NCBI GenBank assembly: GCA_949290565.1
Contig: CASESH010000022.1
Coordinates: 9 to 64,008, forward strand
Direction of reading: 5' to 3'
DNA: 64,000 nt
DNA from: an uncultured Christensenella sp.
GTDB taxonomy: Bacteria > Bacillota > Clostridia > Christensenellales > UBA1242
Position 1 is the first letter of the stretch. Each line of letters starts with the position of its first letter. Below, piece after piece: positions 1 to 64,000 of the stretch. A program made the position numbers and the translations under genes. The notes under the pieces were generated by a model. The model was not told the DNA's origin. It did not search any database and saw only the letters and a list, made by a program, of their open reading frames with translations.

Positions 1-173
1 AATCTATTTTGTGAGAAGTTGTTACAACAACAGTTGCTATGGTTATTGTTCCCATATCCTTGTAATGCTAAGAGTAAAAGTAGTAAAAAGTTGGTGTTTG
101 TATTTAGATTTGTGTCAGTTGTACTAGTAAAAATTGAAATGAGTAAAACTAAAAGTACATAGTTTGTATCCAT
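1..173 (-). CDS. hypothetical protein, N-terminal part only (runs off the left edge)
   Basis: Hand translation of the reverse strand. ATG (complement of 171-173) is preceded by AAGGAGG (complement of 180-186) and the frame stays open to position 1: MDTNYVLLVLLISIFTSTTDTNLNTNTNFLLLLLLALQGYGNNNHSNCCCNNFSQNR. It is absent from the ORF track because it is truncated. Confidence 0.4.
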   Translation of the reverse strand, partial: MDTNYVLLVLLISIFTSTTDTNLNTNTNFLLLLLLALQGYGNNNHSNCCCNNFSQNR

Positions 174-295
174 AATAAACCTCCTTAATAAAACAAATTT
201 TGTTATTATAAAGTGTTTTTATCTAAAAATCGCAATTTTATACTTTTGTATTATTTTTTTAATTATTTTATAATTTTCTAAGGAGTTATTTTATA

Positions 296-640
296 ATGAA
301 AGACCAACAATATACGATTATTGATAAAAATACTTTAACTAATCTGCAATATTATATGCCAGAAAATCAAACTTTGCGACAACTTGCTGATATTTTTAGT
401 ATTTTTGCTGACCAAACAAGGTTAAAAATTTTATCTGCTCTTGCTTTAAGTGAAATGTGTGTAACTGATTTATCTAAATATTTAAATATTAATCAAACTA
501 CAATAAGTCATCAATTAAGATTATTAAAGAACTGTAATGCTGTTGTTGATATTAGAAAAGGTAAAAACATAGTTTATTCACTTGGGAATGAACTTGTTAA
601 TAATATTATGTCTGATGGCGTTGATTATATTTTTGCTTAA
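296..640 (+). CDS. ArsR/SmtB-family winged-HTH transcriptional regulator
   Basis: Typical family core FADQTRLKILSAL...EMCVTDLSKYLNINQTTISHQLRLLKN...RKGKNIVYSL. AGGAG RBS lies upstream. Confidence 0.85.
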   Translation: MKDQQYTIIDKNTLTNLQYYMPENQTLRQLADIFSIFADQTRLKILSALALSEMCVTDLSKYLNINQTTISHQLRLLKNCNAVVDIRKGKNIVYSLGNELVNNIMSDGVDYIFA

Positions 641-712
641 ATATTTTATACTTTTAAAATATTTGTTTATTTTTCGTAATAATTATGTTATTATTTAGTT
701 AGGTAAAATATT

Positions 713-2527
713 ATGGATATAAAAGAAAAATTAAGCAAATTGCCACTTAGTCCAGGCGTTTATATTATGAAAGATAAGTTTGGCAACATAATTTATATTG
801 GTAAGGCTAAAAAACTTAAAAATAGGGTTAGTCAATATTTTATTAATAAAAATCACGAAGTAAAAGTAAAGACTATGGTTTCACAAGTTGCTGATTTTAA
901 TTATATTCTAACTAATTCTGAACTCGATGCCTTAGTTCTTGAATGTAATTTAATAAAAAAACATCAACCTTTTTATAATATTTTATTAAAAGATGGCAAG
1001 TCTTATCCATACATTAAATTAGATTTAAACGAAGATTTTCCTAAACTCGAAGTAGTTAGACAAATTAAGAAAGATAAGGCTAAATATTTCGGTCCTTATT
1101 TTGGTATTAATCCAGCAGAAATAGTTAAGGCAGTTAATTATGCTTATCCAATTAGAACTTGTGATAAGAAAATAAAGAATAATAATAAAATGAAAAAGGG
1201 ATGTTTAAACTATTCTCTTGGTTTGTGTTCTGCCCCTTGTATGTGCAAAATTACAAAAGAAGACTATGCAAAATACATTCCACATGTGAAAGATTTCTTG
1301 TATGGTAAAGATGACAGCGTTTACAACATTATTTGCAAAAAAATGGACCAGGCTGTTGAAATTGAGAATTTTGAACTTGCTATTAAACTTCGTGATTTAA
1401 AGTTTATGCTACTTAAACTAAGAGAAAGGGCTATTACTGCGCTTCCTACAACTTCTAATATTGATGTTTTTGGTATGGATAAAAATGATAATTTTTATGT
1501 TTTTTCTATCTTGATTATTAGACAGGGTAAAATGATGGGGGCTAAGTGTTATAGTTTTGATAATGTTCAAATAGATGATGAACAAATGCTTATTTCTTTT
1601 TTAACTCAATTTTATAATATTAATAAAATTCTTCCTGATAAAATTTTATTGCCGGTAAGTGTGGATTTAGATGATGCTTTATTTAAATCTTTAAGTGAAC
1701 AACTTGGGAAAAAGATGGAAGTTATTATTCCTTCAAAGGGAATTAATAAAAAACTTGTAGAACAGGCTAATTCTAATGCTAGGGAATATATGAATAAAAA
1801 TTGTGAGTTAGAGGAAAAGAAAAAGAAGAAAAAAATAGAGACTTTAAATAAAATAAAAGAAGTTCTAAATTTAAAAAATGTACCATTTAGAATTGAGTGT
1901 TATGATATTTCAAATATTTCTGGTACTAGTTCTGTTTGTAGTATGGTTGTCTTTTTAAATGGTAGTAAGGCTTCTAAACATTATAGAAAATTTAAAATTA
2001 AAAATGTTGTTGGCCCAAATGATTTCGAAAGTTTAAAAGAAAGTATAACTAGAAGACTTGAAAAGTTAAAAAGTGATGATATAAGTTTTTCAATGACACC
2101 AGATTTAATTGTTATTGATGGTGGAAAAGGACAAATTAATACTTGTAGAGATTTAATAAAGAGTTATAATCAAAATATAGATGTTATAAGTTTAGCAAAA
2201 AAACAAGAAGAAATTTTTGTTGAGGAAAATCCTCTTTCAGTCAAATTATCAAAAGATAGTGACGAATTAAAACTTTTGCAAAAAGTTAGAGATGAGGCTC
2301 ATAGATTTGCAATTACATTTCATAGAAAACTAAGAAAGAAAAAGCAAGTTTTAAGTATTTTAGATGAGATTGAGGGTTTAGGTAAAATAAAAAAAGAAAA
2401 TTTAATAGAAAAATTTAAAAGTGTTAAAAAAATGAAAAAGGCTAGTATTGATGATTTAATTCAAGTAAGTGGTATAACTCCTAAATTAGCCTTAGAAATT
2501 ATAAAAAAATTGCAAGAAATAGATTAA
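713..2527 (+). CDS. uvrC: excinuclease ABC subunit C
   Basis: N-terminal GIY-YIG motif (PGVYIMKD..GNIIYIGKAKKLKNRVSQYF), a UvrBC-like middle region and a C-terminal HhH-like tail. The 604-aa length is typical. Confidence 0.95.
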   Translation: MDIKEKLSKLPLSPGVYIMKDKFGNIIYIGKAKKLKNRVSQYFINKNHEVKVKTMVSQVADFNYILTNSELDALVLECNLIKKHQPFYNILLKDGKSYPYIKLDLNEDFPKLEVVRQIKKDKAKYFGPYFGINPAEIVKAVNYAYPIRTCDKKIKNNNKMKKGCLNYSLGLCSAPCMCKITKEDYAKYIPHVKDFLYGKDDSVYNIICKKMDQAVEIENFELAIKLRDLKFMLLKLRERAITALPTTSNIDVFGMDKNDNFYVFSILIIRQGKMMGAKCYSFDNVQIDDEQMLISFLTQFYNINKILPDKILLPVSVDLDDALFKSLSEQLGKKMEVIIPSKGINKKLVEQANSNAREYMNKNCELEEKKKKKKIETLNKIKEVLNLKNVPFRIECYDISNISGTSSVCSMVVFLNGSKASKHYRKFKIKNVVGPNDFESLKESITRRLEKLKSDDISFSMTPDLIVIDGGKGQINTCRDLIKSYNQNIDVISLAKKQEEIFVEENPLSVKLSKDSDELKLLQKVRDEAHRFAITFHRKLRKKKQVLSILDEIEGLGKIKKENLIEKFKSVKKMKKASIDDLIQVSGITPKLALEIIKKLQEID

Positions 2528-2609
2528 TTTTGCTATTTTTGTTTTACTTTTCTTAATAAATATTTTTTTTGATTATCATATTTTAATTGTCTTTTTCATA
2601 TATATCTTT

Positions 2610-3704
2610 ATGAAAATTAAAAACATTAAAACAATATTTTCTAAAAAAGTTTTAAAAATTATATTTATTATTTCTAGTTTTTTGTTTTTAATTATTTCAC
2701 CTTTTTATGTATTTGATAAATCTAGATACAGTTTAGATTTAAATAATTTATTTACTCAGGATAAATCATCAAAAGTTGTATTAAATATTTTTCATATTGA
2801 GACTTTTGAAGGAGGAACAAATTCTCGTAGTAAGTATTTAGAAGAAATTGCACTAAATTTTAACAAGTCAAATAAAAATTGTTTTATTGTAATTAAAACT
2901 TTAACGCCTGAGCAATTAATTCTTAATTTGCAAGAGAACAACATTCCTGACTTGTTTTCTTTTGGTGTTGGTGTAGGGGAATATTTAAAAGGATTTTTAA
3001 CTGAACTTGATAATAATTCAAATATAAGAAGTGATTTAATTGAGTATGGAAAGTTAGAAGATAAAATTTATGCTTATCCTTATATTTTGTCAGGATATTG
3101 TTTAATTTCTTATAGTGAATTTATTGAAAGTTCATCAAGTGATTTAAACTCTTTAATAACAAATAAAGTAAAAGATAAAAAAGAATTTAGCGGGTTATCT
3201 ATTCAAAAAGGTGGCTATACTTTACCTATTTCTGTACTTGTTAAAAATAATATTAATTTAGTTAAAGATAATTATTTAACATTTTCAAGTGGTTATGAAA
3301 CATATAAAAATTTCATTTCAAAAAATTCAGTTACTTTACTTGGAACTGCGAGGGATTTGGCAAGATGTAAAAATAGAGAAAGTATGGGTAATATAAATAG
3401 TTTACAATATAATTTCCTAGGTGGATATTCCGACCTTATTCAATATATTGGTGTTGTGGATACTAAAAATTCAATAAAAATGATTTATGCTAAAAATTTT
3501 GCAAAATATTTAACTAGTCAAACTAGTCAAAATTGTCTTAATAAATTTGGATTATTTAGTGTTAATAACTTATTTATTTATGAGAATGATTATATGTCCT
3601 TATTTGAAAAAACTCTTAAAGAAGATTTGTCTTCATTAAATGCTTTTATTTCAAAAGATGAACTAATTACATTAGAAAATAGTTACTTTTCTAAGACTGT
3701 TTAG
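2610..3704 (+). CDS. hypothetical membrane-anchored extracytoplasmic protein
   Basis: One N-terminal hydrophobic helix (VLKIIFIISSFLFLIISPFYVF) followed by a soluble domain. I recognise no family motif. Confidence 0.55.
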   Translation: MKIKNIKTIFSKKVLKIIFIISSFLFLIISPFYVFDKSRYSLDLNNLFTQDKSSKVVLNIFHIETFEGGTNSRSKYLEEIALNFNKSNKNCFIVIKTLTPEQLILNLQENNIPDLFSFGVGVGEYLKGFLTELDNNSNIRSDLIEYGKLEDKIYAYPYILSGYCLISYSEFIESSSSDLNSLITNKVKDKKEFSGLSIQKGGYTLPISVLVKNNINLVKDNYLTFSSGYETYKNFISKNSVTLLGTARDLARCKNRESMGNINSLQYNFLGGYSDLIQYIGVVDTKNSIKMIYAKNFAKYLTSQTSQNCLNKFGLFSVNNLFIYENDYMSLFEKTLKEDLSSLNAFISKDELITLENSYFSKTV

Positions 3705-3736
3705 ACATTTTTGAAAGTTATTACATATATGTATTT

Positions 3737-4651
3737 ATGAAAAGTAAAATTTCTCTCAATAAATTTATAAAACTGTTAAAGAATGATTTCCCAAATTTAA
3801 AAATAAAGCAAGATGAATACTTCAAACAGCATACTACATTTAAAATTGGTGGAAAAATATTTGCTCTTATTGAAATTGATAAAATAAATTTACTTTTAAA
3901 ATTATTAAAATATATAAATTTTTATAAAATACGATACTTTATTTTAGGTGCTGGTAGTAATCTTTTAGTTAATGATAAAAAGATGAATTTTATTGTTTTA
4001 AAAATAAAATTAAATAAAATTGAGAAAAGAAATAATGAAATTATATGCTCATCAGGTGTAAACATTTTTAAACTTAACCAATTTGCCATAAAAAATAATC
4101 TCGGAGGTTTAGAGTGGAGTTTTGGGATACCTGGCACCGTAGGTGGAGCAATTAAAATGAATGCCGGTTGTTTTGGTGGACAAATAAGTGATGTTGTTAA
4201 AACGGTTTATTATACTGATGGATATAAAATACATAAAAAATCTAATAGAAATTTGGAATTTAGTTATAGAAAAAGTTTTTTTTCAGATAAAAATTTTGTA
4301 ATTTTAAAAGTTGTTTTTGTTTTATATAATAAAAATATGGAAGAGATTAAACAAAATTGCTTTGAAAATTTAAAAAAAAGAAGATTGTCTCAGCCTTATA
4401 ATTATCCAAGTGCGGGAAGTGTTTTTAAAAGGTATAATAATTTTCCTGTTCCCATTTTAATTGAAAAATGCAACTTAAAAGGTTTAACATTTTGCGGTGC
4501 CCAAATTTCTAATAAGCATTGTGGATTTATTGTAAATATCAATAAGGCTAAATTTAATCATGTTTATAAATTAATTTTGAAAATTAAGAATACAATTTAT
4601 AAAAAATTTGGTATAATACTTGAAGAAGAAATTATCATAATAAAAAACTAA
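3737..4651 (+). CDS. murB: UDP-N-acetylenolpyruvoylglucosamine reductase
   Basis: FAD-binding motifs ILGAGSNLLV and GIPGTVGGAIKMNAG, plus PSAGSVFK. The 304-aa length is typical. Confidence 0.9.
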   Translation: MKSKISLNKFIKLLKNDFPNLKIKQDEYFKQHTTFKIGGKIFALIEIDKINLLLKLLKYINFYKIRYFILGAGSNLLVNDKKMNFIVLKIKLNKIEKRNNEIICSSGVNIFKLNQFAIKNNLGGLEWSFGIPGTVGGAIKMNAGCFGGQISDVVKTVYYTDGYKIHKKSNRNLEFSYRKSFFSDKNFVILKVVFVLYNKNMEEIKQNCFENLKKRRLSQPYNYPSAGSVFKRYNNFPVPILIEKCNLKGLTFCGAQISNKHCGFIVNINKAKFNHVYKLILKIKNTIYKKFGIILEEEIIIIKN

Positions 4652-4660
4652 GGAGAAATT

Positions 4661-5644
4661 ATGTCGTTTGCTCATGAAGCCAAATTGGAAGTTTTAGAAA
4701 GTCCTATCAAAAATGAATGTTGTAAGCAAGCTTTTTTATCAGCAGTTATTCATTCTTGTGGGGAGTTGATTAAAAGCGGAAAAGAAATTTATATTGAGTT
4801 AAAAACTGATTTAGATAAAGTTTTTGAGATTGTTAATGACTGTTTGCAAACTCTGTATGGTAAAAATGCAGAAATGTTTATTGATGAAGATAAGAATATT
4901 AATAAAGCAACAAGATATATTATAAAATTACCAAAAGATTGTACAAAAAGAATTTTATTTGATTGTGGCATTGCTAAGTTTAATATTGAAGATGAATTTT
5001 CGTTGATTAGTGGGTTAGATGAGCATATTATAGAAAATGAATGTTGTGCAAAAACTTATATTAAGGGAGTCTTTGCAACTGCTTCAACTTCAAATATAGT
5101 TTTGGAAGAAAAAAAGAGTAATAAAAGGTATTTTTCTGGTTATCATTGGGAGTTTGTTTTTAATAGAGAAGATTATGCTGATGATTTTTCCAATTTATTA
5201 TTTTCTTTCGGAATTACCAATAAGAAAAATCAAAGAAAAAATCTATTTATTCTTTATATTAAAGAGGCTGAAAAAGTAAGTGACTTATTTGCAATTGTTG
5301 GTGCATTTAAAAGTTTACTTAAACTACAAAATGAAATGACTGTTAGAGAAGTTAGAAATAATATTAATAGACAAAATAATTGTATAAATGCTAACATTAC
5401 TAAAACTGTCAATGCTAGTATTAAACAAATTAAAGCAATTAATATTATTAATGAAAGGTTAGGTTTTGATAAATTGCCTCAGAATTTAAGAGAATTATGT
5501 CTTGTTAGACTTGCTAATCCTGAGGAGTCGCTTGATAACTTGACAAAATTGCTATCTACCACTATAACTAAAAGTGGTATTAATCATCAATTTAATAGAC
5601 TTATTAAGATAGCAAAAAACTATGATGATAATTTAGAAGATTAA
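4661..5644 (+). CDS. whiA: DNA-binding protein WhiA
   Basis: N-terminus MSFAHEAKLEVL....NECCKQAFLSAVIHSCG matches the conserved WhiA start. It has a LAGLIDADG-like body and a C-terminal HTH region. Length 327 aa. Confidence 0.85.
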   Translation: MSFAHEAKLEVLESPIKNECCKQAFLSAVIHSCGELIKSGKEIYIELKTDLDKVFEIVNDCLQTLYGKNAEMFIDEDKNINKATRYIIKLPKDCTKRILFDCGIAKFNIEDEFSLISGLDEHIIENECCAKTYIKGVFATASTSNIVLEEKKSNKRYFSGYHWEFVFNREDYADDFSNLLFSFGITNKKNQRKNLFILYIKEAEKVSDLFAIVGAFKSLLKLQNEMTVREVRNNINRQNNCINANITKTVNASIKQIKAINIINERLGFDKLPQNLRELCLVRLANPEESLDNLTKLLSTTITKSGINHQFNRLIKIAKNYDDNLED

Positions 5645-5658
5645 ACAAAGGTTAAATT

Positions 5659-8600
5659 ATGAAAAATTTTGTACATTTACACGTTCATACTGAATATAGT
5701 TTGTTAGATGGTGCTGCAAAGATTACTGATTTAGTAAAAACTGTTAAAGAACAAGGTGCAAATGCCGTAGCAATTACAGACCACGGTACGATGGCAGGTG
5801 CCCTTCATTTTTTTACAGAATGTTATAAAAACAATATTAAGCCAATAATAGGCTGTGAATTTTATGTAACTTATGATAGATTTTTAAAACAGGGAAAAGC
5901 AGATAGTGCTCATTTAATTTTACTTGCAAAAAATAATGAAGGTTATCATAATTTATTAAAGTTAAATGCCATAGCAGCAAAAGAGGGATTCTATTATAAA
6001 CCTCGTATTGATTATGATATCCTAGAAAAGCACTCAAAAGGTATTATTTGTTTAAGCGCTTGTATAGTAGGACATATTCCTCAACTTTTGTTAAATAGGC
6101 AATATGATGAGGCTTTAAAACTAGGTCAAAGATTAAAAAGTATGTTTGATGAGGGAGATTTTTATATTGAACTACAAAATCATAGACTTCCTGAACAAAT
6201 TGAAATCTTGGAACCATTAAATAGATTGGCAAAAGATTTGGGTGTTAAAACTGTTGCTACAAACGATTGTCATTACATAAAAAAAGAAGATGCAAAAATG
6301 CAAGATGTAATGATGTGTATTCAAATGAACAAAACCTTAGATGATACAGATAGGTTAAAATTTGGAACTGATGAATTTTACGTCAAAAATCGTGAAGAAA
6401 TGGAAAATGTTTTAGGCGCCTATCCAGAAGCCCTAGATACAACTCAGGAAATAGCAGATAAGTGTTTGGTTACAATAAAGGCAAAAAGTCATAAAGAAAT
6501 ACCAAATTTACCCGAAGGTTGTACTTTAAGAGACAATGAGAATTTTATTCCTAAATATGTACCCGATGATGGACAAACTCCTTATGATTTTCTTAAAAAA
6601 TTGTGTTATGATGGTTTGGCAGATAGATATCCAAAAATTACTCCTGAAATTCAACAAAGAGCAGATTACGAACTTGATATAATAAAAGAACAAGGTTTTG
6701 TTGAATATTTCTTGGTTGTTTGGGATTATATTAATTATGCTAGAAAAAATAATATTCCTGTTGGACCAGGTAGAGGTAGTGGTGCTGGTAGTATTGTCGC
6801 TTATACTTCTGGGATTACTCGTGTTGACCCTATTAAATATAACTTACTCTTTGAAAGATTTATTCATAGAGAGAGAGTTTCTATGCCAGATTTTGACGTT
6901 GATTTTTGTTATGATAGACGAAACGAGGTCATTGAATATGCTAAAAGAAAATATGGTAAAGATAACGTTGCTTATATAGGAACATTTGGTACAATGGCTG
7001 CAAAGAATGCAATTAGAGATTGTGGCAGAGTAATGAGATTACCCCTTGTTGAAGTAAATAGAATTTGTAAAGAGATTCCTTTTAAATTGCCTGATGGAAT
7101 TAAAAAACCTCCGGTTTTAAAGTATTATTTTGGATTAACAGGTAAAGAGGAAAATGAAAAATTTATTATTCCATCTTTAAGACAAATGTATGATGAAGAT
7201 GAAAATATTAGAAAAGTTATTGATATGAGCGTTAAACTCGAAGGAATGCCAAGACAGAGTTCAACCCACGCCTGTGGTATTTTAATAGCACCTGCTTCGG
7301 TTGATGAATTTGTTCCTTTGCTTAGAAATGGTGATGAAATCGCTACGCAATATTCCATGATAGAACTTGAAGATTTGGGCCTGCTAAAAATGGATTTTTT
7401 AGGATTAAGAACTCTTACAGATATAGATAAAACCTTAAAACTTGTAAAAAAAATACATAATAAAGATATAGATTTCTATAACATGGAATATAATGATCAA
7501 AATGTTTTTAAACTTATTTCTTCGGGAAATACCGACGCTGTCTTTCAACTTGAAAGTGGTGGAATGAAAAAGTTTATGAAAAAGTTAAAGCCGGACAATT
7601 TGGAAGATATTATTGCTGGTATTTCTCTTTATCGTCCAGGTCCTATGAAATATATTGATGATTATGTTAAAAATAAACATAATCCAGAAAATATAAAATA
7701 TGATGACCCTTGTTTGAAACCTATATTGGAAGCAACCTATGGCATAATAGTTTACCAAGAACAAGTTATGCAAATTGTTCAAGCAATGGGTGGGTATTCA
7801 TTGGGACAGGCAGATATGGTTAGAAGAATAATGGGCAAGAAGAAAGTTGAAAAAATGGCTGCTGAAAAGGAAAAATTTATTTATGGTTGGAAAGACCCAA
7901 ATGGAGTCAAAAGTATTGATGGAGCATTAAAAAAAGGTATTTCAGAGGAAGTTGCAAGAAAAGTATTTGCCGATATGGAAGATTTTGCAAAATATGCTTT
8001 TAATAAATCTCATGCCGCTGCATATGCTTATTTGTCATATCAAACTGCTTATTTAAAAACTTATTATCCTGTTGAGTTTTTGGTTGCTGTTTTAAATAAT
8101 AGAATAACAACTATTGATGAAATAAAAAAATATATAATTTATGCTAAACAACAAAATATGGAAGTTCTTCCTCCTAATATAAATAAAAGTCAAACTTATT
8201 TTAGTGTTGAAGATAACAAAATAAGATTTGGACTTGCTGCTCTTAAAAATGTTGGGGTAGCAGTTGTCGAGGAAGTTATAAAAAATAGAGATGAGTTTGG
8301 AGAATTTAAAGATTTACATGACTTTATTGAAAGGACTCAGAGTCTAGGTGTAAACAAGAGGACAATTGAAAGTTTTATTTTAAGTGGTGCTTTTGATTGC
8401 TTTGGAGCATATAGAGCACAACTTATGAGTATTTACGAATCTATAATTGATGTCGTAACGAAAGACATTAAAAGTAAAGCAACAGGACAGTTTAGTCTTT
8501 TTGATGATGTTTCTTTAAGTCAAGAAAATTTTATAAAATTACCAGATATTAAAGAATACTCTAAGCAGACTAAATTAAAGTTCGAAAAACAAGTGCTTGG

Positions 8601-9264
8601 CATGTATTTATCAGGTCATCCTCTTGACAATTATTTAGATGAATTCAATAAATTTTCTTTCAATTCAAGTATGATTCATAATGAGTCAAATGAAGATGAT
8701 TTAGAGGAATCACAAGAATTCCAGATGGAAGAAGATATTATTCAAAATGATATGGTTGTTGAATGTGGTGGCAGTATTGAAGAAATTTCTAAAAAGGTCT
8801 CTAAGAAAAATAACAAAGAAATAGCAATCTTAAAAGTTGAAGATTTGTATGGGACTTTTGAGGTTATGCTTTTCTCAAAAGTTTATGAAAAGTTCAGGTC
8901 TAAATTACAAGAGGATACGCTTATTAAAATTCATGGTAAAACTTCTATTAAAGATGGTTTTGATTTAATAATAATCGCTGATAGTATTTCTCTGCTTGGA
9001 GATAATAGTTCGCCTGAACAAGTTATAAATGAAAAAAGTAATGATAAAACACAAACTTTATATTTAAAATATGATACGCAAGATGGCGTAATGCACTTAA
9101 ATATTATGTCAATTATGAAAAACTATCCCGGGAAAACTCCTGTCATTATTAGATGTTCTTCAACGAATAAGGCTTTTAAAATAAATTTAATGGTAAATAC
9201 TAACAATTATCTCATGAATGAACTTAACTCACTTTTAAGTGAAGAAAATATAAAATTAATTTAA
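5659..9264 (+). CDS. dnaE: DNA polymerase III alpha subunit
   Basis: PHP domain start FVHLHVHTEYSLLDGA, GPGRGSGAGS motif, polymerase core and OB-fold region. Length 1201 aa. Confidence 0.95.
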   Translation: MKNFVHLHVHTEYSLLDGAAKITDLVKTVKEQGANAVAITDHGTMAGALHFFTECYKNNIKPIIGCEFYVTYDRFLKQGKADSAHLILLAKNNEGYHNLLKLNAIAAKEGFYYKPRIDYDILEKHSKGIICLSACIVGHIPQLLLNRQYDEALKLGQRLKSMFDEGDFYIELQNHRLPEQIEILEPLNRLAKDLGVKTVATNDCHYIKKEDAKMQDVMMCIQMNKTLDDTDRLKFGTDEFYVKNREEMENVLGAYPEALDTTQEIADKCLVTIKAKSHKEIPNLPEGCTLRDNENFIPKYVPDDGQTPYDFLKKLCYDGLADRYPKITPEIQQRADYELDIIKEQGFVEYFLVVWDYINYARKNNIPVGPGRGSGAGSIVAYTSGITRVDPIKYNLLFERFIHRERVSMPDFDVDFCYDRRNEVIEYAKRKYGKDNVAYIGTFGTMAAKNAIRDCGRVMRLPLVEVNRICKEIPFKLPDGIKKPPVLKYYFGLTGKEENEKFIIPSLRQMYDEDENIRKVIDMSVKLEGMPRQSSTHACGILIAPASVDEFVPLLRNGDEIATQYSMIELEDLGLLKMDFLGLRTLTDIDKTLKLVKKIHNKDIDFYNMEYNDQNVFKLISSGNTDAVFQLESGGMKKFMKKLKPDNLEDIIAGISLYRPGPMKYIDDYVKNKHNPENIKYDDPCLKPILEATYGIIVYQEQVMQIVQAMGGYSLGQADMVRRIMGKKKVEKMAAEKEKFIYGWKDPNGVKSIDGALKKGISEEVARKVFADMEDFAKYAFNKSHAAAYAYLSYQTAYLKTYYPVEFLVAVLNNRITTIDEIKKYIIYAKQQNMEVLPPNINKSQTYFSVEDNKIRFGLAALKNVGVAVVEEVIKNRDEFGEFKDLHDFIERTQSLGVNKRTIESFILSGAFDCFGAYRAQLMSIYESIIDVVTKDIKSKATGQFSLFDDVSLSQENFIKLPDIKEYSKQTKLKFEKQVLGMYLSGHPLDNYLDEFNKFSFNSSMIHNESNEDDLEESQEFQMEEDIIQNDMVVECGGSIEEISKKVSKKNNKEIAILKVEDLYGTFEVMLFSKVYEKFRSKLQEDTLIKIHGKTSIKDGFDLIIIADSISLLGDNSSPEQVINEKSNDKTQTLYLKYDTQDGVMHLNIMSIMKNYPGKTPVIIRCSSTNKAFKINLMVNTNNYLMNELNSLLSEENIKLI

Positions 9265-9276
9265 AAGGAATTTGCT

Positions 9277-10248
9277 ATGAGTGTAAAAAAAATTGCAATT
9301 TTAACTAGTGGTGGAGATTGCCAGGGGATGAACGCTCTTATAAACATTCTAGTGAGAGTGGCTAATGAAAGACAAATAGATGTCCTTGGTGTGATGAATG
9401 GTTATAAGGGTTTATGTCAAGATGATTTTATAAAATTAGATAACTTTGTTGTAGAAAATATAACTTCTCTTGGTGGCACAATTTTAAAAACATCTAGGTA
9501 TTTAGACTTTAAAAAAGATGAAGTTGTTAAATTAGGTGTTAAAAATTTATCTAAAAGAAAAGTTGATGCTTTAATTGTTATAGGCGGAGATGGTTCATTT
9601 AAAGGCGCCATGGCTCTTTCTAAGTTTGGGGTAAAAATTATTTGTATTCCAGCAACAATTGACAATGATTTGAGATACACTTCTAGATGTTTAGGTTTTG
9701 ATACTGCTGTAAATAACGCTGTTAAATATATTGAAAATGTAGAGCAAACAATGGAAGCCTTAAATAGAGGCGTTGTAATTGAAGTTATGGGTAGATATTG
9801 TGGTGATATCGCACTGTATTGTGCTGTTTCTACCGCTTGTGATGTAATTGCACTTCCTGAGAATCCAATAAATCAAGAGGAACTACTAGATAGAGTGAAA
9901 TACTGTATTGAAGTAAAGAAAAAAATCCCTGTTGTCGTTGTAGCTGAAAAAATGTTTGATGTTAAGGAAATTGCTAAAATTCTTTCAGAAGAAACAAATA
10001 TAGAGTTTAAATATTCTGTCGTTGGGTACATTCAAAGAGGGGGAAGCCCATCAGTTGCCGATAAGGCTTTGGCTATGCAATTTGGGGTTAAGGCCATAGA
10101 ACTTGTTGAAAATGGAATCTTTGGAAAGGCTTTGGGTTTTAAGGATAATAAGATATTTGATCTAGATTTGTTTGATGCTTTAAATAGTGATTATAATTTT
10201 AATTATGAATTATTAAATTTGTTTTATTTATTAAACTATAAGAAGTAA
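9277..10248 (+). CDS. pfkA: ATP-dependent 6-phosphofructokinase
   Basis: IAILTSGGDCQGMNA, VIGGDGSF, PATIDND, EVMGRYCGD and GYIQRGG motifs. Confidence 0.95.
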   Translation: MSVKKIAILTSGGDCQGMNALINILVRVANERQIDVLGVMNGYKGLCQDDFIKLDNFVVENITSLGGTILKTSRYLDFKKDEVVKLGVKNLSKRKVDALIVIGGDGSFKGAMALSKFGVKIICIPATIDNDLRYTSRCLGFDTAVNNAVKYIENVEQTMEALNRGVVIEVMGRYCGDIALYCAVSTACDVIALPENPINQEELLDRVKYCIEVKKKIPVVVVAEKMFDVKEIAKILSEETNIEFKYSVVGYIQRGGSPSVADKALAMQFGVKAIELVENGIFGKALGFKDNKIFDLDLFDALNSDYNFNYELLNLFYLLNYKK

Positions 10249-10396
10249 TACTAAAAATAAAGTCCATTAATTAACTTTTATATTATGTTTAAAATACTCA
10301 ATCTAAACTAATGAAAAGTAAAACTAAAGATTTACATTTAGTTTTTACTTATAAACTTATAGAGTTAAAAATAAAATTAAATTATTAATTTATAAA

Positions 10397-10660
10397 TTAT
10401 TCCTCGGCTATGTTTTCAAAAATTAAATATTCAAAGTTTATTTTATCAATAAAATCATCTTTTTTAAAGATTGCGTTATTAAAAGATACAAAATCATTTA
10501 AATGTTTTGACAATATAAGTGGAGTTTCTATATCAAGATTATGACAAATTTCTGTTGCGTAATTATAAAATTCATTTATATTAAATATTTCATCTTTTTG
10601 CAAGACATAACTTTTAATTATTTTACTTTTTTTCATAGTTTTTGCCCAAATTTTAATCAT
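10397..10660 (-). CDS. hypothetical small protein (87 aa)
   Basis: Intact ORF with AGAGG RBS on the minus strand. No recognisable motif. Confidence 0.5.
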   Translation of the reverse strand: MIKIWAKTMKKSKIIKSYVLQKDEIFNINEFYNYATEICHNLDIETPLILSKHLNDFVSFNNAIFKKDDFIDKINFEYLIFENIAEE

Positions 10661-10963
10661 AATTAACCTCTTTTAGGTTAGTATATCAAAAACAAAGATT
10701 TAACAAAACAAAAATAGTAATTTTGTAGCATAAATTAATTTTATTATCATATAATTGATATAAAAAGAATTTAATAAAATTCTTACTAAATAATTTAAAA
10801 GAATATATTTTATTAAAAACTTTTTTTAAAAACATACTATTACAAGATTTTAATTCTATCAATTTTAACTAATTTTTTGTATTAACAAAAAACTTAAACG
10901 TAAGTCTTAATATATAGTTTTTTTATTTGTATGTTTTGTTGTAAGCAAACTGTTCAAATATTC

Positions 10964-10991
10964 TTGACATTATTTTTTTTATGACTATAAT
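10964..10991 (+). promoter_or_regulatory. consensus sigma-A-type promoter upstream of greA
   Basis: Perfect TTGACA (10964-10969), a 16-nt spacer, then perfect TATAAT (10986-10991). It lies about 120 nt upstream of the greA start. Confidence 0.6.
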
Positions 10992-11058
10992 CTCTAAAAA
11001 TATTTAAATGTTTTAAGCATTATAATATTTAAGCCAAATTTAATAAAAAATAAAATGT

Positions 11059-11087
11059 GTATTGTATTTTGCAATACTTCATTTTTT
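11059..11087 (+). terminator. short hairpin plus T-run inside the greA leader (possible attenuator)
   Basis: GTATTG (11059-11064) pairs with CAATAC (11072-11077) and is followed by TTCATTTTTT. It sits between the consensus promoter and the greA RBS. Confidence 0.35.
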
Positions 11088-11111
11088 AAAATATGCTAGG
11101 AGGTTTTTAAA

Positions 11112-11594
11112 ATGGAAAATGAAGTTTTTTTTACTAAGGAAGGTTACAAGGCTTTACAAGAAAAATTAGATTATTTAAAATCTACAAAGAGGGAAGAAAT
11201 CTCAAAAAAGATTGATGAAGCAAGAGGTTTTGGTGATTTAAGTGAGAACGCTGAATATGAAGCAGCAAGGAATGAACAAGAACAAGTTGAAGCCGAGATT
11301 ATGGAGATTGAAAATAAATTAAGATTTGGTAAGATTATCAATAAAAATAAAATAGATACAAGTTGTGTAAATGTTGGCTGTACGGTAAAATTAAAAGACC
11401 TTGATTTTGATGATATTTTTGAATATCAAATTGTTGGAGCAACAGAAAGTGATCCTACTAAGGGAATTATTTCAAATGAATCTCCTGTTGGTAAGTCATT
11501 GTTAGGTAAAAAGGTTGGAGAAAAAGTAAGTATTGTTTTACCACAAAATAATAATGCAACAATTAATTTAAAAGTTTTAGAGATAAGAATTTAG
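11112..11594 (+). CDS. greA: transcription elongation factor GreA
   Basis: N-terminal coiled-coil motif GDLSENAEYEAAR and a C-terminal FKBP-like domain (SPVGKSLLGKKVGE). Length 160 aa. Confidence 0.95.
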   Translation: MENEVFFTKEGYKALQEKLDYLKSTKREEISKKIDEARGFGDLSENAEYEAARNEQEQVEAEIMEIENKLRFGKIINKNKIDTSCVNVGCTVKLKDLDFDDIFEYQIVGATESDPTKGIISNESPVGKSLLGKKVGEKVSIVLPQNNNATINLKVLEIRI

Positions 11595-11607
11595 TATAAA
11601 TGAAAAA

Positions 11608-11641
11608 GAGAACAATCTAACAAATTGCTCTCATTTTTTTT
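11608..11641 (+). terminator. intrinsic terminator after greA
   Basis: GAGAACAAT (11608-11616) pairs with ATTGCTCTC (11624-11632) with one mismatch, followed by a T-run. Confidence 0.7.
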
Positions 11642-11687
11642 CTTGTTTATTAAATGAAGATATGATAAAATCTTTTTAGGTAAAAAG

Positions 11688-12659
11688 ATGTTGGAGTATC
11701 AAAATATTGTTTTAAATAATTTGCAGTTTAAAAAAATTTGTAGCGAAGAACTTAGTTGCAATTCTTTTTTATTTGAGTCGAGTGATGAACTCTTTTTGAA
11801 TACTTTTTCTCAATGTTTTGCAATGTTTTTGCTTTGTAATGGTAAAAATAAACCTTGTACAGTATGTGAAAACTGTAAGAAAGTTGAATTGAATTCTCAT
11901 AGTGATTTAAAAACTTATCCAAAAAATCATAAAAACATTCTAGTAGAAGACATAAAAGATATTATAGATAATATCTATTTGTCTGGAATTGAAAGTGATA
12001 AAAAAATTTTTATTCTAAATAACTTTTCATCTGCCACAGTTCAAGCACAAAATAAATTATTAAAAATTCTTGAAGAACCCCCTGAGAATGCTTTTATTAT
12101 TTTAAATGTAACAAATATAAGCAAAGTTTTACCAACCATTTTATCAAGATGTAAAAAAATAAGATTATTATGTTTGCAAGATGATGAAATAATTAAAGGT
12201 TTAGATTTAGAGGTTAATCGTAGGCAAGAACTCTTAGCGCTAGCAAATAGGAGTTTATCAAAGGCAGTATTATTTTATAAAGATAAAAATTTTTGGGAGT
12301 TGTATGACTTTTGCCTTGATACTCTTAAAGATATGAAAGATAGTAAAGTTTTAATTAAATTTTCTTATAAACTAAGCAATAATAAAGAAGAAATCAATAC
12401 TATTCTTGAAATTTTTGAAAGTTTGTTTAGGGATATGTTGTTTATTAGATTAAAAACTTTTTCTCTTGTTAAAAATAAAACAATTTTAATTGATTTACAA
12501 AGTATATCTCTTGAATTTAATTGTGATGCCATAGACCTAATAATAAAAAAAATATATGAAATTAAAAAGAAATTAGAATTTAATTGTAATTATGTATACT
12601 TAATTGACAGTCTTTTACTTTACGTTTTGGAGGTTAAATTTTTATGCAACAAAAATTAG
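11688..12659 (+). CDS. holB: DNA polymerase III delta-prime subunit
   Basis: Cys module CTVCENCKK, KIFILNNFSSATVQAQNKLLKILEEPPEN and LPTILSRC. It is followed by yaaT as in Bacillus. Confidence 0.75.
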   Translation: MLEYQNIVLNNLQFKKICSEELSCNSFLFESSDELFLNTFSQCFAMFLLCNGKNKPCTVCENCKKVELNSHSDLKTYPKNHKNILVEDIKDIIDNIYLSGIESDKKIFILNNFSSATVQAQNKLLKILEEPPENAFIILNVTNISKVLPTILSRCKKIRLLCLQDDEIIKGLDLEVNRRQELLALANRSLSKAVLFYKDKNFWELYDFCLDTLKDMKDSKVLIKFSYKLSNNKEEINTILEIFESLFRDMLFIRLKTFSLVKNKTILIDLQSISLEFNCDAIDLIIKKIYEIKKKLEFNCNYVYLIDSLLLYVLEVKFLCNKN

Positions 12660-13495
12660 ATGTAAGAATTAAGATTGGAGATAAGGTTCAAACTTATCTT
12701 GCAAGTGAGAATATAAAAAAAGGTGATAATGTCATTATTGAAAATGAAAACGGACTTGTTTTTGCTACTGTTGAAAAGGTAAGTGAAATTAAAGATAGTT
12801 GTAATGACATTCCATTTATTGTTAGAAAGGCGACAAAAGAAGATATAAAAAAGAATGAAGAAAATTTAGATAAGGCAAAAATTGCTATACGTGAAACGGA
12901 AGAATTTGTAAAAAAACTTAAACTAGATATGAATATTATTAATGCAAATTATTCTTTTGATGGGACAAAAGTAGTAATTGAATTTTTGTCAGATGATAGA
13001 GTTGATTTTAGAGATTTAATTAAAGAATTAGTTTTAAAATTAAAAGTTAAAATAGAATTAAGGCAAATTGGTATTAGAGAACATGCAAAAATTGTTGGAG
13101 GTATTGGCGTTTGTGGTAGGGTATGTTGTTGTAAATGCTATCTGAATGAATTTCAAAAAGTTTCTATGAAAATGGCAAAAGTCCAAGGACTTGCTTTAAA
13201 TCCAAATAAAATAAGTGGAACTTGTGGGCGTTTAATGTGTTGTTTGGAGTATGAGAACCCATATTATTGTGAAATTACAGAAAAATTGCCTAAAATGAAC
13301 AGTGAGATTATTACTCCTGATGGAAAGGGTATGGTTACTAATTTAAATATCTTAAAACAAATAGTGTCTGCAAAAATTATGCTTAGTGATGGTTCTCTTA
13401 TTATAAAAGATTATCCTTATGAAGAATTAAAAAAATATAATAATTTTGATTTTTCTAAAAATAATATTGAAAACAAAAAAAATGAACAAGATTAG
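12644..13495 (+). CDS. PSP1-domain protein, YaaT/RicT-like stage 0 sporulation protein
   Basis: Cys-rich PSP1 motifs GVCGRVCCC and GTCGRLMCCLEYE. It overlaps the holB 3' end by 16 nt. Confidence 0.85.
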   Translation: MQQKLDVRIKIGDKVQTYLASENIKKGDNVIIENENGLVFATVEKVSEIKDSCNDIPFIVRKATKEDIKKNEENLDKAKIAIRETEEFVKKLKLDMNIINANYSFDGTKVVIEFLSDDRVDFRDLIKELVLKLKVKIELRQIGIREHAKIVGGIGVCGRVCCCKCYLNEFQKVSMKMAKVQGLALNPNKISGTCGRLMCCLEYENPYYCEITEKLPKMNSEIITPDGKGMVTNLNILKQIVSAKIMLSDGSLIIKDYPYEELKKYNNFDFSKNNIENKKNEQD

Positions 13496-13510
13496 CAAAT
13501 AGGTTTTTAT

Positions 13511-14191
13511 ATGTTTTATTTAAAAGAAAATGAAGTCTTAGAAGATTTACAAATTAATAATTTCTACATTATTCAAAATCATAAAAAATATTGTTTTTCA
13601 GTTGATAGTGTTTTACTATCTAATTTTGTAAAGATAAAAAAAAATGATTTTGTAGTTGAATTATGTTCGGGTAGTGGTATTATTTCTATTTTATTAGTTG
13701 CTAAATATAAGATTAAACAAATAATTGGTTTTGAAATTGAGAAAGACTTATTTGATATGTCTATTAGGTCAAAAGTTTACAATAAAATAAATAATATTCA
13801 ATTTATTAATGACGATTTAATAAATGCAAAACGTTATTTAGGAGCAAATCAAGTTGATGTAATTGTTTGTAATCCTCCATACTATGTTTTACCAAAAGAT
13901 TATTCAAAAATTTCACATAAAAATTTGGTTTCAAAGTATGAGGTTAAAACAAATATTACACAAATTTTAAAAACAAGTAATGAATTATTAAATGAAAAGG
14001 GAAGGCTTTATCTTGTTTATCCGTCTTTAAGATTACAAGAATTACTTACTATTGCAAGTAGTTTTAATTTGATTGCAAAGACATTGCAATTTGTATATCC
14101 TAAAAATAAGATAGAAAGCAGTGTTGTGTTAGTAGAATTAATTAAGAATGCAAATAAAGGAATAAAAGTTTTAAAGCCACTAATTATATAA
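13511..14191 (+). CDS. SAM-dependent methyltransferase, YabB / tRNA(m6A37) TrmN6-like
   Basis: SAM-binding VVELCSGSGI and the N6-adenine MTase motif CNPPYY. It occupies the position after yaaT as in Bacillus. Confidence 0.7.
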   Translation: MFYLKENEVLEDLQINNFYIIQNHKKYCFSVDSVLLSNFVKIKKNDFVVELCSGSGIISILLVAKYKIKQIIGFEIEKDLFDMSIRSKVYNKINNIQFINDDLINAKRYLGANQVDVIVCNPPYYVLPKDYSKISHKNLVSKYEVKTNITQILKTSNELLNEKGRLYLVYPSLRLQELLTIASSFNLIAKTLQFVYPKNKIESSVVLVELIKNANKGIKVLKPLII

Positions 14192-14224
14192 AAAGAAGAT
14201 TATAGATTAACTATAATCTTTTTT
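14191..14224. terminator. bidirectional terminator between convergent genes
   Basis: Perfect 10-bp stem AAGATTATAG (14196-14205) / CTATAATCTT (14211-14220), with an A-run upstream and a T-run downstream. Confidence 0.7.
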
Positions 14225-14729
14225 ACATAAATTTACAAAGAAAACAACTTATAATTGTTCCACATAGAGTTGCAATTAAAGCAACGGGAATTGCATAAAA
14301 TAGACGTTTTATTTTTACCTGAGAGCAGTATAGGGTTGTTACATAAAAAACAGTATCACAACTACCTACTATTACGCTAGCACATCTACCTATGTAACTA
14401 TCAACACCATAGTTAGTATATATATCATTTAGAATTGCAAGTGTTCCATTTCCACTAAAAGGTTTAAGTAAGACAAGTTCGCAAAGTTCTTGGGGAATTC
14501 CAACAACATTAAAAATAGGCGCAAAGAATTGTGCTAATAACGAAGCAAGTCCACTAATTTTAATAAATTGAACCATAATCATAATTGTTACTATGTATGG
14601 AAATATGCTTAGTACTAGACCTGTGCTTTGTTTTGCTCCATTAATGAAACTCGAATAAACATTAACATTTTTCATCTTTGCGTAAACAAATGTAAATAAA
14701 ATTAAAATAGGTAAAAGGTATATACTCAT
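14223..14729 (-). CDS. spmB: spore maturation protein B (nucleoside-recognition/Gate domain membrane protein)
   Basis: Polytopic 168-aa protein paired with and overlapping a SpmA-like gene. The Gate-domain character is judged by eye. Confidence 0.7.
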   Translation of the reverse strand: MSIYLLPILILFTFVYAKMKNVNVYSSFINGAKQSTGLVLSIFPYIVTIMIMVQFIKISGLASLLAQFFAPIFNVVGIPQELCELVLLKPFSGNGTLAILNDIYTNYGVDSYIGRCASVIVGSCDTVFYVTTLYCSQVKIKRLFYAIPVALIATLCGTIISCFLCKFM

Positions 14730-15301
14730 TTATTTCTATTTTTCCTCTTTTTAAAATGTTCAATAATAAGTGCAATTCCAATTCCAATTACAGTAGTTGA
14801 AATTGCTGCTATTATAGTTGGTAATATTATATTACTTGCGCTAGTACTACCGGCTGTTATTCTTAGACCAATTACGGTAGTAGGAAGAATTTGCATAGAG
14901 GTAGAGGCGAAAATAATTAACATTATCATTGCTTTGTTAGCATTACCTGAACCATCATCTAATCTCTGCATTGCTTTCATTCCTAATGGAGTTGCTGCAC
15001 CCCCCATTCCTAGAATGTTGCAAGAAATATTCATACAAATAAGTTCGTTTGTTGCATCATCTAAATTTCCAAAAATCTTTTTTGTAACAGGTGTTAAAAA
15101 TTTAGATAATTTTTTATTTATTCCACTATCTTCCATAACTTGCAATATTCCTAGCCAAACAGAATATATAGCACATAAACTTATACACAATTTTAGTGTA
15201 CTTTCACTTGCTTCTAACATAGAAGGTAAGACTATTTCTGGATTTATATAAAGTAAAATACATATGCTTGTTACCGTTAACCAAAACCAAATTTTATTCA
15301 T
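14726..15301 (-). CDS. spmA: spore maturation protein A
   Basis: N-terminus MNKIWFWL..., polytopic, with G-rich loops (ILGMGGAATPLG). Its 4-nt overlap with spmB gives the typical spmAB arrangement. Confidence 0.7.
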   Translation of the reverse strand: MNKIWFWLTVTSICILLYINPEIVLPSMLEASESTLKLCISLCAIYSVWLGILQVMEDSGINKKLSKFLTPVTKKIFGNLDDATNELICMNISCNILGMGGAATPLGMKAMQRLDDGSGNANKAMIMLIIFASTSMQILPTTVIGLRITAGSTSASNIILPTIIAAISTTVIGIGIALIIEHFKKRKNRNK

Positions 15302-15367
15302 AATATAATATTTATGAAGATACTAAAAAAGGTATGCAAGTTACTAAATATATGTTAAAATAGTTTT

Positions 15368-16132
15368 ATGATTATAGATTCCCATTGTCATCTCTACGAT
15401 GAAAAATTAGATAATATTAGAGATAAAATTATAGAAAATTTAGAAAAAACAGGACAAGTATGTATTTGTAGTAGCGACAATATTGAAAGTTCAAAAAAAA
15501 GTATTTTTATCGCTAATAGTTCAAATAATATTTACGCTACAATAGGTACACATCCACATTGTGCCAATCAATTTAAAGATAAAGATTTGCAAATTTATAA
15601 AAATTTAAGCAAGAATAAAAAAGTTGTTGCAATAGGAGAAATTGGATTAGATTATTTTTATGATTACTCTCCAAGAGATATTCAAAAGGAAGTTCTTATA
15701 AAACAAATTAAATTAGCATGTGAATTAAGTTTGCCTTGTGTATTTCATGTAAGAGATGCTATCCAAGATTTCTTGGAAATAGTTAAAAATAACAAACAGT
15801 TTTTAAATAATTCTGCTTTAATTCATAGTTTTAGTGGAAGTATTGAAGTTGCAAAAATATTATTAAATCTAGATTTTTATTTTAGTTTTAATGGTATTAT
15901 AACATTTAAAAATGCAAATAAAATTTTAGAAGTTGTTAAATTTATTCCAATTGATAGAATTTTAATTGAAACAGATAGTCCTTATTTAACACCTGTTCCT
16001 TATAGAGGAGATATTAATAGACCAGAATATGTGGAACTTGTTGCTGAGAAAATTGCCGTTTTAAAAAATTTATCAAAAGATGAAGTTATAAATATTACTA
16101 CTAATAATGCAAAAAAATTTTTTAGGTTGTAG
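15368..16132 (+). CDS. tatD: TatD-family metal-dependent DNase/hydrolase
   Basis: IDSHCHL, IGEIGLDY, FHVR and ETDSPYL motifs. Confidence 0.9.
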   Translation: MIIDSHCHLYDEKLDNIRDKIIENLEKTGQVCICSSDNIESSKKSIFIANSSNNIYATIGTHPHCANQFKDKDLQIYKNLSKNKKVVAIGEIGLDYFYDYSPRDIQKEVLIKQIKLACELSLPCVFHVRDAIQDFLEIVKNNKQFLNNSALIHSFSGSIEVAKILLNLDFYFSFNGIITFKNANKILEVVKFIPIDRILIETDSPYLTPVPYRGDINRPEYVELVAEKIAVLKNLSKDEVINITTNNAKKFFRL

Positions 16133-16140
16133 AATAAATT

Positions 16141-16941
16141 ATGGATAAAGAATTTAAATTTAAAAAACAATTTGGTCAAAATTTTATTTTTGATAAGAAT
16201 TTTTTAAACTCTATTGTAAGAGAACTTAACATAGACAAAAATTCAAATATCTTAGAAATCGGGGCAGGAATGGGTACTTTAACAACCTGTCTAGCAGAGA
16301 ATTATAAAAAAATAGTAAGTTTCGAGATTGACAAAACTTTAAAAGAATATTTACTTGATTTACAATCAAAATATTGTAATGTTTCATTTATTTTTCAAGA
16401 TATTTTGTCAGTTGAAACACATAAGATTGAACAATTATTTGGTGGTGAAAACTATAATATTGTTGCAAATTTACCTTATTATATTACTTCTGCAATTATT
16501 TTTAAGTTTTTATTTGAATCAAAAAAACTAGAAAAGATATACGTTATGGTTCAAAAAGAGGTGGCAGAACGTTATTGTGCTAAAAATTCTACAAAAGATT
16601 ATGGAATTCCTTCTGTTCTTTTAGATTCTTTTGGTTATTGTAAAATTATAAAGAATGTTAATAGAAAAATGTTTAAACCAATTCCTAAGGTAGATTCTTG
16701 TATTATAGAAATTAAAATAGATTTAAATAAATATAAAATAGACAATATTAATAAGTATAAAGATTTTGTTTCAAACTGTTTTAAAATGAAAAGAAAGACA
16801 CTTTACAATAATTTAATTAGTTATGGTCTAGAAAAAAATAAAATAAAAGAGGCTTTTGTTATGTTAAATGTAAAGGAAGATTGTAGGGCTGAAAGTATAT
16901 CAACTGAAAATTTTGTAAAGTTATTTAATTTGTTTTTTTAA
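16141..16941 (+). CDS. rsmA: 16S rRNA (adenine1518/1519-N6) dimethyltransferase
   Basis: FGQNFI, EIGAGMGTLT and ANLPYYITS motifs. Confidence 0.95.
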   Translation: MDKEFKFKKQFGQNFIFDKNFLNSIVRELNIDKNSNILEIGAGMGTLTTCLAENYKKIVSFEIDKTLKEYLLDLQSKYCNVSFIFQDILSVETHKIEQLFGGENYNIVANLPYYITSAIIFKFLFESKKLEKIYVMVQKEVAERYCAKNSTKDYGIPSVLLDSFGYCKIIKNVNRKMFKPIPKVDSCIIEIKIDLNKYKIDNINKYKDFVSNCFKMKRKTLYNNLISYGLEKNKIKEAFVMLNVKEDCRAESISTENFVKLFNLFF

Positions 16942-17030
16942 GTTTAAAAAGTTTTAAAGAAAAAGAGTTTTAAACTAATTAATTTTAGTAAAAGAATTTT
17001 CTAGTTTTAGGTCAAAAATATTAAAAGAAT

Positions 17031-17068
17031 CATATATATTACTAAAATATATATGTTTCTTTTTTTTG
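17031..17068 (+). terminator. AT-rich intrinsic terminator downstream of rsmA
   Basis: CATATATATT (17031-17040) pairs with AATATATATG (17046-17055), followed by TTTCTTTTTTTT. Confidence 0.45.
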
Positions 17069-17127
17069 TATAAAAAAACGACATTTTAAATTTGATAAAA
17101 TATTAAACATTAAAGGGGATAATAAAA

Positions 17128-18075
17128 TTGCAAAATTTAGCAAAAACTATTATTTTAAATAATAATTCCGATAAAAATTTTAAAGCCATTTTAAATTTAA
17201 GACAAAATGATTTTAGTAAAATTAAATTCTTCAATTTAAACAATGTAAGTAAAAATTATGCTTTGGGGATAAAACAAAATTCAAATGTAATAAAAATTCC
17301 ACTTAATATTAATAATAATGACTGTGTTTTTAAAATAGATAATAAAATTGATTTTAATTGTAATCTAACTTGCGCTATTGTAGATGTGTCTAATCCTTTT
17401 TGTCCTGAAATAATTTTAAGCGGAAGTGAAAATACAAGAATGGAAAATAGTCGTATAGAAGGAGCGTTTGTTGTAAAAAAACCACAGGATACATCTGTTT
17501 TATACGAAAAAGATAGTCAAGAAAGTATTGAAAATCTTATTGATAGAAATTTGCAAGATGATATGAATACTACATATTTTGATAGTTGCGCAAATTGTAA
17601 GTATAGGGAAGCATTTTATAATGAGGGCTGCTCTTGTTCTAATAAAGCAAATGTTGCTTCAACTAAAAGTAAATTTTTAGAAAACGATTTAAAAGAAGAA
17701 AAAGAGGAAGATTATAATGAGCAAAATAATGAAAATAGTTTTTATAATCAAGTAAAGGCACAAGTTGAAGCACTTTTTGCTAAATATGAACAATATAGTT
17801 TATTAGAAAGTATAATTCCAAATTCTAGATGGTCTAAAATTGTTTATGATAAGAATGGGGATTATTATGTTTTAGGCCTTATTTATAATGATATTGGAGA
17901 AGTTTTATATATTTGTTATGGTATGCCAGCATCTAGTCCAGACATTCCACCAGAAGACTTAGAGGAGTATGCAGGATGGTTTCCAAAAGATTCTAATAAT
18001 CCTAACGGTGAAGGTTATTTTATTGTTTGTCAAGATGCAAAAACAGGTAAAACTGTAAAATTAGATTTACTTTAA
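17128..18075 (+). CDS. hypothetical protein (315 aa, TTG start)
   Basis: TTG start with AAAGGGGA RBS. It has a Cys cluster (CANCKY...GCSCS) and a conserved-looking C-terminus (YYVLGLIYNDIGEVLYICYGMPA). I do not recognise the family. Confidence 0.6.
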   Translation: MQNLAKTIILNNNSDKNFKAILNLRQNDFSKIKFFNLNNVSKNYALGIKQNSNVIKIPLNINNNDCVFKIDNKIDFNCNLTCAIVDVSNPFCPEIILSGSENTRMENSRIEGAFVVKKPQDTSVLYEKDSQESIENLIDRNLQDDMNTTYFDSCANCKYREAFYNEGCSCSNKANVASTKSKFLENDLKEEKEEDYNEQNNENSFYNQVKAQVEALFAKYEQYSLLESIIPNSRWSKIVYDKNGDYYVLGLIYNDIGEVLYICYGMPASSPDIPPEDLEEYAGWFPKDSNNPNGEGYFIVCQDAKTGKTVKLDLL

Positions 18076-18140
18076 TTTTATAATAAAATTTGACATTAAT
18101 TAACCATTAAAATGAAATTACTTGTCTAATTATTTGACAA

Positions 18141-19628
18141 ATGGGAAAAATTTTGTTAGACTCAATCTTGTTTAGTGAGGTTAATGGCTTGAAGAAGAAA
18201 ATATTTGTATTAATGTCATTTTTATTTATATTTGCAATTACTTTGTTTGGTTGCGGAGGTATTTTATTGTCGGGTGGACCGGATATAAAAGAAACGGTTT
18301 ATGGAAATGGTGGCTCTGCTGTTGTGAAAGGTGATTATTTGTATTTTGCAAATGCTTTTATTGATTATAATGACCTTGGCATTAATGATAATAAGTATGA
18401 CCAAAAAAGTCCTCAAAAAATATATGGCATTTATAGGACAAAACTTGATAAATATGGCAAAGTTTCTTTAAATGAAGATGGTTCTCCTGCAAATGTTGAT
18501 TTATTATCGTATAAAATAGGTGGATATGCTTATTCTGGTCTTTATATCTTTGGCGATTATTTATATTATACAACTCCATATTCCCAAGATAACAAAGGGG
18601 GAACGACAGTTAAGGGTTTAGTTAGATTAGAAAGAGTAAAACTAAATGGAAGTGGACATGAAGAACTTTTTTCAGTTGAAAATTATTCTTCTTCATCTTC
18701 ATATTCTTTAATAAATATAGGGAGTTCTGTATATTTTACTTATTTAGATTCAAATAAAAATCTTAATGTTTTGAAAGTTACCGGTGGAAATAAAGATAGT
18801 TTTAAAGTTGATTCATCAGTTTCTTCATTTAAAATATATGACCAAAAAGATATAGTCTATGGACAGGAAGTACAAGATATTAACAAATATGTTTATTATG
18901 TTGTTAATGATAGTGAAAATAGTACTTATACTTTTTATAAAAAAGATTTAACAAATTTAAATAGTGAACCTATTGTTGTTTTGAATTCTCGTTCTGATGA
19001 AATTAAGGTCATTGCTGTTAAAAATAATAGGGTCTATTACACAGTTAATAATTTATTATACTCATTTAGCAACTCAAACGATGATATAATAAAATATTCA
19101 CAAATACCTGTTTCAAATTCAACAGATTCAAGTTCTTCATCTTCTAGTTTGTCAAGTTATCAAATTTTAGATATGTCTTATGGAGCAAACTTAGATAGAG
19201 GTATTATCGGCGTTTATTATAATGGTTTAACTTATTCTATTGCAATTTATGATGGAATTACAATAAAAAAATTAGATATTTTAGATGATAATACAAAAAA
19301 GGTTACTATTTTAGGTACTCAAAATAATGAGTTTTACTATCAAATTGAGGAAGATAACGCCTTATATAAATGTGTATTTAATTTAACATATATAAATAAT
19401 AAGTTTGAATTAAATGTAAACGAAAGTGACAAAAAAATTAAAATTGCTGATAACTTTTCTACAACTGTTAATGAAGTCCAAATGCTTGATTTCGATAGCG
19501 AAAGAATTTATGTTTATGAGTCAGTAGATTCTTCTAGTATTAATTATTTAACTATGTATATGACAGCAGATAGTTATATTAATGAAGATGGAAATATATA
19601 TGGCCAATATATAGGTGTGTTGAATTAA
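18141..19628 (+). CDS. putative lipoprotein, beta-propeller-like (DUF5050-like by eye)
   Basis: Signal peptide plus lipobox (FAITLFGC). The body has repeated Y/G-rich motifs (YLYF, IYGIY, YYT). The true start may be the in-frame TTG at 18189, which follows GAGG. Confidence 0.6.
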   Translation: MGKILLDSILFSEVNGLKKKIFVLMSFLFIFAITLFGCGGILLSGGPDIKETVYGNGGSAVVKGDYLYFANAFIDYNDLGINDNKYDQKSPQKIYGIYRTKLDKYGKVSLNEDGSPANVDLLSYKIGGYAYSGLYIFGDYLYYTTPYSQDNKGGTTVKGLVRLERVKLNGSGHEELFSVENYSSSSSYSLINIGSSVYFTYLDSNKNLNVLKVTGGNKDSFKVDSSVSSFKIYDQKDIVYGQEVQDINKYVYYVVNDSENSTYTFYKKDLTNLNSEPIVVLNSRSDEIKVIAVKNNRVYYTVNNLLYSFSNSNDDIIKYSQIPVSNSTDSSSSSSSLSSYQILDMSYGANLDRGIIGVYYNGLTYSIAIYDGITIKKLDILDDNTKKVTILGTQNNEFYYQIEEDNALYKCVFNLTYINNKFELNVNESDKKIKIADNFSTTVNEVQMLDFDSERIYVYESVDSSSINYLTMYMTADSYINEDGNIYGQYIGVLN

Positions 19629-19635
19629 TAAATAT

Positions 19636-19670
19636 CCACTAAATAATTCATATTTATTTAGTGGTTTTTT
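19636..19670 (+). terminator. intrinsic terminator after the lipoprotein gene
   Basis: CCACTAAATA (19636-19645) pairs with TATTTAGTGG (19655-19664), followed by TTTTTT. Confidence 0.75.
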
Positions 19671-19778
19671 ATTTATTACTTTTACTAACAAATAGGTAAA
19701 TATTAGAGTTTAGTTTTATGAACATTTAAAAGTTCTATTTATTTTAATAAAATAAATTATAGATAATGTACAAAAAAG

Positions 19779-19810
19779 TAACAAGAAAATTTAATTCTTG
19801 TTATTTTTTT
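19779..19810. terminator. orphan terminator-like hairpin with no associated ORF
   Basis: Perfect 9-bp stem TAACAAGAA (19779-19787) / TTCTTGTTA (19795-19803), with an A-run upstream and a T7 run downstream. It lies about 110 nt after the previous terminator and 180 nt before spo0A. Confidence 0.5.
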
Positions 19811-19925
19811 ATTTTTAATTTGAAAATTTTACTAGAAAAAGTTAAATAAACTTTATATTTTCGATAAAAACTTTTCTTTTCTTACAACAATTTTTATTAA
19901 TACTTAATTTTTTTTATTTTTTGCT

Positions 19926-19955
19926 GAGGAATTTTATATATATTTGTGATAAAAT
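19926..19955 (+). promoter_or_regulatory. candidate sigma-H-like / extended -10 promoter for spo0A
   Basis: GAGGAATTT (19926-19934) resembles the sigma-H -35 element (RnAGGAwWW). TGATAAAAT (19947-19955) is an imperfect -10. spo0A is sigma-H dependent in Bacilli and Clostridia. The match is imperfect and the DNA is AT-rich. Confidence 0.25.
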
Positions 19956-19988
19956 TTCTATGAGTTGAGGAAAAAAGGAGAAAGATAA

Positions 19989-20750
19989 ATGAAAAAAACA
20001 ACTGTTATTATATTAGATGATAACGAATTAGAAAGATTAAGAATAAAAGAGAGTTTTGAAAAAAGCGAAGAATTTGAAGTAATTGGGGATAGTAATGACG
20101 GATTGACAGGTTATGAAATGATAAATAACCTTAATCCTGAGTTAGTCATTACTGATTTAGTTTTGCAAAGTTATGATGGTTTTGCTTTACTTGAAAAAAT
20201 TGGAGAGTTGCAAATTAAACCAAAAATTTTGATTGTTTCATCTCTAAAAAATGATGAGTTTATTCAAAAAAGCATTGATTTAGGGGCAAACTACTATATG
20301 ATTAAACCTATAATTCCTGAATTATTACTTAAAAGGGCAAAAGAAATAATGCAGGATAAAGAGCAAAATATGAACCTATTACAACAAAAAAGTCCAAGAA
20401 TGAGAGCCTTAGAGGAAAAGATTAGTAATATCTTTATTACAGTTGGTATTCCTGCTCATATTAAAGGATATCAGTTTTTAAGAGAGGCTATTAAAATGGC
20501 GATTGATGAACCAAGTATTATTAATTCAATTACAGGTCAATTGTATCCTTCTATTGCAAGTAGATTTTCTACGAGTGCAAGTAAGGTTGAAAGAGCAATA
20601 AGACATGCCATTGAAGTCGCTTGGAACAGAGGTAAAATTGAAAATATTAATAATGTTTTTGGGCTTAAAGTTTACAATAGTAATGAAAAACCAACTAATG
20701 GAGAATTTATCGCTTTGGTCGCCGACAAAATGCTAGTTGAAGGTGCTTAA
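19989..20750 (+). CDS. spo0A: sporulation master response regulator Spo0A
   Basis: REC domain (ILDDN...ITDLVLQSYDG...MIKP) plus the diagnostic Spo0A C-terminal DNA-binding domain (GIPAHIKGYQFLREAIKMA...SKVERAIRHAIEVAWNRG). Confidence 0.95.
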   Translation: MKKTTVIILDDNELERLRIKESFEKSEEFEVIGDSNDGLTGYEMINNLNPELVITDLVLQSYDGFALLEKIGELQIKPKILIVSSLKNDEFIQKSIDLGANYYMIKPIIPELLLKRAKEIMQDKEQNMNLLQQKSPRMRALEEKISNIFITVGIPAHIKGYQFLREAIKMAIDEPSIINSITGQLYPSIASRFSTSASKVERAIRHAIEVAWNRGKIENINNVFGLKVYNSNEKPTNGEFIALVADKMLVEGA

Positions 20751-21073
20751 TTTTTTCCATTTTAGCAAATTATTATCTATTTTTAAAATTTACTCATTTT
20801 ATTTGTTTTTTTATTTATTATAAGTTATGATTTATTAAACTTTTATTAATTAAAAAACATATAATTAATCACAATATATTATAATCATTAAACTTTTTAG
20901 TATTTTTAAATTTATCACACGCAAAAACAAATTTATTATGCTAAATGTTTAAAGGTTATATTTATATTTTGATTTAATTATAAATATTTGAAAAAAATAA
21001 AAAAATATTATAAAATTACTTGTGTATATTTAAAAAATATGATAATAATTTGCTGTATATAAATGGAGTTATT

Positions 21074-21631
21074 ATGAAAAATCAAGTTTATATTAGATGC
21101 CCTAGATGTGAGTTAAACTATATATTAAAAAAAGATAAGTACTGTAATGTTTGTAAAATGGAGATGCAGGCCTTAGGTACTTCTGGTGCTGATGAAAATT
21201 TAGATTTGGAACTTTGCCCAATTTGCAAATCTAATTATATTAATCCTGATGAAGATATGTGTCCAATTTGCAAAAAAGAGAACGAAGATGACCAAGAAAA
21301 TGTAGAGAAGAATGATTCTATATGGAATACCTACACTTCTTTGGATGAAGAAGATGAAGGTGATGAGTCTTATGATTCTAAGATTAATGATGATATGGAT
21401 GAAATGTCAGATTTTGATGATGTTCTTGTTGATGGAGATGATATGAATATCAATCTTGAAGATGAGGATAATGATGTCTTTGGAGATTTAGATGAAGAAG
21501 ACTCAGATTTAGATTCTTATGATGATTTAGATGATGAAGATGATTCTGATGATGATTCTGATGATGATTATGAAGATGACGATGATGAAGATGAAGATGA
21601 GGAAGAACCTTCTTCTAAAAAAAGAAAATAA
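21074..21631 (+). CDS. double zinc-ribbon protein with a long polyacidic C-terminal tail
   Basis: Start moved to the ATG at 21074, which follows GGAG. There are four CxxC pairs (CPRC..CNVC, CPIC..CPIC). A tail of about 100 aa is almost entirely D/E and ends in KKRK. Confidence 0.7.
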   Translation: MKNQVYIRCPRCELNYILKKDKYCNVCKMEMQALGTSGADENLDLELCPICKSNYINPDEDMCPICKKENEDDQENVEKNDSIWNTYTSLDEEDEGDESYDSKINDDMDEMSDFDDVLVDGDDMNINLEDEDNDVFGDLDEEDSDLDSYDDLDDEDDSDDDSDDDYEDDDDEDEDEEEPSSKKRK

Positions 21632-21810
21632 TATCTAGTTTAAATATAATCTTTTTGTGTAATAATTATTATTAATTATACCATAAATTTTAACAAAGAG
21701 GTTTTTAATTAAAATGGTAAATTAATAAAAATGTGTAAATACAAAATTATAAATAAAATTATAATTTTGTAAATGGTTTGATTAACTTACACTATTCAAA
21801 GGAGATTATT

Positions 21811-22050
21811 ATGCGAAAAGGTATTTTAAACTTAAATCAAATTAAGGATAAAATCTTGTCTATTAAAGGAAAAAATATAGATATTTCAATAAATAGAGGT
21901 CGAAAAAAAATTGATAATTATCTAGGAATTATTGAAAATATTTATCCCTCTGTTTTTACGGTAAAAATCTTAAATGATGAGCAATTAAAAAATGTTACTT
22001 GTTCATATTCGGATGTTCTTTGTGGAGATGTCAAGATAGAAGAAAAATAA
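21811..22050 (+). CDS. veg: Veg protein
   Basis: Start at 21811 after AAAGGAG. The motif IKGKNIDISINRGRKKIDNYLGIIENIYPSVFTVKI...SYSDVLCGDVKI matches the Veg family. Confidence 0.85.
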   Translation: MRKGILNLNQIKDKILSIKGKNIDISINRGRKKIDNYLGIIENIYPSVFTVKILNDEQLKNVTCSYSDVLCGDVKIEEK

Positions 22051-22078
22051 ATTTTAAAAAAAATATCATAAAAATAAG

Positions 22079-22123
22079 AATTGCTTTATATTCATATAAC
22101 AAATGGATTAAGCAATTTTTTTA
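22079..22123 (+). terminator. terminator-like hairpin after veg
   Basis: AATTGCTT (22079-22086) pairs with AAGCAATT (22110-22117), followed by a T-run. The loop is large at 23 nt. Confidence 0.4.
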
Positions 22124-22148
22124 TTGCTTTGTTTAAGGGGGTATTAAT

Positions 22149-23669
22149 TTGGAAAATTTAGAAAAACTTGATGTCGCAACAAAAAATCATCTTGGTAGTA
22201 CTCAATTGAAAAATTCTTTGGAAATTACTAATGTTGAAGATAATACAATTACCAAAGTATTAACAGTTTGTGCTAATCCTATTGTGGAAAATATTTCAGT
22301 TTCTAATGGAGAAGTAACTTTTGATGGAAATGTTATTTATGATTTGCTTGTGGTTTTAGATAATAACGAAATAAAGCCAATAACTGAAAAATCTAAGTTC
22401 TCATCTGTTTTTGAGAATAAAGACATTTCACCTGATAGTTTAGTTTCGGTAATTCCTAACTTAGTAGATTTAAGTAGTTCAAATTCAAAAAATGGAGAAT
22501 TTACATTTAACTCAATTATAGACTTTGAATTTATATTAACTTCTAAGGATAATGAAATTAGTTGTGCTGTTGCTAAGGAAGATGTTTTTTGTAGGGAAGA
22601 AGAAATAGAATATTTTAGTCTTATTAATAATTGTGAATATGATTTTATAGTAAGTTTTGATTTGCAAAAGGATAGTAAAATTAATAAAATTCTTTGTGTT
22701 AAAAATTTTGCAACTATTAAGTCTATAATGCCAAATATTGATTATTTTGTAGTTAGTGGTGAGATTTATTCAACTGTTGTATATTGTACTGAAGATGGTG
22801 TTATAAAATGTATGGTAAAAGAAAATTCATTTTCTGAGGAGATAGAAGCAAAAGGTGTTGATAAAGATACTATTTTACAAGGAAAGGTTGTACTTAAAGA
22901 GGCAGTTGTAAGAGAAAATGATGATAACTCCAAATTTGTAATTGAAATTCCTGCAATGATTTATGTTCAGGCATTTTCAAAAAATATAAGAAATTGCATA
23001 TGTGATGCATATAGTACAAAATTTGACATTAATTTAACAACTTCCTCTTTTATTCAAGATGAATTTGTTTCAACTAAGCAAATTGAAGAAAATGTTTTAA
23101 CAAATTTTTCTCTTACTCAGGAAATGTCAAGAATAGATAAAATTTTAGCAGTTATTCCTACAAATATAAGAACAGTAAACCAAGTAGTAAAAGATAATGA
23201 GTTGCTATTAGATGGAATTGGCTCTATTAATATTATTTATTACGCAGAAGACGATGATGGTAATAATGAATTAAATTCTGTTGATGTTGATTTCCCATTT
23301 TCTTTATCTATTCAGTTAAATCCTCTATCAGAAAATTCAAATATTGTATCTAGTGTTATTTTTGGGGATATTAATGTTAAAAGTAAGCATGGAAAAGAAT
23401 TGGAAATTTTGGCAGAAGTTAAACTTAATTTTAATGTCACAAATCAAAATGTTTTATCAATTACAACTGAATTAGTTGTTGGAGATGAAAAACCTCAAAG
23501 AGATTATGCCTTAGAAATTTATGTTGCTAAATCAACTCAAACATTATTTGATATAGGAAAAGAACTAAATATATCTGTAAATGAATTAGTTAATCAAAAT
23601 AAGGATATTTCTTTACCATTAAATGATGGAGATAAAATTGTTGCTTACAATAAGTTAGAAAATGATTAA
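22149..23669 (+). CDS. DUF3794/SPOCS-type protein with C-terminal LysM domain (SipL/SafA-like spore coat morphogenetic candidate)
   Basis: TTG start after AAGGGGG. The C-terminal LysM motif is YVAKSTQTLFDIGKELNISVNELVNQNKDISLPLNDGDKIVAY. Size and architecture resemble clostridial SipL, as recalled from memory. Confidence 0.55.
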   Translation: MENLEKLDVATKNHLGSTQLKNSLEITNVEDNTITKVLTVCANPIVENISVSNGEVTFDGNVIYDLLVVLDNNEIKPITEKSKFSSVFENKDISPDSLVSVIPNLVDLSSSNSKNGEFTFNSIIDFEFILTSKDNEISCAVAKEDVFCREEEIEYFSLINNCEYDFIVSFDLQKDSKINKILCVKNFATIKSIMPNIDYFVVSGEIYSTVVYCTEDGVIKCMVKENSFSEEIEAKGVDKDTILQGKVVLKEAVVRENDDNSKFVIEIPAMIYVQAFSKNIRNCICDAYSTKFDINLTTSSFIQDEFVSTKQIEENVLTNFSLTQEMSRIDKILAVIPTNIRTVNQVVKDNELLLDGIGSINIIYYAEDDDGNNELNSVDVDFPFSLSIQLNPLSENSNIVSSVIFGDINVKSKHGKELEILAEVKLNFNVTNQNVLSITTELVVGDEKPQRDYALEIYVAKSTQTLFDIGKELNISVNELVNQNKDISLPLNDGDKIVAYNKLEND

Positions 23670-23780
23670 TGAGAAATAAAGTTTTTATAGTTCAGTTAGG
23701 TTGTGATTTGTAAATTATATAAAAATTTGTGTATAAATTAAAAATATGGTAAATAATTGTTTCATAAAGGATTACATATT

Positions 23781-24302
23781 ATGAAAAGATTAATTGCCAT
23801 ATTTTTTTTAATTTTAATTGTTGTAGTTGCATTTTTATTTGGAATTGATAATAAGGATTATCATAAGGAATATTTAAGAATACATATCAGAGCAAATAGC
23901 AATTCAAGCATTGATCAAACTATAAAATATAAGATTAAAGATAGTGTTGTTGATTATTTGACACCTATTATTTCTAATTGCAAAGTCAAAAAAGATTTTA
24001 AAAAGAAATTAAATGAAAATTTAATTAATATTACTTGTATAGTAGATACAATTCTTGCACAAAATAATTTTGATTACAAGAGTTCGGCGCAAATAAGAAA
24101 TGAGTATTTTCCTGTTAGAAGTTATGAAGACTTAACTTTGGAAAGTGGCTATTATGATGCTTTGGTAATCAATTTAGGTAGTGGAGAAGGTGATAATTGG
24201 TGGTGCGTTGTTTATCCTCCATTATGTTTTATTAATTCTAATGCTGGTTACATTTACAAGAGCCGAATTATTGAAATTATAAATAAATTTTTTGGAGGTT
24301 AA
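23781..24302 (+). CDS. spoIIR: stage II sporulation protein R
   Basis: Signal-anchor followed by YLRIHIRANSNS..DQ..K (the LRxHVxANSD motif) and NWWCVVYPPLCF, both typical of SpoIIR. Start taken at the ATG at 23781. Confidence 0.85.
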   Translation: MKRLIAIFFLILIVVVAFLFGIDNKDYHKEYLRIHIRANSNSSIDQTIKYKIKDSVVDYLTPIISNCKVKKDFKKKLNENLINITCIVDTILAQNNFDYKSSAQIRNEYFPVRSYEDLTLESGYYDALVINLGSGEGDNWWCVVYPPLCFINSNAGYIYKSRIIEIINKFFGG

Positions 24303-24974
24303 ATGAAAAAGTATTTAGTAGTATTAAGTTTTTGTTTGTTACTAATTATTGGAATGTCTTATATAGTAACAGGTTATTTTTTACCTAAAAATGAACCCGT
24401 TGTTATGTACACAGCAACTAGTTCAGAGAATAAGGTAATTCAACAAAAATTAAAAAATTTGGGTTATTATAAAGGAAACATTGATGGTATTTTAGGACCA
24501 CTTAGTCTTACTGCAATTAAGAATTTCCAAAGAGATAATGGACTAGCGGTTGATGGTATTGTAGGCCCTAAAACTGCCGCTAAACTTGGGATTTCTACCA
24601 ACTTAAATGCTTCAACAGTTTCTTCAAGCGATTTGTATTTACTTGCAAAATGTGTTTATGCCGAGTCAAGAGGGGAACCTTATGTTGGACAAGTTGCCGT
24701 TGCTGCCGTAATTTTAAATAGAGTAAAGAGTTCAGAATTTCCTAATACTATTGCAGGAGTAATTTATCAACCTTATGCTTTTACTGCTGTAACTGATGGG
24801 CAAATTAATTTAGAACCTGATCAAACTGCATATAATGCTGCAAAAGATGCTCTTAATGGTTGGGATCCTACTTATGGTTGTTTGTTTTACTATAATCCTG
24901 CAATAGCAACTAGTTCGTGGATTTATTCAAGACAGGTCGTCGTAACAATTGGAGACCATGTCTTTGCACTATAA
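24303..24974 (+). CDS. sleB: spore cortex-lytic enzyme SleB-like (PG-binding domain plus Hydrolase_2)
   Basis: PG_binding_1 repeat (LGYYKGNIDGILGP...FQRDNGLAVDGIVGPKT) and the SleB/CwlJ catalytic region (AESRGEPYVGQVAVAAVILNRV...FPNTIAGVIYQPYAFTAV). The ATG directly abuts the spoIIR stop. Confidence 0.85.
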   Translation: MKKYLVVLSFCLLLIIGMSYIVTGYFLPKNEPVVMYTATSSENKVIQQKLKNLGYYKGNIDGILGPLSLTAIKNFQRDNGLAVDGIVGPKTAAKLGISTNLNASTVSSSDLYLLAKCVYAESRGEPYVGQVAVAAVILNRVKSSEFPNTIAGVIYQPYAFTAVTDGQINLEPDQTAYNAAKDALNGWDPTYGCLFYYNPAIATSSWIYSRQVVVTIGDHVFAL

Positions 24975-24993
24975 AAGGAGATATGTATAAATT

Positions 24994-26391
24994 ATGAAAA
25001 AAGCATTTATTGTAACCGTTTCTATTTTGACTGCCGTTATCATCGTTATGGGAATATTTTTATATAATGCATCAGTAGGATTAACTTCTACAACAGCAAG
25101 TTTGGAAAATTTATATCAAAGGTCTTTTTATGACTTGGTAAATAATGTAAACAATATGGAAGTGGAGGTTAGTAAATTAATGGTTTCTAATGACTCTATT
25201 TCTCAGCAAAAAATTCTTAGTAATTTAAAACAACAAACTAGTGACGCCGAAAATTCACTTAGTTTATTGCCAATTGACATTAAAGTTCTTAATGAAGCGA
25301 CTAAATTTATTAATAAATTAAATGGATATTGTACATCTCTTATTAATTATCAAGACGGAAAAGTAGGAGAGGAGGAATATTCAACAATTAATCAAGTTCA
25401 TCAAAGTTTAATATCTATTAAAAATGAGTTAAACAATATTATGATTAAAATTATGAACGGATATAGAATTTCAGATAATGTTGGAGATGGAACTGAAACA
25501 AGCAATTTTTCATCTATTTTCTCTAATTTTACTAGTGATACAATTGATTTCCCAACTCTAATTTATGATGGACCTTTTTCAGAAATAACAACTACAAGAG
25601 TTTTAAAGGGAGTTGGTAAAGAAGAAGTTTCTTTGGAAAATGCAGAGAAAAAAATACAAGAGCTCTTTGGAGATAGCATTACTGATTTAAATTATTTAGG
25701 AGAAACTTCATCTGTAATTCAAGCCTACGATTTTAGTGTAAATGCAGGTGGAAGAAATTATTATATTCAAATCACTAAACAGGGTGGATTTTTAATCAAT
25801 ATGAACGGCAATATTAATAATTCTAATAGTACGAAAAACAAAACTGATTTACAATCAAAAGAAAATAGTACCGATACTGAGGAAAGTATTGACATTGACA
25901 GTGTTGATAATGTTAATGAAAAAGTTAAGGTAGCAATTGAGAAGGCAAAAGAATTTGCAAAGAATCAGGGTTTAGATAATATGGAATGTGTATGGAGTGC
26001 TTCATCAGAAAGTATTTCATATGTTAATCTTGCTCCTATGGTTGATGATATCATTATGTATCCAGACCTAATTAAAGCAAAAATTGACTTAAATGATAAT
26101 ATAGTAATTGGTTGGGAGGCTTCCTCATACGCTTTTAATCATGTAGAGAGAGAAGATTTAATTGCACAACTTTCATTAAGTGAAGCAAGAAAACTTGTTA
26201 GCAACAATCTAACAATTGAAAACGAAAGACTTTGTGTTATTCCGCTTGATTTTAAAGGTGAAACACTCGCATACGAGTTTTCTGGTAATTATCAAGGCTT
26301 CAAGTATTACTTGTATATTGATGCTTATACAGGTAATCAAGTTAGAGTGTTAAGAATTATTCAAACAGACCAAGGTGAGTTAGTAATGTAA
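24994..26391 (+). CDS. ypeB: germination protein YpeB
   Basis: N-terminal TM segment, an LENLYQRSFYDL... region and C-terminal PepSY-like repeats. The gene follows sleB, as in the canonical sleB-ypeB pair. Confidence 0.8.
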   Translation: MKKAFIVTVSILTAVIIVMGIFLYNASVGLTSTTASLENLYQRSFYDLVNNVNNMEVEVSKLMVSNDSISQQKILSNLKQQTSDAENSLSLLPIDIKVLNEATKFINKLNGYCTSLINYQDGKVGEEEYSTINQVHQSLISIKNELNNIMIKIMNGYRISDNVGDGTETSNFSSIFSNFTSDTIDFPTLIYDGPFSEITTTRVLKGVGKEEVSLENAEKKIQELFGDSITDLNYLGETSSVIQAYDFSVNAGGRNYYIQITKQGGFLINMNGNINNSNSTKNKTDLQSKENSTDTEESIDIDSVDNVNEKVKVAIEKAKEFAKNQGLDNMECVWSASSESISYVNLAPMVDDIIMYPDLIKAKIDLNDNIVIGWEASSYAFNHVEREDLIAQLSLSEARKLVSNNLTIENERLCVIPLDFKGETLAYEFSGNYQGFKYYLYIDAYTGNQVRVLRIIQTDQGELVM

Positions 26392-26410
26392 GTTTAATCT
26401 ATTGTTTGAA

Positions 26411-26442
26411 AAAAAAGTATAGTATTATGCTATACTTTTTTT
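26411..26442 (+). terminator. intrinsic terminator after ypeB
   Basis: AGTATAG pairs with CTATACT, extended by flanking A and T runs (26411-26442). Confidence 0.65.
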
Positions 26443-26524
26443 ATATTAAACTTATTAAAAAGTTAGTTCTTTACAAAACTTTAATTTTAGATTATAATGT
26501 TTTTTGTAGAAAAAAGGGGAAAGA

Positions 26525-28048
26525 ATGAAAAATATTGAAAACTTTACTTTAAACTTTATGAATATTCATGAATTAAGGGATTTAGCAAGGTTTGTTGGAG
26601 TGGAAACTCCAACTATGTATGATAAAGATGAATTAATTAAACAGATTAAGATACAACGTGCTAAAAATGAAAAAGTTGAAGATTCTAAACCTCGTAGAGG
26701 CAGACCTCCGAAAAACAAATATGAAGAAACTTTTAATTCAAAAGATGGGAATTGGATATTAGAGGAATTAAAAAAGAAAGCGTTAAAAAAAATAGAGAGG
26801 ATGCAGAAATCTAAAAATAATAAAAAATTAAAAGAAATAGAAGAACGTGAAAACTTTAATCTTGAAGAATATTTTGCTCAACAAAAAATTGATGAGGAGC
26901 AAAAAATTCACGATGAACAAAATTATAAAGCAGAAAATACAATATTAAATGAGAATGATAATATTAATCATAATGAGACTAATTTAAATGTTGATATTAA
27001 AGAACAAGAAGATTCAACAATAGTTATTGAAAATGATAATCAGAAAAAAAATAAAGATAATGATAATACACAAACTGATGAAGATGACGAAGAACTTGAA
27101 GATGCAAAATTTATAAAAGAAACAAGATATAAAACTTTTACTGATGACCAATTATTAACACAAAACATTTATCATGATGATGCACTTTTAGATGAAATGT
27201 TGTTAAAACCGGAGGTAACATTAAATACTTCTAGTACTGAATTTGATGAGATGCCTAATGATACTTATCAAGCGGCAGGTTATTTTAAATCTTTTGGCTT
27301 AAATAGGTATTTTGTTTTTTGTGATGATAAATATGACTTAGAGGAGGCAATATTAGTTCCTAAGAACATTGTTGCAAAATATAACTTTCGTACAGGAGAT
27401 TATATTGAATTTTACTATAAGTTATATTTAGGTGTTGGTTTAAAATTCTTATATAAAGTGATTAATAAATCTGATTTTGTAAATCAATCTGAATATGAAA
27501 ATTTAAGTAAATTTAAGAAAGAGAATGTTCTTTTAGATATAGATGAATCTACTTCTCCAATAATAGAGGGTACAAATAATATAATAGTTGCAAAGACAAA
27601 AAATGAGTATAAGAATTTATTTGATAAATTAAAAAAATCTGATAAATTAATTGAATTAGTGCAGTTGTCTATCGGAGTTGTTAATCAAAATTTTAATATA
27701 GGGAAAAATTTTTTTTATACTGAGATTGGAGAAAGCAATAGTAAAGTTTATTTTATTATAGAAATGGCATTGGAATGTGTTAAAAGATATGTTGAAAAGG
27801 GTAGAAAGGTAATTTTAATAGTAAATGAATTAAGCCTTTTCTTAGAATACCTTAAACAAAAATATTTAGTAGATAATGAAATTTCTAAGGATATTGATGC
27901 TTTTGAAAGTTTCTTTGATATGATAAATATATATGAAAATGGTGCTAGTGTTACGCTTTGTTCATTAGTCCAAGAAGGAATAAATGATTTAAAGGATATG
28001 CCTAAAAGTTTAATAAATAGTTTTTCAATTAACGTTTTAAAAAGTTAA
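26525..28048 (+). CDS. Rho-like protein with Rho_N and OB/CSD regions but degenerate, truncated ATPase domain
   Basis: Rho_N-like MNIHELRDLARFVGVETPTMYDKDELIKQI. A K/E/N/D-rich insert of about 200 aa follows. The CSD-like region is AILVPKNIVAKYNFRTGDYI (compare Rho IYISASQIRRFDLRNGDKV). The P-loop position reads IIVAKTKNEYK instead of APPKAGKT. The Walker B region reads VILIVNELS instead of LMDSIT. Confidence 0.65.
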   Translation: MKNIENFTLNFMNIHELRDLARFVGVETPTMYDKDELIKQIKIQRAKNEKVEDSKPRRGRPPKNKYEETFNSKDGNWILEELKKKALKKIERMQKSKNNKKLKEIEERENFNLEEYFAQQKIDEEQKIHDEQNYKAENTILNENDNINHNETNLNVDIKEQEDSTIVIENDNQKKNKDNDNTQTDEDDEELEDAKFIKETRYKTFTDDQLLTQNIYHDDALLDEMLLKPEVTLNTSSTEFDEMPNDTYQAAGYFKSFGLNRYFVFCDDKYDLEEAILVPKNIVAKYNFRTGDYIEFYYKLYLGVGLKFLYKVINKSDFVNQSEYENLSKFKKENVLLDIDESTSPIIEGTNNIIVAKTKNEYKNLFDKLKKSDKLIELVQLSIGVVNQNFNIGKNFFYTEIGESNSKVYFIIEMALECVKRYVEKGRKVILIVNELSLFLEYLKQKYLVDNEISKDIDAFESFFDMINIYENGASVTLCSLVQEGINDLKDMPKSLINSFSINVLKS

Positions 28049-28086
28049 AAAAAAGAGATAATTAAATTAATTATCTCTTTTTTTAT
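28046..28086. terminator. bidirectional terminator between the Rho-like gene and the giant gene
   Basis: Perfect 10-bp stem AGAGATAATT (28054-28063) / AATTATCTCT (28069-28078), flanked by an A8 run and a T7 run. Confidence 0.8.
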
Positions 28087-28095
28087 TTTGTTATT

Positions 28096-31000
28096 TTATC
28101 TTATTTTCATTTTTGTCCTTAGTTTTATAATAACAATAATAAGTGCAATAAGTGCTAAAACTCCAACTACAATTGCAATAATTGCAAAAGTATTAAGCGG
28201 TTCTACCTTTGTAACTCTAAAACTTGTTATTGTATCACCATTTGCTGTTTTTACTTCGATGAAGTAAGAATATGGTTCTGTTAAAGTGTAAGAATTATTT
28301 GTAGAAATATTTGATTCATCAATATCAATTCTATCAAATAAATAGAAGACATCACTATCGCTATTATAAATCAATATATTAATGTAACATTGTCCAAGTT
28401 GAGAATAAATATATTCTGAGTTAAAAGATAAAACTATATCAGATTTAGATGAATCTCCATATGGAATACTACAAGATATATTTGGTATATAATTACTAAT
28501 TAAGAAAGAAAAAGTTAGTACATCAGTTTCTCTATTTCCATATTTTAATGTAATTGTATATTTACCATTACCACTTTTACTATCATTTGCGTTTATGTTT
28601 AAATAAGCAATTTTATTATTTACCATAAAGTTTTCGGAAATATCTCGACCATCTTTTATAACTTGTAAAATTTCATAACCTTTAACTTCTGAGAATCCAA
28701 AAGCAATACGTGCAGATTTAGTAGATATGATAGTAAAGTTATATATTGCATTATTTAATGATTTGTTGTTGTATTTTCCTTCAATGGTTATTTTATAAGT
28801 GCCAGGGGAAGTAAATAGGAAAACATTATTATTTTGTGAATATTGGGTATTATTAATTCCATTTAGACTTACAGAAATACTTACATCTCTCATTGAATAA
28901 TAGTTGTTATTTAAATAAAACTCATCAATAACTAATTCTAATGAATCATTAAATATTCCGTATTGGATTGGATTATAAAGTTTATTTTGATATCTAATAT
29001 TATAAATAACTTCTGTTAAGATATGAATTCTATATTCATTAGGATTAGAAATGTTAGAGAAAATATGAGTATTTCCAGCAAGGTCTTTAAACATTAAGTT
29101 ATGAGTTCCGGAATTGCTTATAGTAGAATATATTTGCTTTGAAGTTGAGTTTAAAAAATTATTTAAGATTTCATAATCAATATATGTTCCATATCTATCT
29201 AATGCGTAAATATAGTTTCCTTGATTGTACCAATATGTTGAAGCCTGACTTGTTGAGAGCATATTCCAGGATAAATTAAAACTATTTCCGGAAATATTAT
29301 CATTAGTAAGAACAATTTCGCTTTGATTAGCGCCTGTAAGATTAATAATGCTATTTTGGTTATAGTATAGTTTTTGATTAAGTAGATTACTATTTTCTGG
29401 TGTTTTTGTTATTGCAAACAATTTAATGATAGTAGGACCGCTCAAATCATAAACTAAATAAATGGTTGTCCAATAATCGTTTCCTACATTTTCAGGAGTT
29501 GGGTTTTTAGAATTACTATCAACTATATAATAATTTTGTAATATATTATTTTTAAAGCAAAACTCAATAACTTTTAAATCAACATTGCTATTATAAATGA
29601 TTTGTGTATCATATATTGAATAAAAGTGATTTATATTAGTAACGTTAGCATTCCCTTGACCTAAAATATAATTACCTTCATCATCAAAGCCTAAATGATA
29701 AGTAAGAGTTTTGTATTCTGTTTGAGTAGAAATTTGATTTAATAAAAATCCATCATCTTTAAGTGAAGTTAAAGCATTAAATAAAACTTGAAGTATGCTA
29801 GAAGAAGATGAAGATGAATTAAAGTACGCTAGATTATTGGTAGAAGTAGAAGTTAAATCAAAGATTTCATATTTACTATACTGTAATGTTTCATTATTAG
29901 CAGTTATAGTATAAATAGGCAAATCACCAAATTGGATAACAAAGTAAATAGTTCTATAATTTCCAAGTAAACTGTTTTTTAATTCTAATTTATAGTAACC
30001 TTCTTCCATAACTGTGTAATTTCTATTAATTATAGTTGGGGAAGCATATTCTCCTCTGCTATTTTTTAGATAAAGAGTGGCAATAGTAACTTGATTGTCT
30101 TGACTATCATTAAGTATATCATAATCACAATCTGAAATCATACCAAAATCAATAACAACTCTTGAATTTGTTATATGTGATGAAGATTCTTCAAGAGAGG
30201 AGGCAATTTCATCACTAGGGTCGTTGTAATTTAAAAGAGTTATTTCAGGTAACTCGTTAAAAATATTAAATGTTACTTCTTTTTGAAGTGAGTTGTCTGT
30301 AATATCATAGTATCTAACAATATATCTTGTGTTGCCCCCAACTGAATTATTTGCAGGTATATTATCATAAGTATAATTGGAGGTAAGAGTAAAAGTTTTG
30401 CAATTTTCTTTTGCTAAACTAGGTGAAGTTTGCTCATAGTTTGTACCTGAGTACAAAATACCATTAACTTCAACTTTATAAATATTGCCTTCATATGTTA
30501 CCTGTACATTTCCCCCGGTGTAATATGTATTTTCATTTTGCTGAATTTTGTTATACTCAAATGTGTATTCAATGTTAGTATCATTAATTTTATATTCGCC
30601 TACGTATAAGTTATAAGAATAAGGCAATTTGTTATAGTTATCAGTATATACAACTTGATAAATGCCTTTTTGTAAATTTTTTATTGGGTTATTTAGATAA
30701 ACTTCTTCTTTTGTGGAATAAGTATAAATAGTGTTCCATTGTTTTGTTTCAGTTGAATAATTCTTTAAAGTCAAAGAAGTTAAGTAAAGAGTTGATGAAG
30801 CAGAGTAGGTAGGTAATACTAAATTATAAGTTGTCTTATTAGTTTGTAAATCAACAACTTCCACAATTTCGGGAGGATTAAGTTTAGCAGTATTTACATT
30901 AGTTATTATGTTTACGTACTTTGAAATTGTAGGGAAAGAAGAATTATATTTTGAAAGAGTAAAACTAAACCTTCTATCTAATTGCGAAACAAAGAATTGA

Positions 31001-34000
31001 TTGAGTTCATTTAAAAGGGAAGAATCTAGATTTTTAAATGGATTTAGATAAATAATTTGATTGAAAGTGGAATTTAAGGTTTCATTTTTAACAGTTACAG
31101 CACCCCAACCTAATTTGGAATATAATTCTGTTAAAGTAAACTTTAAAGAGGCCGTTAAATTACTATCGCTAGTAGGTTTAAAGGTTAATTTTTCAGTATC
31201 TTGTCCATCAATAGAAAGAATGTCATAATTGTTTGAATTGTTTGGACTAAAATAAACTGTATAACTTCTGTAATTTCCAGCACTATCTCTTTCAATAATT
31301 TCGTAATATCCACTTGTATTCTCGCCATAAATTTTAATTAATTGATTATAGAGTGAAGTGTTTGAGTATGTTATTTGATAATATGTTGTACTGCCAATTG
31401 AAATAATTCCATTATTTAAGGTTGTTTCTGAAAATTTTGGATATCGTGCAAAGTTTGATGAATTTTGGTAAATAGATGAATTTAGCATATCTGGGGTAAT
31501 ACTTGGATATTCACCAAAATATTTGCTGTATTTTCTAACATAGAAATATGAAATAGTATCGTCAGTATAATGAGAAAGGACATAATTTTTATTTAAACCA
31601 AACGAGTAAGATATTGAAGAAGGAATAGAATCTAAATTGTTTATATTAAAATTTTCTTCTTTAAATGAGGATAGGGAAGAAGAATAATAAGTAGTTAAGA
31701 AACTTTCATTTTCTATTAATTTATCAATATTCTGATTTGGCTTTGTCCTATCAATATTAAATGTATAGTTAGTTTGTTTAAATGAATATGAAGAAGAAGT
31801 GCTGTTATCATAGGTTAAGAGAATATCATATGAAAGTTCTTCATCTAAACTAAAATTTAAAGAATAAGAATATCTATAATATTCAGTGCCATCAAAATTT
31901 TCACTAGGGAACAGCTGATTATAATAATTTACTTTTAAATAAATAAGGAAATCATTTTGGGAAATATTATCTTTATTTATTTTTGAAACAATTTGGCTAT
32001 TTTTATTATAAACTAAACATAAATTGTTTTCAGCAAGTTCTTTAAGAGTGCTTTCATTTAAAACAAAATTGTAGTAATTTGTTGTGTTATTTGTTTGAAT
32101 GGAAACTTGAATAAGAGAAATCTTAGAAAGGTATGGTGTCCTATCATCATTCCATTTTAAATATGCTTGGTTCTTTGTCGAACTCAAACCTGAATATACT
32201 TGTAAATTTGTGCCAAATGTATTACTAAAATTTTGCAGTTTATTTTCAATAAAACTAGAAGTGTTTTGATTGTAAGAATTTGTGTAGAAATCTCCGCTAG
32301 GAGAAGAATATTTTATAGTAAAGGTATAAGTAAATATAGTAGGATTGGTATTTAGATTTAAATTTGATTGTTCGTTGTACACATAACCGGTATTGTCAGA
32401 AATTATAATTTGATATGTTCCTTCGGCATCAAATATTAATTCACCGTTTGTTGAAGTTAGTTGAGAAGAAGTACATAAACCGGTAGTTTTATTGTAACCA
32501 TCAATTATGTAAGTGGTTAATCTATTGTTTTTATCCGTATAATTAATTGTTACATTTAACTTTGCAAAATCTAATGTGCTTGCAAGATAACCTAATGGTT
32601 GTGTAGAATCGTAAATGAAATATTTACTAAATGGAACATTAATTTTAACGGGAACTTGATTAGTTGTTAATTCATTATTATAAAAGAAATCTCTATAAAT
32701 CCAAGAATTAGAATTATTATAGTTTAATGTAAAATTAATATTGTTTCCTACTAATTTTTCTGAATTATCTTGTGAAGTAGTTGGAGAACTTATAATTTCA
32801 TTATGGTCTATATAAACAACATATTGTCTTACTTTCAAATCATAATTAAACAAATGAACATATACATCATTAGTTTCATCATAGTAGTAATCACCACCTG
32901 TGCCATCGCTTGTTGGTATATATTGACCATTTACAAAGTTGTAATTTCCACCCACATAAGTTCTAGTAATAATATACTTACCTGGTTTAGAAATAATCGT
33001 ATCAGAATTATCTTTTGTTGTTAGATTAATTCCATTGTTAATATGTTTAATCTGACCATCAACTTCATCTTGATAGGTAACTAAATTTTCATTATCAATA
33101 GTAGGATTTAATGCAAAAGGATAAGTAGTTTTGGAGAAATTTGAATCACTAGAATCAAGTGCAAAAGGATAGTATGAATACGTAATAGATTTTACTTGGT
33201 AATATATTGCCAAATCTCCTGAATGCTCGGTATATTCAAATCCCAATACATTTAAGTTTGTACCACTATTGTTATCTATATAAAAAGATTCATTGGTATC
33301 ATTATATGCGAAATATGTTCCTTTTATATAATCAGTTGTCATTCTTATTTGTTTATTTGAAGTTAATTTATTTGCGTTTTGTAAACTAAATAAATAAGTT
33401 GCTTCACCACTTAATTGATAATCTCCAAAGGTATAAATATCTACATAGATATTTCCACTTGGTTGTGTTTTATCTGTTGGTAACAACATATCATAGTTGT
33501 CGTTAGGTAAAATGAAATAATATCCATTGTTTAAAGTTTGTGAAAACAAATCATTTTGAGAATTATAAACAACATATTCAGATAAATTTTTTAGTATAGT
33601 TTCATAAAATCCAAAAGTTATTTTTTCTTTTTGAATTAACTCGCCTGTATTTAAATTATAACCTTGTTTATAACTATTGTCATCAATTTGAATTGTAACA
33701 TCTTCATCAAGATTAGGGAGTTTAAGAGCCTTGTGAGAACCAAAATATAATCTTGTATCTCTGTCAACAAAATTTCCTGGATTATTAATAGGGTCATATG
33801 TATTGTTCCACAATGAAGCTTCAGTTGTTTCAGACCAATTACCTTGTGCTATGGCAGGTAATGAATTATCTAAAAGTACAACTATTTTAGAATAATTTCC
33901 TGCTTGGTCGTATAAGTAAAAGAAATATAAGCCTTCACTTTTAAAAAAGTTGTTAGAATTTAGAGTTGATAAATTATAACTATTTTCATAATTGCTTTGG

Positions 34001-36546
34001 TCATTTTTAATTGCTCCATAAAAAGAGTAACCATTTGTAAGGTAATAATTTGAATTGTCTTGTTTTAATAGAGAATAGTCACGATTATCTTTATAAAGTT
34101 CCATATAGCAAATATATAAATAGTTCTTTGCATTACTTAATTTATTTTCCCAGCCTAGGGTAAAAGATGAATTTGTTAAATAAAATTGAGTAGGAATTTG
34201 TTCGTTAGTTGATGATAAAGGGGTAATGGCGTTTGATTTCATGTAAATTCCATTATTTGAAATAACAGAATTAACTGAGATATTAGAAAAAGAATGTTTA
34301 TCAATGTTAAAATTATATTTGACATAACTTGAATTTGATTTACTGATAGTAACTTCATAATAGCCATTATTACTAAATGTTACATTGGATAATTGATTAA
34401 CAACATAATAATTATAAGTTTTCCCATCTTTTAAGTAGGTGTCAAGAGAGCCATCACTTTTTGTTTTTAAACTTAATGTGCCAGAATAATCAAAAGTAGA
34501 GTTATAAAGTGCTGAAAATTTATAAGTTACAGTGAAAGGCACAGAGAATAAGTTGTTTTTTTGCTCAATGCCAATTAAAATATCTTTATTTGTATATGAA
34601 TTAAAATCATAAATTATATCATTACGAGTATCAACTGCTTGAATGTAGAGGCTTTCAATTGAATTATTTATTTTAAAGAATACGTATTGACAACCGCTTA
34701 CAGTAGTATGTTTAGTGTAAATTTCATTGTTATCTCCCATATATAACATAGGAATAGATGCTGAATAATCTAACTTCATTAAATAGATTCCATTGCTAGT
34801 TATAGAGGCGCTCTGAGTATATAAAAGAGTCTCTTTATCAATAAATTCATCAAATTCATTGCCATTTTCGGTTGGGTTCATTGTGTAAGTTTTAAATTCT
34901 TCAATCAATTGACTTTCAGAAGTAGAAACGTCTAAAAGAATATATTTTGCCGTATTTTGTATACCAGATAGATTTCCATAACTGTGGAATTTTAAAGGAA
35001 CCTGATTTGTTGTTGGAATACTATCTGGAACATAGAAATAATTTCCAGCATTTGTATTTATCTCATTGTCTTTTGTAATAGAGTTGTATGAATATAGAAC
35101 ATTGTTTGTGTAGTCATTTTTCAAAGGCAATTCTTTAAGATATGTTGATGACTGAGTATTTAAATCTTGGTATCTTAAATCATAACCAAAAATAATTAAA
35201 TTTTGTATTGTTAAATTTTTTTCGACTTGTTCATTAAACAAATCTTTATTAACTTTAACATAATCTTGGTTTAAAGTTCTTACAATAACGTCTAGGTTAA
35301 ATGAATAAATGCCTTGAAATGTTGAAGTCTTCAAAATATCAGAATTTGGTAAAATAAAATTGTTTTCAAAATCTTGTAAATCAAAGTGTGCTTCATATTT
35401 AATATCATTATTTTCATACGTATAAAAACTATAAGTTTTATTAATTTGAGGAGAAAAGAGTGTAATTATACCTGTATAGTCTGTATTGTTTGAGATTGCA
35501 AAACTTTGGAAATTAATTTCATATAAATTTCTATTATTTTCATAAGTAAAATTTAAGGCAAATTTAGTTGCGTCAAATTTAACGATTGGGGCTTGTTCAT
35601 AATTGTAGTTATAAAAATTATATTCTTCAATAATTTCTTCATTAGAATCTTCATTTGTATAGGTGTCTGTATTAATAAATTCCATAGGCATAGACTCTTT
35701 TAAATATTCACTATAATCTATAACATAAAAAGAAATTTTGAAAACGCATGTGCCTGATACATAGTTACCTTGTTTATAATTATAAGTAATGGTTAAGTTA
35801 TAGAATCCCGTTCTTGCTGAGACATTATTTTTCTCACCATTTCCTCCTAAATAATTATCCTGAGTTGTTCCAAAATCTCCGCCCGTTCCATTTGAAGAAA
35901 TAATAGGGCAGTGAACATTTGGATTGTTTTGACCATTAAGCATAAGTTCTTGAAGATTTAATGCAAAGGTATATGTATTATTATCAGTTGAAATTATTGA
36001 ATCAGGTGTTGTAGATAATATAATTTCATTTTCATAAGCAGATGTTTGAAGAGTTAAATTTATAGTGCTAAGTGTAATATTTGAAATTGTAGAACTATTT
36101 GTTGATTCAAAATGATATAAATCATTAAATTTAAAGAATAAGTTTGTGTTATATAGAGGTGTTAAAATGTCGTTTGTTGCAGATGCTTGCGAAGATAGCA
36201 AGAAGTAAGGAACGGAAGAATCTACCATTGTATATTCATAAATTCCGGTAGTATTGTTTTTTGTGGCTGTAAATTGAGGATAGTAGTCTGTTATTGTGTA
36301 TTCAGTGTTTTCGCCTTCGCCAACTTTGGTACTAGTAAATAAAGAAAAAGGAATATCACCATCAGTGATAAGACTAGCGTTGTTTGAGTTTTCTGTCTTG
36401 TTAGAATAAGACTGACCTACTGAGTAGTCTGCTTGAACTTGTTGAAACGACTTTTTTTCATCTTTAAACTCAAATATATATACACTAAATAATGCAAATA
36501 TCAATAAACTAGAAAGTAATAAATTTTTGAATTTAGAAAATTTCAT
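28096..36546 (-). CDS. giant surface protein (2816 aa) with N-terminal signal sequence and C-terminal TM anchor
   Basis: Uninterrupted 8.4-kb ORF with GAGGTG RBS. The signal-like N-terminus is MKFSKFKNLLLSSLLIFALFSVYIF. The body is rich in N/Y/S/T/I. The C-terminus is FAIIAIVVGVLALIALIIVIIKL followed by RTKMKIR. There is no LPXTG. Confidence 0.85.
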   Translation of the reverse strand: MKFSKFKNLLLSSLLIFALFSVYIFEFKDEKKSFQQVQADYSVGQSYSNKTENSNNASLITDGDIPFSLFTSTKVGEGENTEYTITDYYPQFTATKNNTTGIYEYTMVDSSVPYFLLSSQASATNDILTPLYNTNLFFKFNDLYHFESTNSSTISNITLSTINLTLQTSAYENEIILSTTPDSIISTDNNTYTFALNLQELMLNGQNNPNVHCPIISSNGTGGDFGTTQDNYLGGNGEKNNVSARTGFYNLTITYNYKQGNYVSGTCVFKISFYVIDYSEYLKESMPMEFINTDTYTNEDSNEEIIEEYNFYNYNYEQAPIVKFDATKFALNFTYENNRNLYEINFQSFAISNNTDYTGIITLFSPQINKTYSFYTYENNDIKYEAHFDLQDFENNFILPNSDILKTSTFQGIYSFNLDVIVRTLNQDYVKVNKDLFNEQVEKNLTIQNLIIFGYDLRYQDLNTQSSTYLKELPLKNDYTNNVLYSYNSITKDNEINTNAGNYFYVPDSIPTTNQVPLKFHSYGNLSGIQNTAKYILLDVSTSESQLIEEFKTYTMNPTENGNEFDEFIDKETLLYTQSASITSNGIYLMKLDYSASIPMLYMGDNNEIYTKHTTVSGCQYVFFKINNSIESLYIQAVDTRNDIIYDFNSYTNKDILIGIEQKNNLFSVPFTVTYKFSALYNSTFDYSGTLSLKTKSDGSLDTYLKDGKTYNYYVVNQLSNVTFSNNGYYEVTISKSNSSYVKYNFNIDKHSFSNISVNSVISNNGIYMKSNAITPLSSTNEQIPTQFYLTNSSFTLGWENKLSNAKNYLYICYMELYKDNRDYSLLKQDNSNYYLTNGYSFYGAIKNDQSNYENSYNLSTLNSNNFFKSEGLYFFYLYDQAGNYSKIVVLLDNSLPAIAQGNWSETTEASLWNNTYDPINNPGNFVDRDTRLYFGSHKALKLPNLDEDVTIQIDDNSYKQGYNLNTGELIQKEKITFGFYETILKNLSEYVVYNSQNDLFSQTLNNGYYFILPNDNYDMLLPTDKTQPSGNIYVDIYTFGDYQLSGEATYLFSLQNANKLTSNKQIRMTTDYIKGTYFAYNDTNESFYIDNNSGTNLNVLGFEYTEHSGDLAIYYQVKSITYSYYPFALDSSDSNFSKTTYPFALNPTIDNENLVTYQDEVDGQIKHINNGINLTTKDNSDTIISKPGKYIITRTYVGGNYNFVNGQYIPTSDGTGGDYYYDETNDVYVHLFNYDLKVRQYVVYIDHNEIISSPTTSQDNSEKLVGNNINFTLNYNNSNSWIYRDFFYNNELTTNQVPVKINVPFSKYFIYDSTQPLGYLASTLDFAKLNVTINYTDKNNRLTTYIIDGYNKTTGLCTSSQLTSTNGELIFDAEGTYQIIISDNTGYVYNEQSNLNLNTNPTIFTYTFTIKYSSPSGDFYTNSYNQNTSSFIENKLQNFSNTFGTNLQVYSGLSSTKNQAYLKWNDDRTPYLSKISLIQVSIQTNNTTNYYNFVLNESTLKELAENNLCLVYNKNSQIVSKINKDNISQNDFLIYLKVNYYNQLFPSENFDGTEYYRYSYSLNFSLDEELSYDILLTYDNSTSSSYSFKQTNYTFNIDRTKPNQNIDKLIENESFLTTYYSSSLSSFKEENFNINNLDSIPSSISYSFGLNKNYVLSHYTDDTISYFYVRKYSKYFGEYPSITPDMLNSSIYQNSSNFARYPKFSETTLNNGIISIGSTTYYQITYSNTSLYNQLIKIYGENTSGYYEIIERDSAGNYRSYTVYFSPNNSNNYDILSIDGQDTEKLTFKPTSDSNLTASLKFTLTELYSKLGWGAVTVKNETLNSTFNQIIYLNPFKNLDSSLLNELNQFFVSQLDRRFSFTLSKYNSSFPTISKYVNIITNVNTAKLNPPEIVEVVDLQTNKTTYNLVLPTYSASSTLYLTSLTLKNYSTETKQWNTIYTYSTKEEVYLNNPIKNLQKGIYQVVYTDNYNKLPYSYNLYVGEYKINDTNIEYTFEYNKIQQNENTYYTGGNVQVTYEGNIYKVEVNGILYSGTNYEQTSPSLAKENCKTFTLTSNYTYDNIPANNSVGGNTRYIVRYYDITDNSLQKEVTFNIFNELPEITLLNYNDPSDEIASSLEESSSHITNSRVVIDFGMISDCDYDILNDSQDNQVTIATLYLKNSRGEYASPTIINRNYTVMEEGYYKLELKNSLLGNYRTIYFVIQFGDLPIYTITANNETLQYSKYEIFDLTSTSTNNLAYFNSSSSSSSILQVLFNALTSLKDDGFLLNQISTQTEYKTLTYHLGFDDEGNYILGQGNANVTNINHFYSIYDTQIIYNSNVDLKVIEFCFKNNILQNYYIVDSNSKNPTPENVGNDYWTTIYLVYDLSGPTIIKLFAITKTPENSNLLNQKLYYNQNSIINLTGANQSEIVLTNDNISGNSFNLSWNMLSTSQASTYWYNQGNYIYALDRYGTYIDYEILNNFLNSTSKQIYSTISNSGTHNLMFKDLAGNTHIFSNISNPNEYRIHILTEVIYNIRYQNKLYNPIQYGIFNDSLELVIDEFYLNNNYYSMRDVSISVSLNGINNTQYSQNNNVFLFTSPGTYKITIEGKYNNKSLNNAIYNFTIISTKSARIAFGFSEVKGYEILQVIKDGRDISENFMVNNKIAYLNINANDSKSGNGKYTITLKYGNRETDVLTFSFLISNYIPNISCSIPYGDSSKSDIVLSFNSEYIYSQLGQCYINILIYNSDSDVFYLFDRIDIDESNISTNNSYTLTEPYSYFIEVKTANGDTITSFRVTKVEPLNTFAIIAIVVGVLALIALIIVIIKLRTKMKIR

Positions 36547-36719
36547 AATTCACACCTCATTTGTTATTATTCCACAAAACTAGTACTAATATTATAATTT
36601 AATACAATATATTATATATTACCATAATAGAAATTAAACTCAAAACAAAATGAAAAATTTTATTTTAAATAATTTTTAAAAAAGAGGTGTAGGTTGAAAA
36701 TTAAAATATGAATATAAGT

Positions 36720-36748
36720 AAAAAAAAGTAGTCAATAAATTGACTACT
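36720..36748 (-). terminator. intrinsic terminator immediately after the T4CP gene (minus strand)
   Basis: Perfect 9-bp stem AGTAGTCAA (36727-36735) / TTGACTACT (36740-36748). On the minus strand it is followed by a T7 run, the complement of 36721-36727. Confidence 0.75.
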
Positions 36749-38758
36749 CTAAAAATCTATTGGAGTAAATGTTGGTCTATTTCCAAGAACTATTCTATTC
36801 CTATTTACAATGCTATATAAAATTTCTGCTTCGTTTAAAGACCTTGATGGAACATAACCGGTATGCGTATCGTTATGGTCAAACATAGGAACTCTGAAAT
36901 ACCTAGTTGTTTTTACCCTCATAGGAAATTCATTTTGAATTTTGATAATGAATTCACCCGTACCATCTTTAACATTTAAATGTCCTAGTTCATCAGGATA
37001 AATTAAAGGTCGAGAAACAGTTGAAACACTTTTTGATTTATTTGGAGTATCTTTTCCATTTGCATCTTTTTGTTTGCTTTCAGAGGTTGAAGTAACTTCA
37101 AGTGTTATATCTCCACAAAGTTTACTAAATTCTTCACGAGTTTTTGCATCTGGGGTACCAATGAAAATACTTATTAAACAGTTGCCAATAATTGTTTCGG
37201 CTACTTCGTTACCATATTTTGAACTTAATTGACTATAAGACTGAATAACAAGTGAGAAGTAAATATTTCTACTACGAGAAACAGTAATCATCGTGTCAAT
37301 TTTTTCTATTTTTGGTAAATTAGCAAATTCATCCAGCAAAAAGTAAACGGCACGAGGTAATTTGCCATTTTTGTATTTATTTGCTAAATCAACTAATCTA
37401 CTATAAAGTTGAGAAACCATCATGGTAGCAATGCCATGTCTAGAATCTTTTTCATCTGGAATTATAATAAATAGGGCAGTAGGCTTATCTGCGAAAGATT
37501 CAAAGTTCATTTCATTTTCGCTTGTAGCAAAACACATACCACTATCATTGAAAGTACTAAGAGCAGAAGTAACGATACCCATATAACTCTTTGTTGCACC
37601 AGGAGCGTTGTTAATAGCACCACTTACTAATGGTAATGCCTTGCTATAAGGAGACCTTCCTAAGAAATATTTCTTTAAAGTTTCAAATGGATTGTCTGGA
37701 TTGTTATCTTTATAGTTCGCAATCTTTGATAAATTGTAAAAATTATATCTTTCTCTTGTCATGCCAAGTCTTTCATCAGCACTGTCTTCTAACATAGCGA
37801 GCAAAGTTCCATAAATGAATTCCTGAGCACCTCTTTCCCACGTTTGCTCAGTCTTAGCAGTGATGGGACAAAGAATTCTAGAAATTTCTCTTAAATCATT
37901 TTCAGCCAAGTCAATTAATTGTGCTTTTTTAGATTTTACATCAGTATCTAGCATTTCTTTATTAGGATATGCAACACCATCAAGTTCGTACCATTCATTG
38001 TTGTACTCATTTGCAATAATTTCAAGATTTAAATCTGCCGGATTTACTCCAACATATGTTTTTATTTCTTTCTCTAAGTTTATCGCTTTATTATAAAGTT
38101 GATAAGCATTGTCAAGAGGGTTCCACTTTGTAGAACCAAAAGGCTGTCTTAAATCAAAAACCTTAATTTCATAGCCTTCTTTTTTTAATTTATTGTAGTG
38201 ATGCTGGTAAAGTTCTGCCTTAGGGTCTGTTATAACAAAACTAGGTTTTGTTTTTGTCGATGACATAATTTGAATAGTAGGGTCAATGTATTGTTGAGTT
38301 TTACCTGAACTAGTTGCACCAATTATTAGGGTATGGATTGGACTGTACATATTTATATGAAGATTATTTCTTTCTAGGTAACTTCTAAGTAAAATACCAT
38401 CTGGACTATTGTGTATATTGTTCCAAGTACAATACATAAACCTTTTTTCAGTCCTCAATTCTTTTTCCGTTACCCATCTTGAATCAAAGTATTGAGAAAT
38501 GTCTTTTCCTTCTTTTGTTTTTGCTCCAAGTTGACTTTTATCCTCAGTTTTACCATCTGCAAACTTATTTAATAAATAGACTATATAGGCACCTCCACAA
38601 ATAACTACCGGGAGAATTGTGTAAGAAGATGAAGTTAATGCTTCAAAATTAAAAGGTTGTCCATCTTGTGTCATAAAATAGGCTAATGCTAGTCCTGCTG
38701 CATAAGACAGGGCAAGAATAGGGAAAAGTAACAAAAGTCTTTTAAAACCTTTTTTCAT
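36749..38758 (-). CDS. type IV secretion coupling protein (VirD4/TraG/TcpA family ATPase)
   Basis: Two N-terminal TM helices, Walker A IIGATSSGKTQQ, ITDPKAELY, Walker B VYFLLDEFANLPKI and SRSRNIYFSLVIQSYSQL. These are typical T4CP motifs. Confidence 0.9.
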   Translation of the reverse strand: MKKGFKRLLLLFPILALSYAAGLALAYFMTQDGQPFNFEALTSSSYTILPVVICGGAYIVYLLNKFADGKTEDKSQLGAKTKEGKDISQYFDSRWVTEKELRTEKRFMYCTWNNIHNSPDGILLRSYLERNNLHINMYSPIHTLIIGATSSGKTQQYIDPTIQIMSSTKTKPSFVITDPKAELYQHHYNKLKKEGYEIKVFDLRQPFGSTKWNPLDNAYQLYNKAINLEKEIKTYVGVNPADLNLEIIANEYNNEWYELDGVAYPNKEMLDTDVKSKKAQLIDLAENDLREISRILCPITAKTEQTWERGAQEFIYGTLLAMLEDSADERLGMTRERYNFYNLSKIANYKDNNPDNPFETLKKYFLGRSPYSKALPLVSGAINNAPGATKSYMGIVTSALSTFNDSGMCFATSENEMNFESFADKPTALFIIIPDEKDSRHGIATMMVSQLYSRLVDLANKYKNGKLPRAVYFLLDEFANLPKIEKIDTMITVSRSRNIYFSLVIQSYSQLSSKYGNEVAETIIGNCLISIFIGTPDAKTREEFSKLCGDITLEVTSTSESKQKDANGKDTPNKSKSVSTVSRPLIYPDELGHLNVKDGTGEFIIKIQNEFPMRVKTTRYFRVPMFDHNDTHTGYVPSRSLNEAEILYSIVNRNRIVLGNRPTFTPIDF

Positions 38759-38978
38759 ATTATCACTCCATAATAAATAAAAGATATATTTTAGTATATA
38801 ATAAATTTGTGATTTAAATCAAATAAAATAATGAGAAAAAATGATAATGCGTAATTATTTGTTTTCAAATAAAAAAAATCTTTAAAAATTAAAAAAAGTG
38901 TTGAAATTTGTTTGCATATTGTTTTATTTTATGTTAAATTACAATTAGTTGTTTTAAAAGGATTAATGGAGGAAGTTA

Positions 38979-39329
38979 ATGTTTAACATTTTTAATCTTT
39001 TTGGCGGACCATTTGCACAACAAATACAAGACAACTTTAATAAGGCAAATTCTGTTGAGTGGATTAAACCAATAGTTGAATTCTTAGATAGAATTATTTG
39101 GCCTCTTACAATTATTGTGGCAATAGTTGGTGCAATTTGGGTAATTTGGCTTGGTATAAAAATGGCTAAGGCTGAGGAGGCTTCTAAGCAAAAGGAAGCA
39201 AGAAAGGCATTAATTAATGTTGCAATAGCAATGTTAGTTACATTAATTATTGTTTGGTTATTAACTTGGTTTACTGCAAATTTACCTGCAATATTTAAAG
39301 ATAATAAACCATTCAGTGATTTATCATAA
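38979..39329 (+). CDS. VirB2/TrbC-like (T4SS pilin-like) two-TM small protein, paralogue 1
   Basis: 116 aa with a GGAGG RBS. Two hydrophobic helices are separated by the charged loop KMAKAEEASKQKEARKA. The call also rests on its context next to VirB4 and VirD4. Confidence 0.6.
   Translation: MFNIFNLFGGPFAQQIQDNFNKANSVEWIKPIVEFLDRIIWPLTIIVAIVGAIWVIWLGIKMAKAEEASKQKEARKALINVAIAMLVTLIIVWLLTWFTANLPAIFKDNKPFSDLS
39087..39272 (+). repeat. 186-bp near-identical segment, copy 1 (pairs with 39463-39648)
   Basis: By-eye alignment shows 3 mismatches in 186 nt against 39463-39648, whereas the flanking coding sequence of the same two genes is much more diverged. Confidence 0.85.
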
Positions 39330-39354
39330 AATTTTATTAAAATTTGGAGGAGAA

Positions 39355-39735
39355 ATGTATAGTTTATTTAATTTATTAGGTGGGCCATTTGAAAATCAAA
39401 TTAGTTCTGGCTTTGGTGAAGATAGTTCGGTCGCTTGGTTAAAACCGATAGTCGAGTTCTTGGATAGAATTATTTGGCCTCTTACAATTATTGTAGCAAT
39501 AGTTGGTGCAATATGGGTAATTTGGCTTGGTGTAAAAATGGCTAAGGCTGAGGAGGCTTCTAAGCAAAAGGAAGCAAGAAAGGCATTAATTAATGTTGCA
39601 ATAGCAATGTTAGTTACATTAATTATTGTTTGGTTATTAACTTGGTTTGCAGCTAACCTATCTGCTATTTTTGATGATAATAAACCATTTAGTGATTTGC
39701 CAAAAACTGCATTTAAAAATTTTTTAAAGTATTAA
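39355..39735 (+). CDS. VirB2/TrbC-like two-TM small protein, paralogue 2
   Basis: Start at ATG 39355 after GGAGGAG. The core is near-identical to paralogue 1. Confidence 0.6.
   Translation: MYSLFNLLGGPFENQISSGFGEDSSVAWLKPIVEFLDRIIWPLTIIVAIVGAIWVIWLGVKMAKAEEASKQKEARKALINVAIAMLVTLIIVWLLTWFAANLSAIFDDNKPFSDLPKTAFKNFLKY
39463..39648 (+). repeat. 186-bp near-identical segment, copy 2
   Basis: See copy 1. The mismatches are at GTG/GTA, ATT/ATA and ATA/GTA codons. Confidence 0.85.
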
Positions 39736-39753
39736 AATTTTAAAATGTCATAG

Positions 39754-39788
39754 AAAAGTCTAATTTTTGATTAGGCTTTTTTATTTTT
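39754..39788 (+). terminator. terminator after pilin-like paralogue 2
   Basis: AAAAGTCTAAT pairs with ATTAGGCTTTT (one G-U pair), followed by a T-rich run. Confidence 0.55.
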
Positions 39789-39965
39789 CACTTTTTTTAA
39801 ACATTAATTAATAATTATTGTTATTAAATATTTTTTAAATTAACGATTTCTTTTGCTTTATAACTTTGTTAGTTAATTTTTGTAACAAATATTAATTTTT
39901 ATTTGATTAAATTTGTTTTTGTGTGTTAAAATATAAAGAAATAAATTCTCGATAAAGGAGAAAAA

Positions 39966-40322
39966 ATGGGACTATTTAATTTTTTACTTGCCTCTAATGA
40001 CTATTTAACAGGAATTTTTGATGGTAGTAAATTAGAAGGTGAAGGTTATGAATATTTAATACCAATAGTTAAATTTTTTAATCAATTTTTAATTCCTATT
40101 TCAATAACTCTTTTGTTGGCAGGAACTTTCATATCAATATTTTTGGCTTTTATGATGATTAAACAAGAGGATTCTTCTAAAAAAACTGCTCTTAGAAGTA
40201 GATTAATTGGTATTGTTATAACTGTTTTAATAGTTACTGCTTTAATTTGGCTTCTTGCTTGGTTAATTGCAAACTATCCAGCAATTATGGGTAGTATTAG
40301 AGAAAATATTGATCCTAAATAA
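39966..40322 (+). CDS. VirB2/TrbC-like two-TM small protein, divergent paralogue 3
   Basis: 118 aa with the same architecture and alignable landmarks (..IPIVKFFNQFLIPISI.. / ..LIWLLAWLIANYPAI..). It has its own RBS (AAAGGAG) and its own terminator. Confidence 0.55.
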   Translation: MGLFNFLLASNDYLTGIFDGSKLEGEGYEYLIPIVKFFNQFLIPISITLLLAGTFISIFLAFMMIKQEDSSKKTALRSRLIGIVITVLIVTALIWLLAWLIANYPAIMGSIRENIDPK

Positions 40323-40500
40323 ATTACAAATTGTACCTTATTATCATTACTTTATTAACATAGGATTTTATATAATAATTATAAAATTTCCTTATAAATT
40401 AATTATTTTAAGATAAAGATAATTTAAAATAATTAATTCTTGGTAAATTGCTAGTTTAAACTATATTTTTCTGATTTATTTTGAATGTAATTATATTTAA

Positions 40501-40527
40501 AAACAAGTATTAAATGCTTGTTTTTTT
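40501..40527 (+). terminator. terminator after pilin-like paralogue 3
   Basis: ACAAGTAT pairs with ATGCTTGT (one wobble pair), followed by TTTTTTT. Confidence 0.55.
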
Positions 40528-40728
40528 AATATTTTTTTATTATTTACAAAAACTAACAAGTGTATATATTTCTTTGTATTTTATTTAGAAAAATTTTTAA
40601 TTTAATATAATTTTATTCTAAATTTTATATTAATTTTGGCGTATATTTTCTATGAAAGTATTTGGTTGTTTTTGTTGTTTTATGATAAAATAATTACAAA
40701 ATGGAAAACTAAAAGGGAGGAAGTATTT

Positions 40729-42657
40729 GTGTTGAATAAAAAAAACAAATTAAATAAATTATTTTCACTTTTTTTAGTTTTATGTTTTTCCATAATTTCC
40801 ATAATTTCATTTTCAGGTTGCAGTGAAATTAATGCTAATATGTATATGTCAATGGTGATGCATAGACCAGATTCTTATATTAATGGAGATACTGACATTT
40901 TAGAACTTTATGCTGATAATGTTCTTATTATATCAAACAATATTTGTAATGATTTGCTAAATAATTTTGGTGTACATAACAATGAAAATCAAATGACTGA
41001 TTTTAGGTCATTGTTTATGATTAATAACAACAATACTAATTTTAGTGTTATAAACACATCTAGGGACTTTTCTATAATTAATTCGTATATTTATTATAGA
41101 TTGCCAACTTTAAATGTTCCTATATTAGCGTTAGGAAATGTTTATCTAACTAGTGGTACTATTGATGGCGCAACTGAAATAAAAGATAATAAAATTTATT
41201 CTACATTGTCATCTTCTTCATCTACAAAATTAATGCAACTTAGTAATACTATTGATTCAAATAAACTTTTATTAAGTGGAGCAGAACTACAAATTAATAA
41301 TGTTTATAAATTATATAATTCTACAAGTATGGAAATTGATCAAGTTGTTTATTTCTTTATTGGAAATAACATAGGAGGCTATGATATTTCAACTAACGAA
41401 GGGGCTTTACAACTAATAAATAAAATTTATTCTGGTAATTATGCTAAAATCCAACATGATGTAAATTTAAATGAAGTTATAAACACAACAACTGCTTCAC
41501 CAATCAATTATAATAAATGGAATTTTTCTTTAAATACTAGTGATTTTACAAGTTATTATGCTAATCCAGAAGAATATAAAAAGATATTTATTCAAAAATA
41601 TTCAGAGGATATTGCAGTTCAATTATATAAATCTCTTTTAGTTGGTAATGAAGTGCAAAGATTTGGTACTCTATATACAAGCGCTTTAACTGGTGATAAC
41701 ACTGTATTTACTTTACAAGACTTTTACCTTGAAGCAATAAAATATATTGGAGTTGATAGGTCTAAATCTACATTTTCTATAAGTAAATTAGGAAAAACAT
41801 TTGCTTCAACTCAATTTGGAGAAAAAAAAGTTTTCTTAATGGCTTGTAGGCAATTTAGATTGCAATATGGATACTCTGAATATAGCGTAGAGAATTTGTT
41901 TTCTTATGCTTTTGTAGAAGAAATTATTGGCGGACAAGCAGATAACATTAAAGATTCAATTTTACAAATTTTAGTTAGTAATGCAAATTATTCATATTCA
42001 GAAGATGAAGAATCTCAAAATGTCTCTTATTCTTTGATGAAAAATTATTTAGATGGGGATTCACAGCAACAAACCAATTTAACTCTTCCTTTTGTTTCGA
42101 ATGTTTATGACCTTTCAGATGTAAGTCTTTTCCCAACAGACAACTCATATTTTATTAACTCAATGATTTTTAAAGGTGTTACTAATCAAGATTCCATTGA
42201 GATTAGTTCTTTTTACATGTCCTTTTCATGTGATAATATAGATTCAATAATTAATAATTATACTTTTTTGGTTAAGTATTGTACCTATGGTTTATTTGGA
42301 ATGTCTAGTGTAGAAATGTTTTTGTTGGATATGAATGAGGACACAATTTCTAATTTAGAGGTTGGATTATTGTATTTTGAATTCGAAGACTTAATTAGAC
42401 TAAATAATAACGGAGATGTAAATTCTATTCAAGACCGTGATCCTATTATTTTAAATACTGCAACTAAAGATGGTTCAATTCCAACATTTAATAATAACGT
42501 ACTGAATTATGCAGATGAGTTTAATGTTTCTAAAACATGGGGAACTTATGGAAATGGTTGTCTATATAATTCAAAAAAAGAAAAGAATGATTATTTTGAA
42601 ATAATTATGTTGTCTAGTTTATATGTTCCTATTTCTATTGAAATGATTTATTTTTAA
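40729..42657 (+). CDS. large surface lipoprotein of unknown function
   Basis: GTG start at 40729, 8 nt after GGGAGG. The signal peptide has the lipobox ISFSGC. The remaining roughly 600 aa are N/S/Y-rich with no motif I recognise. Confidence 0.7.
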   Translation: MLNKKNKLNKLFSLFLVLCFSIISIISFSGCSEINANMYMSMVMHRPDSYINGDTDILELYADNVLIISNNICNDLLNNFGVHNNENQMTDFRSLFMINNNNTNFSVINTSRDFSIINSYIYYRLPTLNVPILALGNVYLTSGTIDGATEIKDNKIYSTLSSSSSTKLMQLSNTIDSNKLLLSGAELQINNVYKLYNSTSMEIDQVVYFFIGNNIGGYDISTNEGALQLINKIYSGNYAKIQHDVNLNEVINTTTASPINYNKWNFSLNTSDFTSYYANPEEYKKIFIQKYSEDIAVQLYKSLLVGNEVQRFGTLYTSALTGDNTVFTLQDFYLEAIKYIGVDRSKSTFSISKLGKTFASTQFGEKKVFLMACRQFRLQYGYSEYSVENLFSYAFVEEIIGGQADNIKDSILQILVSNANYSYSEDEESQNVSYSLMKNYLDGDSQQQTNLTLPFVSNVYDLSDVSLFPTDNSYFINSMIFKGVTNQDSIEISSFYMSFSCDNIDSIINNYTFLVKYCTYGLFGMSSVEMFLLDMNEDTISNLEVGLLYFEFEDLIRLNNNGDVNSIQDRDPIILNTATKDGSIPTFNNNVLNYADEFNVSKTWGTYGNGCLYNSKKEKNDYFEIIMLSSLYVPISIEMIYF

Positions 42658-42735
42658 TTTTGTCTTATTTTGTTGTATATGTAAGTTAAAGTTTGTTATA
42701 ATAAATTAATTCCATTTTATTTATTGGAGGTCTTA

Positions 42736-45573
42736 ATGAATTTTGTATCAGGTATAGCAGGTTTAGCAAGTAACATTATAGGTTTTTTAAAAGGTTTATA
42801 TTTTTCTGTACAGTACGCTATTTTAAAAGGTATATTCTTTCTAATTGAATTTATTGAACTTTTGTTTAAAAAGATAGCAGGTATAGAAAATATGTCTTTT
42901 GGTAGTACCCAAATAGGTGGTGATAATGGAACTGATTTAGTTTTTGCTTTTATTCAAGATGAAAGAATAAAAACTACATTTTGGTCTATTTTAGGTTTTT
43001 CTATTATTATGTTAGTTATTTTTACTATTGTTGCTATAATTAAAACTGAATTTCATGTCTCTGATACTACTAAATACGCAAAAACTCCAATTATTGCTAG
43101 GTCATTAAAGGCTATTGCTCAATTTTTTGTGGTTCCCATTGTTTTTATTGTAGGAATTTTAGCATCTAATTTTTTAACTCAATCTGTTTATAGACTATTT
43201 AATCCTGATGAACAGGTTAGTATTACTGCAAAATGTTTCACTCTTGGTGGTTATAGTGCAAATCGTGCTAGATTAGACCCTGCGTTTGCTAAATTTTTAA
43301 GGACGGGGGATTTTTTAGAAGATTCTAGCAAAGATAAAAATCCTTTTGCTAATTTGCGTACTGATGAGGAGATTGCAAATTTAATTGATAGCCTAATTTT
43401 AGGAACTAGTAGTGAATCTGGTGTTAGTGCAATTGATTCTAGTGGGAATTATTTGCTATTAACATTAAACTATAAAAATTTAAGCAATGGAGATTGGAAT
43501 GAATATGAAAATGATGTAAATGGTGGTTATGCTCCTTGGGAATCAAACGCCCTAGGATTTCCAAATGAAGTATCCGAAAAAAATAGTGTCCCATATGCTA
43601 GTTTTAAGGCAGTTTTGTTTTATTATGATCCATTTGAATACAACTTTCTTTTTGCTCTACTTGCTTCAATTATTTTAGCGTATAATTTTCTTGCCGTTTG
43701 TTTAGCACTCTTTAAAAGGGCGTTTGAAATGGTAATTTTATTTTTAATATCTCCTGTTGTAGTTTCGCTTTCTCCGTTAGATGGGGGTTCTGCCGTTACA
43801 AAATGGCAGGGTGAGATGATAAAACGTTTATTTGCCGTTATTGCTCCATTGTTTGCATATAATATGTTTTTATTATTAACTCCAATTTTGTTTGAAATTA
43901 ATGTGTTTGGCTCAACAGCTTCTAGTACTGCTTCAATTAATTTATTAAATTCAAATTTTAGTCAGATGGGTGTTGTTGGTTTAGTCGTTGGTAATATAGT
44001 TATAACTTATGTAGTAGCAAATTTGATGTTTCAATTGATAGTCTTAATTGTTGGTTCTAGTTTTATTAAAACTGGTTCTAAATGGTTAGGAAATTTCTTA
44101 GGGATAAATGATTTAGTTACAGAAGGTACAGGTATGGTAGAAAATGCAGCAAAACAGGCTGTTAACGCCGCAGTTACAACTGCTACGATTGCTACCGGTG
44201 TAGGTGTTATGGGTGCCGGAGGACTTTCTAAACTAGCCGGAGGAATTAAGGGTTTTGCAAGTAATGTTAGAGCAAAACATACTGCCGAAGGTAAAGCCTT
44301 GCTTTCTAGTAAAAAAGAATCTGTTATGGCAGAAAAGAAGTTAAGTGAAGTTGAAAAAAAATATGGCAGTGATAGTCAAGAATATATGGATGCTCAACAA
44401 GAGTACATAAGTAGTGTAGGTAAGTATTCAAATTTAAAAGATTCATTTAAAGAAGGTAAATATCTTGAACCTAATAAAAAAATAAAAAAGATTGAAGAAA
44501 AAAAGAAAATATTGGAAAGTCAGTTAAAAGACGCTTCAACTCCGGCTGAACGCAAAAAAATTGAAAGAGAAATAAATGTTCAAAATAAGTTATTAGAAAA
44601 AGAAGATGAAAAGAGAAAGAATAGAGTTCAAAGAGTTTTAGATTTTGATGAAAGTCATCCACAACTAAGTGGTAAATGGCAACAAGTTAAAGATTTAGGT
44701 GGTCATATTAAAGAGGGCACAACTAATAGTCTTTGGAAAGCAGGACATCATCCTTTTCATACTATTGGTGGAGCCATAGGTAAGTCTCTTGGTGCAGTAG
44801 GCGGAAGTATAAAAAAATATTATGATGAACATGATAACAAAAAAACTTTCAGCAATATGCTAAATTCTATTGGAAATATAACAGGTGTTGGGAGTCCTTT
44901 AAAAGAAGCAAAAAAACTTTGGGGTGAAAGTTCTCATTCATCAAAGATAAAAAAACAAGGTGCTAGTGCAAAAGGTGGAGAGGAAGATTTTGACCAAGTA
45001 GTTGGTGGTGGAGAAAGCAGTGGCGGAACAAGTTCTAATAAAGTCGATGAAATTATTGAAGAACTTGAATTAATGAAGGCTATTATGGCTGCTGATATGA
45101 TTACAAAAGGTTCTAATGAGGAAAAAGAATACGCTGGGTTGAAGGAAGCGTTACAACAGGCTCAACGTATGGGCGATGTTAAAGAGATTAAAATTGCTAA
45201 GGCAAATATTGAAAATTTTGAAACAAAGCATGGTATTACTCAAAAAGCACAAGAAGCATATAGAAATATTGATAATGATGTTGAATTACAAAGAAAACTT
45301 ATGGAGAAAAAGGCAGAACTAATAAGAGAAGCAAAGGAACAAGCCGCAAGAGAGGCTGGTATTCCGGAAGACTTTGATAAAGACCAAAAAACAAAAATAG
45401 ATGATGACCAATTGAATAATCTTGTAAAAAATTTGTCAGGAAGTATTGGCGAGCAATTAAAATCAAATTCAAAAGAACTTGAAGATATGTTTAAGGGAAT
45501 TCAACAGGGAATTTATTCTTTTAGTGATGGACTTGATAAGATTGCTAAGATTCTTGAAAAAGAAAAGAAATAG
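42736..45573 (+). CDS. VirB6/TrbL/TcpH-like polytopic membrane protein with long charged C-terminal domain
   Basis: ATG at 42736 after GGAGG. Multiple TM helices span the first roughly 470 aa. Then come a Gly-rich stretch (TGVGVMGAGGLSKLAGGIKGF) and about 430 aa of K/E-rich coiled-coil-like sequence. The gene sits immediately upstream of virB4. Confidence 0.6.
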   Translation: MNFVSGIAGLASNIIGFLKGLYFSVQYAILKGIFFLIEFIELLFKKIAGIENMSFGSTQIGGDNGTDLVFAFIQDERIKTTFWSILGFSIIMLVIFTIVAIIKTEFHVSDTTKYAKTPIIARSLKAIAQFFVVPIVFIVGILASNFLTQSVYRLFNPDEQVSITAKCFTLGGYSANRARLDPAFAKFLRTGDFLEDSSKDKNPFANLRTDEEIANLIDSLILGTSSESGVSAIDSSGNYLLLTLNYKNLSNGDWNEYENDVNGGYAPWESNALGFPNEVSEKNSVPYASFKAVLFYYDPFEYNFLFALLASIILAYNFLAVCLALFKRAFEMVILFLISPVVVSLSPLDGGSAVTKWQGEMIKRLFAVIAPLFAYNMFLLLTPILFEINVFGSTASSTASINLLNSNFSQMGVVGLVVGNIVITYVVANLMFQLIVLIVGSSFIKTGSKWLGNFLGINDLVTEGTGMVENAAKQAVNAAVTTATIATGVGVMGAGGLSKLAGGIKGFASNVRAKHTAEGKALLSSKKESVMAEKKLSEVEKKYGSDSQEYMDAQQEYISSVGKYSNLKDSFKEGKYLEPNKKIKKIEEKKKILESQLKDASTPAERKKIEREINVQNKLLEKEDEKRKNRVQRVLDFDESHPQLSGKWQQVKDLGGHIKEGTTNSLWKAGHHPFHTIGGAIGKSLGAVGGSIKKYYDEHDNKKTFSNMLNSIGNITGVGSPLKEAKKLWGESSHSSKIKKQGASAKGGEEDFDQVVGGGESSGGTSSNKVDEIIEELELMKAIMAADMITKGSNEEKEYAGLKEALQQAQRMGDVKEIKIAKANIENFETKHGITQKAQEAYRNIDNDVELQRKLMEKKAELIREAKEQAAREAGIPEDFDKDQKTKIDDDQLNNLVKNLSGSIGEQLKSNSKELEDMFKGIQQGIYSFSDGLDKIAKILEKEKK

Positions 45574-45617
45574 TATTCTTTTTAGAAATAAATTTATATA
45601 ACGAGGTAAATGTTATT

Positions 45618-48245
45618 ATGATGAGATATATACCTAGAAAAACAAAAGTAAAAATGGAATTTTTTAAAGGTGTTACTTTGGCAGATGTTATAGTCGCTGC
45701 CATTGCTCTTGCTGTTGCTGCTATCTTCATTATTAGTAATTTACCTTATAAATGGTATATTGCTCTTGGTTGGTTATGTATCATGGCTATGATGTATATT
45801 CCTGTTGAAGATGGTTTGAGATTACATGGTACGCTTGGATTAATAGTTAGATTTGTTGCTTTTAAGAAAAACTATAATAAATCAGAAGTTAACAAAAGAA
45901 CTAATCGTTTAAAAATAAGAGATATTGTACCATATGAAGGAATTATTCAAGATAAATTTATTGATTTTAAAGAATATTATGGTATGGTAATTGAAATAAA
46001 ACCAATTGAGTTCGGTCTTTTAAATGAGAAAAAACAGGAAATGGTTATAAATTCTTTTGCAAATGCTATAAGAAGAATTGCTAATGAACAATCTGCAAGC
46101 ATCATAAAAGTTAATAAGGCGCTTGTTTTTGATGACTACATTACAAATGAGGATAAAAAATATGATGATTTGATGGAACTTCAATATGAAGGGGAGATGA
46201 CTGAGGCCGAAATTACTGCAAGGTCTGATGTCTTTGAAACTAGGGTTAGACAACTTGACAACATGAATAAAAGTGAAAAGGTTTATAAAGATTTCTTTTA
46301 TATTGTTGTTTATGATAAAGATATGGAAACTCTTGAAAGTACTATTGATGGTATGGTCAACACTCTTGGTAACAGTGTAGTTCCTCTTGTTTCACATAAA
46401 CTTGTTGGAAAAGAACTTCCTATATTCCTTAGAGCAAATTATAGTAAGTTTTTTGATGAAAGAGATTTGGAAAATATTCCAAGAGACCAACATATAAATT
46501 GGTCTATTCCTGAAAGTATAAATTTTAAAACAGGCAAAACAATTATTGATAAGCAACCTTATAAAACTTTTGTAATTACAGAGTATCCTATTGAAGTTGG
46601 TAATGCTTGGGGTGCTCCTCTTTTTGCAATTGGAAATACAAATGTAGTTGTCAATTTTAAACCTGTTCCAAAGGCCATTGGGGAAAAAAGAATTGATAAA
46701 TCTATTATAGAAATGGAAACTAAAATTTTTGGTTCCTATAAGAGTAGCCAAAAGGTTGAACTTGAAATCCAATATAATTCCTTAAAAGAATTGCTTGTTA
46801 TGTTAAAAGGTAACAATGAACAACTTTTTGAAACTAATATTCATTTAATTTGTGAAGATTCAGCAAAAAAAGAAGTTAGGGCAATTTTAAAACAAAATGG
46901 TTTTAGATATGCAGAAATGTTTGGCCGTCAAGTTGATTCTTTTATCAGTAGAAATGTTTCTGCCCTTGATACTATTAAAGATTTTAAAAGAGATATTCCT
47001 ACAACAACTCTTGCTTCTATATTCCCATTCATTTCTGGGGCTTTACTTGATGAAAAGGGAATTTATATAGGTTATAATGAATATCCTGTTTTTATTGACT
47101 TATTTAAAAGAGATAAAGAAAGAGCAAATAGTAACGTTATGATTATTGGTAAGTCTGGTGGCGGTAAATCTTATGCAACAAAAACACTACTAACTAATCT
47201 TGCTTGTGATAATACCAAAGTTTTCGTTCTTGACCCAGAAGATGAGTACACCCCTCTTTCTTATAACATGCAAGGTAATGTTCTTGATGTTGGTTCATCT
47301 CAAAAAGGTAGGTTTAATCCTTTTCACATTATGACTACTCTTGATGCTGATGAAGGGGGTTCCGATGATTCCTATTCAACTCACTTACAATTCTTGGAGG
47401 AATTTTTCTCTGTTATTTTACCAGGTATGCCATCAGAGGCTTTTGAGGTTCTAAATTCTTTGACTATTGAGGCTTATAAGCAAAAAGGAATTAATGCTCA
47501 AACTCCTATTACAAAATTAAAACCAGAAGATTTTCCTATTTTTGATGACCTTTATAAACTTGCAAATGATAAGTTAAAAGTTGAAAAAGATGATTATCAT
47601 AGAAGAACTTTACAAACTGTTGTTACTTACATTTCTAAATTTGCAACGGGTGGTCGTAACAGTAACCTTTGGAATGGTCCAATGTCCATTGCTACTAAGG
47701 AAAACTTTATTACATTTAATTTCCGTTCTTTACTTGCTAATAGAAACCAAGTTATTGCTAATGCTCAAATGCTGTTAGTCTTTAAGTATTTAGACAATGA
47801 AATCATTAAAAATAAGGACTTCAACGATAAATATAAGGCTAATAGACATATTGTTGTTGCCGTTGATGAGGCGCACGTTTTTATTAATCCTAAACACCCA
47901 ATCGCTCTTGAATTTATGGCTCAGATGGCAAAGCGTATTCGTAAGTATGGGGGAATGCAAATTGTTATTACACAAAACATTAAAGACTTCGTTGGTAGTG
48001 TAGAAATTCAAAGACAATCAACGGCTATTATTAATGCTAGTCAGTATTCATTTATTTTCTCACTTGCACCTAACGATATTACTGACCTTATTGACCTTTA
48101 CAGAAATGCTGGTGAAATCAACCAGGAAGAACAAGATAGCATTGTTACGGCAGGAGTTGGACAGGCTTTCTTAATTACAGGAGCATTGTCTAGGACCTCT
48201 GTCAAAATTGAGGCAAATGAGGCTGTGAAAAAATTATTCTCTTAA
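45618..48245 (+). CDS. VirB4/TraE/TcpF-family T4SS ATPase with N-terminal VirB3/PrgI/TcpE-like TM module
   Basis: Two N-terminal TM helices (aa about 20-65). Walker A IIGKSGGGKSYATKTLL (about 47147-47173), FVLDPEDEY, Walker B VAVDEAHVF (about 47851-47880) and RKYGGMQIVITQN. Confidence 0.9.
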   Translation: MMRYIPRKTKVKMEFFKGVTLADVIVAAIALAVAAIFIISNLPYKWYIALGWLCIMAMMYIPVEDGLRLHGTLGLIVRFVAFKKNYNKSEVNKRTNRLKIRDIVPYEGIIQDKFIDFKEYYGMVIEIKPIEFGLLNEKKQEMVINSFANAIRRIANEQSASIIKVNKALVFDDYITNEDKKYDDLMELQYEGEMTEAEITARSDVFETRVRQLDNMNKSEKVYKDFFYIVVYDKDMETLESTIDGMVNTLGNSVVPLVSHKLVGKELPIFLRANYSKFFDERDLENIPRDQHINWSIPESINFKTGKTIIDKQPYKTFVITEYPIEVGNAWGAPLFAIGNTNVVVNFKPVPKAIGEKRIDKSIIEMETKIFGSYKSSQKVELEIQYNSLKELLVMLKGNNEQLFETNIHLICEDSAKKEVRAILKQNGFRYAEMFGRQVDSFISRNVSALDTIKDFKRDIPTTTLASIFPFISGALLDEKGIYIGYNEYPVFIDLFKRDKERANSNVMIIGKSGGGKSYATKTLLTNLACDNTKVFVLDPEDEYTPLSYNMQGNVLDVGSSQKGRFNPFHIMTTLDADEGGSDDSYSTHLQFLEEFFSVILPGMPSEAFEVLNSLTIEAYKQKGINAQTPITKLKPEDFPIFDDLYKLANDKLKVEKDDYHRRTLQTVVTYISKFATGGRNSNLWNGPMSIATKENFITFNFRSLLANRNQVIANAQMLLVFKYLDNEIIKNKDFNDKYKANRHIVVAVDEAHVFINPKHPIALEFMAQMAKRIRKYGGMQIVITQNIKDFVGSVEIQRQSTAIINASQYSFIFSLAPNDITDLIDLYRNAGEINQEEQDSIVTAGVGQAFLITGALSRTSVKIEANEAVKKLFS

Positions 48246-48278
48246 TGCGAATTTATTGTTATTTTGTTGTTTTTTATG

Positions 48279-48307
48279 AGTAAGTTAAAAGACTTACTCT
48301 TTTTTAT
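48279..48307 (+). terminator. terminator after virB4
   Basis: GAGTAAGT pairs with GACTTACTC, followed by TTTTTT. Confidence 0.65.
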
Positions 48308-48399
48308 TGTCAATATTTACAAATAAAATATTTACTCTTGATTTTTAACATATAATATGTTATATTTGTCATAACAAAAAGGTGAGGTATTTAAATTTT

Positions 48400-50547
48400 A
48401 TGAAAAATGATGTAATGAAAGAATTAAATAAACAGGCTTTTGATCTTTTTAAGGCTTACATTAGCAAGGTTACTGAAAAAAGAGAAACTCTTGAATCTTT
48501 GCTTGAAAAGATTAAAGATACTAATTCTATTGATTTTATTAAAGACATAAAATTATTTCCTGATAGTAAATTAGATTCTGCTTCTGCAAGCCAAAAAGAT
48601 GAAATTTGTAAGATGTTCTTAGAAAATTGCAATGAGGAAAATTTTTCTAAATTGCTTGCTTTTTTAGAAGATAATATTGAGGGTGTTAAAACAAGAACTG
48701 TTGGTGATTTTGATAATATAATGCATGTTATTTCTGAGGGAGATAATAAAATTAAAGATAAAAATCATAAAAACAATTACTTGTTAAGTGCTTTTAAATT
48801 GTTAGAAGATGGTGGTGAAGGTTTAACAGGTGATGAATTAGTTAATTTACTTTCGTCCTATCAATTTAATAATGAATTTATTTATAAAAATAAAAATAAT
48901 TTTGAGCATTTCCGTAACATTCAATATGATTTGTTCATTGATGGAATTTTTAGCAAAAAAATTAATAAAAAACTTATTGATAAATTACAAGAAATTGGCA
49001 TAGATTCTACTTTGCTTGAAGGTATTTTAAAATCAGAACAAGAACTTGCTTTATCTAATTTAAGTAAAACAGATAAAATTGATGTTAAGGATGTTTTTAC
49101 ACCTATTGTTGAACTAGATAATAAAATAGTTAGCACTATTGCTGGTTCATTTGTAAAGGGGCATCTTCAACTTGAAGATAGCGAAAATCCTATTGTTAAT
49201 CTAAATAAATTAAAAGCAAAAGATTTTGATTTGTTAAGAAAAATGCTAGGTTTAGGTAAAGATGTTTCTATTAAAAATTATAGTCTAAAATTAAAAGAGT
49301 ATGCAGATTCAATTGATTTTGTTACTAGCAAATTCTTTGAGGACTATAATTCTAGTATTAGAAAAGATTTTACTGAAAACGATTTCAAACTTTACTTAGT
49401 TAATACTTTAATTAAAAATGGCGCATTGGCTAAACAAAATAAAGAAGAATTTTTGAATGCTTGTATAAAAGCAACTTTGGAAAATGACTTCAAAATGGTT
49501 ATGGAAGATGATAAACAAAAACCTATTGAATTCGTTAAGAAAGAAAAAGGCAAATTTTATACAAAAGGTTATGTTTATTATGATGGTAAAGTTTATGAAC
49601 TCGACAATGTTCCTCTTTCTAAACAAAACAAGGGTGAATTCTCTGTAAGTAGTAGTTATGATTTAGATGCTATTAAAGAGGATTTAAAGAAAAAATATGG
49701 AACTTATTTTAATGATTTGAAATTGGACAATGTTCATTTTGACAAAATGCCTCTTAGTGAATATTTTATAGATTTATACGACAAAGAAGTCTCACCAGAA
49801 CAATTACCTGTACAAAAAATTGATCCTAACTTTATTTTTAATTCTACTGATTTTTATAAACAAGCATTAAGAGAATCAAGACAAAAGGCAGTAGAGTATC
49901 TTGCTACATATGGTCCTACTCCTACTCCTACTCCTGTTCCAAATCCAAACCCTAATCCTAAACCTCGCAATAAGAATAGAAAAAGGGCTAAAAAACCAAA
50001 TTTTACATCAAGTAAAAATTATCTTTTAAATAAAATATCTTTTTTAACTTCTTCAAACGATTATGTAGGTTTAGTAAAATTCTACAATGCTTTAATTAAA
50101 AAGTACAGTGATAGTTTAAAGAAGTATGATATCATAAATGATAAACAGGCTACCGATTATGTTCTTTTCTTAGAAGATAAAATTAAGACTTTTAAAGATT
50201 ATATTAATGATAATTTTGTTAAAAATGATTTTAATAACTTTACTCCTATAAAACCAACAATTAAAAAATTTACTAATGTTAAACCTGCTAATTTTACTTC
50301 TAGAAAAAGAAATATTGAAAATAAAATTGGTGTTCTTACAACTTCAAATGATTATAAAGGTATGGTTAGTTTTTATAATAGTTTAGTAAATAGATACAAT
50401 AGTTTACCACAACAATATGATGTTATAAATGACCAAAAAGCAAAAGATTATTTCTCATTCTTAGAAACAAAACTTAATAATTTTCAACAATATATGAATG
50501 ATAACTTTGTAAGAAAAGATTTTGAAGAACCTCAATTTTTAAAATAA
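48400..50547 (+). CDS. hypothetical soluble protein with PT/PN linker and two C-terminal ~85-aa repeats
   Basis: ATG at 48400 after AGGTGAGG. No TM segment. The linker is PTPTPTPVPNPNPNPKP (about 49912-49968). Two paralogous modules (about 49993-50240 and 50281-50535) share NFTS..K...L.TSNDY.G.V.FYN.L...Y......YD.IND..A.DY..FLE.K...F..Y.NDNFV..DF. Confidence 0.7.
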   Translation: MKNDVMKELNKQAFDLFKAYISKVTEKRETLESLLEKIKDTNSIDFIKDIKLFPDSKLDSASASQKDEICKMFLENCNEENFSKLLAFLEDNIEGVKTRTVGDFDNIMHVISEGDNKIKDKNHKNNYLLSAFKLLEDGGEGLTGDELVNLLSSYQFNNEFIYKNKNNFEHFRNIQYDLFIDGIFSKKINKKLIDKLQEIGIDSTLLEGILKSEQELALSNLSKTDKIDVKDVFTPIVELDNKIVSTIAGSFVKGHLQLEDSENPIVNLNKLKAKDFDLLRKMLGLGKDVSIKNYSLKLKEYADSIDFVTSKFFEDYNSSIRKDFTENDFKLYLVNTLIKNGALAKQNKEEFLNACIKATLENDFKMVMEDDKQKPIEFVKKEKGKFYTKGYVYYDGKVYELDNVPLSKQNKGEFSVSSSYDLDAIKEDLKKKYGTYFNDLKLDNVHFDKMPLSEYFIDLYDKEVSPEQLPVQKIDPNFIFNSTDFYKQALRESRQKAVEYLATYGPTPTPTPVPNPNPNPKPRNKNRKRAKKPNFTSSKNYLLNKISFLTSSNDYVGLVKFYNALIKKYSDSLKKYDIINDKQATDYVLFLEDKIKTFKDYINDNFVKNDFNNFTPIKPTIKKFTNVKPANFTSRKRNIENKIGVLTTSNDYKGMVSFYNSLVNRYNSLPQQYDVINDQKAKDYFSFLETKLNNFQQYMNDNFVRKDFEEPQFLK

Positions 50548-50567
50548 ACTAAAACGGAGATGTTTAA

Positions 50568-50798
50568 ATGAGAAAGATTGATTATAGTTATAAAATTTTA
50601 GAAAAAATGCTTACTTTAAAACCATTTGATAGTAGAGAAGAAGTCTTAGATGTTGCAAAAAAAATGATTGAAATAGCAAAAAAGAAAGGTTGTGATAGTG
50701 AATTAATGGCAGAATATGAAGATGCCTATGATAAATTACAATCTATTGAGACTTTTGATGAGATGAAGAATTTAATTTCAATGTTATCAAATAATTAA
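50568..50798 (+). CDS. hypothetical small acidic protein (76 aa)
   Basis: GGAG RBS. It lies 20 nt downstream of the previous gene and is followed by a strong terminator. Confidence 0.55.
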   Translation: MRKIDYSYKILEKMLTLKPFDSREEVLDVAKKMIEIAKKKGCDSELMAEYEDAYDKLQSIETFDEMKNLISMLSNN

Positions 50799-50805
50799 GA
50801 TAAAT

Positions 50806-50832
50806 AAAAATCCACCATTAAGGTGGATTTTT
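50806..50832 (+). terminator. strong intrinsic terminator closing the T4SS-like block
   Basis: AAAATCCACC (50807-50816) pairs with GGTGGATTTT (50822-50831) across a 5-nt loop. Confidence 0.8.
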
Positions 50833-50876
50833 ATTGTCTAATTGACTGTTTTAATCTATTTTGTTACAATGTTTGT

Positions 50877-51431
50877 ATGATTAAATATAAAAAATGTCCA
50901 AGATGCAACGCTAAAAATGGCTTAAATGATAATAAATGTTTTAATTGTGGGTTAATTTTTGAAAGAATGAAAAAGACAACAAATAGGGCAGGAAAACAGG
51001 CTTTAAGAAAAAAAGAATTTAATAAGGTTGTTTATACTAGTGAACTTCCAAAAGATTTAAACAAATGGAAACTTTTCTTTTTGACACTTTTTTTTGGCCT
51101 TTTTGGGGTACATTACGCATATGTTGGTAGAAAAAAAATTTTTATCTTTACTATAATCAGTCTTTTTTTACTTTTAATTTATTCTTTGTTCATTTATTTT
51201 AATGTTTATCCTGTTTTCTTTGAAACTAATTTGGCTTTAATTATATTTGTAATGCCTTATGTTTTTGTTATGATTTTATATTTTAGTTGTATAGTTCAAA
51301 TATTGACAAATACTTTTAAAGTTCCCGTTTCAATTGATGAAGAATATATTATTGAAAGTTTGGATAAAAATGTTGTTACAAATATTCTAAAAGATGTAAA
51401 AAATAATAAGGATTTAAAAAATGAAAAATAA
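50877..51431 (+). CDS. zinc-ribbon plus TM2-domain membrane protein
   Basis: Start at ATG 50877, because the ORF-track start would run through the terminator. It has CPRC...CFNC and the TM2-like motif [21 protein letters not shown]. Confidence 0.65.
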
Positions 51432-52509
51432 AATAAAAGTGGTTGTTGGTATGTCAGGTGGTGTAGATAGTGCTGTAAGTGCTTTACTCCTTAAACAGCA
51501 GGGATATGATGTTATTGGTTTATTTATGAATAATTGGGAAGAAAAAGATGAAAATGGAGTTTGTACTGCTACCGAAGATTATGAAGATGTAAAAAGAGTT
51601 TGTTCTAGTCTTAATATTCCGTATTATTCTGTAAATTTTAGTAAACAATATTATGATAGAGTTTTTACTACTTTTTTAGAAGAATATCAAAAGGGAAGAA
51701 CTCCTAATCCAGATGTCTTATGTAATAGAGAAATTAAGTTTGGACCATTCCTTGAATATGCTGAAATGTTAGGGGCTGATTTTATTGCAACCGGACATTA
51801 TTGTAAGGTTGTGGAAAAAAATGGTTTGTATTATTTAAAAAAAGCAAAAGATAAATCTAAGGACCAAAGTTATTTTTTAAATCAACTAAATCAGTACCAA
51901 CTTTCAAAAGTGATTTTTCCATTAGCAGATATTGAAAAAACTGAGGTTAGAAAAATAGCCTTACAAAATCAACTTGAAAACGCTAAAAAGAAAGATAGTA
52001 CCGGAATTTGTTTTATAGGAGAAAGAAATTTTAAAAAATTTTTACAAAGTTATTTACCTGCAAAAAAAGGAAACATTGTTGATTTAAATGGTAACGTTGT
52101 AGGCACACATGATGGTGTTTTATATTATACCTTAGGTCAAAGACGTGGTCTAAATATTGGTGGTTTAAAAGGTGGAAACGGTAAGAGTTGGTTTGTGCTT
52201 GATAAAGATGTTAAAAATAATTTACTTATTGTAAGTCAAGGCGAAGATGAAAAACTTTTTAGTTCTTCTCTTATTGCAGTTGATTTTAATTGGATTCCTA
52301 ATATTCCAGAACAAAATGAATTTGATTGTTTTGCTAAATTTAGATATAGACAACCCGACCAAGAAGTAAAAGTAAAAATTTTAGACAATGTCGTTCACGT
52401 ATTTTTTAAGGAAAAACAAAGAGCCATAACTCCTGGACAATATGTAGTTTTGTACGATAGTAATGAAAATTGTTTGGGTGGGGGTGTTATAGATAAAGTA
52501 ATTTTTTAA
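51421..52509 (+). CDS. mnmA: tRNA 2-thiouridine(34) synthase
   Basis: PP-loop [27 protein letters not shown] and TGHY motifs. Length 362 aa. Confidence 0.95.
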
Positions 52510-52555
52510 ATTAAAAAATTATTACATTTTTTTAAAAAGTAACATAATATGATTT

Positions 52556-53122
52556 ATGTTACAGTTATTAGTTTTTTCAATCTCAATTAGTATAGATGCT
52601 ATTGGTTATTCAATGGGCTTTGGAAGTAGAAATGTTAAATTAAAAAAAATAGAATTTCTATTAATTAACCTACTTAATATCTTAATTTTATCTCTATTTT
52701 TGAATATTACTTCTAAAATAGAATTTTTAGTTAATAGTAAATATCTTGATAAAGTTGGCATTATTTTGCTTGGTGTTTTTGGATTTATTTATATATTATT
52801 GGCATTAAAAAATCAAATAACATTGCTAAAAGTGGGTTCTATTGTAAATAATAATTTTAAATTTCAAAAAATTAATTCTTATCTAAATCTATATGATTTA
52901 TTTCTTTTATTATCAATTTTCATTACAGAAAACATTTTTTGTGTATTCGTGTTTTATTCTAAATTTGATAGTCCAACTTTATTTGTTTTATTAATTTTTA
53001 TTTTTCATTATCTATTTTTTTTAATAGGCTTTAAGATGGGCAATAAAATAGTTAGTAAAATTGATAATAATTCTTCTTTTTTGGCGGGTGTAATTTTTGT
53101 GTTTTTGTCACTTTTTAATTAA
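52556..53122 (+). CDS. YtaF-like sporulation membrane protein / MntP-like (DUF204) family
   Basis: Polytopic, with N-terminal motif SISISIDAIGYSMGFG. Confidence 0.5.
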   Translation: MLQLLVFSISISIDAIGYSMGFGSRNVKLKKIEFLLINLLNILILSLFLNITSKIEFLVNSKYLDKVGIILLGVFGFIYILLALKNQITLLKVGSIVNNNFKFQKINSYLNLYDLFLLLSIFITENIFCVFVFYSKFDSPTLFVLLIFIFHYLFFLIGFKMGNKIVSKIDNNSSFLAGVIFVFLSLFN

Positions 53123-53172
53123 ATATTTTTATACCATTCAAAAACTTGATTTAAATTTCTTTTTATATTAAA

Positions 53173-53856
53173 ATGTTTTATATGCAAGATTATCAATTAG
53201 ATGAAAATGAAAAACTTAGAAAAGTTTTAGCAAATAATTTAATTAAATATAGAAAAGCAAATAATTTGACTCAAATGGAAGTTGCTCAAAAACTTGCTTA
53301 TTCTGATAAAAATATTTCGCGATGGGAAAGGGGAGAACTTGTTCCTGACATTACTAATTTAAAAAAACTTTCACAATTATATAATATTTCAGTAGATGAC
53401 TTTCTAAGTGAAAATAATCAACCTACTAAGTCAACAATGAAAATCAAATATCAAAAAAAGAGATTTTTTACTAGAAAACAATTGCTTATTTCTTTGCTAT
53501 CTATTTCGATAGTTTGGCTTACTGCTTTTATTGCTTTTTTTATTTTAAATATACTTAATCTTAATTCTTTTTTAGCGTGGAAAGTCTTTGTGATTGCTAT
53601 TCCTTTAAGTATGATTGTTTTATTGGTTTTTTCGAGTTTATGGTGCACTAATTTGCTTAATTGTATTGTGGTATCATTTTTAATTTGGTCAGTTGCTCTC
53701 GCATTTTTTATAACTTTTACTTTTGAAAACTCTTGGTTAATTTTTATTTTAGCCATACCTTTACAAGTTATGGATATTCTTTGGTTTGTTTTCCGAAAAG
53801 TAAAAAAGGTTGTGTCAACTTCTTTAAAAGAGGAAAGTAAAGAAAAAGAGTCATAA
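53173..53856 (+). CDS. XRE-family HTH protein with C-terminal multi-TM domain
   Basis: HTH_3 motif (LIKYRKANNLTQMEVAQKLAYSDKNISRWERGELVPD) followed by four hydrophobic helices. Confidence 0.75.
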   Translation: MFYMQDYQLDENEKLRKVLANNLIKYRKANNLTQMEVAQKLAYSDKNISRWERGELVPDITNLKKLSQLYNISVDDFLSENNQPTKSTMKIKYQKKRFFTRKQLLISLLSISIVWLTAFIAFFILNILNLNSFLAWKVFVIAIPLSMIVLLVFSSLWCTNLLNCIVVSFLIWSVALAFFITFTFENSWLIFILAIPLQVMDILWFVFRKVKKVVSTSLKEESKEKES

Positions 53857-53859
53857 ATT

Positions 53860-54456
53860 ATGAATACTATAATTCAAGAAAAATCTTCAAAGACTATTAT
53901 TGAAAAATCTAAATTTATTACATACGTTTTTAAATGCGAGAGTATGGAAAATCAAATAGATATTTTAAAGCGTTTACGTAAGGAACATTCTTCTGCAACT
54001 CACATTTGTTATGCAAGTATTTTTGATGATAATGGATTGAAATATTATTTTGATGATGATGGTGAACCTAGTTCGACTGCTGGACTTCCAATTTTACAAA
54101 CGTTAAGAGAATTTCATATTTTAAATGTTATTTGTGTTGTTGTGAGATATTTTGGTGGAATAAAACTTGGAGCAAATAATTTGGGTAGAGCATACAAAGA
54201 TTGTGCTTATTCTTGTCTAGAAAATAATATTTGTACAATAGAAAGTAGAAACTTATATAAAATAGAGTGTACTTATCCTATTTTTAATCAGTTGAAATTG
54301 TTTTTTTATAAAAATAGTTTAAAGTATGAAAAAATATCTTTTGATAAAAATGTTTGTTTTGAAATTTATTTGAATGAGTTGCATTTATCTTTTATTAAAA
54401 AAAGAAATGTTAATTTATTAGAGTTAAACAAATCAAGATATTTTATAATCGGGTAA
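53860..54456 (+). CDS. YigZ/IMPACT-family protein
   Basis: IEKSKFITYVF, ATHICYA and DDGEPSSTAGLPIL motifs. Confidence 0.8.
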   Translation: MNTIIQEKSSKTIIEKSKFITYVFKCESMENQIDILKRLRKEHSSATHICYASIFDDNGLKYYFDDDGEPSSTAGLPILQTLREFHILNVICVVVRYFGGIKLGANNLGRAYKDCAYSCLENNICTIESRNLYKIECTYPIFNQLKLFFYKNSLKYEKISFDKNVCFEIYLNELHLSFIKKRNVNLLELNKSRYFIIG

Positions 54457-54459
54457 AAA

Positions 54460-55068
54460 ATGAAAATTACAAAAATTGAAGTGCAAAAAAAGAATAAAAA
54501 TCGTGTAAATTTATTCATTGATAATCAATTCTATTGTGGTCTTTCTTTGGAAACCATTTTGAAAAATAGAATTAAAGAAGGTCAAGATATTTCTTTAAGT
54601 CAACTTGAATACCTACAAATAAATACTGAAAGAGAAGTGGCTTTGTCTAAGACAATTTCTTATTTGTCTAAAAGTCAAAAGACAAAAAAAGAAATATATG
54701 ATTATCTAAGAAAAAAAGATTTCGATGAAAAAATAATTAATTATGTTATTCAAAAATTGGAAGAATATAATTTAATTAATGACGAAATTTATGCTCAAAA
54801 TTTTATCAAATATAAAACTAAAACTCAAGGTAGTAGAAAAATTATAAATAATTTAAGGCAAAAAGGTGTAAGCGATACAATTATTCAAAAGTTTATTTTT
54901 GAATTGTCAGATGACTTACATAGTATTGATTTCGTCGCAGAAAAATATTTAAGAAATAAATCTTTGGATTTAAAAACTAAACAAAAAACTTATAGATATT
55001 TACTTTCAAAAGGTTATAAATATGGAGATATTATTGATTGTTTAAATAAATTTTTTAAAGGTGATTAA
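54460..55068 (+). CDS. recX: recombination regulator RecX
   Basis: N-terminus KITKIEVQKKNKNRVNLFIDNQFYCGLS followed by a three-fold helical repeat region. Confidence 0.7.
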   Translation: MKITKIEVQKKNKNRVNLFIDNQFYCGLSLETILKNRIKEGQDISLSQLEYLQINTEREVALSKTISYLSKSQKTKKEIYDYLRKKDFDEKIINYVIQKLEEYNLINDEIYAQNFIKYKTKTQGSRKIINNLRQKGVSDTIIQKFIFELSDDLHSIDFVAEKYLRNKSLDLKTKQKTYRYLLSKGYKYGDIIDCLNKFFKGD

Positions 55069-55070
55069 AA

Positions 55071-55427
55071 ATGCAAGTTGGAATTGATATTGAAACTATT
55101 AGTAGATTTAATAATTTTATTGATGATTTTAATAAATTAAATAAAATTTACACTAAAAATGAACAATGTTATGTTAATCAATTTAGTGATAAATTAACCC
55201 ATCTTGCCGGATTATTTTGTGCCAAAGAGGCAGTTGTTAAGGCTTTAAAAGTTGGATTTGGAAAATTTATTTCTCCTATTGATGTGGAGATTTTACACAA
55301 AGAAGATGGTTCAGTTTTTGTAAATAGAGAAAATACAAAGTTGCTTACTATCTTAAAAAATAGAGATTTAGATGTTAGTATAAGTCACTCTCAAAATATT
55401 GCAACTGCTATTTGTATAGTATTTTGA
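55071..55427 (+). CDS. acpS: holo-[acyl-carrier-protein] synthase
   Basis: GIDIETISRF and FCAKEAVVKAL motifs. Length 118 aa. Confidence 0.9.
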   Translation: MQVGIDIETISRFNNFIDDFNKLNKIYTKNEQCYVNQFSDKLTHLAGLFCAKEAVVKALKVGFGKFISPIDVEILHKEDGSVFVNRENTKLLTILKNRDLDVSISHSQNIATAICIVF

Positions 55428-55429
55428 AT

Positions 55430-55514
55430 TAGGCACTGTGTAAACAAGTCAAAGACTTGTTAAAAATATATATATATTTTTGGATAAATTTTTAATTTAT
55501 CAACACAGTGCCTA
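55430..55514. repeat. 11-bp perfect inverted repeat enclosing an inner hairpin
   Basis: TAGGCACTGTG (55430-55440) and CACAGTGCCTA (55504-55514) are separated by 63 nt. Inside is an 8-bp hairpin, AACAAGTC (55443-55450) / GACTTGTT (55454-55461). The arms are GC-rich relative to their surroundings. Confidence 0.8.
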
Positions 55515-55603
55515 ACTACTAACTACTAACTACTAACTACTAACTACTAACTACTAACTACTAACTACTAACTACTAACTACTAACTACTAACTACTAAC
55601 TAT
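55513..55603. repeat. tandem heptanucleotide array (TAACTAC) x 12 perfect units plus 1 degenerate unit (TAACTAT)
   Basis: Counted directly from 55513 in 7-nt steps. It is non-coding, with stops in all frames on both strands. It begins inside the right arm of the inverted repeat. Confidence 0.95.
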
Positions 55604-55641
55604 TAGGTACGAAAATTTATTTTGTAATGATATTAAATAAA

Positions 55642-55676
55642 AGACTAATAAAATTTCTTATTAGTCTATTATTTTT
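55642..55676 (+). terminator. orphan terminator-like hairpin 1
   Basis: Perfect 10-bp stem AGACTAATAA (55642-55651) / TTATTAGTCT (55658-55667), followed by ATTATTTTT. Confidence 0.5.
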
Positions 55677-55689
55677 GAACTATTAAAGA

Positions 55690-55727
55690 AAGGAACTTAA
55701 CTTTATGTATAAAGTTCCTTTTTTTTC
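55690..55727 (+). terminator. orphan terminator-like hairpin 2
   Basis: Perfect 9-bp stem AAGGAACTT (55690-55698) / AAGTTCCTT (55712-55720), followed by a T-run through 55726. There is no ORF upstream. Confidence 0.6.
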
Positions 55728-55882
55728 TAATGCTACTGCTAGCTTCAAAAGATTTTAATCTTAGTCTTTTTATTTTTGCAATTAGAAATTAGTGAAAAAT
55801 ATTATTTATATTTTTGTAGAAACTAAATATATAAACATAAATAAAAGTGTTTAAATTTAGTTAAAGAGGAAATCATTTTAAT

Positions 55883-56065
55883 ATGGAACAAGAATATTTG
55901 CTTGGAAAGAACAATTATTGTTTGTCTAGTCATACAATGCAAGAGAGGGATAATTTATTTTCTTTAATTCAGTACAAAAATATGATTAAACTAATAAATT
56001 TTGATGAAATACATTATGAAAGAAAAAAAACAATTGATTATAAAAAACTAATTTCTGAGGAGTAA
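55883..56065 (+). CDS. small protein translationally coupled to mazF (candidate non-canonical antitoxin)
   Basis: 60 aa. Its stop lies 1 nt before the mazF ATG. I see no RHH or AbrB-like MazE motif. Confidence 0.45.
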
Positions 56066-56066
56066 A

Positions 56067-56408
56067 ATGATTAAAAGGGGCGAACTTTATTATGCTGACC
56101 TAAGTCCTGTTATTGGAAGTGAACAGGGTGGAATTAGGCCGGTGCTAGTAATACAAAATGATATAGGAAATAAGTATAGTCCAACGGTAATTGCTGCCGC
56201 AATTACAAGTAAATTAAACAAGGCTAAAATGCCAACTCACATTGAGTTATCAAGTAGGGAATATGGATTAGAAAAAGACTCAGTTATTTTGCTTGAACAA
56301 ATTAGAACAATAGATAAATCTCGATTAAGAGAGAAAATTGGTGAATTGAATGATTTTAAAATGAATCAAGTTAATAAAGCAATGATGATAAGTTTAGGTG
56401 TTATTTAA
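56067..56408 (+). CDS. mazF: MazF/EndoA (PemK-family) mRNA interferase toxin
   Basis: The motif [46 protein letters not shown] is highly similar to Bacillus EndoA/NdoA. Confidence 0.9.
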
Positions 56409-56460
56409 AAACATCTAAACTTTTCTTCTTTTTTTTATGAATATATGCTAATATGAACAT

Positions 56461-57720
56461 ATGTGTAGAATTATAATTGAAGAATTAAACATAAATGGAG
56501 AAGGAATTAGTTATAAAGACAATAATAAATTTTGTGTCAAGAATGTTCTTATAAACGAAGAAGTTGAAGTTGAAAATTTTAAAGTTAAGCAAAATTTTTT
56601 TCAGTCAAAACTAAAAAAAATCTTAAAACCTTCACAAGACAGGATTAAAGAAAAATGTAAATTCTGTACCATTTGTGGTGGCTGTGATTTTATGTTTGTT
56701 AGATATAAAAAGTCTTTAATGATAAAGAAAGATGTTTTAAAAAAATACTTTGAAAAATTTTTTTGTGGTGAAATAAAAATAAATTATAGTGATAATGAGT
56801 TTTATTATAGGAATAAAGTTGCTTTTAAAGTTGAAAATAATAAGATTGGATTGCAAAAGTATATGTCTAATAAATTAATTGAGATTGATGAGTGTATTGT
56901 TGCAAAACAAGAAATTAATCAAGTTTTAAATGTATTAAGGGAATATTTGAAGCAGTATAACAATGTTGAAATTAATCATGCAGTTATAAGATGTTTAAAT
57001 GGACATATGAGCATTGCAATTGTTTGTAGTAAAAAACCTAGGTTTTTAAATATTTTAGTAGAAAAATTAAAAAACAAATTTAATGATAAGTTTGGTTTAT
57101 ATGTTAACTATAACACAAATAATAAAAAAATATTTTCAGATAAATGGGAATATGTCTATGGGCAAAAAGAATTACAATCAACTTTATTTGGAATAGATTT
57201 TTATGTAAAACCATATTCTTTTATGCAAATAAATGAAAATGTTATGGAGAAAATGTATAAAAGAGTTTTAGGTGAAATCGAGAATGAAATTGTTATTGAA
57301 GGTTATAGTGGGATTGGATTATTAAGTTGTATTTTGTCAAAAAAGGCAAAAAAAGTTTATTCAATAGAATTAAATAATTCTGCAAGTCAAGACGCGGAGA
57401 AGACAAAAAAGTTAAATAAAATAGTTAATTTAGAAAATATAAATGGAGATTGTAATATTTTTTTACCTAAACTAATTCAAAAACATAAAGATGCAACTTT
57501 CATTATTGACCCTCCTAGAAGTGGACTTGGAATAGAAATTTTACAATCTATTTTAAAATCAAGGCCTAAAAAAATAATTTATATTTCTTGTAATCCATAT
57601 ACTTTAAAACAAAATATTGTCTTTTTAAAAGATAGTTACTATATTGATAAATTTGAAATTTTTGACATTTTTCCTCAAACTTTTGAGATTGAAAGTTTTG
57701 TTGTTTTAAAAATTAAATAA
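56461..57720 (+). CDS. 23S rRNA (uracil-C5)-methyltransferase, RumA/RlmD family
   Basis: Fe-S Cys cluster CKFCTICGGCDF, SAM fold (EGYSGIGLLS), DPPRSG and YISCNPYTL motifs. Confidence 0.85.
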   Translation: MCRIIIEELNINGEGISYKDNNKFCVKNVLINEEVEVENFKVKQNFFQSKLKKILKPSQDRIKEKCKFCTICGGCDFMFVRYKKSLMIKKDVLKKYFEKFFCGEIKINYSDNEFYYRNKVAFKVENNKIGLQKYMSNKLIEIDECIVAKQEINQVLNVLREYLKQYNNVEINHAVIRCLNGHMSIAIVCSKKPRFLNILVEKLKNKFNDKFGLYVNYNTNNKKIFSDKWEYVYGQKELQSTLFGIDFYVKPYSFMQINENVMEKMYKRVLGEIENEIVIEGYSGIGLLSCILSKKAKKVYSIELNNSASQDAEKTKKLNKIVNLENINGDCNIFLPKLIQKHKDATFIIDPPRSGLGIEILQSILKSRPKKIIYISCNPYTLKQNIVFLKDSYYIDKFEIFDIFPQTFEIESFVVLKIK

Positions 57721-57744
57721 AAAACTATTTATTTTTATTTAATT

Positions 57745-58536
57745 ATGTTATATAATCAAAATATGGTAAACTTATTTTTAACTAGTCAGTACTTTTCAAT
57801 CTTTGGAATAAAAGTTTCATACTATGGATTAATAATGGCTTGTGCTATGTTAGCAGGTGTCTTATGCGCATATTTTATTTGCAAAAAGAAAGATTATAGT
57901 TTGTCAATGCCAATAAATCTTGCTCTTTATGCCTTACCCCTTGCTATAATAGGAGCAAGACTTTATTACTGTGCTTTAAATGGCGTAGATAATTTTGTGG
58001 ATATTTTTAAAGTTTGGGAAGGTGGAATGGCTATTTATGGTGGTGTTATTGGCGGATTTATTGGTGTACTAATTTGTTGTAAAATACATAAATATTCACT
58101 TTTAAAAGCTTGTGATATTGCTGCTCCTTGTTTAATTTTAGGCCAAGCAATTGGTAGGTTTGGTTGCTACTTTGCTGGTTGTTGTTATGGAGTTGAAACT
58201 ACAAATGAATTATTACAAGTTTTTCCACTAAGTGTTTTAATAGATGGGGAATGGCACTTAGCAACTTTCTTTTACGAGGCTTTCTTTAATTTTATTGGAT
58301 TTTTGTTACTAATTCTTTTAGTGCTAAGGACTGAAAAAAATGGTACTGTTACTGCTGGTTATCTTATAATTTATGGAACTACAAGAGGAATTTTAGAACA
58401 GTTTAGAGATCCAAGAGAAAGTTTAATGTTGTTTAATTCGGGTATTAAAGCATCACAGTTATTGAGTATTGTTCTTATTATTGTTGGTACTATTATGCTA
58501 TTTATTTTATTAAGAAAAAATAAAAGTCAGGTATAA
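57745..58536 (+). CDS. lgt: prolipoprotein diacylglyceryl transferase
   Basis: Polytopic, with YYGLIMA, GARLYY, WEGGMAIYGGVIGG and GQAIGRFGCYF motifs. Confidence 0.8.
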   Translation: MLYNQNMVNLFLTSQYFSIFGIKVSYYGLIMACAMLAGVLCAYFICKKKDYSLSMPINLALYALPLAIIGARLYYCALNGVDNFVDIFKVWEGGMAIYGGVIGGFIGVLICCKIHKYSLLKACDIAAPCLILGQAIGRFGCYFAGCCYGVETTNELLQVFPLSVLIDGEWHLATFFYEAFFNFIGFLLLILLVLRTEKNGTVTAGYLIIYGTTRGILEQFRDPRESLMLFNSGIKASQLLSIVLIIVGTIMLFILLRKNKSQV

Positions 58537-58539
58537 ATT

Positions 58540-59337
58540 ATGGGAAATTTTAAGATAATTAAAAAGGGATATAGCCAATTAGAAGTTGATAGTTATATAG
58601 AAAGGTTAAAAAATGATTATGAAACTAAGTTGTCAGAACAAAAAGATAGAATTTTCTATTTAAAAGATGAACTTGATAAGTTAAAAAATTCTAGTGATAA
58701 TGAACTTATGACTTCTTTGTTGTCAGCAGTTGAAAAGGCAAAATTAATTGAAAATAGTTCAAAAAATATTTATGAATTAGAAACAAAAAAATTAAGTTTA
58801 TTGTATTCAAAAATGGAAAACTTGTTAAACGATGAAAATATTTGTAATGACAGGAGTATTAAAGATGAACTATTACTTCTTATAAAAGATTGTAGAAGGT
58901 CTTTACAAAACAATATTGAAATGCAAACTAGAAATATTAAAGAAAGTTCGTCAGGTGACCCAATTAAACGACTTTTATCAAAAATGATTGTTTTTAATAA
59001 ATTACCTAGTGATACTATTGAAGATATTGATGATAATAAATCTTCTTCCACCAAATTAATAGAAAATAAACAAGTTGAACCATTAAAAGTTGTCCAAATA
59101 AAAAGACAAGACAAATCAAAAACAGATAATAAAGAGTTTAATGATTTCCTAAATTCAAATATGAATGTTAATGGCTCAAATTTTGAAAATATTTTATTCT
59201 CTAAAAAAACTTTTGATTATTCTCCTAACGAATCTGGTTTTGATTTAAAAGAGGCAGTTAATCCAAAAGAAGATTTAGATGAAATAATGAAAGCGTTTGA
59301 TTTTTATAATAATACAAAAAAAGAATCTGATAAGTAA
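58540..59337 (+). CDS. DivIVA-domain protein
   Basis: N-terminal DivIVA motif FKIIKKGYSQLEVDSYIERL followed by a coiled-coil region. Confidence 0.7.
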   Translation: MGNFKIIKKGYSQLEVDSYIERLKNDYETKLSEQKDRIFYLKDELDKLKNSSDNELMTSLLSAVEKAKLIENSSKNIYELETKKLSLLYSKMENLLNDENICNDRSIKDELLLLIKDCRRSLQNNIEMQTRNIKESSSGDPIKRLLSKMIVFNKLPSDTIEDIDDNKSSSTKLIENKQVEPLKVVQIKRQDKSKTDNKEFNDFLNSNMNVNGSNFENILFSKKTFDYSPNESGFDLKEAVNPKEDLDEIMKAFDFYNNTKKESDK

Positions 59338-59362
59338 TTTATTTTTATAAAAGGATTAATAT

Positions 59363-60247
59363 ATGACAAAATCTAATGTTTATTTTTCAAAAATTATTTC
59401 TCCCGAAAAAGTTGTTGAAATGTTTAAAATCTTGAATAAAAATTTAATGGGAAGAGTTGCAATAAAAGTTCATTCAGGGGAAAAAGGTAATCAAAATTTT
59501 TTGAAACCTGAATTTTTTATACCTATTGCTAACTATTTAAATGGTACGGTTGTTGAGTGTAATACTGCATATGAGGGTGCAAGAAATCATACTGAGAAAC
59601 ATAAGGAACTTTTAAACAAACATAATTGGACAAAATACTTTAATGTTGAAATTTTAGATGAAGAAAAACCTGACCTTATTTTAGATATTAAAAACGGTCA
59701 AGTTATAAAAAAGAATTTTGTTGGTAAAAAAATACAAAATTATGATAGTTTAGTAGTTTTATCTCATTTTAAAGGTCACCCTATGGGTGGATATGGTGGA
59801 GCATTAAAACAACTTTCTATTGGTTGTGCTTCAAGTGAAGGTAAGTGTTATATTCATTCTGCTGGTGTTACAACAGACCAAAATATTGTTTGGAATCATC
59901 TTGCAAACCAGAATAAATTTTTAGAGGCTATGGCAGAAAGTGCTTCATCCGTTATCAATTATTTTAAGGGTAACATAGTTTACATTAATATTATGTGTAA
60001 TATGTCAGTTGATTGTGATTGTTGTGCAGTTGCAGAGGACCCTTGTTTAAAAAATATTGGGATTTTATCATCTCTTGACCCGGTTGCTCTTGATAAGGCT
60101 TGTCTTGATTTAATTTATAACTCTAATGATGAGGGAAAACATCATTTTATTAAAAGAGTTGAAAGTAAAAATGGAATTCATACTATTCAAAGAGCCCAAG
60201 AATTAATGTGTGGTACAACTAATTATAAACTTATTTGTATTGATTAA
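59363..60247 (+). CDS. DUF362-domain protein (probable Fe-S binding)
   Basis: Overall DUF362-like pattern (VAIKVHSGE..., SHFKGHPMGGYGGALKQLSIG) and a Cys cluster CNMSVDCDCC. Confidence 0.6.
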   Translation: MTKSNVYFSKIISPEKVVEMFKILNKNLMGRVAIKVHSGEKGNQNFLKPEFFIPIANYLNGTVVECNTAYEGARNHTEKHKELLNKHNWTKYFNVEILDEEKPDLILDIKNGQVIKKNFVGKKIQNYDSLVVLSHFKGHPMGGYGGALKQLSIGCASSEGKCYIHSAGVTTDQNIVWNHLANQNKFLEAMAESASSVINYFKGNIVYINIMCNMSVDCDCCAVAEDPCLKNIGILSSLDPVALDKACLDLIYNSNDEGKHHFIKRVESKNGIHTIQRAQELMCGTTNYKLICID

Positions 60248-61217
60248 AGATATAAGTATAACCAAACGCTATATTACAAGAAATAGAAAATTTTTTACTA
60301 TCTTGTTGTAACTGACTAAAAATGTCCTTTAAATAATCTTTTCTTCTTTTATTTTCAATTTTATCTATTTCTTCTTCAAATATTGATGAAGTGTAATATA
60401 TATTTTGTTCGTACTTTTCAATAAGTTGTTTTTTTATTTGTCTTATTAATAAACTATTTAAAAACATTATTAAAAGCTTTGCGATAAATTCTTCTTGTAA
60501 AGTTATTTCTTCTATTTTAGTTTTCATGATAGAGTAAATTTTTAATATTTCAAACTTGACCTCTCGTACAGAAATTTCTTTTTGAGATTTCTGTAAATTT
60601 TTTAAATATGCACCTAAATTATCAAAAAATATTATTTTTTCAATTGATTTTGTTTGACTGTCTTTTATAATGTTTTCCTTAACAAAATTTGAAATTTGTA
60701 GTTTTAAATCTTCATTTTTTGATTTTTCATTATCTATGAAAAAATCTTTTTTTGTCAAATCTTTAAAAATTGGCTTAATTTCATTATTTAAGATGTCTAA
60801 ATAAAATTGTATATACTGTTTTGAAAGTACTTTTTCTAAAAGATTAAAGTAGTCATTAAGATTACTTTCTTTTTTCATATTTAACTTATATAAATTTTGC
60901 AGCAGTATTTTTATGTCTTCTTGTCTGTCTAAATCATATTCATATTGCTTTGTAAAATCTTTTGAATAGTTTGTAAAATCATAGTTTGACAAATTAATTA
61001 TATTTTCTATACCATTATAATTAATTTTAATTATTCCTATTGGTCGCGTAATTTTATCGTTGCAGATTTTTTCTGCAACAAAATAGTAAATTTCTTTTTT
61101 CTTTTTATTGACTATTGGTGGAAGTACAATGATTTCATTTTTAGTTGAAGAAAAACTATTTTTGCATTTATTTTGTAATGAAATTAGATAACTTAAACTA
61201 AAATATTTTTTTTCCAT
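60231..61217 (-). CDS. hypothetical protein (328 aa, K/E/I/N-rich)
   Basis: Intact ORF with no recognised motif. Its 3' end overlaps the DUF362 gene's 3' end by 17 nt. Confidence 0.55.
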   Translation of the reverse strand: MEKKYFSLSYLISLQNKCKNSFSSTKNEIIVLPPIVNKKKKEIYYFVAEKICNDKITRPIGIIKINYNGIENIINLSNYDFTNYSKDFTKQYEYDLDRQEDIKILLQNLYKLNMKKESNLNDYFNLLEKVLSKQYIQFYLDILNNEIKPIFKDLTKKDFFIDNEKSKNEDLKLQISNFVKENIIKDSQTKSIEKIIFFDNLGAYLKNLQKSQKEISVREVKFEILKIYSIMKTKIEEITLQEEFIAKLLIMFLNSLLIRQIKKQLIEKYEQNIYYTSSIFEEEIDKIENKRRKDYLKDIFSQLQQDSKKFSISCNIAFGYTYIFNQYK

Positions 61218-61288
61218 GGTATTTATTATTATAGTTCAATAATATTGTTTTGTAAATATTAATATTTTTTCTTGACATTATAAAATAA

Positions 61289-62197
61289 ATGTTTTATTTT
61301 TCTCATATGTTTAATGAATATTTGCATTTAATTTTACACGCCTTAGAACACTCTTTGCAAATTCTGCCTATAATTTTTGTTTGTTATCTGCTAATTGAAT
61401 TGTTAGAAGATAAGATTTGGAACAAATATCAAACAAGTAAAATGCTTAAAGGTAAATTTGCTCCTGTGGTAAGTGCTGGGTTTGGTTTGATTCCTCAATG
61501 TGGGTTTTCGGTAGTTGCAACGGACTTGTATAGTAAAAAAATACTTACAATAGGTTCTTTAATGGCAATTTATATTGCTACTTCTGATGAAGCGTTACCT
61601 CTGTTGTTAACGAGTAGCAATAATTATTTAGATATATTGCTCATTATAATTATAAAATTTGTTTATGCAGTTCTAGTTGGTTTAATTTTTGATAGTATTT
61701 TTAGAAGGAAAGAGTTAAATAGTGGGACAGTTGAAATGGATACACAACATTCTCATCACTCCTTACAGGGCTGTTGTCATCATGACATTGAATCAAAACA
61801 TAAGAATATTTCAGATATTTTTATTCATCCACTTATACATTCTTTAAAAATATTTGGATTTATTTTAATCATTAATATATTCTTTGAATTTTTAATATAT
61901 TTTGTTGGTGAAAATTCTATTCAAAATTTTATGTATCAAACAGGTTTTTTTCAACCGTTTATAGTTGCTTTTGTTGGACTTATTCCTAATTGTTTCTCAT
62001 CTATTTTAATAACTCAATTTTTTATCGATGGAATGATTTCTCTTGGTTCTTGTATAGCAGGTTTGTGTGTGAATTCCGGAATAGCGTTGATTGTTTTATT
62101 TAAGTTAAATAAAAATTTAAAAGAAAATTTATTTATATTAATTTCGTTATATTTTTTAGGCGTTGTTCTTGGTATCTTTCTAAATTTGTTTATTTGA
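61289..62197 (+). CDS. polytopic membrane protein, putative metal transporter (ArsP_2 / '10-TM heavy-metal exporter'-like)
   Basis: Two hydrophobic halves are separated by a His/Cys-rich loop DTQHSHHSLQGCCHHDIESKH. The family assignment is from memory only. Confidence 0.5.
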   Translation: MFYFSHMFNEYLHLILHALEHSLQILPIIFVCYLLIELLEDKIWNKYQTSKMLKGKFAPVVSAGFGLIPQCGFSVVATDLYSKKILTIGSLMAIYIATSDEALPLLLTSSNNYLDILLIIIIKFVYAVLVGLIFDSIFRRKELNSGTVEMDTQHSHHSLQGCCHHDIESKHKNISDIFIHPLIHSLKIFGFILIINIFFEFLIYFVGENSIQNFMYQTGFFQPFIVAFVGLIPNCFSSILITQFFIDGMISLGSCIAGLCVNSGIALIVLFKLNKNLKENLFILISLYFLGVVLGIFLNLFI

Positions 62198-62242
62198 ATA
62201 TTTAATGTGTTTTAAGTATATAATTTTTTAAGGAGAATTTGT

Positions 62243-64000
62243 ATGAAAAAAAGAAATCAAATTGCAGAAAAATATAAGTGGAATTTTGAATCTTATTACA
62301 AGAGTGATGATGATTGGCAAAAGGCATATAATAGTTATTCAAGTAATATTTCGCAAATAAAAAAATATGATGGCTTTTTACATAACAAGAAAAAGTTACT
62401 AGATTGTTTTAGAGATATGGAAAACCTTAATCTAGAATTGGAGGCTTTATATATTTATGCACATTGCAATAGTGATGTTGATATTGCAAATACCAAATAT
62501 CAAGCAATGTACAATAAAATTAGAGAAAAAGCAACAGAACAAAGTGTAATAACTTCTTTTATTCAACCACAGTTAAGCAGGTTAGATAATAAATATTTGG
62601 AAAATTTATTACAAGATAAAGATTTTGATGATTTTTCTTCTTATATTAAAGATATTTTGCGTGAAAAAGAACATACTCTTAATGAAAATGAAGAAGAATT
62701 ATTGTCTAAAATTTCTTCTTTTTCTAGTAATTTTTCTCAAATTCATTCTAGTTTTGAAAATGCAGATTTAAAATTTAAAGATATTTTAGATAAAAATGGA
62801 AAAAAACACAAGATGAATCAATCTCAGGCCTCTATTTATCTTAGAAGTGAAGATTATGTTTTAAGAGAAAATGCTTATAAAGAATTACAAGGTGCATACG
62901 CTAGGTATAACAATTTTTTAACAGTAAATTATTTGGGCAGTGTTAAAAAAGATGTTTTTTATGCAAAATCAAGAAAATTTAGTTCAGCTCTTGAAGGCGC
63001 ACTTTTTTATGAACAAATTGAACCTGAACTTTATCAAAACTTAATTAAAAATGTAGAAGAAAATCTTAGTTTAAATCATAAATATTTTCAATTAAAAAAG
63101 AAATTAATTAATCTTAAAACTATTAAATTAAGTGATATTTATTACAATCCTATTAAACTTAATTTAAAATTTACCTATGAAAAGGCTTTTAATTATGTTT
63201 GTGGTGCCTTAAAAATACTAGGTAAAGACTATGTAGATTTTTTAACAAATATGTTTGAAAAGAGAATGATTGATGTTTTTCCAAATGAAAATAAAAGAGG
63301 TGGGGCTTATCAAACAATGGCAACGAAAAAAAATCCTCTTGTATTAACAAATTTTGTTGGCAATTATAATGATGTTTCTACATTAGCGCATGAATTGGGA
63401 CATGCTATGCATAGTGTTTATTCTGATAGGGCCCAGAGTCCTGCAAATTCTCAATATACAATTTTTTTAGCTGAGATCGCTAGTACTGTTAATGAGATTC
63501 TCTTAAACGATTATTTTCTTAGTTCAGCAAAAACTAAGAAAGAAAAAATTTTTTATTTAAATGAATTCTTATTTGATTTTTATGCTACTGTTTTTAGACA
63601 AACTATGTTTGCAAATTTTGAGTTTATAATTCATTCTAAGGTTGAAAAAAATGAAGAATTATCATCAAAAATACTTAATGAAACTTATTTAAACCTTGTA
63701 AAAAAATATTTTGGAAGTAAAGTAAAGATATTAAAAGAAGTGCAGTATGAATGGAGTAGAATACCTCATTTTTATACTTCATTTTATGTATATAAATACG
63801 CAACAGGTATAATTAGTGCTATAAATATCGTGGAAAATTTGAAATCTAATAAAATAACAGTTGAAGATTATAAAAAGTTTTTAAGTTCGGGCTGTACTGA
63901 TACACCTACTAATTTATTAAAGATTGTAAAAGTGAATTATGATAGTGAGGAACCATTTAAAGTCGCATTTAAATATGTAGAAAACAAAATAAAAGAATTT
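62243..64000 (+). CDS. pepF: oligoendopeptidase F (M3B), C-terminally truncated by the window edge
   Basis: ATG at 62243 after AAGGAG. The frame is open to the window end. The zinc motif HELGHAMH is in frame at 63389. It is not in the ORF track because no stop is reached. Confidence 0.85.
   Translation, partial: MKKRNQIAEKYKWNFESYYKSDDDWQKAYNSYSSNISQIKKYDGFLHNKKKLLDCFRDMENLNLELEALYIYAHCNSDVDIANTKYQAMYNKIREKATEQSVITSFIQPQLSRLDNKYLENLLQDKDFDDFSSYIKDILREKEHTLNENEEELLSKISSFSSNFSQIHSSFENADLKFKDILDKNGKKHKMNQSQASIYLRSEDYVLRENAYKELQGAYARYNNFLTVNYLGSVKKDVFYAKSRKFSSALEGALFYEQIEPELYQNLIKNVEENLSLNHKYFQLKKKLINLKTIKLSDIYYNPIKLNLKFTYEKAFNYVCGALKILGKDYVDFLTNMFEKRMIDVFPNENKRGGAYQTMATKKNPLVLTNFVGNYNDVSTLAHELGHAMHSVYSDRAQSPANSQYTIFLAEIASTVNEILLNDYFLSSAKTKKEKIFYLNEFLFDFYATVFRQTMFANFEFIIHSKVEKNEELSSKILNETYLNLVKKYFGSKVKILKEVQYEWSRIPHFYTSFYVYKYATGIISAINIVENLKSNKITVEDYKKFLSSGCTDTPTNLLKIVKVNYDSEEPFKVAFKYVENKIKEF

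What the first reader, a model, noticed from the sequence alone, without database searches (positions are those of the whole stretch)
36749..50798. Minimal type IV secretion gene set with no relaxase, integrase/transposase or wall hydrolase, in the core chromosome of a walled spore-former
Seen in sequence: a VirD4/TraG-type coupling ATPase with Walker A/B and two TM helices, and three VirB2-like two-TM proteins. Also a 640-aa lipoprotein, a 945-aa VirB6/TcpH-like polytopic protein, and a VirB4 ATPase carrying a VirB3/TcpE-like N-terminal TM module. A 715-aa soluble repeat protein and a 76-aa acidic protein complete the block. All ORFs are long and uninterrupted in DNA where AT-rich stop codons arise easily, which argues for ongoing selection rather than decay. 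Missing by eye are any HUH or Rep_trans-type relaxase, tyrosine or serine recombinase, and DDE transposase. Also missing are ParA/B, Ssb, and a VirB1-type hydrolase (lysozyme, SLT, CHAP or NlpC/P60). From established knowledge, Gram-positive conjugative T4SSs normally include such a hydrolase, as PrgK, TcpG and CwlT do. A T4CP normally works with a relaxase or with dedicated effectors. The order lipoprotein, large TM protein, VirB4, then unknowns, with a separate TraG-like gene, recalls Mollicutes ICEs (M. agalactiae ICEA CDS5/14/16/17/19, from memory). Those belong to wall-less hosts and use a DDE transposase, which is absent here. The host here clearly makes peptidoglycan (murB, sleB, lgt). 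Inference: this is either a domesticated T4SS serving protein or DNA export, uptake or contact-dependent interaction, or a new relaxase-independent transfer module. The unknown 715-aa and 76-aa products could be substrate and chaperone, or a novel DNA-processing protein.
Basis: partly seen in the sequence, partly recalled or inferred. Interest (0 to 1): 0.85.

Follow-up and report, generated by a model that had tools for sequence, protein, structure and literature searches.

The report
Chromosomal mycoplasma-type secretion machine in gut Clostridia
An uncultured, spore-forming gut Clostridium carries, as a fixed and inherited part of its chromosome, a complete minimal type IV secretion machine of the kind otherwise known from mobile elements of wall-less mycoplasmas, which suggests a conjugation device taken over for the cell's own use.

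Summary
Window 36749-50798 encodes nine genes:
- a VirD4-type coupling ATPase;
- three VirB2-like two-helix pilins;
- a lipoprotein;
- a VirB6-like polytopic protein;
- a VirB3/VirB4 fusion ATPase;
- a 715-aa soluble protein;
- a conserved 76-aa protein.

A 2816-aa membrane-anchored surface protein (28096-36546) belongs with them. The VirB4, VirB6-like and pilin genes match NCBI's Mollicutes-ICE models. No relaxase, recombinase, transposase, ParA, SSB or T4SS-type wall hydrolase is detectable anywhere in the 64 kb, which otherwise holds core and sporulation genes.

The cluster sits between ypeB and mnmA in every related species examined. VirB4 divergence tracks mnmA divergence (r = 0.93). Within the species the two ATPases show 12 synonymous and 0 non-synonymous changes, while the surface parts change at near-neutral rates.

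VirB4 relatives at 52-83% identity lie among housekeeping genes in at least 80 species-level genomes of uncultured gut Christensenellales-like Clostridia. The best match on any plasmid is about 30%.

This is a domesticated, vertically inherited T4SS, not an ICE fragment. Its substrate is unknown; I favour contact-dependent export. The closest analogue in concept is the relaxase-less chromosomal T4SS of Patescibacteria. I found no prior description.

The parts
28096..36546 (-). 2816-aa giant surface protein. It has an N-terminal signal peptide, an N/S/T/Y-rich (beta-former-rich composition) ectodomain, a single C-terminal TM anchor and a short basic tail. It lies downstream of the T4CP gene on the same strand.
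   Evidence: Sequence and hydropathy. No Pfam, PHROG, NCBIfam or PDB hit. A full-length homologue at 40.5% identity sits at the same place in L091, and N-terminal parts occur in L006, L008, L009, L011 and L014. Other clades carry unrelated giant secreted proteins beside T4CP or VirB4.
36749..38758 (-). VirD4/TraG-type coupling ATPase (T4CP), 669 aa, with two N-terminal TM helices.
   Evidence: Pfam PF02534 6.8e-53, PF12696 2.9e-34, PF10412 3.6e-22. NCBIfam conju_CD1115 296.9 bits, cut-off 250. TM segments. 60-74% identical in clade A. 2 synonymous and 0 non-synonymous SNPs.
38759..38978 (.). 220-bp divergent intergenic region between the T4CP gene and the pilin genes. It is the presumed site of the two promoters (inferred only).
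   Evidence: Gene arrangement. The promoter scan was no better than shuffled sequence in this AT-rich DNA, so no promoter is claimed.
38979..39329 (+). VirB2-like pilin 1 (116 aa): a two-TM helical hairpin with a short charged loop.
   Evidence: NCBIfam Mbov_0395 pilin-like 34.5 bits (cut-off 40); Pfam T4SS_pilin 6e-4. At family level, 19 of 27 homologues hit PF18895, best E 1.4e-10. The AlphaFold model is a helical hairpin, pLDDT 70.
39355..39735 (+). VirB2-like pilin 2 (ORF opens at 39316; likely start is the ATG at 39355). It is a recent tandem duplicate of pilin 1.
   Evidence: 83% amino-acid identity to pilin 1. 300-nt direct repeat at 88% identity, 39035-39334 and 39411-39710. NCBIfam Mbov_0395 36.0 bits.
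39966..40322 (+). VirB2-like pilin 3 (118 aa), a divergent paralogue.
   Evidence: About 35% identical to pilins 1 and 2, with the same two-TM layout. NCBIfam Mbov_0395 21.1 bits.
40729..42657 (+). Surface lipoprotein of about 642 aa (ORF opens at 40636), with a signal peptide ending in the lipobox-like SFSGC.
   Evidence: Sequence. Hydropathy. Gene call of 642 aa in L002. No family or PDB hit. 25-33% identical in clade A. 1 synonymous and 9 non-synonymous SNPs.
42736..45573 (+). Extended VirB6-like polytopic membrane protein (945 aa): about 8 TM segments followed by a 500-aa K/E-rich hydrophilic tail.
   Evidence: NCBIfam MMCAP2_0566_fam 118.2 bits (cut-off 90) and ICE_Mbov_0396_TM 78.9 bits (cut-off 70). 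TM segments. 5 synonymous and 17 non-synonymous SNPs.
45618..48245 (+). VirB4 ATPase with a fused N-terminal VirB3-like membrane module (875 aa).
   Evidence: NCBIfam VirB4_plasma (Mbov_0397 family) 3e-170, 567.9 bits (cut-off 590), full length; CD1110 family 157.5 bits. PDB 4AG5 1.3e-42. 10 synonymous and 0 non-synonymous SNPs.
48278..48299 (+). Terminator-like hairpin followed by a T-run, just after the VirB4 stop codon.
   Evidence: This is a consensus match only.
48400..50547 (+). 715-aa soluble, mostly alpha-helical orphan protein. It has a Pro-rich linker and two C-terminal repeats of about 75 aa. The position is conserved across species; the sequence is hypervariable.
   Evidence: No TM segment. 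No family or PDB hit. Only 5 proteins at E<=1e-3 among 1.84 billion representatives. Alignment of 11 positional homologues has no invariant residue. AlphaFold pLDDT 65; Foldseek found nothing at E<1. 3 synonymous SNPs, 7 non-synonymous SNPs and an indel.
50568..50798 (+). 76-aa helical, mildly acidic protein that always follows the variable protein.
   Evidence: Homologues in 12 loci of clades A-C at 33-61% identity, with conserved motifs. No family hit.
50803..50835 (.). Palindromic terminator-like hairpin that closes the cluster ahead of the zinc-ribbon gene and mnmA.
   Evidence: 14-pair stem; it reads as a hairpin on both strands.

Best explanation
This is a chromosomally fixed, vertically inherited type IV secretion system of the Mollicutes-ICE / Gram-positive (MPF-FATA) lineage, taken over as a host function by a large clade of uncultured gut Clostridia (Christensenellales-like).

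Shown:
- The parts list is T4CP, three VirB2-like pilins, a lipoprotein, a VirB6-like channel protein and a VirB3/4 fusion ATPase.
- The cluster lies in the core chromosome at the same site in related species.
- The two ATPases are under strong purifying selection.
- No mobility or DNA-processing genes lie nearby.

Inferred mechanism:
- The VirB6-like protein and the VirB3/4 ATPase form the membrane channel and motor.
- The pilins, the lipoprotein and the 2816-aa anchored protein form a fast-evolving surface layer that contacts another cell.
- The T4CP feeds a cytoplasmic substrate into the channel.

The substrate I think most likely is a protein. The adjacent hypervariable 715-aa soluble protein, with the conserved 76-aa protein as its adaptor, is the obvious candidate. 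Contact-dependent protein export, rather than self-transfer of an element, is therefore my preferred function.
For: Identity of the parts.

Core context: the 64-kb window runs uvrC, murB, whiA, dnaE, pfk, greA, holB, tatD, ksgA, spo0A, sipL, spoIIR, sleB, ypeB | cluster | mnmA, recX, acpS, mazF-like, trmA-like, lgt. No integrase, transposase, relaxase, ParA or SSB is present. There are no flanking repeats and no compositional break.

Fixed site:
- The right junction with mnmA is conserved in L006, L008, L011, L013, L014 and L015.
- The left junction ypeB / Rho_N protein / giant is conserved in L091 and L093.
- Linkage to mnmA persists in L040 and L049, where VirB4 is only 56-57% identical.

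Co-divergence: pairwise VirB4 and mnmA identities correlate at r = 0.93 over 36 pairs.

Long residence:
- Locus GC ranges from 27% to 42% while VirB4 stays 54-83% identical.
- A housekeeping acetyl-CoA synthetase gene sits inside the cluster in L088.
- In deeper clades VirB4 lies right after rpoA-rplQ, or between hflX and a 3300-aa lipoprotein, or after a phosphoglycerate mutase gene.

Selection: VirB4 has 10 synonymous and 0 non-synonymous SNPs (P about 1e-7 against a 0.8 neutral expectation). T4CP has 2 and 0. The VirB6-like gene has 5 and 17, the lipoprotein 1 and 9, and the 715-aa protein 3 and 7 plus an indel.

Not a copy of a known mobile element: the best plasmid match is 25-30% for VirB4 and 33% for T4CP.

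For a protein substrate:
- The 715-aa protein has no signal peptide yet evolves as fast as the surface parts (21-31% identity where VirB4 is 75-83%).
- It keeps its position after VirB4 in clades A-C and is always followed by the conserved small protein.
- It shows no enzyme-like conservation or fold.
Against: - No substrate has been shown. A T4CP is equally compatible with DNA transfer.
- Only 64 kb of the genome is visible, so a relaxase elsewhere cannot be excluded. Mollicutes ICEs themselves have no identified relaxase (PMC6030558).
- No VirB8-like or VirB1-like component was found. How the machine crosses peptidoglycan is therefore unexplained, unless an orphan protein does it.
- Near-neutral change in the VirB6-like, lipoprotein and 715-aa genes could mean relaxed constraint rather than diversifying selection.
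- The AlphaFold models were of medium confidence (pLDDT 65-70), so the negative fold searches are weak evidence.
- In about 60 of the 80 related loci, T4CP, pilin and VirB6-like genes are not within 10 kb of VirB4. The system may be split or partly lost in those lineages.
- No expression data were examined.
Confidence: 0.6

Rival explanations
1. The machine still moves DNA. It would be a chromosomally encoded conjugation apparatus that transfers chromosomal DNA between cells of the lineage. This would resemble mycoplasma chromosomal transfer or distributive conjugal transfer. It would use an unrecognised or distantly encoded DNA-processing protein, or none.
For: - The closest homologues are conjugation proteins of Mollicutes ICEs.
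- Those ICEs drive oriT-independent chromosomal transfer and have no identified relaxase (PMC6030558, PMC12857230).
- A T4CP with a TrwB-type DNA-binding domain is present.
- Between strains, the cluster has about 14 times the SNP density of the adjacent 7.7 kb of core genes (18 against 1 differences in L001, P = 3e-4). Recombination between strains could produce that.
Against: - No relaxase, SSB, primase or partition gene lies in the cluster or anywhere in the 64 kb.
- The candidate orphan (715 aa) lacks invariant residues, and the PDB fold search returned no match at E<=0.001, none of them a relaxase.
- The SNP excess is also explained by diversifying or balancing selection on surface parts.
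Confidence: 0.25
2. It is a DNA-uptake machine, working like Helicobacter ComB or the archaeal Ced system. It would import DNA for nucleotides or repair in a bacterium with poor biosynthesis.
For: - Relaxase-less chromosomal T4SS-derived importers exist (reviewed in PMC12857230 and PMC12102498).
- More distant members of the same VirB4 clade are labelled Ca. Caccovivens. That genus belongs to family UBA1242, whose genomes lack nucleotide biosynthesis (PMC8035907, PMC12306168).
- The T4CP has a very weak hit to CedB (E = 0.019).
Against: - ComB works without a VirD4-type coupling protein (established knowledge). Here the T4CP is conserved and under purifying selection.
- No ComEC- or DprA-type genes are linked.
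- In Patescibacteria, competence was separable from the T4SS requirement (PMC12857230).
Confidence: 0.07
3. It is a decaying remnant of an integrated conjugative element that has lost its integrase, relaxase and hydrolase and is no longer functional.
For: Canonical conjugation accessories are absent. Three of the genes change at near-neutral rates.
Against: - All ORFs are intact in six assemblies and in over ten species.
- The two ATPases show 12 synonymous and 0 non-synonymous changes.
- The site is the same across species, and divergence tracks a core gene.
- VirB4 relatives at 52-83% identity occur in at least 80 species-level genomes.
Confidence: 0.03

Closest known systems
Conjugative T4SS of Mollicutes integrative conjugative elements (M. 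agalactiae ICEA CDS5, CDS13/15, CDS16, CDS17, CDS14; NCBIfam Mbov_0395, Mbov_0396, Mbov_0397) and the related Spiroplasma plasmid systems
   Same: - The best profile matches are to these models for VirB4 (568 bits, full length), the VirB6-like protein (above cut-off) and the pilin-like proteins.
- The core gene order pilin-like, TM protein, VirB4 is the same, with a separate T4CP.
- There is a surface lipoprotein gene in the module.
- No VirB1-like or VirB8-like parts are recognisable, and there is no identified relaxase (PMC6030558, PMC12857230).
   Different: - Only 25-30% amino-acid identity.
- The VirB4 score is just under the equivalog cut-off (568 against 590), and the pilins are under theirs.
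- No DDE transposase, SSB, ParA-like gene or terminal repeats are present.
- The cluster is not mobile but fixed between core genes.
- The host has peptidoglycan and sporulation genes.
- The T4CP belongs to the clostridial CD1115 family.
- A giant anchored surface protein and the 715-aa/76-aa pair are added.
Chromosomal, relaxase-less T4SS of Patescibacteria (Southlakia epibionticum and relatives; Wang et al. 2023, PMC10633639; Quinonero-Coronel et al. 2025, PMC12102498)
   Same: - Monoderm host.
- MPF-FATA-derived VirB4, T4CP and VirB6.
- Arrays of divergent VirB2-like pilins detected with the same Pfam model, PF18895.
- No relaxase nearby.
- Location among housekeeping genes, including ribosomal genes in some lineages.
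- Conservation across the whole lineage, implying co-option.
   Different: - A different phylum (Bacillota, spore-forming).
- The VirB4, VirB6 and pilin profiles here point to the Mollicutes-ICE branch.
- Whether VirB4 falls inside or outside the Patescibacteria clade was not tested.
- VirB1-like and VirB8-like parts reported in the S. epibionticum locus are not detectable here.
- Essentiality is unknown.
Gram-positive conjugative T4SSs (pCF10 Prg/Pcf, pCW3 Tcp, ICEBs1, C. difficile CTn with CD1110/CD1115)
   Same: T4CP of the CD1115 family, above cut-off. VirB4 with the conserved ATPase domain (4AG5). A polytopic VirB6/TcpH-type protein.
   Different: - The VirB4 match to CD1110 is weak (157 bits against a cut-off of 325).
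- No relaxase, PrgK/TcpG/CwlT-type hydrolase or VirB8-like PrgL/TcpC is present.
- VirB2-like pilins are present. The 2025 review says these are not otherwise found in Gram-positive T4SSs, apart from Patescibacteria (PMC12857230).
Streptococcus suis 89K type IV-C system (effector-secreting minimal T4SS)
   Same: A minimal Gram-positive set built on VirB4, VirB6 and VirD4, with a proposed protein-export role (PMC12857230).
   Different: That system lies on a mobile pathogenicity island and includes a VirB1-like hydrolase. Here there is neither. This comparison rests on the review only and was not tested by sequence.

Membership tests
Mollicutes ICE-type T4SS (MICE) | VirB4 of the Mbov_0397 family (ICEA CDS17) | tested here: inconclusive
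   NF045975 is the best hit by far: 3e-170, 567.9 bits, model positions 5-893 of 894. It falls just below the curated equivalog cut-off of 590. Identity to Spiroplasma and Mycoplasma members is 25-30%.
Mollicutes ICE-type T4SS (MICE) | Mbov_0396 / MMCAP2_0566 polytopic membrane protein (CDS16) | tested here: met
   118.2 bits (cut-off 90) and 78.9 bits (cut-off 70).
Mollicutes ICE-type T4SS (MICE) | Mbov_0395 pilin-like small TM protein (CDS15) | tested here: inconclusive
   34.5, 36.0 and 21.1 bits against a cut-off of 40. The topology is the same, and 19 of 27 family members hit Pfam T4SS_pilin.
Mollicutes ICE-type T4SS (MICE) | Essential surface lipoprotein (CDS14) | tested here: inconclusive
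   A lipoprotein gene lies inside the module. No sequence comparison with CDS14 was possible, and no profile hit was found.
Mollicutes ICE-type T4SS (MICE) | Mobile element: DDE (Mutator-like) transposase CDS22, terminal repeats, excision, SSB and ParA-like genes | tested here: not met
   None in the 64 kb. No flanking repeats. The chromosomal site is fixed across species. Excision itself cannot be tested with these tools.
Self-transmissible conjugative element (MPF-FATA ICE or plasmid) | Relaxase (MOB family or Rep_trans) next to the T4CP or T4SS | tested here: not met
   No relaxase family hit for any ORF of the cluster or window. The orphan 715-aa protein shows no relaxase-like conservation or fold. 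The rest of the genome was not seen.
Self-transmissible conjugative element (MPF-FATA ICE or plasmid) | VirB4 plus T4CP | tested here: met
Self-transmissible conjugative element (MPF-FATA ICE or plasmid) | Integrase/recombinase, or a plasmid replicon | tested here: not met
   None in the 64 kb. No plasmid carries a copy above 33% identity.
Self-transmissible conjugative element (MPF-FATA ICE or plasmid) | VirB1-type peptidoglycan hydrolase and VirB8-like wall-spanning subunit | tested here: not met
   No lysozyme, SLT, CHAP, NlpC/P60 or VirB8/NTF2 hit in the cluster. The orphans (lipoprotein, giant) could hide such folds; their structures were not predicted.
Co-opted chromosomal T4SS of the Patescibacteria type | Location among core genes and conservation across the lineage | tested here: met
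Co-opted chromosomal T4SS of the Patescibacteria type | No relaxase associated | tested here: met
   This holds for the window and for the neighbours scanned in related loci.
Co-opted chromosomal T4SS of the Patescibacteria type | Array of divergent VirB2-like pilins (PF18895 or PF04956) | tested here: met
   Three paralogues in the window and 1-4 per related locus. 19 of 27 hit PF18895, best E 1.4e-10. The window copies alone are below Pfam's cut-off (20-21 bits against 26.6).
Co-opted chromosomal T4SS of the Patescibacteria type | VirB4 belongs to the monophyletic Patescibacteria clade | not tested
The host is a Clostridium, so membership of that clade is unlikely. The claim made here is 'works like', not 'is a member'.
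Co-opted chromosomal T4SS of the Patescibacteria type | Required for growth on a partner cell | not testable with these tools
   This needs cultivation and genetics.
ComB/Ced-type DNA importer | Works without a VirD4-type coupling protein; linked to competence genes | tested here: not met
   A conserved T4CP is part of the cluster. No competence genes are present in the window.

The most novel reading that the evidence does not exclude
The cluster is the cell-to-cell interaction machine of a whole radiation of small-genome, partner-dependent gut Clostridia (Christensenellales, including family UBA1242). It would have been domesticated from a conjugation system independently of, but convergently with, the essential T4SS of Patescibacteria. 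Its hypervariable pilins, lipoprotein, giant adhesin and exported 715-aa protein would set partner specificity. A corollary is that the Mollicutes ICE T4SS and this chromosomal system share a recent common stock within Bacillota.
Probability: 0.3. Interest if true: 0.9.

Novelty: new variant of a known kind. Interest (0 to 1): 0.75.

Why it matters
The 2025 T4SS review (PMC12857230) makes two statements that bear on this cluster:
- VirB2-type pilins are not found in Gram-positive systems, with Patescibacteria as the single exception.

This cluster would be a second, independent case. It is a relaxase-less, chromosomally inherited T4SS with a pilin array, in walled, spore-forming Bacillota.

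It also ties the odd minimal T4SS of mycoplasma ICEs to a chromosomal system in Clostridia. That gives a handle on where the mycoplasma machinery came from.

Part of the lineage that carries this VirB4 clade (family UBA1242) was recently described as having genomes under 1 Mb. Those genomes lack amino-acid, nucleotide and lipid biosynthesis. The authors predicted dependence on partner cells through unknown membrane proteins (PMC12306168). That paper does not mention a T4SS. If this machine is the missing link, the partner-dependent lifestyle of abundant gut bacteria becomes testable with a defined gene set.

Tried and rejected
- Homologue search for the 715-aa protein. Both the single sequence and the 11-sequence alignment returned only the query, probably because low-complexity words swamped candidate selection. 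The exhaustive HMMER scan then found just four relatives.
I used a 5-sequence alignment instead, giving pLDDT 65. Foldseek against the PDB gave nothing below E = 1.
- The pilin model is a plain helical hairpin, and Foldseek cannot discriminate it. The PDB profile search gave only spurious TM matches.
- PDB sequence searches of the giant, lipoprotein, VirB6-like protein and the 715-aa family gave nothing meaningful.
- The PHROG scan was empty apart from two weak hits to the Rho_N-domain protein.
- The promoter scan was no better than shuffled sequence.
- Rfam gave no match in the window.
- The repeat search gave no att-like or terminal repeats, only low-identity AT-rich matches and the pilin duplication.
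- ARAGORN found no tRNA gene in the window, so there is no tRNA integration site.
- L092, a ypeB relative without the cluster, is too distant and too short to count as an empty site.
- The giant protein has no detectable internal repeats and no similarity to the giant proteins of other clades.
- I considered a link to sporulation, because the left neighbours are spo0A, sipL, spoIIR, sleB and ypeB. I rejected it because VirB4 has quite different neighbours in other clades.

Full report
**Observation.** The window is about 25% G+C throughout. Between 36749 and 50798 it holds nine long, uninterrupted ORFs.

- The minus-strand gene 36749-38758 is a VirD4/TraG coupling protein. It matches Pfam T4SS-DNA_transf at 6.8e-53, TraG-D_C at 2.9e-34 and TrwB_AAD_bind at 3.6e-22. 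It has two N-terminal hydrophobic helices.
- On the plus strand come three small two-helix proteins at 38979-39329, 39316/39355-39735 and 39966-40322.
- Next is a protein with a signal peptide ending in SFSGC (ORF 40636-42657; gene calls elsewhere start it at 40729, giving 642 aa).
- Then a 945-949-aa protein with about eight TM segments and a 500-aa hydrophilic tail (42724/42736-45573).
- Then an 875-aa VirB4 with an N-terminal membrane module (45618-48245).
- Then a 715-721-aa soluble protein (48382/48400-50547).
- Last, a 76-aa protein (50568-50798).

The only additions are the refined start codons and a tenth gene that the finding's coordinates leave out. This is the 2816-aa ORF at 28096-36546, downstream of the T4CP gene on the same strand. 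It has a signal peptide, an N/S/T/Y-rich body, one C-terminal TM anchor and a short basic tail.

**Family assignment.** NCBIfam places the core of the machine with the conjugation genes of Mollicutes ICEs.

| Part | Model | Score (bits) | Cut-off (bits) |
|---|---|---|---|
| VirB4 | NF045975 (Mbov_0397 family) | 567.9 (3e-170, end to end) | 590 |
| VirB4 | clostridial CD1110 | 157.5 | 325 |
| Polytopic protein | MMCAP2_0566 | 118.2 | 90 |
| Polytopic protein | Mbov_0396 | 78.9 | 70 |
| Three small proteins | Mbov_0395 pilin-like | 34.5, 36.0, 21.1 | 40 |
| T4CP | clostridial CD1115 | 296.9 | 250 |

I aligned 27 members of the small-protein family taken from related loci. Of these, 19 hit Pfam T4SS_pilin (PF18895), with a best E-value of 1.4e-10. 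The VirB2-like call therefore holds at family level, although the window copies alone sit below Pfam's threshold. The VirB4 ATPase domain matches the solved VirB4 domain 4AG5 at 1.3e-42.

**Surroundings.** I scanned 48 ORFs across the window against Pfam.
- Left of the cluster lie uvrC, murB, whiA, dnaE, pfk, greA, holB, a PSP1-domain gene, tatD, ksgA, spo0A, veg, sipL, spoIIR, sleB and ypeB.
- Right of it lie a zinc-ribbon membrane protein overlapping mnmA, a YtaF-like protein, an HTH regulator, an Impact-family gene, recX, acpS, a MazF-type toxin, a tRNA U5-methyltransferase and lgt.
- There is no integrase, transposase, relaxase, ParA or SSB.
- The only wall hydrolase is the spore-cortex enzyme SleB, next to its partner YpeB.
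- There is no tRNA gene and no Rfam match.
- There are no flanking direct or inverted repeats beyond chance-level AT-rich matches. The one real repeat is the 300-nt tandem duplication that made pilins 1 and 2.
- G+C in the cluster (24-32%) stays within the range of the flanking core genes.

**Relatives.** The exact VirB4 protein occurs on five contigs from five samples, and the exact T4CP on one more. These contigs are 99.7-99.9% identical to the window, and all ORFs are intact.

The protein search gave more than 120 full-length VirB4 relatives at 59-83% identity, on contigs up to 828 kb. Where a source names them, they are called Clostridia, Christensenellaceae or Christensenellales.

The best 80 loci are 52-83% identical. 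All come from uncultured gut or rumen MAGs labelled Clostridia, Christensenella, Christensenellales, Catabacter or Ca. Caccovivens.

**Synteny.** In the nearest group (L006-L015, VirB4 75-83%) the order is the same as in the window: giant, T4CP, pilins, lipoprotein, VirB6-like, VirB4, large variable protein, small protein, zinc-ribbon gene, mnmA, HTH, Impact, recX.

The left junction is conserved too. In L091 (YpeB 58% identical) the order is spo0A, veg, sipL, spoIIR, sleB, ypeB, Rho_N protein, then a full-length giant at 40.5% identity. L093 shows the same arrangement.

Pairwise VirB4 identity tracks pairwise MnmA identity over nine genomes (Pearson 0.93, 36 pairs). The pairs are not independent, so this is a descriptive result.

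Three loci with VirB4 at only 56-57% share the T4CP, pilin, lipoprotein-position and VirB6-like genes upstream of VirB4 (L040, L049, L050). The small protein is detected in two of them (L040, L049). In those two, where the flank is visible, the cluster still lies next to mnmA, now inverted.

In L088 (42% G+C, VirB4 68%, T4CP 63%) an ADP-forming acetyl-CoA synthetase gene sits between the T4CP gene and the rest of the cluster.

In deeper groups VirB4 stands without the other parts within 10 kb:
- directly after secY ... rpoA-rplQ (L038 and three others);
- after a phosphoglycerate mutase gene;
- or, in about 30 loci, after fba, hflX and a PRC-barrel gene, followed by a 3300-aa lipoprotein.

Locus G+C ranges from 27% to 42% while VirB4 stays 54-83% identical.

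The best matches in 72,556 plasmids are Spiroplasma plasmids at 25-30% for VirB4 and C. botulinum plasmids at 33% for T4CP. Nothing exceeds 60%.

Together these results show long vertical residence in the chromosome. They do not fit a recent insertion or a fragment of a circulating element.

**Selection.** I classified the differences between the window and the six same-species contigs.

| Gene | Synonymous | Non-synonymous | Other |
|---|---|---|---|
| VirB4 | 10 | 0 | |
| T4CP | 2 | 0 | |
| VirB6-like | 5 | 17 | |
| Lipoprotein | 1 | 9 | |
| 715-aa protein | 3 | 7 | one indel in its Pro-rich linker |

About 80% of random changes would be non-synonymous. The VirB4 pattern therefore has a probability near 1e-7 under neutrality.

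Between species the same split appears. VirB4 is 75-83% identical, T4CP 60-74% and the 76-aa protein 41-61%. The pilins are 32-60%, the giant 34-49%, the VirB6-like protein 29-41%, the lipoprotein 25-33% and the 715-aa protein 21-31%. The motors are constrained like housekeeping genes (MnmA 75-81%), while everything exposed changes fast.

In L001 the cluster carries 18 differences in 9.9 kb, against 1 in the adjacent 7.7 kb of core genes (odds ratio 14, P = 3e-4).

**The orphan proteins.**
- The 715-aa protein has no TM segment, no family hit and no PDB sequence hit. Only four relatives turned up among 1.84 billion representative proteins, all matching its N-terminal 500 residues.
- An alignment of 11 positional homologues has no invariant residue.
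- An AlphaFold model built from five sequences (pLDDT 65, pTM 0.51) is mostly helical, with one small sheet and two C-terminal three-helix repeats. Foldseek finds nothing in the PDB below E = 1.
- This is weak but consistent evidence against a hidden relaxase or hydrolase.
- The 76-aa protein is helical in character and conserved in 13 loci.
- The giant protein, the lipoprotein and the hydrophilic tail of the VirB6-like protein have no detectable relatives of known function.

**Mechanism.** Three things are shown: the parts list, the fixed chromosomal position, and purifying selection on both ATPases. The working model is inferred.
- The VirB6-like protein and the VirB3/4 fusion form the channel and motor.
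- The pilins, the lipoprotein and the giant anchored protein form a rapidly diversifying contact surface.
- The T4CP recruits a cytoplasmic substrate.

I favour a protein substrate. The candidate is the 715-aa protein with the 76-aa protein as adaptor. It lacks a signal peptide yet evolves like an exposed protein, and it keeps its place after VirB4 with the small protein behind it.

The main rival is DNA transfer of the mycoplasma chromosomal-transfer kind. Mollicutes ICEs also lack an identified relaxase (PMC6030558). The local SNP excess could reflect recombination. DNA uptake and decay are less likely, for the reasons given under the rival explanations.

**Comparison with what is known.** By homology the nearest family is the Mollicutes ICE T4SS. 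Membership as an ICE fails on every mobility feature tested.

By biology the nearest system is the chromosomal T4SS of Patescibacteria. It is relaxase-less, sits among core genes, carries arrays of divergent PF18895 pilins, and is thought to be co-opted. In one species it is essential for epibiotic growth (PMC12102498, PMC12857230).

I found no paper that links VirB4 to Christensenellales. Of the two that hold both 'type IV secretion' and 'Christensenellales', neither title nor abstract concerns a T4SS of that order, and I did not read them.

Ca. Caccovivens labels two of the more distant loci. It belongs to GTDB family UBA1242 and has a 1.1-Mb genome (PMC8035907). A 2025 study describes UBA1242 as having genomes under 1 Mb, with no amino-acid, nucleotide or lipid biosynthesis, retained sporulation genes and a predicted partner-dependent life. 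It mentions unexplained membrane proteins but no T4SS (PMC12306168).

The family of the window's own organism was not determined. Its nearest relatives are labelled Christensenella or Clostridia by their depositors.

**Limits.**
- Only 64 kb of this genome was seen.
- The related loci reach 10 kb to each side of VirB4.
- The structure models are of medium confidence.
- No expression or experimental data were available.
- Whether T4CP, pilins and the VirB6-like protein exist elsewhere in the genomes where VirB4 stands alone is unknown.

Noticed in passing
window 40652-50550 versus 50551-58233: Between strains of the same species, the T4SS cluster carries 18 differences in 9.9 kb. The adjacent 7.7 kb of core genes carries 1 (L001; odds ratio 14, P = 3e-4). 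The cluster is a local polymorphism hot spot, even in VirB4, where every change is synonymous.
   Followed up: partly
window 26525-28048 (+): A 507-aa protein with only an N-terminal Rho_N domain (9.6e-5), an acidic low-complexity middle and an unassigned C-terminal domain. No Rho RNA-binding or ATPase domain was detected. It keeps its place between ypeB and the 3' end of the giant gene in L091 and L093, at 27-48% identity. Whether it belongs to the system is unknown.
   Followed up: partly
L045-L085 (about 30 loci), e.g. L054 10001-22717: In a deeper clade, VirB4 (52-58% identical) stands alone after fba, hflX and a PRC-barrel protein. It is followed at once by a lipoprotein of about 3300 aa with no family hit. 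No T4CP, pilin or VirB6-like gene lies within 10 kb. The four loci without the fba gene at this spot (L059, L070, L075, L076) include both loci labelled Ca. Caccovivens (L059, L070).
   Followed up: partly
L027, L038, L044, L052 (e.g. L038 2951-12676): VirB4 lies directly downstream of the ribosomal-protein / secY / rpoA-rplQ operon (Pfam-confirmed in L038). This echoes the placement of T4SS genes near ribosomal genes reported for Patescibacteria.
   Followed up: partly
L088 1265-3370 (-): An ADP-forming acetyl-CoA synthetase gene sits inside the T4SS cluster, between the T4CP gene and the lipoprotein gene. The genome has 42% G+C and the contig is 828 kb.
   Followed up: no
window 55883-56408 (+): A MazF/PemK-type toxin gene (56067-56408, 1.3e-37) preceded by a 60-aa ORF that could be its antitoxin. 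The toxin gene is conserved at the same place in the related loci L006, L008, L011, L013 and L014.
   Followed up: no
window 39035-39334 and 39411-39710: A recent tandem duplication of a pilin gene (88% nucleotide and 83% protein identity). The number of pilin genes per locus varies from 1 to 4 among relatives.
   Followed up: partly
window 17128-18075, 18141-19628, 2610-3704, 58540-59337, 60231-61217: Five ORFs of 265-495 aa with no Pfam hit; the first three were also scanned against NCBIfam, with no hit. They lie among core genes in this small, AT-rich genome.
   Followed up: no
window 19989-26391 and 52556-53122: A compact run of sporulation genes (spo0A, sipL, spoIIR, sleB, ypeB, plus a weak YtaF-like hit). 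Its order is conserved in L090 and L091. This agrees with the published surprise that reduced-genome Christensenellales keep sporulation genes.
   Followed up: partly
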